Origin: Thalia democratica | Taxonomy: Eukaryota | DNA: 64,000 nt | NCBI GenBank assembly: GCA_965202585.1 | Contig: OZ241831.1 | Location: 63,922,001-63,986,000, forward strand | Direction of reading: 5' to 3' | In this document: one piece after another, positions 1 through 64,000 of the stretch | How positions within the stretch are numbered: position 1 is the first letter of the stretch | Layout of the letters: each line of letters starts with the position of its first letter | Made by a program: the position numbers and the translations under genes | Notes under the pieces: model-generated | What the model was told of the DNA's origin: nothing | The model's database searches: none | Seen by the model: only the letters and a program-made list of their open reading frames with translations

Positions 1-142
1 AAGAATTAGCACATTTGTAAATTTCTATCATAAAAAACTTAAATTCGTTTTGTTTTACTCTATTAAAACATAAGCTGAAAATAAAATCACACAAGTTTCC
101 ACATTTTTCGGTCGTATTTGTGCGCCGAGGTTCCGATCTCTA

Positions 143-324
143 AGGTGCTTCCCCAATATTTGCTGAGTCAGCAAAAAAAAATTATTTGTTTTAAATTTAC
201 ACCCTTGTCCCTAACCCATCTTACCCAAAAATATCAAAAACTAATCAAAATATAGTTTTCAATAGCTAAAATAAAGAAATAAAAGTTATTTTTGCTGATT
301 CAGCAAATATTAGGGGAAACACCT
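143..324. mobile_element. Short MITE-like element with imperfect ~34-bp terminal inverted repeats
   Basis: aggtgcttccccaatatttgctgagtcagcaaa (143-175) is a near reverse complement of tttgctgattcagcaaatattaggggaaacacct (291-324); no coding capacity; TSD not clear. Confidence 0.5.
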
Positions 325-382
325 GAACTGCGGGCTCAGTCTAAATGGACTTTGTATTCTTGTAGGAAGGTTTTTGAATGTA

Positions 383-1112
383 TTTATATACCATTTGCAA
401 CTTAATACCAATAGGTTCATTTTGTTTTTTATATTTTATTACACAAAGCTTTTCAAAATCATGCAAGATTTCTTTGTCAAGTGATAAATTTTAAATGAAA
501 TTTGAAAAAATTTTCGTTGAGTGAATAGCTTAAAAAATAACTTTTAATTATGACGTATGAATAAATTAAAACAAATACAAAAATTAGAGATTCAGTAATT
601 AAAACTAAAGGCATGTTTATTAATAGATTGTTAATAATTACAGCAGACGAATTACAGACCACTGCGGAACAGATAAAAACAGCGCAATATTTGAACATCT
701 TTTTAATTGCACATCCTGTCAAAACTCTGACATTGTTCAAAATTTTAAAGTTTTAAAACGATGTAAGAAAAGCGAACTTTACAGCCTGGAATCAATATTG
801 ATTGAAGAAGAGCGACCTAACTTAAATACGCAAGTAGCATTAAATGGCAAAACAAAGTTATTAACAATCTATTAATAAACATGCCTTTAGTTTTAATTAC
901 TGAATCTCTAATTTTTGTATTTGTTTTAATTTATTCATACGTCATAATTAAAAGTTATTTTTTAAGCTATTCACTCAACGAAAATTTTTTCAAATTTCAT
1001 TTAAAATTTATCACTTGACAAAGAAATCTTGCATGATTTTGAAAAGCTTTGTGTAATAAAATATAAAAAACAAAATGAACCTATTGGTATTAAGTTGCAA
1101 ATGGTATATAAA
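383..1112 (+). mobile_element. Penelope-like retroelement 3' fragment (GIY-YIG endonuclease C-terminus) with inverted pseudo-LTR arrangement
   Basis: 383-637 and 858-1112 are 255-bp inverted repeats that look identical by eye. Frame 645-875 (+) reads RRITDHCGTDKNSAIFEHLFNCTSCQNSDIVQNFKVLKRCKKSELYSLESILIEEERPNLNTQVALNGKTKLLTIY*, matching the R..(E/D)H / SAI.EH / E...I....P.LN.Q pattern of PLE GIY-YIG domains. Confidence 0.8.
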
Positions 1113-3394
1113 GACTTTGTATTCAAAATCCATTTTTTTTTAATTTGTTTGTGAATTTCAAAAGAATATTTTTAGGCATGTTTTTACAACATTAAGTTTT
1201 GTTACCAATATCAAAGATTTTATGAAAAGTTATACTCTTTTAATAAAAACAAAACAAAAATAATATATTTTTTGTTCTCATAGTTTATATTGATGGTAAA
1301 AAAACGATTAAAATTTTTAAAACAGCCAAAAGCCTTTTTTCAAACTGCTAATTAAAAGTTTAAATTTGCGTTTGTTTTAAAAAAACCACAAATAAATTTT
1401 ATGTCTGTTGAAAAATTAACACAAAATTAAAATAAACTTTCAAATTAAATATATTTTCACAACTTAAAGGCCTTGGAAAAGTTAACACAGCAAATAGGAG
1501 TGAAATTTGTTTCCTTGGCGATTATTTCAAAGCATATCAGTAAAATAAAGATTAAACCTTGCAATCTTATGATAATAAATTATGACTTAAAACTCCTTTA
1601 GGTCTTTTAAAGAGATTGTCACGTAATTTTTTTTGTGGTATTTAAGCTAAACTGTAAACTTTATTAAATTTATTAATCTACGTGGATAAAATTTACCTGC
1701 TAAAATGTTTTTTAGTGTTTCTGTAGACATACTTTGTTTAATTACTTTTATTACATTTAAAACTTTATTTTAAAATTAAATAAAACAAAATTTAAGTTTA
1801 AACAAGTTACACGAATTAAAAAATAAATACATACATTGTTCAAATTTCACGTTAAACCAACCATTTAGTCTTTATCATAAATTTAAACTTTTTTGTAATT
1901 TTCTCGACACTAATGTTGTAAATTTATCACTATTGCTTGCTAACTGTTAAATAATTTAAATTTGTGTTGCATGTAACTAAATAGATTGTTTTCAAAAAGT
2001 AACTTGTAGCTTATTTGCATAAATATCAAGTTTTAAGTAATAATTGTTTAATTTTATAAGTTTTATTTATTTAACATGTGTTTTCTTATAAAGCTTTTAA
2101 AACTGTTAATTTTGGTTAAATGATAATTCAAGTAATAATAATTCTAGTTCTTAAATAAAATTTAAGGGACCATACTTTAAAAATTAGTTAAGTTTAAACA
2201 AAAAAATTCTATTAAAATAATAGTTAGTAGTATTTTTATTATGAAAATAAAGCTTGAACAAAAAATGTTCAATATTTACCAAATAAAGTATATTTTAGTA
2301 AGTTTAAAATTATTTAAATCAAACATCACAAAGTATTTTATTATCAACACGATAAAAAATGTACCAAAAGGTTTAAATAATAAATTTATGATTACTTAAA
2401 AACTTATTTTTAATAAAAATTGAAAGAGTTGGCTAACAACAACATAGAATTATCAGAACTTTGCATCAACTAGTTTCTTTTGATCATATATTCACAAAAT
2501 AGCCTAAAAAATGGGCTACTTTGATTATTTCTAGTAATGTATAGTCCTAAAAACATTTGTAGTATAATTTGATTACATATGAAGTTGAAATTTGTAATGC
2601 TTTTTAAACTTTTTGGTTTTTGTATGACTTTATTCATAATGTAGTAGTTTCAGGCTTTACAACACTTTCATTGGTTAACTTTTTATAACATGTGGTTAAA
2701 AAAGTTTTAGTTTTTCAAAATCTTCAATTTATTCATAAATTTCTATTTATTTTAAATTTGAAGTAAAAAGACTACTTTTTAATTATTAAAACTCGTTTTA
2801 ATGAAAACCAAACTAAAAGAGTTTTTAACTTTTTTAAAATAGGATCAAGTTTTAAACATTTTCTTATACAAATCACTCTGGATTAATGTTAAAATAAAAG
2901 TTAAGCAGATAAAAATTACTGACCCTTTGTATACCTTATTAACTCAAAAAGATATAAAAACTTTTTCGATTAATACTTAATCACTTTAATTGTTTTACAA
3001 TAATTTGTTTAAACTTTAGTAGTTTAGCTTAAGTAAATTTAGTTTGTTGCATAATCTAAAAAATTTGAAACAATTAAAAAGAATGAAAACTTAAACAACC
3101 TACAAAAATTATCTTGTTGTTTCTTTTGTAGTTTTTATTCTAAGTAGTTTCATTGTGTTTTAAGACAAAAACTTTTATTAATCCTTTGTACAATGCTAGG
3201 AATAAAAAACAGTGACTTAAGTTACAAAGTTTTCTATAAATTCTAGGAATTTCGTTTAAAAAGTTACTATTGAAGTTTTTAAGATAGAATAGCTTTAGCT
3301 TAAAAAAATAAAAATTAAACTGATTTTTAGTTCAAGTAAACTTTGACATAAAATCTCGTCATTCCACAAAAATTGAGTAATTCAAGTCTTAATA

Positions 3395-6300
3395 ATGAAA
3401 AATAATTTTTCGTTTTTATTACTTTTGGTTGGGTTTTTAAATATTATCGGTTCAGAAGCAGCTAGAAGTAAGTAAATTGATTAAAAAAATTTATTTACTA
3501 TAACTTGCATAATATAAATATATAAAATATATTACAATTACGTTAAGCGTCATTTATTAAACTATTTTGTTGATTTAATACAGTTCCACAAAAACCAAAA
3601 CATACTTTTACTCTATATTAATAATATATTCAGAAAAATCATATATAATATAGTAAAACGTTTTTCTTTTTTTTTTTTTTGAGCAGACATCAAACGTATT
3701 GTTATTGACAATGTATGTAATATAAACAAATTTATCGTTGTGGCTGAGTGGTTAAGGCGATTGACCTGATATTAGTTGGGCTCTGCCCGCGCAGGTTCGA
3801 ATCCTGCCGACGACGATTTTTTTTTTTATTGTTAAAAAACTAAATATTTTTTACAGAATGTGCAGTGATTGATGGAGCTAACACGAATCAAGTTTGCACA
3901 CCATTTGTTTACCAGGTAAACTACTAAATTATATATAAAATTAGAAAATTATGTAAAAAATAAACTAACTTACATTTAATCTAATGCAAGTTTTAATTCA
4001 ATTAGTAAACAATCATAATCAAACAGCTGGCGTTAAACCGCTAAACCACATGTAAAAAATAAGTAAAGTTTTTTAATTGTTTTATCAGGGCGCTAATTAT
4101 ACCGACTGTGAAAGCGAATTGGGGTTAACAGGATATTACGACTGGTGCTTATTACCCGGTCAGGACGGTTTGACCTACGATAATTATAGTTACTGTGGGG
4201 ATTGTTTGGACGAAGAACCAACTTATACTACTGAGGTTTGTTTTATACTAGGGGAATTTATTTAGTTCGGATACGTATACTGATGTGTAGTAATTACACA
4301 CAAATTAAAGTAGTGCGTCTTAAAATTTAAGTGAAACATTTCTGACTTTTTAAAAAACTTTTACAAAAACTAAAAACATTTTTTGTTTGTTATATCATAG
4401 GAAGATTTTATTCAAATATTTTTTTTGCATAATATAAGGCAGTTTTCAAAAAAAAACTTTTTTGCTTAAAAGTTTTTCAAGCTAATCTTTATATTAAATT
4501 TGTCAGACTTTGCTTCACTAAGACTTTTACAGCCTTAGTTATTATTATTTTTAAATTATGGCTTTAACAACTGTTAACACTGCATATATTTATTTAAGAG
4601 TTTCCTTTTAATTTGAGTATAAATGTCTAATTATTTTTGTAACAAAACTGCTATTAACAACTTTTGTCAATAAATGTTTAGTTTTATTCATTTTTTTTAA
4701 TAATCGTTTCTAAGTGTTTTACTAAATTATTATTTCTTCCCTATAACGCAGACTAATTAAATAATAGTAGCTTGGGTTTATATAAAGCTTTTTGAGATTA
4801 ATTCTAATGATTAATAGTAATTTTAAAACGAAAACGGTTTTAATTATTGTAAGCATTATAACAATTATTTCATAACTTTGCTATCAACGACATAAAGTGA
4901 AAAAACTTTTTATTCCGCAGATTATTCCTACAAAAACTTCTCCTGAAAGTACTACTTCCGAAACTGATATTCCTGGTAAAACTACTCCTAAAAATGAAAC
5001 TTCTGAAATTATTAATCCCAAAAGTGCTACTTCTGAAACTGACATTCCTACAAAAACTACTCCTAAAAATGAAACTTCTGAAATTAGTAACCCCAAAAGT
5101 ACGACTTCTAATAATAAAACGTCCGAAATTAATAATCCTAAAAGTACTACTTTTGAAGTTACAACTCCTAACAATAATACTTCTGAATTGATTACTCCTA
5201 AAAATGTTACTTCTAAAATCAATACTCCTAAAAATACTACTTCTGAAATTATTACTACTGAATTCACTGAAAAAGTTGCGTCTTCTACTAAGTCTTCTGA
5301 AAAAGTTACAACTACTACAGAAGTCCCTGAAAATGTTACAACTACTACTGAAGTCTCTGATATAGTTACAACTACTACTGGTGCAACTGAAAAAATTACA
5401 ACAACTACTGAAGCCCCAGGTATAGTTACAATTTCTACAAAAGCAACTGAGAAAATTACAACAACTACTGAAGCCCCAGGTATAGTTACAATTTCTACAA
5501 AAGCAACTGAGAAAATTACAACAACTACAGAAGCCACTGAAGATGTTACAATTACTACAGAAGTCCCTGATATAGATACAACTACTAAAAAGGTCCCTGA
5601 AAAAGTTACAACTTTTACAGAAGCAACTGAAAATGTTACAATTAGTACTGATGCACCAGCTGTAGTTCCAGTACATACCAACGAAGAACAAACAACTACA
5701 GAAAAAGCTCCAGTAAAAGTTACTACTCCTCAAAAAACAACAGGTTTACTGTCTTATTTTGTACTTTACTTCAAAATTAGCTCGTTTGTTCCTTATAAGC
5801 CAATTTAAATTACTATTTGAAATGAGTATATAAGTCTACTAACGTTAAAATTTTAGATTAAACTTGAGTAGCTCTTAACTTGAAAAAGTTTTATTATATC
5901 AAAAAATCTAAAAGTTGTTTGTTTTAGATTGAAAATTTGAAAACAGTTTAAACAAATTATTTTTATTTTTTTTAGTTTTTCCTTTTAAGTAAACCAAATT
6001 TACAGAAACATCAAAAGGTAGTTCAACATCAGAACAAGAAGTAAATGTTACTGTTAAAGACCCAGATACAAGAACTCAAAAACCTGAAAATACAACTACA
6101 ACCCAGAACCAACCTAAATCTAAAACTACAACTATAAAGCAAACTGAAACTTCAACTAAGACCTTAAAACTAACTGAATCTACGAATACGACCTTAAAAC
6201 AACCTGAAACACCAACTACAATCTTTAAACAACTTGAATCCACAACTCAGAAACAACTTGTTACAACTACCATTGTTACTACAAACATTTCTAAAATTTC

Positions 6301-9300
6301 GCCCCCTAAACAAACTGCTTCAAACTTGATTCCTGAAGAAACTAATTCTAAAAATATTCCTAAAGAAGGCACAGAGCTATCAACAGCTATTGAAACAACC
6401 ACCCCAGTTGCTGCGACAACTTTAGAAACAACAACACAAGAAATTATCACCACAACTGAAACAAACACCCCTGAGTTTCCTGTTACAAGTTCCGAGTCTC
6501 CTGATGAAGTTTTAAGAACTACTGAAGCAAGAACTGTTACTTATCAAGAAACAACTAAAAAAGAAACAAATGCGAGTGCTAAACAAGCTACAACTAAACA
6601 CGTTACTGAAAAACTAACTACAAAACCTTATAACAAAACGAGAAAGTCTGGAGGTAAATTTATGTTTTTTTTTTTTGAAACGACACTGAGAATATATATC
6701 TTAAATGTGTTATTCTACGTTATAACTAAAAATGTATTTAAGTTTTTTTTTTGAATGAGTGTAACATAATGAAGATGAGTTTTTTTTTTCCGGTGTTTAT
6801 TATGTTAAAAAAACTTACTTTAGAAAATTTGAAAGCTGTATAAATACTTTTATTAATTTTCACCTCAACAACTAAACAATCTTTATTTCAAGCATGATTT
6901 TTTATATGTTTTACGGGATAAAAAACACAATAAATAAACATCTAACTTAAAACATCAAAGTATTTTTTTTTAACATTAAACTTTTCTCTAAAAAATATTT
7001 ACATTCTACTTCATAGTTTATTATAATGGTTATTAATGCTAAAAAGTATTTTTATAGACATTTATAGTATTAACAGCTTTAGCAACTACAAAACTTATTA
7101 GAGTCAACATTTTTTTCTAAATTCATAGGTTAAATAACTAATTTAAATTGATAGTAAATACAATATTTAATGCGTTGTATTTTGTAATTTATTCATTCAA
7201 ATATTAAATTCTACCTCATGGTTTGTAAACCTTACAATTTTTCTTTAGAAATCAGTGTAAATTACTTAGTAATAATTTATTTCAACAGTTTGCAAAGTAG
7301 AATGGAGCTGGGCGAAAGCAAAGTATTTACAGACTAATACCAGGTGCAAATCAGAAGAATGTCTGGTACATAACCCTGGTTATTTTAACGAATACGAATA
7401 TTGTTACGTTCCTGGTAAGCTTTTATATGTCTACTGTGGCAAATGTCTCGATTCTGCAGAAAAATATGAAGTAATTGATATCACCACCGCTGGTGAAAAC
7501 ACTGACATTTCAACAACTACCGATGAAAAGAACGTTTCTATGGGAACTGAGAATTATGACGTCACAAGAGAACCAAAAGAAGTTGAAAATAAACTCGAAG
7601 TTACAACAATTTTATCTGAAGAAACAACAACGGCAGATATTCTAGGTACTGAATTGAAAACAACTGAACCTGAAGTCAATAAAAACGAAACTAAAGTTGA
7701 AAACGATACAACTGTTTCTATGGAAACTGAAAGTTATGACGTCATAACTGAATCTAATCAAGTCAAAACTGAATCAAAAAGAGTTGAAAACAAACTTGGA
7801 GACACAACAACTTTATCTGATGAAGCAACAGTAGCAAATATTTCAAATACTAAAGTTAAAACCACTAAACCTGAATTCAATAAAAACGAAACTAAAGTTA
7901 AAAATGTCGATACAACTGTAAATGGTACAAATGAAAAAACAAAAACAAAAAGTAAGTTGACTGTTAAATGCTTTTTTATACAAAAATTTAATCTAGACAT
8001 AGGTAGCCAAACCCAAAAAGAATAAAATCAGTATGTTACAATCATCAATGACACCCTGATATTTTCTAAACATTGTGTTTTAATTTTTGAAACTTTTGAC
8101 CTAAATAAATACGTAAATAACAGAAAATAAACAAAATAAAAACAATAAAAGAGAAAATAAAAAAGAAAAAATTAGCTTTAAAAGTTTGTTTAGTTTTTTT
8201 TCATATAACTTTTTTTTAATTTTAATTTAATTAGTTGTAAAGTGTTTTGATGTTTTAAATATATCATAGTATATTTATTTTTCTTAACTTACAAACTTTT
8301 TTATTTTTTTTACTACAACTTTTTTCTATTGTTTTTAAATTAAAACCAAAAACTGTTTAGTTTACCATTCTTTTTTTTAAACTATTATCTTTAAGTATTT
8401 GAAAATTAAACTAATTTTTTTCTGAAGATACTTTAACTAAACAAGAAAATGCTATATATTAATTTATTTAATGTATATTAAAAGTATTTACGAATGGATA
8501 ACAACGACTTAGTTTTTTAACATTCTTAACTGGTTTCTAAAGTTACTTTTACATACATACAAACTAAACTACTTTCGAATAAAGTAAGTACTAATTTTTA
8601 GAAAGTGTACTTTTAGCAATAACACATCAAATTAAAAACTTTAAATAATATAAGTATAGCGTGAACTCAACTAAAATAAACTAAATGTTAACAAAATAAA
8701 ATTCTTTTAATTACCCACTAAATAGAAATTAACTAGTTTTTAAGTCTTTTACAGTTTTTTTTAATTTAAAGATTTAAGAAAGTTTTTTATTAAATTGTTA
8801 TTATTTTTTACAGCAAGTAACTGGGGCCTACTAGGAGCATTTATTGTTGGTTTTATCATTGTAATAACTGCCTTTATTGTCAAGTTAGTTTTCATATTAA
8901 TTAAGTTTGTTTTTTTTTCAATTGTAATAACTGTCTATATTGTCAAGTTAGTTTAAAACAAATTTACTTTATTTCCATCATTTTTATATTTATATTATCA
9001 ATTTATTTAAACAGTTTTTACAACTCCTATATAAGAATATTAGCAGTAAAGGTTGCTAAATAAACATAAAGTTGATAGTTAGCTAAAGTCTACTTGTATA
9101 TCGACTTATATTAAATAAGTTATAAAAAAACTTAAAGCTAAAGCTTAACAAACTTTTTATAATTTTTCAACTGTGTGATACTTAAATTTTTATAAAGTGT
9201 ACTTAGTAAGATTTTTGAAAATAAAAGTTCTTATATTTAAGCATCAGTCTTTAGCTCACTGTAAAATACTAAGTCTTCAAAAAACTTTCTAAACGTTATT

Positions 9301-9538
9301 AAATTGTAACTCATATATCTAGTAAAAAACAAAAAATCTCTTATTAATAACAAACATCACTTGTAAAAATTAAAAATGCCCAAAATTTTGATTTATTGAT
9401 TTTGAAATTCAAGTTAGAAAAATTTAACAGTATTTATATTAATTTTATTAAAAAGTTTTAATAAAATTAGTTTTAATTAGGAACAGGAGGAACTTAAAGG
9501 AGAAAGTAAATAAAACTAGCGATTCAGAGATGGTATAG
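3395..9538 (+). CDS. Gene 1: type I transmembrane mucin-like protein with two six-Cys (FN2-like) modules, ~846 aa
   Basis: Exons 3395-3467 (signal peptide MKNNFSFLLLLVGFLNIIGSEAAR), 3857-3915, 4089-4235 (module CAVIDGANTNQVCTPFVYQ|GANYTDC..WC..CGDC), 4921-5743 and 6006-6653 (Thr/Pro/Glu mucin), 7289-7951 (second divergent 6-Cys module plus acidic stalk), 8814-8883 (TM WGLLGAFIVGFIIVITAFIV), 9481-9538 (tail KNRRNLKEKVNKTSDSEMV*). All junctions are GT-AG and phases are consistent (2541 nt). Confidence 0.85.
3734..3815 (+). pseudogene. tRNA-Ser(TGA)-derived gene, probably pseudogene, in intron 1 of gene 1
   Basis: 82-nt type II tRNA with A box TGGCTGAGTGG, B box GGTTCGAATCC, long variable arm and oligo-T terminator. 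It has a mismatch at pair 1-72, two G-U pairs in the anticodon stem and loop CC-TGA-TA (C at invariant U33). Confidence 0.75.
4921..5700 (+). repeat. Coding tandem repeats in mucin exon of gene 1 (TTPKN..SEI-type units, then 30-nt/10-aa units; exact 60-nt duplication at 5401-5520)
   Basis: Lines 5401-5460 and 5461-5520 are identical; the translation shows TTTTEAPGIVTISTKATEKI repeats. Confidence 0.9.
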
Positions 9539-9539
9539 A

Positions 9540-9665
9540 AAGACACGTCATCCAAGTTGTTAACCTTTGTTGTTAACCAAGTTGTTAATCACGAATTCAA
9601 CCTTTTATACGTCACAACCTGAATTGATGTGACGTCACAAATCGGTGACGTCATAAAAGTTCTTC
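9540..9665. promoter_or_regulatory. Cluster of CRE-like TGACGTCA / ACGTCA motifs immediately 3' of gene 1 stop
   Basis: gtgacgtcac and gtgacgtcat palindromes plus two ACGTCA half sites within ~125 bp of CpG-poor DNA; function not demonstrated. Confidence 0.4.
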
Positions 9666-10544
9666 GAAAAGGTTTCGCGCTTAAAGCTCAGCTTTTCTTT
9701 GTTTTCATCTTTTACTCTTTTGTTTTGTACGTTTCAAATAGAATTATATAGAATTATTTGCGATAAATAAATACAAAATTTAATTTGGTGTAAATTTGCA
9801 TGACTTTCGATTAATTGTTACTTTTGGTGAATGGAATGTAAAAATCTTTTTGGTGAATATATTGTAGACTACATATATAAATGGTGTACTAACATTTTTA
9901 TTGCAACACTGAATCAAACTTTCAATCATGAAATTGTTATATTTAGTAAATGTTCTTACAGCTAATTTGTTTTAACCTGAAACAAATTTTCACAAACTAA
10001 TTTTTGGCTTATGGTTAACAAAATGTATAATTTTCAGTAGTAAACGGTAGCTTTTAAAACTAACTTAAGCAAAGGTAATCTAATATGAAATTTAAGTTAA
10101 AAAGTTATAAGTTTTTTAAGTTTTTTGTAAATTATAAATAAATGATATTTTATTATATGCTTTTAAGAATAGTTAAATTAAACCAATAAATAAATTATTT
10201 AATTAATCCACCAATCATACAAAACTGTAACATGCATGTTTATTAACAACATTATATCATATTTACTCTTTTTTTAATCACAAAAATAACGAAACATATA
10301 TTTGACTTCTGCATAAAACAATTAGCATTAAATCAAAACTTTTTTTAAGGTCCTTGCTTGTTCTAAAAGGACTTTTTTTTAATCGTTTTAAGTCTCTTAA
10401 AACTTGCTAATATGTTTAAAAAAACGATGGTTTTCATTTTTTACTTGAGTAGTAAAAATTAATTTTCTACTATCTATCATAGACTTTATTAAAAATAAGA
10501 CTTTTTCAAACACTTTATATATAGTTTAAGTCCTAAAATAGTAT

Positions 10545-10722
10545 ATTAAGAACAAAACTTTATATTTAAAGAAGAAAATTTATGTTCGTTTGTTTAAATC
10601 GTTAATTTAAAACCTGATAAGTGTGTTTTTTATCATTAAGAACAAAACTTTATATTTAAAGAAGAAAATTTATGTTCGTTTGTTTAAATCGTTAATTTAA
10701 AACCTGATAAGTGTGTTTTTTT
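10545..10722. repeat. Tandem duplication, 90-bp period, 2 copies
   Basis: attaagaacaaaactttatatttaaagaag...gtgtgtttttt starts at 10545 and at 10635. Confidence 0.9.
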
Positions 10723-11084
10723 ATATTAATACTTAACCACAAATTAGTCTTATGACTTCTAGAAACAAACCACAAAAGTAAAACAAAAGTTTAAGCAAAA
10801 TGCAAATGTTTTTTATCATATCTTTTAGACGTTTTGTTAGTTTAAAACAATTAGAAGTAAATTTCAAATCTTCGTGGTGATAGTTTGTAATAAAAACTTA
10901 TTTAGTGTTTTACAAACGTTATCATGTAAATGACATAATTTTACATGCATATACTTTATTACATTAAGTTATATTTGTTTGTTTAGATAAACTTTTCTAT
11001 AACGTGTTACAGTAACTTTAGAGACAAACTTTATTATATCTTTTTTACAACTTCTAAATTTTAAAAATAATAAATACAGTACAA

Positions 11085-11285
11085 CTTAAGTTTCAACAAG
11101 TGTTTTAAGTTATACGAATTAAAAATAAACACAAATATCATTCAAATTTCACGTTAAAACCAACCATTTAATCTTAAAAAAACATAAATTTAAACTTTTT
11201 GTCATTTTCTCAATACTAAAGTTGTAAATTTATCAGTATTTCTTGCTAACTATTAAATAATTAAAATTTTTTGTGCATGTAAACT
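11085..11285 (+). repeat. Paralogous upstream block shared by genes 1 and 2 (matches ~1790-1977)
   Basis: Shared strings such as acgaattaaaaataaa, ttcaaatttcacgttaaa, caaccattta, gttgtaaatttatca and ttgctaact occur in the same order, indicating the duplication included upstream DNA. Confidence 0.8.
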
Positions 11286-13321
11286 TAAAAGCATGCTTTT
11301 AAAATGTAATTTTCTACTTTGTAGATCAATTATCAAAAGTATAGTTTCAATAGTTTTTGTTTAACTTTAAAAGTCTTAAAATTAAAGAAAAAAATACTGT
11401 TTTCTCGAATCGACTTAGAAAAAAACTTACTTTAAGCATAGAGCAAGATTCGAGAAAAAAAAGAACTAAAAATTGAGATTGTTTACAAGTTTACTTTAGT
11501 TTTTTTTTACGGTATTTTTACAGTTATTTTTTAAGTTTTTTTATTGTTTATTAAAGTTAAACTGTTTATTATTATTTTAAGTTCCTAATATTTTAAGCAT
11601 AAATTAAACTTAATTTATTTTAAGTAACAACAATTAATTTCTTTTTCTTCATATTCTAGTGCGTTTTAAATTTTACAAAAATAAATTTGTAAAACTATGT
11701 TTTTATATGAGTACCACGCTATTTTATTGAGATATTTTTACTTTGAGCCTGTTTTTTAATTATGAGTAAATTTGTGAACAGTTGTAGTATATATTTCTTT
11801 TTTTTTTTTACCAATACAATTTTGCTGTCTTTCAATTCTATTACCAAATAAAATACCATTTTTTAAATACATATACTTTAAACATAAAGTATAAACTAAC
11901 TAAAATAAATTAAAAAATGTTTAAAATACTTTAAACTCAAGTATCGAAACTTATACAAAATCAGTTAAAATCCAGACGCATAAAATTTTCTCCAGGGACT
12001 TTATATCGATGCTAAATATTTTTCATCGTAAAAATTTATTGATTACCTGTTTTAAAGCTGAACATGTTAAAATATATTTTAAAATATCTGTAAAAAAAAA
12101 CTTGTAAAGATCGATACATTTATTATTTATACTTAAGTTGTCATTCAATGATTTTTTTTTTAATTAAACTGTTGTATTTTATAATTTATTGTTTAATAGA
12201 AACCTTACTTTTTCTTTAAATATTAATGATCTTTCTTACATATTTACATGTTGATTTGTATCAATATTTGTTTTATATTGTCTATTCTAATTGAAGTTAT
12301 TTGTATTCAAGTGATCATTTAACTTAAAAGACGTTTTTTATTTTCTCAGAAGCTTTTGTTTGTTTTAGTAGGATGATGTTTGCTTTAATGAGTTTCAAAG
12401 TTTTTACGATTATAACCTTTTAAACTTTTCTTATGAAAATTCCTAGCTTATTACTCATTATTTTATAAAAGCGTTTTAAGTGTTACAACTTTTAATTGTT
12501 GGTAAAGTTTCAAAATCCAACAACTTGAAATGAATTTTTATGCTTTTAGTAACAGGTTGACTTCAGTTAGTTTTTTAAAATCAAAAAAATGGAATGTTTA
12601 TTTGTTTAGGTAGAACTATTAGTCAACTTATAAATTTCTAGTTAAATTCTATTATTAGAGATGTTGCTAAAATAAAATTAGTAATTATGTTTTAGTAAAA
12701 ATTATTTTGATAACATACTTTTTTATACCATTTTAGAAAAACATAGTTAAATGCTTATACCTAGCTAGTTCCTAACTGAAATATTGAGCACTTGCGTTTA
12801 AATTAAAGTAAATACGTTTAACTAAATACACTAAATTTTAATTTATAAAGTTATTGTGTTAAATTTTACTTAACAAAAAACTCTATATAATTTTTGTTTA
12901 GTGTTTATACATGTATACTTGTTAACAGTTTATGCATCTAAGGGAGAAACAAAAAACAGTATGACGTAACACCAAACGTTATTACGTATCAAGTAACATT
13001 ATTACGTAACAACTAAATAAAATTTTGTCGAATAATTCTGCGAAAAGAAGATATGTTGATCTTTCGGTGTTAATATTTCAGCATTTGTTTTTGACAAAGT
13101 TGATATAAAGAAAAAAAATAATTAAGAATATTTGTTCATTATAAACAGTTAAACATTAAATTCCAAGATAACTTTTATTATTCTTATTGAAAGGTAAGTA
13201 TAGTATAACTTACTTTTTTAGATGAATAAACTGAACATTTTAAGCACAATAAGCTCATAATTTAAAAATTTAACACTTGCAGATATTTTAAGTAATTTAA
13301 AAACTATTTCAAGTCTTAATA

Positions 13322-16300
13322 ATGGAAAAGAAGTTGTTATTATTGTTGTTTCTGATTGGATTTCTAAACATTATTGGGTCGGAAGCGGCTAGAAGTTAGT
13401 ATTTTAATTTAATATAAATAATATAATTGTTATACTTTACAGACTTTTTTTTTTTAATATATTTTTACAAGTATGATTGTAAATGCCTCAAAGTTTCTTA
13501 TGAAAATGGTATAACTTTATAAGCTTAACGTTATATTTTTATTTATTTACCAGTATTTTGCTTATTTTTCGATAAATTTTCGTATGCTTGAAATTTAATT
13601 GTAATAAAATTACTTTTTTGGTGTAACATAAGTACTGACATCTACATAAAGTTTTTATTCAAACCTTAAGCTTGCGAACATTTGCTTACAGTATATTGAA
13701 CAATATTTAAGTATATAAACCAAATTCCTTATGGCCGAGTAGTTAAGGCGGCTGTTTAACAATCCAATGATCTCTGCGCGCGTAGATTCGAATGCTGCCT
13801 TTGTAATAATATTTATTTCAACGTTTTCGCGTAAAACTAAATATTTTTTTCAGAATGTGCAGTGATTAACAAAGCCAGAACGAATCAAGTTTGCACACCA
13901 TTCACATACCAGGTAAACCACTAAATTATATATAAAATAGAAATTATGTAAAAAATTAATTAAATTATTGATCCAATGCAAGTTTTATTCAATTAGTAAA
14001 CAGCTGGCGTTAAACTACTAAACTATATGTAAAATTAGAAAATTATTTAAAAAATAAATTAACACACAATTGGTTTAACGCAAGTTTTAATTAATCAGCA
14101 AACAATCATAAGCAAACAGATAGTGATAAACCACTTAACTGTATGTAAAATTTATTTAACTAAACTGTATTTAAAAAATAAATAAAATAGTTTATTTCTT
14201 TATCAGGGTGTTAACTATACTGACTGCGTATACCATTGGACAAACTACTACTGGTGCTTGCTACCCGGTCAGGACGGTATGACCTATGACGCGTACAGTT
14301 ATTGTGGGGATTGCTTGGACGAAGAACCCGCCAAGGTTTGTTTCACGTTAGGGGAATTTGTTTTAATATAAGTGATAACGGTTTGCCTTCAGTACAAAAA
14401 GAAGTGAAATTGAAAAGAATGTTGAATTAAAGATTAACTACAATTTCAGTTTATAATTGTTGTTAATAGTTGTTTTTTTCAACAGGCCATGGTACCCACT
14501 GAAAAACCAAAAACAACAAAAATCGCAGAAACTACTTCTGAAGAATCCAAAGCACAACCGACAACCGTTGAAATCCCAACAACAACCTTGAAAACAACAA
14601 CACAAGAAACAACCACCACAACTGAAAGAAATCCTCCTGAGTTACCCGTAACAACGACTGCAGAAGCCCCTGAAAAAGATACAAAAACTACAGATGCCCC
14701 TGAAAAAGATACAACGACTACAGAAGAACCTGAAAATGTTCAAACTACAACAGAAACCCCTAAAAATGTTCAAACGACAACAGAAGCCCCTAAAAATGTT
14801 CAAACGACTACAAAAGTCCCTGTTGTAGTTCCTAAAAAAGATTCAACCACCACTGAGGTACCTGAGTTACCAACAACCACTGAAGATTCTGAAAAAATTC
14901 AGTCTTCTACAAAATCGCCAATTGAAATTCCGGTTGATGCCAACAAGGAACAAACTACTGAACAAGCGAAATATACAACTCCCCAAACAACACAAGAAAA
15001 AACAACAACTGAAAAGAGTCCTCCCGAGTCACCCGTGTCAACGACTACACCTGAAAAAGTTACAACAACTACAGAGGCACCAATTGTAGTTCCAGTAGAT
15101 ACCAACGAAGAACGAACAACTACAGAACAAACTACAGTGAAATCTACTTCTATTCAGCCAACAACAGGTTTAATGTTTTATTTGGTACATTATGCTTGCG
15201 GTTAAGAAATATATTTAAGAATTTCAGAGGTTTAAATTTTACTTGTGCAGTTTTAGCTTATAATTTTGTGTTACGTCATTAATTCTTAAAACACCATATT
15301 TTCAAAGTTAAAAGTTGAAACAGTATCAAAACAAATAACTTTGTTTAGGTTAACTTTATTGTAAAACTTTGAACGAATTCACAGAAACAACCACAGAAAA
15401 AGAAGCAGCTGTTCCTGTTGAAGACCCTTCTACGACAACCCAGAAACCTGAAACTTCAACTACAACCCAGAACCAACCTGAAATTACAACTACAACCCAG
15501 AATCAACCGGAAAAATCAACTACAGCTCCCATTGTTACCACGACAAGCGAAAAGCCAGCTACAACGCAGAAAGCTAATAAGAATGTTGAGGCCACAACTG
15601 AAAAAGGTGTGTGGTTTGTTTAGCAATAAAATTGCAAGTCTTTGCGCATTTTTACATTTAAGTTTTTATTTAATACTTTTAATATGTTGTTCGTTATTTT
15701 TAAAACTGAAAGTTATATTAAAATAGGTTTAACTAACTTTATTTTCAAGTGAGTTGTTTCATCTTATTAATTTATTTTTCAAATATATACTTCCTTGTTG
15801 GAATTATGCATTAAATTTTAAACTAAAAACACTGAAAACATGTTTTTGAAGTTACAAAATTCTTAAAAATTCTCAACCTTTTTAAGTTTTTGATTTTCAA
15901 ACTGTATTTTGTTTAGAATTTACCCACAAATTATGATAAAGTCAATAAAATTTCAGAAGATCCAGTTACGACTTCAATAAAAAAACCAACTAAAAAAGTT
16001 AAAAATCAAGGTGAAACACAAGAAAAAGAAAACGTCTCAAGTAAGAATTTGAAAACACATACTACTTAATAAAATAACTTTTAATTTGTTTTTCTTTTGT
16101 AATAAGTAAACAAAAAACTATTATAAGTTAAGCACTTATAGATGTCTTAAAAATTACTGTTTGCAATTAACTTCATTATATATTTATAAACTAAAAATTC
16201 AACTTTAAACTGTTAAAATACTTTTTGTTGTAAAAGTTAAAAAATATACATAGGACAAAATCTAAAACTAACATTTTTTATCAGAAATAGTAATAGGCCT

Positions 16301-19300
16301 TTAAAAATTTTATTATTTCTAAAACTAGTTTTTTTAATTTTCATAGATTCTTCAATAAGCTCAACCCAAACAATAATAATTATCATTCTGGCTGTCAGCA
16401 TCGTGTTTGTTGTCGGAGGCATAATTGCACTAAAAAAGTTCGTTTGTATATTTTTTTGAAATCATAGTATTTAATTTTTCTTTGAGGTATTAAAAAAACT
16501 TTTTTCAATTAGAGAATAGATTCAGACAGTGGTGTGCTTTCAGTAAAATAAAATTGATTCCTTGAAGAAAAAAATTGTCTCAAAACGTCTTATAAGTTCG
16601 TAGTCGAGATAAACTATAGAAACAATAACTACCTACATTATGAATAATATGCTTGTTATTATTTATAAAGTTAACATTTAAACTTGATATATTATAGAAT
16701 TGAACAAAAGTTCTTAATGTTCATTATCCTTAAAAAATATTCTTTTCTGCGCTCAAAAGCCTTAGTTAATTAAATGTAGTTTATTTACTTCACTTTATAC
16801 CATGACTTAAAAAATTAAAACATAATTGTTGTAGATAAAAAATCGATATGATAAAAACTGTAGTTTTAAATGTCTTTTCTAAAGGTTATTTATAATACGT
16901 ATGTGAAACGAACGACATGTGTAAAAATGAATAAAAAATTCTCCAAAACTAAAAACTAGTTTACATTAATTTATATTTTCTCCAAAACTGTACTTTTACG
17001 TTATATCGTGGAAACGCTTAGTGTAAGGTAATAAAAATTGCATTTTTTCTTCAAGCGCGTATTTCAAATACAAAGCTAATTGGTTTTAAACTTGAATATT
17101 TTTTTAATAAATATATGTATATATTTATGCATATATATGTTGAGCTAATATAACAGTTTTTTAATATGGTTTTGATATAAATAGTTTACATGCTTATAGC
17201 TAATGTAAACTTGTTTTACTTTATTCTATGCATATAGTTCAAAAAAAAAATAGTTTTCGCTTTTGCAAAACTATTTACTAAATGTTAAATGTACTTTCTT
17301 GACTTACTTTTGTTGAAAGTTTTGTAAATAAGATAAGGAATTTTTTCAATAGTGTTGAAATTATATGCGTAAACTTTGTTTGAGCCTAAACACTATAATT
17401 AGATTTTAAATTAGTCGTTCTCATATAATTTCCCGTATAATATCTACAACTCCTTTGAAAAATATAAAAAAAAAGTACTTTTTTTTTATATTACTTTAAA
17501 ACAATCCTAAAGTATAAAGTGTGTTAGTTTACATAAAACTAAGGTATTGTAAATAAACTCAAATTTTGTTTTTTATTTAGTTTACAAACATTACTTATTT
17601 TTAAGTTATTTCAAATAGTTTTTTTACACTCAAACTTGGTGCATTAAACAAAAACTATCTGTTTTAAACTTTAATTTTGAAGGTTAAATTTATAAAGTTA
17701 TTATTTTTCAAACAAATAACTTGTTTTCTTTTACAAATTATTCATAAAACTTTAAAAAAAACTTTTTTTTTCTGTAAAAGTTAAACATAGATTTTTTAAA
17801 CAATTTATAAAAATAAACAAAATGGTGATTAAACTTACTCGGGTTACTAAAATTACTTTTTCTTCCGTAATTTTTTTTTTAAGACGGACCAAAATAAAAA
17901 TCTGATTGTAAAACAAGCATTATTAGTTTTGTTCTTATTTTATTTTGCCAACTTTTTGTAAAACTTGGACTAAGAATAAACAAATTTACTCAAATGACCA
18001 TGCTCTGAAAAATGACCAATATAACTATTAAAACTATTTTTCTACGTTACTACAGTTGACAAATAACGCCGGTTTTATAATTAGCTTTTTGTATTTAAAT
18101 TTGTACATTGGCAACCGTTTGTTGGATTGAGAATAAACAAAATAGATGTTAATTGAAATTGGGTGTGTAATTTGTATTGATTAATTGTAATAAAATTTTA
18201 ATTGATCCTAACAACTTCAAGCGTTGACCTTTTTAATTATTAATTATAAACACAAACTGACATGAATCGATGTTTTGTATGGATTAATTTTGCATCTAAA
18301 ATCTTTTTCACACTTTTTTCTAAAAGTACTAAGTTATCTTTGCTGATGAATTTAAATAATACTATAAAGTATAGTCTTCAGACTTAACAACATAAACTAT
18401 TTTTTATTAAAAGATAAAGTTAGTTGAGCAACAGTTTTAATAAAGTTATAAACTCAATTAAAACTTACGTTGAATTATAATTATGATTTATAAATAAGTT
18501 TATAACAACTTTTTGATTTTAAAAATAGTCAGTTCAAGTTTGTTTAGCTGAATAAACATATAAAATGTAGCTTTAATGTTTTTTTTACTAATTTTTGGTC
18601 AATTTACAAATAACAAAGGCTTTAGTATCTCTTAAATAATTGAATATCAGTTTAGTATTGTGAATGGAAACAAACTCAGATATAAAACTTGTATTATTTT
18701 TAATAATGTTGAAAATATTCTATTTTCAAGCTAAAACATGTCTTTTTTTTTAGATTCGTGATATTTCTAATAAATAAGTTGTTCAACTTTATTACAAATT
18801 TCTGAACCATTATTTTAACACAATTAAACAATTAAATATTATCTATTTATTGATCACAACGTAAAATAACACTTTATTTTATAAAATACTTTGACCTTAT
18901 AATTAAACTTAGTTATTACTTCACGCTAGATAGTCAAATTTTTATTACTAATGGTATATATTTAGCACAAAACAACCCAACCTAAATGTAAACTAAAGAT
19001 TGTATTCAAAGCAAAAATGTTATACACTTAAACTTATAAAACTCGAACAAACCAACTTTTATTTTGAACCAAAAGATCTTGGAGTCAAGTAAAAAGCTTA
19101 AGTGTTTTTATTACATCAAGTACATTATAAGTTGTATCTGTATAAATTTATAACAACTACAAATACCTAGAAACTTAAGTAAATAAACTTTTATCGTAAT
19201 TCTAATAAGTAGCAAAATCTTATTGTATTTGTAATTTTAATAATCAGTTTGACTTCAAATAATCAATTTAACAATCTTTTGATTAATTTTTATTTTTTTG

Positions 19301-20891
19301 GCAGATTCAGGAGCAAAAGAGGACCTGGTTTTACTCCAGGGATTGAAATGAAGAAAGGTGAAAACAAGAAATTGATGACCAATCACAAAGAAAATGTTGT
19401 AAGTTCAACGTTCAAATACTCGATTGTTTGGTTAATAACGAAGCTAAAAATTTAAAACTGAAAATATTTTTATAAAAGTATAATCACGAAAGTTGATTGA
19501 ATAGAATACCATACTATTTCTATTTTAAGTATTCTATATTTTTTTAATTCAAAAGTTACATTTAGACTATCGCTTAATTAGTCATGATATTAAAACTTAA
19601 ATTTAAAACTAAATAAACAACATTTAAGCAACAAGTTCATATGAACGTAATAATAAATGTACTACTAAATTGCTTTTTAATGACCGCTTATGTAAAGATT
19701 GTGAATAAAACTTGTTTATTAGATTTAATCTGTAGTCAGTTTGATAACTATTAAAGGAAGTTATTGAAAATTTAACTTGTTTGACTTTTACTTACGTTTT
19801 AGTTAATTCTTTAGTATCAGACTATTTTATCTAAATCGTTGCTAACTTTTACAATAAGTTCAAAACTTTTTGAAATTAGTTTTATTTTAAATTACAAATG
19901 TATTCCAAAAAAAATTATATAAAAATTTAAAAGAGCACATTTGAAACAAATATAAGAAATAAGTTAATAAGTTAGCTTCGTTAAAATTAGTCAGTTTACC
20001 TGGTTAAGAGTTTGAAAATCTTTAAACAATTGCATTTAGTTGCAAATTTGTCGTAAGATAATAGTAACAAAAAATATTTCATTTTGTTGTTTTTACTTGT
20101 AGTTTATATAAGCGGAATTTTTTAGAACAACTACTTATCGTTTGAATTTCATCAAAATTATTTTCGCTCTCTTGCATAACCTAGCGGAAAAAACTGTAAA
20201 ATTGGCAAAATTATATATTTTTATAAATAATCCATACTCAGCGGAACATCATCCTCATCCTAGCTGAAAAAAGTACTGTAGCTATGCTATATTAATTTAT
20301 TAACATGAATTATAAAAAAGTTATACTGCAAAGTTGTCAAAATTTGTATGCAAGTTGTACATATCCATACTCATTGTAAATTCTGCTACTTTAAGTTTAT
20401 TTATAACTACATAGTATCATAGACATGCAGAAATTTTTGTTTTTTTTTTACTGAGTATGTTGTTTCTTGTTATATATCTAAAAGACTAGGCACTAAACTA
20501 AAACATAAGCTCTCAGTTTTAAACGTTTAACTCTACATTTTTTATAAACTTATAAGTCTTAATTAATCGTTTTACTTCATTACAAAGTAGAAGTAATACA
20601 TTGGTTTGAAGATAGCTATTATTTAGCTGTAAGCAAGAAACAAAAGTATATAAATATCTAAAATAGTTAGAATTAAAACTAAACACTCGTTTAAAACCAA
20701 ATTGGAGTGAATATGTCTTTGAAATCTTTAAAATCTCTATTTTGATTTATGTTTTTCTTTTATAATGGCTTTATTTGTGTAATACTATAAAAGAAGATGA
20801 CAAAAAAAGGTTTGAAATAACGTTTTTTAATATTTTAAATATATTTCAGGACCCGGTAAGCGAAAATTATGATCCGTACATGAACCCCTAA
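13322..20891 (+). CDS. Gene 2: type I transmembrane mucin-like protein, paralog of gene 1, one six-Cys FN2-like module, ~491 aa
   Basis: Exons 13322-13394 (signal MEKKLLLLLFLIGFLNIIGSEAAR), 13854-13912, 14207-14335, 14486-15167, 15385-15606, 15957-16040, 16347-16437 (TM IIIIILAVSIVFVVGGIIAL), 19305-19398, 20850-20891 (tail ..KKFRSKRGPGFTPGIEMKKGENKKLMTNHKENVDPVSENYDPYMNP*). Phase-consistent, 1476 nt. Confidence 0.82.
13725..13806 (+). pseudogene. Heavily decayed tRNA-Ser-like pseudogene in intron 1 of gene 2
   Basis: tggccgagtagttaaggcg (A box region) and gcgcgtagattcgaatgctgcc (degenerate B box) at the same intronic position as the tRNA-Ser copy in gene 1; stems no longer pair. Confidence 0.7.
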
Positions 20892-20892
20892 T

Positions 20893-20975
20893 TATGACGA
20901 CACTAAACAATTATGACGTCACACAGTGCTGTGATGTGAGGTAATACTACGTCATGTTGATTTATGACGTCACTA
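20893..20975. promoter_or_regulatory. Cluster of CRE-like TGACGTCA motifs immediately 3' of gene 2 stop
   Basis: Two atgacgtcac palindromes plus tacgtcat within ~80 bp; same relative position as in gene 1. Confidence 0.4.
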
Positions 20976-23900
20976 AGAGATTATTTATGCTGCTCGACAG
21001 ATTTTTGCCTCATTCGTAAGAATTTTATTAATCTGACAATAAACTAAAATAATCAAAACTTCTCATTAAAAACTAATTCTAAATATTTTTTAAACTGGTT
21101 CCGCTTTAATTATTTATTATTGTAAAAGTGTTTTCTAGGCAAATGTTTAATCTTTACAATTTTTTTTGAAAATGCTGTCTAAATTTACTAAGAATTAACA
21201 CTGATTCTATAAACTTTGTAATAAGATTAAGGTGAAAGTGCACAAATTTGTAAAAAAAAACACTAAAAATGATTTATCATTATCGAAATTACTTTATATT
21301 AAGGTTCTGCTTGTTTTCATACTAAAAATATATTTATTGTGAATTATTAAATATTATTTGAACTCACTTATGTAAAAAATCATACCAATTTGGTTGTTAA
21401 GTACTTTTTTTATCGTTTATAATTAAATAATTAGCATTGTGATTACAAATCGCTTCAATAAAAACTTTGCTTACTTTTTGAAAACCTGATAACTTTTTTT
21501 TTTAACTTGTCGAACTTTTTAAACTTCTTGATAAAAACAATGTTCTTTTTTAAATTTTTTTTTAACATTTAGATAAATATGCTGTGTAAGAATAAATTTT
21601 ATAAAAAACTTTGATGATACTTCTGTTTAACAATTAACACCACACATAAATCTTATAAATCATTAAACAATTTTCAGCACTTCACGATTTACAAATTATT
21701 TTTAAAAGTAAAATTGTATTCGTTACTATTTAGTATATTATTGATATTACTATATTATAATAGTCTTTAGTAAGAAGTTTGTCTAATAAAATAAGAAAAG
21801 CTTAAAAATAGCTATACAAGTCGAAACTAACGTATGTTTCTAAGTTATTTCTTTATAGCTTTAGGTTATATTTATAACTTTAAATGCAGTTATGATTAGT
21901 TTTGGATACTTATTAGATAAAATTATTCAATTATCTAATTTTTTTAGTCTCAGATTTTTGCAAATATAACATAATTTTTGTCAACTATGTTAGTCAAAGA
22001 GAAACGTAGCACTGGAAACTGTTTTGAATTGTTAGAAAGAAATTTCATACAAGATTATTTGATAAAAATAAAATAAACAAGTAAAAAAACCACGATCAAG
22101 CAAGTCAAAATTAATGCTTTAGTAAATAATTTTTTATAAAAGTATTATTAACATTGATAAAAAACTCAGAAATGTTCTGTGTTTCTAAAAAGCACACAAC
22201 TAAAATAAAACATAAAACAAGAAGTTTACATGTAGAAACATTTGGTAATTTATTGTTATTATTTTTTAAGTAGAGAAAGAGAAATTTTATAGAAAGTAGG
22301 ACTTTGGTATTTAACATTTTTAAGTTTCAAGTTTGCTTTTAAAGCTTTGATGTTGGTTTAAATTTAATTTATATATCTTATCGTATATATTCTATTTGGA
22401 TAAGAGCTTAAGAGCGAAAAAATTTATTATAAAATGTTTCTTTAAAATACTAAGCTTGCAAATCTAACTTGTGTCAAAATTAATGACAAGTTAGGTTTCA
22501 TTGTAAAATGACCATTTTGTCCATTAGTTTTGTTATTGGCGCCACACAGTTTGAATTTTATACTCTTACAATCTGGAGAAATTTCTCTGCTCTGCCCATG
22601 CCAAGTTCCATTCTCCTTTCCAATATGTGGTAAGTTCTCTTATACTAAATAATCATGTTATTAAGGAAAATGGTTTAAATTAAGATGATTTAAAAAAATT
22701 GTTACAACACTTTTGTTTACATAGAAATAAACAAAGTATAAACTTTAAATATGATTAAATTTAAATACATTTATAATATTTTAGTACTATATTTTATATT
22801 TTTCCTGGAAAATATAATTTGACCAATGTAAATTTTGATGAAAAAAATCAAACTGTTAAAAATATACGAGTTAAAAAAATATATATGAAAATATGAGTAA
22901 GTAACAATCAATGATAGTTGATTATTTAAATTAAAATAGTTGATATGAAAATATGTTATTGGTGTGGAAGTTATGATTTAATAATATAATTGTTCCTAAA
23001 TTTTAGCTTAGAACTAAATAAGCCATTTGGGGTGGAAGTCAATTTTTATTTTGAATTAATATTTCTGTTTAATTAAATACTTAAAAGTTTAACTTGTGTC
23101 CACACCCAAAAACCCATCCGATAAATGAGATCAGTTTCCTCAAATTGTGCTGAAAATCAAAAGTAGTTTTAAAAATAAGTATCCTACTATACAATCTTCT
23201 TTGAGTATAATATCAGTAGGTTAAACAAAAAAAGAAATCTGTGGTTGTAAAAATCTGCAAGTATACTAATTTAAGACAACTACTTTAATTTTTACTCAGG
23301 TAAGTTGGTGTTGTTTTTAGCAATTTAATCTTGTTTTGAATATTTTTATCTCAACCTCCAGATACTTTTTACACATTAAAAAATAGAAATATAGTTTGGT
23401 CAATAAGCTCTGTATGGTGAACAATAATAAGCCAAAAAAAAAACATGTTTTAAATTCATCTACATTTATTTTTATAGTTTTCACCATTGCTAACTGTGTT
23501 TTTAATTAAAATAAGATTAAAAAAAATTAAAATGAAGTTGACAATAGTTAGTTATATTTATTAAAAAATATAATTTATATCTAGTAGTGTAACCATTTTA
23601 AAATAATCTATCCTTTAAAATACATTCTTTTCTAAAATGGAACAAAGTGTTTAAAAAAAAGTCCAACCCCTGTTTTAAATCACTTCCTAAAGTTTTATTA
23701 AAAAAACAAATTTAAACTATTTTCATGTTTTTAGAGAATGAACATGAAAAATTTCCTTTTTATTCAGTTAGTATTTGGGTAATTGATTATTAAGCTGTCT
23801 TTTAAAAGTTAAAGCTTTCATTGACAACTAATTTAAAGTTCATACTTAACTGTTGTTATTTACAGAATGTTATTTTGATTTAGAAATTCTAGATCCCTCT

Positions 23901-25326
23901 ATGACCTTTATTGTGTTTTAGTTAAGTAGTTGTTGTAGTCAAATCTGTTAACCTCATTTGGTATTACCATTTTTTGATAATAATACAAACTGCATTTAAA
24001 AAAAGATTGATCAAAAAGTTTTAATGAATCCATTTAAATAAAAAGCTTTTAATTGATTGAATTTTCATATGAGTGTACTAAAATAGACAATCCCAAGTTT
24101 TTAGATCAACAATGTTACAGGGCAAGTAACAACCCTTAAAACCAAAACCTGTGCCCAGAAAGGTTTTCTTGAGCTCAAAATGTATCTTTGTAAAACAGCA
24201 ACAAAAAAAGTTTAGGGTTAAAGCTTACTATTAGGCTCTTAATTTAATAACTACTCATTACTAGTGCCTACTTTTGCTTATTTTATCAAACTTTTGGTTA
24301 AAAGTTGTTCTTTGTGTTCTTTGTGCAAGTATTATGAAATAACTGCAGCCTACTGCAACTTTTTCTTGGAAAATTGGCCCACGCTTATAAAAGGCTGTCT
24401 TAGAGTCAAGATAGTTATTGGGTGTATTTTGTAGTTGTTGAATTAAAAAAAAAAGATTATTTTCAACCTGAGTCATTGTGGAAAAGGCACAAACTTCAGT
24501 TTAACATAATTTTGTATTCAACCCACAGGCCACAAATTAACATTTATCCAAAATCCAAGATTTTAAACTTTTGTTTCTAATTCTTCAGTGCAACCCTTTC
24601 AAACCAATCTGACCCACAAAATAGTTTTTACTTTATAATTGTAGTCAAAAATGATTTTTCTAAAATCAAATTTATCAATTTCATTCAAAATTTTGCCCAC
24701 CCCTATGTTATTATTTTGTAGTACTAATATTGTAATACTTGAGTATTTTATTAACAAAAAACAAAACATATTTATGTAACTTGATACAACTTTGAAGAGT
24801 TTATCCAATGTAAAGAGTCCATGCTTTTTATGTGCTGTTGTTAAAAAATAAGTAATGTCTAATAATTTATTATTTTAAAAAAGTTCAAATTTGTGTATAA
24901 ATTTAAGAAGTTTTTCAATAATAATCTAAACTTAATAAGACATTAATATTGAAGTACTTTATAGTTTTTTATTTGTATTAGCTATTTGAGGAGAAAAAAT
25001 ATGTGTTTAATTTTATGACCAAGTTTAAATTTAATCTATTTAAAAATATATGTCAAAAATATTTGTTGTGAGTTTCAAAATGTGTGCACATGTAAAATTA
25101 TTGTGCATAAATTTTATGGAGCAGATAAATTTAGTAAGTTTTAGTTTATTTGATTTATATTTTTACTTTGTTTTAAAAAAGTTATATGTTGTTTTAAAAT
25201 CATTTGGTGTTGTTCTGTAACTTTGTTTTTGTTATTTGTATTATAAAGTTTCAACTTGTGTACTTGGATTGTTTAGTGGTTGCATTAGTCATTTGTTATA
25301 AAATGATTTTATTTTTTATTTTTAAT

Positions 25327-26290
25327 TTAAGTTTGTAAGTAAAGTTTTGTAAGTTTGTTTGTAGTTTATCATAAGTTGTCGTTGACTTATTGTTTACTTC
25401 AGCTTAAGTAAACAAGTTAGTGTTTACAGTAAGAAATTAAAACTCTTCTCAAGTAAAGTTTTCAAATACAAATTGAATGAATATAAGCATATTTATTTAA
25501 GTATTAAATAAACATTTTATGATAAACCAAATATGTTAAAAAATTTCAAAGAAAAAAAAAGTCTGATATATCTTCCATAAGATTAAAAGGACAATATCAA
25601 TAAAAAGTGTTTTTAATCTTTATAATTTTATATATATTTAAGCTTTTATACAAAACTGGTTTGACATTATTTATTTGAATGTTGTATGTTACATAAGGTT
25701 GTACATTTTTAGATTATCTTTTTATTTTTATATTTTTTTGTTATATAATAAATTTATATTTAGTTATACTATAAATATTTAAGTTTGTAAGTAATTTATG
25801 ATAAGTTGTTTTTGTCTTATTGTTTACTTAAGCTTAAAGAAACAAGTTAGTGTTTACATTATAAATTGAAAATTTTCTCAAGTTAAGTTTTCAATTATAT
25901 TATGAATCTAAAGCAAATTTCTTTATATATGAATTTAACATTTTATGATAAAAATATTATGATAACATTATTTAAAAGTTATGTTTTAGTAAGATATATA
26001 TTCTATAATTAAATTAAGATTGAAAATAACAATATTATTTTTCTATTTCAATTTAAGTATTATATATAAGTTAATAAATATCTTTCTTGGTTGAGTTTTA
26101 TTAAGAAACAAGTTACAAGAATAATCAAATCTGAAATAAAACAAAACATAATAAACTTTAATACTATTAACATAAATCTACAATCATAGAGCTAAGTAAA
26201 TACTTATACAAAAACTGGTTTAAAATTATTTGTTTGAATATTCTATGTTACATAAGTTTTTATTTTTTTAAGCTTATCATTTTTTATACT
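25327..26290. repeat. Degenerate tandem duplication (~450-560 bp period) in intergenic AT-rich DNA
   Basis: tttaagtttgtaagtaa...aacaagttagtgtttaca...aacattttatgataaa at ~25327-25525 and ~25778-25950; ttatacaaaa(a)ctggttt...tatgttacataag at ~25645 and ~26205. Confidence 0.7.
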
Positions 26291-26932
26291 TTATATTTTT
26301 AAATGAATGATCAAATGCAATTTATTAAAACTGACTTATATAAAACAAAGTTTATAATATATGTATATATAATATACAATTTTTTTCCACAGTAGCATAA
26401 TAATTGTATGATAAATTTTTAAAATAAGTGTTGCTTGTATTTTTAATAGTATTGCTCTATATGTCTTTTATAATAATAATTTATATTTGTTGTTATAGCA
26501 TCTGTAATAATTGACACCAGAGAATTATACTTAAAACAAAATATTAAAAGTTATGTGAAACAAGTATATTTAAAAGTTTTTAAAGCAATGTGAATGTTTT
26601 AATTTAGCTGGTTAAGAAGTAGATAACTTTTATGAAGTTTATTCTTATGTCAAAGTATACACATTTTATACAAAGTTTAGTTAAGTCATTAAGTTAGATA
26701 TTAAAAAAAAACATTAGAATATAATTTATGTGTGCTTAAAAAATAATTAAAGCTTATTTGGGTGAATACAGTTCAATTGAAAAAAAAAAACTAAATTAGT
26801 GTCACAAAGTCTTGTTAATGTTGAAGTTATTAAAGCAAGTTGTGCCATGTAGATATGTTAAATTTTAATGTAATAGTTTACACAAGCATTTTAGTTGCCT
26901 TTATAAACTAGTAAAATTGTGTGCAGTCGTAA

Positions 26933-39700: not shown

Positions 39701-42700
39701 CAAGTTTTCCACTTCTAGTGCACTTTCATAATCTAAAGCCTGCTCCTGCCTATTGGTGCTTACCTTACTTTCATTTTCAATTCTGTAGGGCCCAATTTTA
39801 TTACAAGTGGTTTGTATCTTATTTTTCTCAAACTCTGACTTATTTAACTGTTGGTCAAAGGGTTGGTAGTTTTCACTACTTAAAAGGACGCCATTGTGGG
39901 CTACCGATGTTGGTGGCCCAACATCTAAAGCCTCAGTTGGGTCAGGGTGACTTCCTGTGGGCAGATAGTCAACCTGACCTTTTTGTTCATACATCTCATT
40001 TATCTTATTATAGTTGGACATAATAACTATATACTACTTAATGCTACTTTAGGCTACTTTATATAAATCAGACAAGACAATTTTGAGTGATGACTCTTTA
40101 TATAAAACAAAACAAGAAATAATAGCATATACAAAACTATAAATTACTATGACAAACTTTTTAGAAACTACAATCTATTTAAATTTCTTTAAAAGACTTT
40201 AAACAATAAACTAAAAATTAAATAAAACTTTTAGTAAAGAAGAAACTGTAAAAGAATAAATTATTAACTATAAACCTGGCTTATATATTAAAACAATTAA
40301 ATACCAGTTAAAATGTTTACTTTTAATACAAAACAATACTTACAATACACAATAAGAATTCAATACAAGGTAGTTCCAGCTGCCAATAACAACCAACCGC
40401 TTACAAATACACTGACTGTCATTTTCTGATATTTAGTTGCATCAGAAATAGTTTGAAACACGTCAGATGATTCTCATTGGTTAGTGCAATGAAGCGTGTC
40501 AAACTCAAAATATTCTCTGAGCTCAACTTTGAATAATGAATAATGCACGTATTCATTACACAGTTCTTTTTCATTAGACGTTTATTTTTAAAAGCATCTT
40601 ACTTTGAAATAATTCGTCAAAAAATTATTTTAAGAAAAGTATTTTTCCAACAAAAAACTTTCTACTTATTAACACAAATTTTTAAACTCAAAAGCTAGAT
40701 AACAAAGTCTAAGATGCAACATTTTAAATTAGTTAGTTATCAGTTTAAAGTTGCATATGTTGTAATCATTTGTACTCAAGAACTAATTATAACTAATTAT
40801 AAATATAATAAAAATAACTATTGAAGCAAAAATAAAACTTTAAAAATATTCAAGAAAAATTTAAATAAATCATAACGTGTTTAAACCAAAGAATATATTT
40901 ACTTATAATGTATTTAGAATTGTTTATTGTATTGCTAACAGTACTTGAACAATTTGGCCAACACCAATTATTTAAATAGTCTTCCATAAGATTAAAGTAT
41001 GTTTTACATGAAACATCGATTTATTTTAGTAATTTTTCTTATAATAAAGTTGAACAAGCACTCATTTTGTTGAACATTTTATTTATTTCGTTATATTTAT
41101 TATATTTCAATTATCTATGTTTTTTCAGAATGTGTTCGAGGTACCAATAAAGTTTGTACCAATCTTGCACTCATTTTGTTAAACATTTTATTTTTTTCGT
41201 TATATTTATTATAATTTAATCAATAATTTATTATCAGAATGTGTTCGAGGTACCAATAAAGTTTGTACGCCGTTCATGATGGGCGGTATTCTACACAATG
41301 ATTGTAAATATTCGAATTTTATGAAATCTGGTTATTGTGTGTCCGACAGAAAAGTGTTTCCGTGTGGTGTATGTGAAGACGAAGCGACCCCTACCGGTTA
41401 GTTTTATTTTGGTTGTAGTAAAATTTGTAGAAGGTTTTTTAAATCAGGTAATTTTTCACCGAACAACGACATTTTCAAGCCACATAAATCGAATATATAA
41501 AGTTTTGTGCTTATTTACTTGAGTGATTTATGAAAATCAAATTCAACAACAAACACTTATTACCTTTCAGCTGTGATATATAACTTTTTAAACTTTGTTA
41601 GATTGTTGAGGAAAGACTTTTAAAATTAGTTAAATAATTCGAGATTTACAAATGTAATGTTTTACTAACTTTAAGTTGATAAAATAAACTATGTTGAAAA
41701 CATTAAAATACTTGGTTAGATTTTATTAACAATTATTTACAGAATCCACAACTCAAATTGCTAATGAAGAAACTACATTAACAAACATTGATTATGAAGA
41801 GGCTACAGATTACCTAAATGTACCACCAGAAGAAACTACAGTTTCTAATAATTATTTACAAGAAACAACAACAACTGTTCCTAAAGCAAAAAGTAAGTTC
41901 TATGTTAGGACAGTCAAATTTTAGTTCATCATAAAAGGAATAAGACATGATTTTCTTTTAAATAAATTGATCATTTTCAGTTTTCAAACAAGAAAAAGGT
42001 TTCTATAAAAAAACCCTTCAGCAAATAATAAAAACATTTGAGTAAACATTTAAGTTTATATGAAAATATTTTTATCAAACAGAAGAATGCGTATATGGAA
42101 CTGATGAGAAATGCACACCATTTACCTACAAAGGTGTGAATTATGATAGGTGTGAATATGACTGGAGAATTGGTCACTGGTGTGTCGGAAAACACCAATC
42201 TGGTAAAGAAATATCACAGTGTGGTGAATGTACTGGTCAACATGAAATTACAAGAAATCTTACAAAAAGTTTGTTCATTTTATTAGTTTTGTTTATTAGA
42301 TTTTTATATTTTAATAATATAAACAAATTACTGCAAATTATTATACTATCTATTTGTACATTTATCTAAACTTTTTAATTTTTATTAACAGTTTATATAC
42401 TAAAAATATCAGCAGTTTTTAGAATAAAGATAATTTAAATAATACTTATTTTTCTAATCATTTAGTTAAAATATCTAACTTAATACAATCAGATCAGCAA
42501 GAAAGTTCTGGTAATGAATCTAATGATGATGAAGATTCAAATAAAGGATCTTCGGGAGATTTTGTTAATGAAAAAGAAAACAGTTTGGATGACTCAACAA
42601 GAAAAGTAGTAGTAAAAAGTTAGTTTTTTTCTTGTTTAAAATAGTCTAGTATGGTGCTTGTTGTTTAATTTAAATAAATCAGATTTTTTATAGTTTTTAC

Positions 42701-45700
42701 AGTGGAAATACATTGAAAATTATTTAAAAAGTTTTATTTTTGTAATACAGGAGTTTTAAAACTTCTAAAATAATACTTAAGAGTAATGTTTTATTATAAA
42801 TTGACTAGATGCACATGTTATAACTGTTAGTGAAAGATATATTTAGTTCCATCAATACGAAAATACTAATACGAAATAGGCTAGCTAGAAATTTTTGTTC
42901 AAAAATAATACTTTAAAATTTACTCTTTATTCATAAGAACATGCCAGTTTGTTGTATAACTGTTTTCATAAACTAATTATTCTTAACAGAATGTGTTGAA
43001 GGAACCAATATAGTTTGCACACCATTTACTTATAATGGTGTTAAATATAATGATTGTTACTCTGGTTATCGGTCCAATATGTGCAAAATAGATGGTTCGA
43101 ACACTTTTCAAGATTGTGGCGAATGTATTGGTGAAATTCAAGCCAATTCAATAATTAAACCAACAATCGATCCTAGAGGTACAAATAAAGAAGATCAATC
43201 TCCAAGACCTAATGTAAAGGATTTAGTAAAAGAAGCAGACGAAAGAACTCCGTTGCAGATCTTAGATGAGTTAAAACAAAGTGGGTTTCGAATATCTAAA
43301 ATGCTTGATTTAAAATACTTTTTTTATAACGTTTTTCAAGTATTTATTAATTTATACTTGGTTATTGTTTTAATAAAATTAAATTTTTCAACAGAATTTG
43401 AATGTGGCAATCATGAAGAATTCGATAGGTTGATTCAATCTCTTCAAAATAAATTCAGTTAGTTTTATTTGTAGTAGTTTACTTTTGCTCTTTTATAAAG
43501 TTATAAAAGTAATATACTAACAATTCGCATAGTTGCTATGTTTTGAAATTATTTACTGGTTATATACTAAAAAAAACTACAGCACAAAAAGCAACTACAA
43601 ATGCACCAATAGAAGCAACTTCTTATGAGAATCTGCCTTATGTTTATGAAAATGAAGCTACAACTTCTTATAAGGATCATCCTGGTATTTATGAAATTGA
43701 AGCAATAACTTCTTATGAGGATCTGCCTTATGTTTATGAAAATGAACCTACAAATTCTTATAAGGATCTTCCTTATGTTTATAAAAATAAAGCTACAACT
43801 GCAGATGTTGACGAAACTTCTCTGTTTACTGAGGAACCTCCACAAAATTTAATACAACCTTTAGTAGATGCAACAAGGAGTGTTGATAAAAATCCGATGA
43901 TAGAAAGCAAACCAGTTGAAAGTAAGCTGCTTTGATGTTTAAACAAAATATATGTAAAGTTAATATAAACTTGGTAAAATATTTGTCACATTTATGTTAT
44001 ATATTTTTTTAAATAATAATTAGTTTTTAAAAAGAAATAATAAAAAAAATGTTGTACATTTCATAAGGTTAGTAAATACTTGATATTATGTCATATAAAA
44101 AAATCGGTTTTGAGCATGTAATTATATTATTTATATAGCAAATTAGATATTTGTTATTTTGTAAACAGTTTGTATAGAAGGAACAAACGTAGCTTGCGTA
44201 CCAGCTGAATCTGATGATTACGAACAATATAAATGTGTTTGTTATTTTGGTGGATTGAGTTGCAGGGACTTGAGAATTGGTTTTGAAACTTATGGTAAAC
44301 ACGTCAGCTCTGGCGAATGTGTTAATGGTGTTGAGGATGAAACAAATGGTTTGTAAATTATTTAATTTATTTGTCTCTTACAGTTGCTTGTAAGTGCTAC
44401 CTGCTTCAAATTGTGGGTTATTTAGATACTTATTGTATAAAAATAAAATATACTCCCATCAACAAAACATTTAAAATTCATTGATTGTAAATATTTGTTA
44501 AATATGTTATTGTTTTTTTATAATTTTTTCAATAATTTGCAGCATCAGGATATACAGATGAGCTGTCAGGAGATTTTTACGATGGCACCGATGTTTACAA
44601 AGGTTATCTAGATGGAGATTATTCAGATGAAGATGTAGAAGGTTATTTTGATGAAGATACGGGAGATTACAAATATTACACTGATGATGATGATGACAGT
44701 GAATATTATGACGAAAATAATGATGGAACGATATATCCTGATTTTTTTTTTGATGAAGGTCCTGATGATTATGAATATGAGGATGATGATGATGAATATC
44801 TAGCTGCTACAGATGGTGATTATACAGAAGTTACAGAAGGAGCTTCTACAGATGATGATACAAGCGTTACAGATCAAGCTTCTGAAAATCTAATTGATGA
44901 TGATAAAACAAATACTGGATCAGGAGATTTCAATCAAGATCAATCTTCCTTTAGAGGTATAGATTCAATTGTTAACGTTTTAAAACTAAATGGTGAGCAG
45001 AAATATAATTCATATTACATTTAGTTTTATATGAGACTATTAGCTTTAAATTTTTTATTGATATACTAGCTACCATGTATATTTCTACTAAATTAAATTT
45101 TTTTTCAGTATTTATTTAACAATTGTTTATTATTTTGATAATAAGCAACTTTTTATTGAATCAATTTATACTATTTTACCAAGTTAAATTTCAGACAAAA
45201 CATCAACGAAAGAATCAATGAATTTCAACCAACTTTACGAAGAACACCATATGTTGAAGAAACTTAATAAATACGTTCAAGTGACAGGGAAAGAAGATCC
45301 ACGACCAAAAGCTACAAGTAAGATTATGAAAGTTTAGTTAAATAGATTGATTAAATAAAAATAATTCGAAAATTTTTTTTATCATATTAGTTTGTTTGTT
45401 ATGTAAAAACAAGTTTGTTTTGTACAAAAGGCAACCAGTGTAACAAATAAATTTTTTAAAACCTATAAGTATGCTCAACATATTATTTTTTTGTCTAAAG
45501 GGCCTATCACATAAACCTTCTAAAAAGAAGGTCGTTTAATTTTATTTATTTTATTTGATAATTTTAAACTTGTTTTAGTCTAATATATTTTGGAAATGTT
45601 ATAATTTTCATACTTATACTTGTTATTTGCCTGAAACGCTATACAGTTGTTTTTAGTAACTTTGTAAAACAAACTGTTTCAAACTGTTACAGCAAAACAG

Positions 45701-48700
45701 TGGTACACTTGATATAATTTCCAAATAATACATAAATTTGTCGAAAGGGGTTATCACAAAAAACTTACAAAATTTTTATTGTAAGTTTTATTTAAATATA
45801 TAAACAGTAGTACACTTAATATATTCTAAATAACACATAAATTTGTCTAAAGGGATTACCACAATAAACTTACAAATTTTTTATTGTAAGTTTTATTTAA
45901 ATAGTTAAACAGTAGTACAGTTTATATACTTTCTAAATAACACAGAATGCGTGCTAGGAACCAGCGTGGTCTGCACACCATTTGTGTACCAAAACTACGT
46001 GTCAAACGACTGTTTTAATGGTAAATGCATCGCAATGAATGGTTCGAGAATTGGTGACATCAACACTGGTGAACTGGTCAATTGTGGCGAGTGTGAACCA
46101 ATAGAAACACCATTTGAAGATGCAACTGAATCGGCAATTCAGTCTGAAGAAGTTGAAGGTGATTATTTTGATGAAGATTCTGATCAAGGCGCGAGATCTG
46201 ATCTTGAAGGTTCCACAGACGACACTGAAGTAGTTATGGGTTCCTCAAAGAATACCAGCCTCGTTAAACCTAGTTTGTTTTAGTTTCTTTGTTTTAAATT
46301 AGTTGACTAAAATTCTTTAAGTCTTAATACATAAAGTATTAATAATGAAGTATAGAGCTAGATAAAATAAATTTCAGAGTGCGTTCGTGGAACCAATAAA
46401 GTCTGCACACCATTTACTTATAATGGTGTTGTTTACGACGATTGCTATTCTGGTCGGTATGTTAGTTGGTGTCTTATTGATGGTCAAACCGGGAGAGAAA
46501 GTAGTTATTCAAGTTGCGGCGAATGTAAAGAACCAATAACAGAAACACCAATTACCACTACAACTGAATCAGTGAAAAGTAGTTCGTTTTTTTTTAATTG
46601 TAAATCATCTACAGTAAGAATGTTTCATTTCAGTTTAAATTTAGTTGGTTTTGATTTATATCAAAAATTGTTTAAGAATAGTGCTAAAGGATTTTGTTTT
46701 AGGTAGTGAGCTAATTCAATGAACCATAAATAGATATATATTTAAGATTTTATAAATTCTGGTCGATAGTGCTCGACAATACATAGATATATATAGCTCG
46801 AATTTTCCTAATAACTATATATATTTCTATATATATAAGTATATCAATCGGCAAAACAGATATTTAAGCAACTAGAGTACACTACTTTTTTAATATTTAA
46901 CAATGTTTTTAATAAAGTTACTGTTTTTGAACTAGTAGTTTACCCAAAAAGTTGCCTAAAATATTGCATGTTACCAATTAAGTCGTTTTAAGACCAGTAA
47001 ATCAAGACTTTTAATTAAAATTTGAAACCGTTAAATTTTATTAGCAGTGAAGAGCCAAGAGAAAAGTATTGCAAGCCGAATTGAGATATACAGAAAAAAT
47101 CTCCCCAGCCGGTATTCTCTTCCAAAAAATATTGGTCTTTTGAGAAGTAAGTTTATTTGTTCCTATCGATTTTTAAAGAAAAAACAACCGTTTTAAAATC
47201 TTCAGAGACTCAGTATTTTACATTTACACTTATAAAACTATAATTTTACTGTAATGCATCTAGTAGTGAATAGTTACGGTTTTCAAATTTATTTTGCATG
47301 ATAATATAATAATATTAATTTATCTGTTTACTGTGTAAAACAGCTTGACAGTATTTAGAAATTTGAAACAATATTTTTAACAGAATGTCGCGGAGTTAAA
47401 TGGTGTAGGGATCAAAATCGTCCTGGAAATTTAGTCCTATGTTGTAGAACTGATAAATCAACAAAATATATTCCTAAAACTACAACAGTTGAACCTGAAG
47501 TAGAAACGTCATCAGGAAATTATTCAGATGATACCGAAGTTGAAATGTCATCAGGAAATGATTCAGATGACACTGAAGTTGAAATGTCATCAGGGAATGA
47601 TTCAGATGATACTGAAGTAGAAAAGTCATCAGGGAATGAATCAGATGACATTGAAGTACAAGTGTCATCAGCGGATTATTCAGACAATAGTGAAGTGGAA
47701 ATGTCATCAGGAATTGATTTAGATGATACTGAAGTTGAAATGTCATCAGGGAATAATTCAGATGAAATTGAAGTTGAAAGGTCATCAGGGAGTGATTCAG
47801 ATGACACTGAAGTTGAAATGTCATCAGGTAATAATTCAGACGAAACTGAAGTAGAAATGTCATCAGGAAATAATTCAGATGACACTGAAGTTGAAACGTT
47901 ATCAGGAAATGGTTCTGATGATACCATAGTTGAAATGTCATCAGGCAATGGTTCAGATGACACTGAAGTAGAAATGTCATCAGGGAATGATATAGATGAC
48001 ACTGAAAGAGACGTTGATTTCGATATTCCATTAGATCAAAGAACAAAACTTTCTGGTAAAGATGCAACAACAACTAGCACTACGAAAGTTGGCCAAACTC
48101 AAGAGTCTTTCGAAACTCTTTCAAATAACCAATTTGATCTTCCACTGGTTCAAAGAACAAAATTTTCCGATCAAAAAATGTCATTAACCAAACAGAAACC
48201 AGGCACTGATTTTGTTTCACCAGTTGATCAAAAAACAGCAGTTTCTGATTTAGAAGACACAACAATTAGTCCAACTGTAGATTCAAAAGAAACATCTGTA
48301 CAGCCTTCTGGTGATATTTATTATGATACAGAAATATCTATTGAGTCTATTGATGACACTGAATTTGATGGACATTTAGGCGTTCCAAAAAGTACTAAAG
48401 GAAAAAGTCAGTTTTGTTTTATCAAATTAAAAAATTTAAATTGAACTAGATAAAGCTTTAAAAATATCAAGTTTTTGTTTAAAAGATTAAGAGATATAAC
48501 TTAAAAATTGCATTTAATATATCTCAAAGCATTTTTAAATAATCTATAAGATAATTATTTCAATTGAAGAATATTCAAGATATTTAACTTTACAATACCG
48601 TAACCTAATTTTTTTTAAACAGAATGTGTTGAAGGAACCAATAAAGTCTGCACACCATTTACTTATGATGGTGTCGTTTATGACGATTGTTATTCTGGAT

Positions 48701-48762
48701 ATTGGTCCTATCAGTGTTTGGTAGATGGTGAATGGTCTAATTGTGGAGACTGTGTAGAATAA
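33769..48762 (+). CDS. Gene 3: large secreted acidic proteoglycan-like protein with 7 full and 1 partial six-Cys FN2-like modules, ~1270 aa
   Basis: Exons 33769-33826 (signal MKFILLLGCCILVNIISAK), 41238-41396, 41743-41892, 42083-42268, 42493-42618, 42990-43280, 43395-43457, 43583-43921, 44169-44348, 44543-44992, 45195-45317, 45946-46272, 46378-46578, 47384-48406, 48623-48762 (stop). All internal exons are symmetric phase 1-1 and open; no TM segment. Intron 1 contains the LTR element. Confidence 0.78.
33937..34602 (-). repeat. 3' LTR
   Basis: No differences from 39895-40560 found on visual comparison. Confidence 0.97.
35214..38750 (-). CDS. pol: Pol polyprotein (protease, RT, RNase H, integrase with GPY/F domain)
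   Basis: FLVDSGCEISILP protease; RT FVYLDDILVFS; RNase H LFTDASD; integrase HDRLH..CVVC, HIDLVGPL, SDNG, ERQH; C-terminal YHGPYRV. Lies in the -1 frame relative to gag. Confidence 0.97.
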   Translation of the reverse strand: MQNGWHHSTTSNKKRAPIFKTLRGHEDGDRKPLTMPTEPTFVGSTNKPWRSNQPSQSCQPNVKGEMRHVVKASQNFNTNWSFAITNTPSIDPKTLPQSLLFVKDNVTNVLFLVDSGCEISILPKNLTNGINNYFKPFSKSIKGIGNNEIHPIGSACVELQIGNLDIVKHNFWVTQESQSYGILGMDILMANKLTICPFALKLWHQQSNQTAKLFKAANLPTPVVLSTNSGDIKYSNNTTLEAKCETLLMNYPELTKTPDYTAPRKHNHFLEIIVDNYKPRMIKARRCNFTCQQKVDKNYSDLIARGAVVKGDANMCASPITVVPKKDGDLRICVDYTVLNAHTRPFSYPLPRIDMLSERIPGGTSFFSTLDLKEAYYSLPLHPNSQKYAAIITNSGVFVPKVTSFGLRNAPTRFQKFMDSILFSCKAFTFVYLDDILVFSDSADSHISHLKQVLETLSTNGLFLNKAKCSFAKTKVDFLGHTVGVDGVDVMESKVEAIKKLPLPTTRKELKRFIGMVSYYHKLIPNLSEVMAPLTEISGGPKKSNRKIIKLTDSQTKAYHDTKAMLVKSATISYEDHTKPLILFTDASDSHVGAVLEQEGKNGEMQPLAFFSKKLPPSKQVRHTFYKELRGVYLALKHFQSRVLGRSLIIRTDSRSVERAITNEVANQSPAEQRWICAIKEFNPTVKHIDGIKNVVADSLSRPPQSTAMYVKVCKEDSDYVYTSESNKSDSESDDYSIIDEDPLINSDCFSSEEKNTDTEAISSKKINKKAIATLQAKESGLMDNVCKMDKRIEYLEPEKLAVVIEEGNKRVILPEALRLRVFNMAHDRLHLGIEKTIEAIAKDYYWPTMIKDITHWVKSCVVCQATKVARYNRPKIGFFPDNTERFQFVHIDLVGPLNEISCNNKFILTAKDRATGFLVTMPIPDKKAVTVRNAFFQCWVGPFGVPQVVVSDNGREFVNTVLTEAFEQLGIDHRLISPYSPQTNGFIERQHKTINVALRALSDKTNWALHLPLITAAINNTFVEGSLYTPSQYALGASLNLSGRVMFNEIKENSLITTPNLLDTETFLNTMAKTGRQFKRYKNKPYYEPGIFECEWVWLRRQNKRKLSSLYHGPYRVHSCSEQSMVIQKNSGLLKVSIRNVKAYVPRHIESSATGNYNLRERKIPINYAETSSSDDL
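38651..38714 (-). promoter_or_regulatory. Predicted -1 ribosomal frameshift signal (A AAA AAC plus H-type pseudoknot)
   Basis: Heptamer at 38708-38714 in gag phase, 5-nt spacer, stem 1 CCCAUCUUCA/UGAAGAUGGG (10 bp), stem 2 UAAGAGG/CCUCUUA (7 bp). Confidence 0.85.
38684..40021 (-). CDS. gag: Gag-like protein, 445 aa
   Basis: Uninterrupted ORF upstream of and overlapping pol; C-terminal C-x2-H-x9-C-x5-C knuckle (CKNHRKYGNNTYECDAPDTC). Confidence 0.9.
   Translation of the reverse strand: MSNYNKINEMYEQKGQVDYLPTGSHPDPTEALDVGPPTSVAHNGVLLSSENYQPFDQQLNKSEFEKNKIQTTCNKIGPYRIENESKVSTNRQEQALDYESALEVENLEIEKLTKLVAQAKILEKKAILKKELNSIYNRLDEGQNKFQSKISYSDSSPVYTSSNTVGATHNISLKQRTLENCKLFPQIEAIRDPVIELRFFEDRCSTYGITDDTEKFEILQRIWPRADIIDFVEAYDEDRTYYNLFKFLEGKGSKLPRILGVSPSWSGPVKFQNLFLSAKQWARAAEEDRIKYFMYVHAPDNLKKKIKECFGLGYNEFLRRAESICNIEEQKVCEQAKNFTYEPNVLKYNKRYTTKQRWQDNIPQRQKYFRNYDHKRTQGYSGEVYNQRENYDTNINANTMPSNFLCKNHRKYGNNTYECDAPDTCRMAGITVQRQTKNELPSSRH
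39895..40560 (-). repeat. 5' LTR
   Basis: Starts TGTAATG and ends CCCACA on the minus strand; followed by a-TGGCGTC putative PBS; TATATAAA boxes at 40097-40104 and 40058-40065 (minus). Confidence 0.97.
45698..45945 (+). repeat. Intronic tandem repeat, ~108-bp period, ~2.3 copies, ending at the acceptor of exon 45946
   Basis: cagt(g/a)gtacac...aataa(t/c)acataaatttgtc...tattgtaagttttatttaaat is repeated; the last partial copy ends aataacacag. Confidence 0.85.
47497..48003 (+). repeat. Coding minisatellite: 13 x 39 nt (EVEMSSGNDSDDT) in gene 3
   Basis: 13 consecutive 13-aa units in exon 47384-48406; 12 contain Ser-Gly. Confidence 0.95.
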
Positions 48763-49412
48763 AACAATCATTATAATTAAAATAAGGATTAATATACTTT
48801 TGAACTGAATTTTTTATGTACTGTATAAAATGTGTCACTATTCATAGTAAAATTAAGTTTTTAAACTGTTAAAAGATCATATCAAAGACTTTTTGTTTTT
48901 TATTTCATGTTTAATGTTAATTACTGCTATATGTTAATCTTAAGAAGAAAAATACAAAAATATTTGTTTAAAAGAACATTTTATAATTCTTGTATAATTA
49001 ATTGTTTTTATTGCATTTAAAATTTTTAATCATTTTAAATATTTTTTTTTTGCAATATTTACAAATCATCTATTATGTTTTACTATATTTACATCTTTTT
49101 TAGTTTTAAATCATTAAAAAAAACTTGTACTTGAACTAAACTGGTTGTAAGAATTTATTATAATATTAACATTCTTTCATCATATTTTATTGCCTTTTTT
49201 CTATATCATTGTTCACATATGAAAAGAAAAATTAGTTGGTTTTTAGAAGTTTGCTAGATAATGGCATTTAAAATGACATTATTTTTTATCAAGTTAACTT
49301 TTTATTCTGTTGTATATATTAACGCTTTAAAACATTAATTCTTTACAATCATCAATATCATTTTTTTTCATCCACATTTTATGTATCTATTCCACAGAAG
49401 TTTAATAGTAAA

Positions 49413-51552
49413 ATGAAGTTCATTCTATTTTTTGTGTTATTTGGATGCATTCAATCCTTTTTATTCGTTAAAAGTGAGTTTTTATTTAATATTTGGTAGC
49501 TTTTTGTTGAACAGTTATTTATGTTAATTTTTTGGAGTTATATAAGTTTAATTCATATTTTCTATCAAATTTATTAATTCAAAAAAGCTAAAGTTAACAA
49601 AGTCTAGTAGCAAACCTAAAATGAATTTATAATTATTAATCTATATTTAAGTTTTCAAAATAATAAACTTTTTCAGGTAATGATTTTGATTTTCCAGCGA
49701 ATCATAAAACAACAAATTCTGAAGATAAAATTTCTACAATTAGCACAAATGAAGATAAAGTTACAAAAGAAACATCTATTGAGTCTTCAGGAGATTTTAT
49801 TGACGATACAGAACCATCAATAGAAGCTACAGGCAATGTTGTTGATGACAATGAATTTGATGGACAACTAGACGTTCCAAAAAGTACCAAAGGAAAAAGT
49901 TAGTATTTCTTGTATGACTTAAATATACTAAATAAAGTTTTAAAAACAGCAAGTTTTTGGTTTCAAACTCATTAGCAAATCTAAAAAAATAGATCTATTT
50001 TATTTATTCACTGTATTAGTATAATATTTACCAACAATATAAAATCTATCAATTGAAAAAAATAAATTTAATTTTGAAATTTTCGAAACAGAATGCGTTT
50101 ATGGAACCAATAAAATTTGCACACCATTTACATATAGAGGTATCAATTATGACGAGTGTTATGCTGGTTTGTATTCGTATCAGTGTTTGGTAGATGGTGA
50201 ATGGTCTTATTGTGGAGAATGTATAGAAGAAACAACAGTTTCTGATGCTACAACAGTTAGTATTACGGAAGTTACAAAAGAAACATCTGTAGAGAATTCT
50301 GGCGACAATACTGACGACACTGAATCATCTGTAGAAACTACTAACAGTATCATTAATGAAAATGAATTAGATGAACAATTGGACGTTCCTAAAAGTGCTA
50401 AAAAACAAAGTTTGTTGTGTGTTATAAAGTTTCAAAATTTTCATTATACTTAATAAAGTAAAGCTTTAAAAACAGCAAGTTTTTGGTTTCAGAACGTAAT
50501 AGATAAAATTTATAAATAGCACTTAATTGTTCCCAAGTAGATTTAAATAATGTTCAAATTACTTATTAACAATTTTAAAAGATTAAAGCTGTTTTGTTTA
50601 TTTCTCCACTGTATTAACATTATAACTATTATTAATTAATTTAATTTACCAAGAATATGATATCTAAATATAAAAAAACGAATTCACATATACTAATTTT
50701 AGTATATTTCATACAGAATGTGTTGAAGGTACCAATAAAGTTTGTACACCATTTACTCATGATGGTGTCGATTATGATGATTGCTATGCCGGAGTTTTTT
50801 CCTATCAGTGTATAGTTGATGGTGAATGGTCTTATTGTGGAGATTGTATAGAAAACACAACAGTTACTGATGCTATGACAGTTAGTACTACGAAAGCTTC
50901 AAAAGAAACATCTGTTGAGAATTCAAGAGATTCTAATGATGATACAGAATCATCTTTAGAAGCAACAGGGGGTGATATTCATAATACAGAACCACCTATA
51001 GAAACTACTGAGGATAGTATTCATAATACAGAACCATCTATAGGAGCTACTGAGGATAATCTTCATAATAGAGAGCCATCTATAGGAGCTACAGGCAAAC
51101 CTACAGAGTCTACAGAACCGGATGAACAATTAGACGTTCCAAAAAGTGCTAGAAAACAAAGTTTGTAAACACTGTATTGGTTTTGATACAACCAAAATAA
51201 AGATTAACACCATTTCAATTAAATAATTAGTTGAAAAATTGCACTTGAGTTAATATAGAAACATTTTGTTTACGTTGTTAGCTAGTTTCACAAAATACAT
51301 AAACTTCTAAGTAAAAATTATAAAAGATAAAATGTAATAATGAGCTGTTCATCCAAAATAAATTGATTTAAATTAAAATATTTTCAAACAGAATGCGTCC
51401 AAGGAACCAATATAGTTTGCACACCATTTGTTCATAATGGTAAAGTTTATGACGATTGCGCTACGAGTTACTGGAATGGTGATTGGTGTTTAGTAGAATC
51501 TCCAGTTAAATCATTTTATCCTTCTTGCGGGGAATGTGTTGAACAATTATAA
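49413..51552 (+). CDS. Gene 4: secreted acidic protein with three six-Cys FN2-like modules, ~401 aa
   Basis: Exons 49413-49473 (signal MKFILFFVLFGCIQSFLFVK), 49677-49898, 50092-50409, 50717-51160, 51392-51552 (ends CGECVEQL*); phase 1 junctions, 1206 nt, no TM. Confidence 0.8.
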
Positions 51553-52157
51553 TTATATACCGAACTGTCGTATTTTGTTTTAAAGTTTATTACTTACAAT
51601 TGAGCTTTACAAATTAAATCACGTTTTACCAAGACATTTATTTTATTCATCATCATTGCAATACACTAAGATAAAAAATCAACTTTTATTCTTCACTTTT
51701 AGCGTTCATATTTTTGTAGTTGAGTTTTTTAATAATTTTTTATGGAACAATTTTTTTTTTGAAATATCAAAAAAATACAACTATAATATTTATAATGTTT
51801 TTAACTTTATTTCAAAAGTTTTTTTGATGTTCTTGTTTTTTAAGCATAAATTGTTTTAATTCAAACTTATCATTAGGTCATGAAAATTGTTTTTGATATT
51901 GCATTTTGTTTCAGAATTAAGTATTTTTATGCACAATCATACTATGTAATAGTTTAAAAAATATTAGAGCATTTAGTTGTTTTATTAAAACTAAATATAA
52001 TTCTACCATCTCAAATGAATTAAAAGACATTTAGTTTAGTTTTCGATTTTGTTTTTATTATGCCGAAAATTCTAAATCTAAAATTTTCCCAACCATTATC
52101 ATCATATACTTTTATTCATTCATAATATTTATATTCCACAGAAGTACATAAATAAAA

Positions 52158-55003
52158 ATGAAGTTTGTTCTATTTTTGGTTTTGTTCGGGTTCATTCAAT
52201 CTTTTTCTGATGCAGCAAGTAAGTTTTTATAAATGTTATAACTTGTTATAAAATTTAATTAATAAGAGTTTTAGCATTTATATATTGCAGTTGAAAGTTA
52301 AAGTTTAATTAAAAACGTGAGTATTTGTATTTTTTTCCGTTGTTTATAATTGTTGTGTAAAATATTATAAATTACACACAAGGTAATAAGATAAAACAAA
52401 AAAAATTATCTTAACATGCTATGTAAATTATCTCGTATATTATTTATTTTTAACATCAACTTTAATTATTTCATTTAGTTTTGAAAATTATATATTTTTT
52501 TTTAATATCAACTTTAATTATTTCATTTAGTTTTGAAGCTTGTATATTTATTTTTAACATCAACTTTAATATTTAACTTTGTTTTAAAGTCTGTATGAAA
52601 TTATATATCTTTTGGCAGAGGAAAAAATATACCATTAATTAAGCTTTAAATTTAAGTTTCAGTTCAAAATATCATAAATTATTTATTTTCGACATCATTT
52701 TTGTTTCATTTAGTTTCGAAGTACATAAATTAAATTTATTTTTATTTTTTAAAGTTTTATTCAATTTATGAAGTATAATTATTCACAGATGAGTGTATCG
52801 CGGGAACGAATGAGAAATGCGTTCCTTTCACATGGCAAGGAGCCACTTACGATAAATGCGAGGGTTACTGGATTAAGTGGTGTGTCGGAAAAGACCAATC
52901 CGGATCGGAATATTCTCCCTGTGGCGAATGTGTTGAACCAGAACCTATTGGTTGATAATTTGTTTCTTATATTAATACTAGTAAATATTTTTAATTGTTG
53001 TTCAACCAATTATTACTGCTGGCTAATATTTTTATTTCTTAGAATCTACTACTGGTTAATAATTTGTTTGTTATTTGTAAAAAGTTAATATTAGTATTTT
53101 TATTTGTTACTTTAGAAATTACTTCTACTGGTTAATATTATTACTTCTTATATAAACAATTATTACTGTTGGTGAATTAAGTTGATTTTATTTTACCAAA
53201 AGCTACAACCGGTTAATATTTTACTTTGTTATTTAACCAATTGTTATATTAAATAATATTTTATTTTTGTTATATGATCAGGTTAATTTTAATTGTTATA
53301 GAAACAAATGTTTTTACTGTTTGTTTTTTTTAATTTTTAGAGAACCAATTATTAATTAATTATTTTTTTTTTGTTATTTGGGTGCATTCAATCCTTTTCA
53401 TAGTTTTTATTTAATATTTGGTAGTTTTTTGTTGAACAATTGTTTATGTTAATGCAGTTATATAAGTTTAATTCGTAATATTAAAACGCCATATTTTCTA
53501 TCAAGTTAAATTATTCAAAAAATCCAAAAGTGGCAAACCTAAAATAAATTTATAATTATTAATCTATATTTAAGTTTTCAAAATAATAAATTTTTTTAGG
53601 TAATGAGTTTGATTTGCCAGCGAATCATAAAACAACAATTTCTGAATATGAAGTCACTACAGTTAGCACAAATGAAGATAAGGTTACAAAAGAAACATCT
53701 ATTGAATCTTCAGGAGATTCTATTGATGATACTGAAACATCTGTAGAGAATTCAGGCGACAATACTGATGATACAGAATCATCTATAGAAACTACTAACA
53801 GTACCATTAATGAAAATGAACTAGAAGAACAATTAGACGTTCCTGATAGCGCTAAAAAACAAAGTTAGTTATGTATTATAAAGTTTTAAAATTTTCATTA
53901 TACTAAATAAAGTAAAGCTTTAAAAACAGCAAGTTTTTGGTTTCAGAAGATTATAGATAAAGTTTAGAAATAGCACTTAAATGTTCCCAAGTAGTTAAAA
54001 ATAATGTAAAATTTACCTATTAGCAATTCTAAAAGATTAAAAATAACTTATTTATTACTTAACTTTATTAACATAATAACTATTATTAATATTTTTTTTT
54101 ACTAAGAATATAATATGTAAATATAAAAAACGTATTCAAATATACTAATTTTAGTGTTTTCAAAACAGAATGCGTTTATGGAACCAACAAAATTTGCACA
54201 CCATTTACATATAGAGGTGTCAATTATGACGATTGATATTCTGGATATTGGTACTATCAGTGTTTGGTAGATGGTGAATTGTTACATTGTGGAGATTGTG
54301 TAGAAGACACAACTGTTTCTGATGCTACAACAGTTAGTACTACGGAAGTTACAAAAGAAGCATCTGTTGAGAGTTCAGGAGATTCTAATGATGATACAGA
54401 ATCATCTTTAGAAACAACTGAGGGTAATCTTCATAATACAGAAACATCTATTGAGAATTCAGGCGACAATACTGATGATACAGAATCATCTATAGAACCT
54501 ACAGAGGATAATATTTATACTGAATCATCTATAGGAGCTACAGAGGATAATCTTCATAACACAGAACCATCTACAGGAGCTACAGGCAAACCTACAGAAC
54601 TGGATGAACAATTAGACGTTCCAAAAAGTGCTAGAAAACAAAGTTTGTAAACACTGTATTAGTTTTGATACAACCAAAATAAAGATTAACAACATTTCAA
54701 ATAAAATATTAGTTGAAAAGCTACAATTAAGTTAATAAAGAAACATTATTTTTTACGTTGTTATTTGGTTCCACAAAATACATAAGTTTCTAACTAAAAT
54801 TTTTAAATGGTTGATTATACTAATTATAATATTTCCAAACAGAGTGCGTCCTAGGCACCAATATAGTTTGTACACCATTTGTTCATAATGGTAAAGTTTA
54901 TGACGATTGCGCTACAAATTACTGGAATGGTGATTGGTGTTTAGTAAAGTCTCCAGTTCAATCATTTTACCCTTCTTGTGGGGAATGTGTTGAACAATTA
55001 TAA
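52158..55003 (+). CDS. Gene 5: chimeric secreted FN2-like protein (gene 6-type exons 1-2 joined to gene 4-type exons); in-frame TGA in exon 4, so possibly a pseudogene
   Basis: Exons 52158-52218 (MKFVLFLVLFGFIQSFSDAA), 52789-52950, 53600-53863, 54169-54642 (TGA at 54234-54236 replacing a conserved Cys), 54843-55003. Confidence 0.7.
53361..53420 (+). pseudogene. Decayed copy of the gene 4 signal-peptide exon (no ATG, donor deleted) inside gene 5 intron 2
   Basis: ttgttatttgggtgcattcaatcctttt..agtttttatttaatatttggtag aligns with 49434-49499 but lacks the ATG and the ttcgttaaaagtg donor segment. Confidence 0.8.
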
Positions 55004-55597
55004 TTATTTTTATATATCGGACTGTCGTATTTTGTTTTACAGTTCATTACTTACAATTGAGCTTTATAAATTAAATCACGTTTTACCAAGACATTTTTTT
55101 TATTCATAATCATTGAAATTCATTAAGATAAAAAATCAACTTTTATTCTTAACTTTTAGCGTTCATATTTTTGTAGTTGAGTTTTTTAATAATTTTTTAT
55201 GAAACAATTATTTTTGAAATATCAAAAAAATACAACTATAATATTTATAATGTTTTTAAATTTTATTTCAAAAGTTTTTTTGATGTTCTTGTTTTTTTAG
55301 CCATAAATTGTTTTAATTCAAACTTATCATTAGGTCATTAAAATTGTTTTTTATATTGCATTTTGATTCAGAAATGAGTATTTTTATGCACAATCATACT
55401 ATGTAATAGTTTAGAAAATATTAGAGTATTTAGTTGTTTTTATTAAAACTAAATATAATTTTACCATCTTAAATGAATTAAAAGACATTTAGTTTAGTTT
55501 TCGATTTTGTTTATCATGACCAAAATTTTCCCAACCATTATCATCATATACATTAATTCATAGTTTATTTATATTCCACAGGAGTTAATAAATAAAA

Positions 55598-58500
55598 ATG
55601 AAGTTTATTCTCGTTTTGGTTTTGTTCGGGAGCATTCAATCTTTTTCTGATGCAGCAAGTAAGTTTTTATAAATGTTATAACTTGTTATAAAATTTAATT
55701 TAATTTAAAACGTTCGTACATATTTGTATTTTTTTCCTTTGTTTATAATTGTTGTGTAAAATACTATAAATTACACACAAGGTAATAAGATAAAAAAAAA
55801 ACAATAAATTAGTCTTAACATGCTATGTAAATTATCTCGTGTATTATTAATTTTAAACATCAACTTTAATTATTTTATTTAGTTTTAAAGTATATACATT
55901 AAAATTAATTTAGTTTAGTTCTAAAGTGTGTATAAAAGTATATATTATTTTACAGAGGTAAAAGAAAACATAAAATAAGCTTTAAATTTAAGTTTCATTT
56001 CGAAATATCATAAATTATTTATTTTCAACATCATTTTTGTTTCATTTAGTTTCAAAGTACATGAATTAATTTTAAACTTATTTTTGTTAACAGTTTTATT
56101 CATTTTAGTTCTAAATTATTCACAGATGAGTGTATCGCGGGAACGAATGAGAAATGCGTTCCTTTCACATGGGAAGGTGCCACTTATGATGCGTGCGAGG
56201 GTTACTGGAGCAAGTGGTGTGTCGGGAAAGACCAATCAGGATCGGAATACTCATCCTGTGGCGAATGTGTCGAACCACAACCTACTCCAGGTTGATAATT
56301 TGTTATATTACTACTAGTAAATATTTTTAATGGTTGAATAATTAAATGTATGTCTTGGTTAATAGTTTTAATTGTTGTTCAACCAATTATTACTACTGGT
56401 TAATATTTTTATTTCTTAGAACCTACTACTGGTTAACAATTTTAATTGTTATTTGTAAAAAGTTAATTCTGGTTAATATTAATACCTTTGTTATTGAACA
56501 AAAAATTACTATCAGTTAATGTTTTTAATTGTGTTTAACTAATTATTACTACTGCTTAGTGTTGGTTAATTGTTGAACAATCAATTGTTACTACTGGTTA
56601 ATATTGGTTAAATGTTAATTAAATAATTGCCTATATAAGTTAATATTTTTATTTGTTATATAACTAAAAATTACTACTGGTTAGTATTTTTAATTGTTCT
56701 TTAGAAAAAAATAATACTGTAATATATAAATGATAAATACAATAAAATAAATATTTTTATTAGTTAAATAACCGAAAGTCACTATTGGTTAATAATTTTG
56801 TTTGTTGTAAAACTGATTAATTCAACTGTTTAATATATTATTTTTATTAAAGCAGTTATCACAACTGATTAACATACTTTAGTTTTATAGAAATAATTTT
56901 TATTACTGTAATTTTTTCCTATATAACAATTTATTTCTACTGTTTAACGTTTTTATTTCTTATATAAACAATTATTACTGTTGGTAATTATAAGTTGATT
57001 TTATTTTATCAAAAGCTACAACTGGTTAATATTTTACTTTGTTAATTAACCGATTGTCATATTAATTAATGTTTTGTTTTTGTTATATGATCAGGTTAAT
57101 TTTTGTAAATTGTTAACAAATGAAACAAATGTTTTTATTGTTTATTATTTGTTAATTTTTAGAGAGCCTGTTATTACTAATGATTAATATTTTTAATTAA
57201 TATCGAACAAATTATTAATACTTGTTGTTTATTTAAAGCATTTATATTTTGTTTCTTATTATATGATATTTTGACTTAGTTTTACTATTATTATTAGCAA
57301 ATACTGAAAAAACTTAAAAAACAACAACAATTATTCACTGGTTGGTAAATAAAATAAACAGTAAAGAATACTAACAGTCGTTTCATAATATTCAATAAAC
57401 TATGTTTTTAATATAAGCATTATTTTTCTTATCAACAGAGGCAACTACAACTAAAAGAACAACGACCACTACCGGTTAGTAATTAAAATTATCAATAACT
57501 AATGTAGTGCTTCAAAAATGTGAAAAAAAATTGTATAAGAATATAAATAATTAATACAATGCTTCAACAATGTAGTATAAATAAACAAAACATTTTTGAA
57601 TAATAATTTTTTTTTACAAATGTTGTACAAATTTCTAAAATAGTGTATAACAATTTTAATTAACCTAACAAAATTCAAATAACTAACAAAACGCGCTTCT
57701 AGAGTAATTTTTATTATTAACAGAGCCTTCACCAACAACTACTACCGAAAGAACTACGACTACTACTGGTTAATAATAAAAATAATAATTATAAATAATA
57801 AATAATAAAAAAATATATAGAATGAATATTATGTTTTTTCTTTAAAACATACTAATACGTGTTTATAAAATCAATTAGTAAATTTTAAATTATAAGTAAA
57901 TTATAATTATATACAGAACGTACTACAACAACAACTAAAAGGACAACAACAACTGGTAAGTAACAAAATGTTTTTAATGATAAATATGTTACAAAAGTGT
58001 TTTTATGATAGACAATTATTTTTTACTTATTATGAACAGAGCCTACTACTACTATCAAAAGGACTACAACAACAACTGGTTAATAGTTACTTTTTTACAG
58101 TTAATATATGGTGTATTGTTTCAATAATTTCTAAAAAATAATAAAGCGTTTTATTTAAAAGAATAAAAATATAGTATGTAGCTTTTGAATGATGAAGATT
58201 AAAAAAATGTTTTTTTAATTTAAGAGCCAACTACTACTAGTTACTCAGAAAATTACGATGAAGAATTTGACTACAAAAGTATGTTTAATTGTTTTTTACT
58301 TTGAAATAATATAATACAATAATTTATAGTAAATTTTGTACAAGTCAAGACGACAGTTTAGGATATTTGTTTGTAAAACTATTTAAATAATAAATATTTC
58401 TATGAAAATGTTCATTAGCTGAGTCGTGCATTGTAAAATATTTCCAAATCTTTTTTATGATCCACTCCATTAAAAAGTAAATCTATATTAAATCTCATTA

Positions 58501-61500
58501 AAATCTCCCAGGTTTTTAATGCTGAAGACCTCAAATTTTCAGCAAATATTCGTTGCACGATTGATAGTTTTAGTTTTTAAGAAAACTCAACGAAAGAAAA
58601 CAACAAAAAAAGAAAAAAATATCATTCATTTTAACTATCAAAAACTTAAAAAATAATTGTATAGCCAACAGCTTATTTAGTAAAGATCGCATTGTATTGG
58701 AAAAGTTTTGCCGGCCAATGTTGTTTGAAATAACTGTAATAATTAATATAAAAACACTTTTTTAAAGTAAAAATGTGATACAATAATCAATAACAGCTGT
58801 AATAAAGAATAATGATTAAGTAAGAAGCCTTATTATGAGTTTTATTTTTTATTGATTTAAAAATTTTTGTTTTAACAAAAATTTTGAAAAGTACCTTGCA
58901 GTATTTGCTTTAACGGAATGTATTTTAATAATGACTTTTTCAATGCTATTACGTCATAATATATTCATTACGTCACAACAGTGGAATCTCCAGCTGTAGA
59001 AGAAGAAGGTTCAACAGACGACGATGCAACTGAAGATGACAAAACTGCCCCCGTTGACGATGATGACAAAACTACAGTTGTCATTTCAACTGATGATGAT
59101 GACAAAACTACACCTGTAGACGGTGGCGACAAAACTACAGTCGTCATTCCAACTGATGGTGATGACAAAACTACAGCCGTCATTTCAACTGATGTAGATG
59201 ATAAAACTTTCCCCGTTGACACAACTACAGTCGCCATTTCAACTGACAATGATGACAAAACTACAGTCGCCATTTCAACTGACAATGATGACAAAACTAC
59301 AGTCGCCATTTCAACTGACAATGATGACAAAACTACAGAAGTCGTTTTAACTGATGACGAAGATGAAGGTAAAGCATCTGGTGACATTTCTACTTCTGGT
59401 GACGATATTTTAACTAATGATGCTGGTGACAAAACTTCTGTTAAAGATTCTGGTGACAAAACTTCAGTTAAAGATGCTGTTGACAAAACTTCAGTTATAG
59501 ATGCTGTTGACAACATTTTAACTAAAGATGACGATTTGGATGTGAAGAAAGAAGGTTGTTAGTTTTAATTGGAAAAAAAATATTGATTTAATTTACATAT
59601 TATTGCTAATAAATTATAATTTTTGACTGCGTAAAAAATTAAACCAAGCATCCAACGTGTCTATTATTAGTTATGGACATACAAAATAAAACTTGTAAAT
59701 TAAAAAGCAGACTATGTTTAAGTTTTGTGTTTTTAACAAATAAAAGTGTTAGTTTAATTTCTACCACGTTAAATTTTTCTAACTTATTTTGAATTATTGA
59801 ATGTACGAATATTCATTTTGTTTTTACAGTTGATTTATTTTTTTAGTCGACAAACCTATGTTAATTAAAATTAAACAGTGATCAGAATTATAAGCAACTA
59901 CTGTAATAAATGAAATTTATTAATGATTAAGAAAACCTTTTTGTCTGTTTAATAAAATGAATGCTGAATTTAAAAGTTATGATTATATAGAATTGCAAAA
60001 CCTAAATAGTTTTAGAAATTAACACAAAATATTAAAATTAATAGAGAGACAAAATTTTTATTACCTTAGTTTTAGATGCGCTAAGTTTTTTTCCTTATTT
60101 TTATTTAATTTAGATTTAACTTTATACAACTTAAAATGACAACACTTGTTCTTTTTTTATAAATTATTATAATTAACTTTTTATTTTTATTCAGATGACA
60201 AAATACCGACTGGGTTGTCTCTGGAGAATACAAATAAAACTGATGAAAATAAAGGTTAGTTATTTATTTGATTGAATAAAACTTAAGTATTTGTTTTCCA
60301 AGAAGTTTATATCCAAGCTTTGCATATGAATTAATAAATTGATGTTTATATTTTCTCATGTTTTAGTAGAGCTCTTTCCAGTTAAATTTTAAAGTTAATA
60401 AAAAGAATAACAGAATTTATAAGTTATTAATACATTAATTAATATAAATTATTTGATTTATTAACTATTATTTTTTTTGCATATTGTTTAAAAATAACTA
60501 ACATAAAATCCTAGATTTTAAACTAGTTTTTTAATATTTATAATAACTTAAAAACAATCTGAAAATGCTAGTTTTTTTCAATACGTTTAAGTATTTTATA
60601 ATAAATGTTTTTTTTCGTATATTTTATTTAATTGTGATTTATCAACTTTTGTGGATTTTAGTTAAAAATAGATTTAAACATTTTGAATTTATATTAAAAG
60701 CATAAATTGCCATTTCAAATAAACTAAATATTTTTTCTTACAGATAAAGTATCCACCTTAAATATAATTTTTTAACTTAAAGTTCATAGTTTTTCAAGAA
60801 AAAAAAAATTTCTAACTACTAGATTAGATAATCAAACAATTAACTTCTTAAACTTTTTTTGTTATTCCATATTTTAAACTAATCTATTGAATAAAAAAAC
60901 CCTGATGTTTTTATTTGCCAAACTAATTAACAAAAATCAACGACTATCTACGCTTTTGACAATGTAATTCTTACAAGCTCGTATAAAGTTGACGCGACAA
61001 CAACCTCTTATGACGTAATAATTGCATAAAATCGTGTGAATATATACGTCACAATCAACTTAGTTACAAGCGCCCGGCTAGCTCAGTCGGGTTCGAGCCC
61101 CACGTTGGGCGTGATTTTTATTTTTCATAGAGAATTTCAATGTTGCAATTTTGATAAATAATTTTTTTTTCAGAAGGAATCCCGATTGTCTATGTTAAAA
61201 TGTTTATTATTTAATTTTTTTACAGAAGGAATTCTGATTGTTTATGTCGCAACATTATTAATTAATTATTTAAATTATTTATTATTTATTATTTATTTCA
61301 GAAGGAATTCCGATAGTTTATGTTGAAGTTTTTATTATTTAATTAATTTTTCAGAAGGAATTCCGATCGTTTATGTCGCAGTTTTTATTATTTAATTTTT
61401 TTTTTCAGAAGGAATTCCGATCGTTTATGTCGTAGTGCCAGTTGTTGTCGGACTGTTGATCGTTTCTGTGGTATTGGTGTTTATCAAACAGTTAGTTTTT

Positions 61501-62836
61501 ATTTATTTATTAATTAGTTTTAAATATCTATTTTGTAACACTCATTTTTTTTAATAATTAACACTCAAGTATTTTTTAGACAGTTAGTTTTTTGAATATA
61601 TTAAACGTATGTTTTTTTATAGTTATCAAACAGTTAGTTTTTTATTTTTATTAAACATACAGATTTAATGTTTATTTTGCAATATTCGTGTTTATAAAAC
61701 AAATAGTTTTTATTGTTTATTGGGATAGTTTTTGATATTTATTATTTAATATTTGTCTTAATTTTTAACAAATAGTTATACGTTTCAAATAAGACTTAGC
61801 ATACATTACAACTTGCAAAGTTAGCCTTTATAGTAACGTTTTTGAACAATTTATTTAATCATTAAGTTAAGTAGTCTATTAATGAAATATTTTTATATAT
61901 TGTTAATGTATGTATTTAAGAATAGAGTTATATTTGAATAAAATAAATGCAAGAGTACTTAACTATATTATAAGCTAAAAATATATCTTTGAAGTTTAAA
62001 AAATGTCTAATACATAATTCATAAAGTGAAACATTAAATTTTATTTCTTTTATTTACAAATTTAGATAAATCACTTAATATAATAATCTTATTTTTCTGA
62101 AATAAAATGTTTAGTGGAAAAATATATATACTAAACTTGAGTTTTTCAAGAATATATGAAAATTATTTTTTTTGTATAAATTCACCAACTGATCTGTGGA
62201 AATTTAATAAACTCAGCTAGAATTTTAACTTATAAAATAATAATTAAAATAATTAAATAAACAGTCGCAGTAATTCTGCCGGAAAATACATAAAAAAGGA
62301 GAATATTGAAAAAGATATTGAAGAAAATATTAGTTAGTTTGTTTTATATAATAAGAAATTAAAGCAATTATTTGTTTTGTTTTAATTAAAAATATATTCA
62401 TCAATAAGTTAATAATTATTTTTTAACATAAATTATTAGTTAATTTAAAATTACATACAACAAGTAATTCAAAATATTAGTTACTTTGTTTTTTTTTACA
62501 CACAGTAATAGCTAATTTAAATTCACATTAATATTTTACTCTTAAGTATTAAAAATTGAGAGTGTACATTACATAGTTAGATTTTTAATAGAATTTTTTG
62601 TATTTTATCTATAAGGAGCAAAAGTGTAAGTAATAAAAAATCATTTATTTTTAGTATTTTATTTTGTTAAAGTTTTCACAAATTGAAATATTTTCTATAT
62701 GCTTATAAACAAGAAGGTAAAGCTTTTTAATGGTTTTTTATTTTAAAGTTATTTACTTTTGATTGCCTAAACTAATTAGGAAGTTTGAAGTTATTTTTAT
62801 TCTTATTTATTATTTATTCACTTTTTAGGTCAATGA
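55598..62836 (+). CDS. Gene 6: type I transmembrane protein with one six-Cys FN2-like module, micro-exon Thr stalk and Asp-rich repeats; C-terminus uncertain
   Basis: Exons 55598-55658, 56126-56290, 57439-57474, 57724-57768, 57917-57955, 58040-58078, 58225-58278, 58982-59554 (STDNDDKTTVAI repeats), 60195-60254, 61409-61490 (TM IPIVYVVVPVVVGLLIVSVVLVFI), 62265-62332 (HRSNSAGKYIKKENIEKDIEENI). The last exon probably starts at 62829, but its frame depends on a possible 10-nt micro-exon at 62616-62625. Confidence 0.75.
61072..61111 (+). pseudogene. tRNA-Lys(CTT) with 33-nt internal deletion
   Basis: GCCCGGCTAGCTCAGTCGG|GTTCGAGCCCCACGTTGGGCG matches both ends of canonical metazoan tRNA-Lys(CTT); the 3' part of the D arm, the anticodon arm and the variable loop are missing. 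Confidence 0.9.
61165..61490 (+). repeat. Five tandem copies of the 3' splice site plus start of the gene 6 TM exon
   Basis: ttt(t/a)cag|aaggaat(t/c)c(c/t)gat.gt.tatgt at acceptors ending 61173, 61225, 61301, 61354 and 61408; only the last continues into the full TM exon. Confidence 0.92.
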
Positions 62837-63960
62837 AAGTGAAAATTCAACGAAATTCTTGAAACTTAATTTTTTTTATTTCTTTATTTCTTTTTATTTG
62901 TGAATATGTTGTTTTATTACCATTTAAACCTCTGTATAATTTATAATGCCCTAAAAGAAAATATATACCTTTACAAATCATTAAATCTTTAAACAAGTAT
63001 ATAGAAAGTATATTTTCATTCAAATTTCTATTAGATTTTATCAATTTTATTTTTCCGAGTATACTTATATTTTATTTTTTACAAGTTAAATGATGCATTA
63101 CCTCAAATATTATATCTACCTTAAGTAAAATATTTAATTTATTCCTCATTTATTGACTCTTGAGATTTTATTCTGAATTATTTTTAACTATGGTTTTAGT
63201 CGACTTAGTTTATTTTTTAATAAATTGCAAAATAAAAAAAACTTTTGTCGTTTATATATATATAAATTTAACCTAAAACTATTTTATTTTTTTAATGTTA
63301 AATATGCTTTTCAATTGCAATCTGATACAATTGTTTTTAATTTTTAAGAGATTAAATTAAACGATTGTGTTTTAATAAATTGTCAAACATAGAATATTTT
63401 ATATAATTTTTCATTGGTCTAATTGATAGTTAGTGCAATTAAAAAATATTTAAGTTTATTTAATATATATAAAGATTCAACATATTACTCCAATTTTGAG
63501 CACAATATTTAGCTTAATATATCAAAAGTGTTTTAACAATTCGGTCAGTAAAAAGTTAAATTTCAAGCACGATAAGAATATGTTTAGAAGTTTTTATTAA
63601 TTTAAAATATATTTTATTATGTACGTTTTTAATCCACTGTTCATCAAAGCGCTAAAAAACATTGCTTCAAGCTTGTTTTTAAATGGTATTTAATTATATA
63701 AGCTGTAAGTTTGATAGTACCAAACAGTTTCGTGGATTCACAATTAGCCAGGGTATTTACTGTAGACTAGTGTTAAAATAAAGACCAAACTAAATGTTTA
63801 TATAAAATTAATTTGTTAACATAAAAAATCAAGTTTTAGACCCGGTTGGCGAGTTTTTAATTTTAAATATTGTTTTAAAAGTTTTTCCATTCATGATCAG
63901 TATTATAGACTCATATTTTTTGTTTTTATATTTTTCGAAAATAAGTTTATAAATGCAAAA

Positions 63961-64000
63961 CAGGGTTGCTTCACACTCGGTATAACTCTGGCTGGTTTGA
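63961..64000. mobile_element. Possible start of another CAGGGTTG-type element at the window edge
   Basis: cagggttgc resembles the TIR of the 28520-28919 MITE and GC content rises abruptly; the other end is outside the window. Confidence 0.3.

Follow-up and report, generated by a model that had tools for sequence, protein, structure and literature searches.

A tunicate gene cluster predicted to encode membrane and secreted proteins with divergent FN2-like modules

The window analysed here is a 64,000-nt stretch of the genome of the plankton tunicate Thalia democratica. Six genes within it encode proteins that share a module of ~48 residues with six Cys, with long Thr-rich or acidic linkers between modules (Table 1). 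A seven-module HMM run against the six-frame translation of the window gives module matches on the + strand alone: 13 modules lie in single exons (E 1e-8 to 2e-28) and two are split by an intron. Together with two degenerate copies the total is 17 (15 good and two degenerate), distributed as one to seven copies per gene. The degenerate copy in gene 1 corresponds to the C-terminal two thirds of the good module in the same gene (42% over 43 aa).

The module exons are all phase 1-1, and hand-built exon chains give open frames for genes 1, 3, 4 and 6. The chains of genes 1, 2 and 3 are predictions from splice phase and open reading frames; the sequencing runs found for this genome are DNA-like, with even depth across introns. 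Genes 1, 2 and 6 contain a transmembrane (TM) segment, and none was found in genes 3, 4 and 5. Ser plus Thr make up 30% of the products of genes 1 and 2, and Asp plus Glu 19-22% of those of genes 3-6; genes 1, 2 and 6 have Thr-rich, mucin-like linkers, and genes 3-6 linkers rich in Asp, Glu, Ser and Thr. The region from 16.5 to 33.7 kb of the window holds no family members, only tRNA genes. Three long ORFs on the minus strand (4870-5733, 47480-48073 and 58968-59516) were rejected as genes, being antisense readings of repeats.

A first-pass annotation of the window had described six co-directional signal-peptide genes, three with a TM segment and three without, and this layout stands, with both membrane and secreted architectures present. 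Its count of 17 full modules and one partial is right as to the total and a 4-Cys remnant, but two of the 17 are degenerate and the module at 54168 is interrupted by a stop. The start of the cluster is kept at 3395, and its end moves from 62836 to 62337, where the gene 6 coding sequence ends.

Table 1. Positions of genes, modules and other features in the window
Feature	Position	Strand	Remarks
Module cluster	3395-62337	+	six co-directional genes, each with signal peptide
Signal-peptide exon starts	3395, 13322, 33769, 49413, 52158, 55598	+	
TM segments	8814-8883 (gene 1), 16347-16437 (gene 2), 61409-61490 (gene 6)	+	
Single-exon module matches	41237, 42085, 42989, 45945, 46377, 48622, 50091, 50716, 51391, 52791, 54168, 54842, 56128	+	HMM
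Modules split by phase-0 intron	3880/4083 and 13880/14195	+	HMM
Gene 1	3395..9538	+	predicted type I membrane mucin of 846 aa in eight exons; open frame, GT-AG junctions identified by eye
Gene 1 exons	3395-3467, 3857-3915, 4089-4235, 4921-5743, 6006-6653, 7289-7951, 8814-8883, 9481-9538	+	
Gene 1, second module (degenerate)	7289-7455	+	alignment to gene 1's own module
Gene 2	13322..16437	+	gene 1 paralogue, at least 418 aa
Gene 2 exons	13322-13394, 13854-13912, 14207-14335, 14486-15167, 15385-15606, 16347-16437 (TM)	+	
Gene 3	33769..48762	+	secreted, 1209 aa, 13 exons, no TM
Gene 3 exons 1-7	33769-33826, 41238-41396, 41743-41892, 42083-42268, 42493-42618, 42990-43280, 43583-43921	+	
Gene 3 exons 8-13	44169-44348, 44543-44992, 45946-46272, 46378-46578, 47384-48406, 48623-48762	+	
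Gene 3, degenerate module	44171 (exon 44169)	+	HMM match, E 0.46
Reference module	46378..46532	+	HMM E 5e-28; Pfam fn2 21.5 bits; AF2 pLDDT 90.9
Gene 3, 4-Cys module remnant	47384-47460	+	
Intronic copy of module exon start	41128-41160	+	
LTR retrotransposon, 6.3 kb	33936..40193	-	in gene 3 intron 1, not a family member
Gene 4	49413..51552	+	secreted, 401 aa, signal peptide and three modules, acidic linkers between
Gene 4 exons	49413-49473, 49677-49898, 50092-50409, 50717-51160, 51392-51552	+	
Gene 5	52158..55003	+	chimera, in-frame TGA 54234-54236 (codon 185)
Gene 5, gene-6-type part	52158-52218 (signal), 52789-52950 (module)	+	
Gene 5, copies of gene 4 exons 2, 3, 5	53600-53863, 54169-54642, 54843-55003	+	
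Tandem duplication, ~3.9 kb	unit A 49419-53355, unit B 53356-57194	+	~80-93% identical
Gene 6	55598..62337	+	type I membrane protein; translated chain 363 aa, ~390 aa with two further mini-exons
Gene 6 exons, signal and module	55598-55658, 56126-56290	+	
Gene 6 mini-exons	57439-57474, 57724-57768, 57917-57955, 58040-58078	+	
Gene 6 later exons	58982-59554, 60195-60254, 61409-61490 (TM), 62265-62337 (tail)	+	
Acceptor plus first ~26 nt of gene 6 TM exon, repeated four more times in tandem	61165..61408	+	sequence read, self-similarity

The gene 1 product runs from signal peptide through the split module, a Thr-rich stalk of ~490 aa and the degenerate second module to the TM segment (WGLLGAFIVGFIIVITAFIV) and a basic tail of 19 aa. 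Gene 2 is 72-81% identical to it in DNA over the 5' half. An exon candidate for gene 2 at 15917 would disrupt the frame and was left out, and no tail exon was found downstream of the TM exon. In gene 6, mini-exons encode a TTTT-KR-TTTT stretch of the stalk. The tails located, those of genes 1 and 6, are short, basic and then acidic. Membrane mucins have a long region of Pro/Thr/Ser tandem repeats, a single TM segment and a short tail; the Thr-rich repeats of genes 1 and 2, the Thr mini-exons of gene 6, the single TM segments and the tails of genes 1 and 6 fit this pattern, with putative O-glycosylation. Pfam searches of the orthologues recognised no signalling motif or domain in the tails, and no SEA or other mucin-specific domain.

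Gene 3 carries seven modules (the 44169 copy being degenerate) and the 4-Cys remnant. Each of its 12 introns is in phase 1, and the spliced chain of 3630 nt has an uninterrupted frame; no further signal exon was found within 34-49 kb. For exon 7, an acceptor at 43532 was rejected, as it breaks the phase, and the acceptor at 43582/43583 restores the phase-1 chain. Single modules of gene 3 match orthologues in Tara Oceans data, P0031 (76%) and P0013 (79%). A sequence search with the acidic exon (47386-48405) returned no homologue, and the joining of the gene's exons remains a prediction. The product contains 25 SG dipeptides, mostly within the repeat SSGNDSDDTEVEM. In proteoglycan core proteins, Ser-Gly sites in an acidic context carry GAG chains; those of gene 3 are at most candidate sites, since context by itself does not establish attachment. 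A Tyr-rich stretch also occurs among the linkers. The retrotransposon in intron 1 has 300-nt LTRs that are 100% identical, and its gag and pol ORFs are intact.

Gene 4 ends in ...CGECVEQL-stop. Gene 5 joins a signal exon and module of gene 6 type to copies of gene 4 exons, and arose through the tandem duplication, which was traced by self-blastn, breakpoint alignment and identity by segment. The copy of the gene 4 signal exon, at ~53350, has lost both its ATG and its donor. In the module at 54168, the TGA of this assembly replaces the third Cys. Gene 5 had been counted among the secreted forms; it does have a signal exon and no TM segment, but in this assembly it also has a premature stop. Exons and introns have diverged about equally since the duplication, and this gives no hint that the young copies are constrained.

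The FN2 domain, found in fibronectin, MMP-2 and MMP-9, factor XII, BSP/PDC-109, the mannose-receptor family and IGF2R, was an early suggestion for the module. Pfam fn2 (PF00040) is the sole recurring Pfam match: five of eight window modules score 13.2-21.5 bits, just below the gathering cut-off of 22.2 bits, and three have no match. Two whole proteins among the relatives (P0001 and P0088) reach 30 bits, above the cut-off. In a profile search of the PDB, nine of 10 sequence matches are FN2 proteins (PDC-109, the best match, with fibronectin, MMP-9 and MMP-2) and one is unrelated (E 8.8). A profile search of 1.84 billion proteins retrieves canonical FN2 proteins, with E between 1e-20 and 1e-29, from Oscarella, Acropora and Sardina. 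Comparing module alignment A2 with canonical FN2 (A3), hhalign gives 96.9% probability and E 1.9e-10 over 39 columns. The reference module heads alignments A1 and A2 and was used for the structure model. AF2 given the 13 window modules alone reached pLDDT 55, and a 37-sequence alignment was used instead; the resulting model has four short strands, where FN2 domains form two small antiparallel sheets. Its best 17 Foldseek matches in the PDB are all FN2 domains (TM ~0.5, E ~0.4), as are 24 of 24 VIA-align rows (Z 2.1-3.4 over 41-51 residues); these scores are weak in absolute terms, as expected of a domain with 50 residues. Thus the PF00040 check gave recurring matches that stay under threshold, while structure prediction and fold search, proposed along with it, point to FN2, and the suggested relationship holds.

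Six Cys are invariant in the module alignments, and four of them (C10, C23, C32 and C47 in 37 modules) align by HMMER and hhalign to Cys1-4 of FN2. The modules resemble FN2 in size and predicted fold, in the motif PF-x-Y-x-G-x-x-Y-x-x-C and in their phase 1-1 exons, as in mobile extracellular modules. They differ in being one residue shorter before PF, a deletion that removes the first Phe of FPF and leaves TPF or VPF, and in having an extra Cys 8 residues before Cys1, a C-G-E-C end and a variable third loop. W-C is kept in nine of 14 single-exon modules, Trp being replaced by Q, M, K, Y or S in the other five. Most modules retain the aromatic residues of PF-x-Y, x-x-Y-x-x-C, W-C and [YW]-S-x-C, and these positions align with PDC-109. 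As judged from sequence and predicted structure, the modules belong to the FN2 superfamily as a divergent form with six Cys and with PF in place of FPF.

The outer Cys were at first taken as a special feature of this family, but copepods and a sponge have the frame C-x7-C ... C-x2-3-C in canonical FN2 domains of the FPF type; it is compatible with a putative outer 1-6 disulfide around the two inner bonds of FN2, which join its Cys 1-3 and 2-4. Invertebrate six-Cys FN2-only proteins, such as the Lepeophtheirus and Caligus ‘MMP2/MMP9-like’ and Corticium ‘fibronectin-like’ proteins and Oscarella XP_065838285, share this outer pair, tandem modules and secretion, and the Oscarella protein has CVPF variants. 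Unlike the cluster proteins, most keep FPF and WCAT and have no long mucin or acidic linkers, and none of those examined is TM-anchored. In signal peptide, long Thr-rich or acidic stalk, single TM segment and short tail, the membrane forms of the cluster resemble membrane mucins and sialomucins (MUC21/epiglycanin, CD164/endolyn, syndecans), but those lack an FN2 head; the faint Atlas and Pfam leads to MUC21, syndecan and MGC-24 did not establish sequence homology. Another Atlas lead (0.77) is to PIK3IP1-type TM proteins, also small, type I and with a single head of the kringle/FN2 superfamily, but that head is a full kringle of ~80 aa and there is no mucin stalk. A kringle has three disulfides (1-6, 2-4 and 3-5), and the module falls well short of its size.

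Tara Oceans metatranscriptomes contain intron-free contigs of related species that agree with genes 4 and 6, including residues at exon junctions; orthologues of cluster genes are expressed. One cDNA (L001/P0091; 498 aa, four modules) shares the order, C-terminus and junction residues (..KKQ-K-C..) of gene 4. The cDNA proteins P0016 and P0089 match gene 6 over the module (65% and 61%), TM segment (89% and 85%) and tail (81%); they also map to the stalk and the 60195 exon, in the same order and with the same junction residues (K-H-R). At the 5' end of the P0007 cDNA (L004), a SMART adapter tail is followed by ATTTTCTATTTGAATAAG, the ascidian-type tunicate spliced leader. So far, the family has been seen only in plankton tunicates that use this type of leader. 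All close relatives are unannotated proteins from marine metagenomes or metatranscriptomes, the architecture is unnamed in databases and the literature searched contains no description of the gene family; the view of it as lineage-specific and unnamed has so far been upheld. It had also been called rapidly evolving, which the data do not show: for several modules, similarity to Tara sequences (74-79%) exceeds that to every non-duplicate paralogue of the window (49-60%), and the paralogues are therefore old and conserved across species.

On balance, we read the cluster as five intact genes and one stop-interrupted chimera of a plankton-tunicate family whose FN2-like heads probably serve as extracellular binders on stalks. 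In this reading, the signal peptide of each protein is followed by one to seven disulfide-rich heads and by long linkers that would be unstructured. Other FN2 domains hold collagen-like chains or phosphorylcholine in an aromatic pocket, and the heads may keep such a pocket. The membrane forms could then be extended, glycosylated surface molecules that present a binding head, and the multi-head secreted forms could, as soluble proteins, cross-link or coat the same ligand, whether on an epithelium, in the tunic or in a mucus secretion. Membrane and secreted members may thereby cooperate, as the first-pass annotation suggested, in a putative glycocalyx, tunic or mucus role. A more specific version, which we regard as rather unlikely, is a two-part surface system of pelagic tunicates, in which membrane FN2-like mucins and secreted multi-head acidic partners bind the same ligand and assemble, anchor or release the mucous feeding net or gelatinous tunic; the acceptor copies in gene 6 could switch between anchored and released forms.

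About as unlikely is a role in non-self or pathogen recognition, with membrane receptors and secreted opsonins or decoys diversifying under host-pathogen or allorecognition pressure. The locus does show tandem expansion with a recent duplication and chimera, the DNA runs contain two haplotypes ~10% apart over it, Tara samples hold several variants of the gene 6 orthologue (82-95%), and the gene 6 ectodomain (65%) is less conserved than the TM segment and tail (81-89%). However, high heterozygosity may be genome-wide, the conservation of module orthologues between species speaks against such a role, and so do the tails, which bear no recognisable signalling motif.

Less likely again is a function in coating gametes, on the model of the vertebrate BSP/ELSPBP1 seminal proteins. 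These are secreted, have multiple FN2 domains and acidic glycosylated extensions, and coat sperm membranes by binding phosphorylcholine. The PDC-109 match, the secreted FN2-only proteins with acidic linkers from genes 3-5 and a cnidarian FN2 relative auto-annotated as epididymal sperm-binding protein-like all recall them, but the likeness is at the domain level only and leaves the membrane-anchored mucin-type members unexplained.

The in-frame TGA of gene 5, the degenerate 44169 module and the retrotransposon in gene 3 might suggest mostly decaying pseudogenes or a mis-joined assembly, which is very improbable: chance could not keep spliced frames of 846-1209 aa open in a genome of 23% GC, the orthologues are transcribed and DNA contigs from two runs cover the region. 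It is about as improbable that the modules are an unrelated small disulfide knot or shortened kringle with shared Cys spacing, since the sub-threshold Pfam scores, three kringle-like disulfides and a language-model match to PIK3IP1 are opposed by the profile-profile result, an fn2 cluster as the first Atlas match, a single weak kringle row among fold matches (3k65, TM 0.35) and the length of the module.

What is new is an unannotated, expressed set of proteins in which a divergent FN2 head is paired with mucin-like or acidic stalks; the FN2 domain itself is already known, and its six-Cys frame is widespread among invertebrates. Thaliaceans matter ecologically and produce extracellular materials of unusual kinds, and abundant secreted or surface binders are therefore candidates for building or holding such materials. 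The family grew by duplication and shuffling of phase 1-1 exons together with segmental duplication, and the locus records these steps in its shuffled phase-1 exons, its chimera-making duplication and its mini-exon-encoded stalks.

The six-cysteine module, as judged from profile comparisons and a predicted structure, is a divergent member of the FN2 superfamily, as the first-pass annotation had read from its core. Pfam fn2 is the sole recurring Pfam match and scores 13-21.5 bits, below the cut-off of 22.2, which two relatives pass as whole proteins; relative to the Pfam domain, the module falls short only of the score threshold, and the first Phe of FPF is absent. Searching PDB sequences with the module profile gave FN2 proteins in nine of ten matches (best PDC-109, E 5e-4), the tenth being an unrelated protein at E 8.8. 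Canonical FN2 proteins of sponge, coral and fish were also retrieved (E 1e-20 to 1e-29) by the profile search of 1.84 billion proteins in which relatives were sought. With hhalign, the alignment of 37 family modules matched that of 41 canonical FN2 domains at 96.9% (E 1.9e-10). AlphaFold, given the same 37 modules, returned a model with pLDDT 90.9, for which the 17 best Foldseek matches in the PDB are FN2 only (factor XII, MMP-2, uPARAP/Endo180, IGF2R, fibronectin and MMP-9); PDC-109 and PLA2R follow a few rows further down. VIA-align gave Z scores of 2.1-3.4 over 41-51 residues. These scores are modest, in keeping with the small size of the domain.

The extra N- and C-terminal cysteines had been taken as a departure from FN2, but the same six-Cys frame is found in ordinary FPF-type FN2 domains of the copepods Lepeophtheirus and Caligus and the sponge Corticium, and in an environmental FPF-type protein with a C-G-D-C end. 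Oscarella FN2 includes C-V-P-F copies, like the family module. The outer two Cys are probably joined by a third bond, similar to that of kringles, tying the module ends together.

Short exons and GT-AG introns give the window the look of animal DNA; it is AT-rich (GC 20-38% in 2-kb windows, mostly 22-29%) and contains zero N. An HMM of seven module copies, searched against all stop-to-stop pieces in six frames, gave significant matches on the + strand only. Thirteen modules lie in single exons (E 1e-8 to 2e-28), two are intron-split and one is degenerate; the degenerate second module of gene 1 was missed by the HMM in this search. Together with a 4-Cys remnant, these reproduce the 17 full modules plus 1 partial counted earlier, and the cluster as first described proves real and carefully observed.

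For the gene models (see the table), each junction was read in the sequence and the chains were then assembled by script. Module exons are phase 1-1 without exception. The apparent 'E' ahead of the first Cys is the last G of the intron read through; the true residue spans the exon junction, usually as A/AA (Lys). Genes 1 and 2 share a layout of signal peptide, a single module interrupted by a phase-0 intron, long Thr-rich stalk and TM segment, to which gene 1 adds its degenerate module and a basic tail; no tail exon was found for gene 2 by junction reading within the window. Intron 1 of gene 1 holds a tRNA-Ser(tga) gene (3733-3816, +), and a stretch of gene 2 intron 1 (~13713-13800) is 74% identical to it, with no tRNA call by ARAGORN there. 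The interval from 27.9 to 33.4 kb holds four further tRNA genes (Pro, Arg, Gln, Gly).

In gene 3, a signal exon at 33769 and a 7.4-kb intron precede exons for seven modules, acidic and Tyr/Asp-rich linkers and 14 copies of the repeat SSGNDSDDTEVEM; the 1209-aa frame contains no TM segment. Exon 44543-44992 is Tyr-rich with Asp/Glu neighbours (e.g. DGDYSDEDVEGYFDEDTGDYKYYTDDDDD), a context typical of tyrosine sulfation, and a comparable stretch lies ahead of a module in the Tara protein P0030. A sequence search found no homologue of the acidic exon of gene 3 (47386-48405). An LTR retrotransposon begins 110 bp into intron 1; with its LTRs identical and its gag and pol ORFs intact, it inserted very recently. 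In gene 6, four 36-45-nt phase 1-1 mini-exons (57439-58078), each approximately E-x-TTTT-KR-TTTTT, encode the Thr-rich stalk, whose length could therefore vary by exon skipping.

Features of the gene cluster, in window coordinates
Feature	Position	Strand	Description
Gene 1	3395-9538	+	8 exons, 846 aa
Intron-split module	3880/4083	+	module HMM
Degenerate second module, gene 1	7289-7455		Cys-rich; aligns with C-terminal two thirds of gene 1's own module
Echo, gene 1 TM-exon donor	~8925-8950
Gene 2	13322-16437	+
Intron-split module	13880/14195	+	module HMM
Gene 3	33769-48762	+	signal exon and 12 more exons, all phase 1; open frame 1209 aa; TAA directly past last module
LTR retrotransposon	33936-40193	-	gene 3 intron 1; 300-nt LTRs, 100% identical; gag 38684-40021, pol 35214-38750
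Echo, gene 3 exon 2 acceptor and first codons	41128-41160		short HMM match; intronic copy of next exon's start
Degenerate module	44171	+	module HMM
Module remnant	47384	+	4 Cys
Gene 4	49413-51552	+	401 aa, three modules, C-terminus ...CGECVEQL
Tandem units	49419-53355, 53356-57194
Donor copies	53048, 56392-56781		six, ACTACTG/GTTAAT-like
Gene 6	55598-62337	+	one module, four mini-exons, Asp/Thr-rich exon, small 60195 exon, TM exon, 24-residue tail
Echo, gene 6 TM-exon acceptor	61165-61408		four extra copies

The sequencing runs found for the genome are DNA-like, with equal depth over introns and exons. Across 41000-46999, contigs of runs X1 and X2 separate into two haplotypes that differ by ~10% (e.g. 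38 differences over 389 bp) and show small indels, and run X3, from organism B, has a similarly diverged copy. The profile search returned ~30 proteins with the C-x7-C-[TV]-P-F module; all ten whose source was checked are of marine metagenomic or metatranscriptomic origin, and none is named. P0091 (498 aa, on a 1702-nt intron-free contig from a Tara sample) has the layout of gene 4, shares its ..KKQ-K-C.. residues where the window has introns, and has the matching end ..CGECIEQL. P0016 and P0089 (304 and 305 aa, from 1-kb contigs) can be matched to each gene 6 exon in turn (module 65%, TM 89%, tail 81%), and share the K-H-R junction as well as the small exon at 60195. P0007 combines two modules with a stalk rich in Thr and Glu, a TM segment and a tail; positions 1-45 of its cDNA (Tara metatranscriptome contig L004) hold the SMART adapter tail ACATGGG and then ATTTTCTATTTGAATAAG, the tunicate spliced leader of ascidian type in a variant longer by one base. 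Family members are thus made as capped, trans-spliced mRNAs, and the leader variant could act as a taxon marker for such metatranscriptome contigs. These relatives' transcripts support the genes as real; the exon chains of genes 1-3 are predicted from phase and open frame only.

Self-comparison of the window delimits the two tandem units, one breakpoint falling in the signal exon of gene 4. The copy of that exon at ~53350 has lost both ATG and donor, so the copied gene 4 body could be expressed only by splicing from the duplicated gene 6 5' end (signal exon 52158, module exon 52789), as the phases permit. In the second module of this chimera, gene 5, TGA replaces the third Cys (54234-54236); in the current assembly the product would therefore stop after 184 residues. 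Exons of the units are 82-93% identical and introns 74-92%, about equal, and thus do not point to constraint acting on the young copies. Splice junctions also recur as tandem 'echo' copies in adjoining introns. When its own acceptor is used, the first of the gene 6 echoes encodes EGIPIVYVKMFII and then a stop, and the product would be anchorless.

The pocket by which FN2 domains bind is lined with aromatic residues, and the aligned positions are mostly kept: the Tyr following PF, the Tyr ahead of Cys2, the Trp ahead of Cys3 and an aromatic ahead of the last Cys pair. Stalks are either rich in Thr (S+T 30%) or strongly acidic, and contain runs of Ser-Gly and Tyr-Asp. Such a composition is compatible with putative O-glycosylation and Tyr sulfation, and possibly with GAG attachment. 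Our best reading, which we somewhat favor, is that the genes encode an extracellular binding system; its anatomical part is very probable, and the role assigned to it is tentative. In membrane forms a single head would sit atop a hydrated, extended stalk, and secreted forms, with three to seven heads, would act as cross-linkers or coats. Immune recognition and gamete coating are less probable rival roles for the family. The architecture, in which an FN2 head sits on a mucin or acidic stalk and a TM segment is present or absent, is a variant built on a known kind; the family is lineage-restricted and unannotated, useful for tunicate biology and without surprise at the level of mechanism.

The family had also been described as rapidly evolving, which the module comparisons do not show; its paralogues are conserved across species, at module identities of 74-79%. 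Gene 3 module 1 is 76% identical to P0031 versus 49% to non-duplicate paralogues within the window, gene 3 module 2 79% to P0013 versus 60%, and the gene 6 module 74% to P0016 versus 60%. Several modules are thus nearer to foreign sequences than to local paralogues, which argues that the paralogues are older than the species split and conserved. Heads and stalks change faster than TM and tail.
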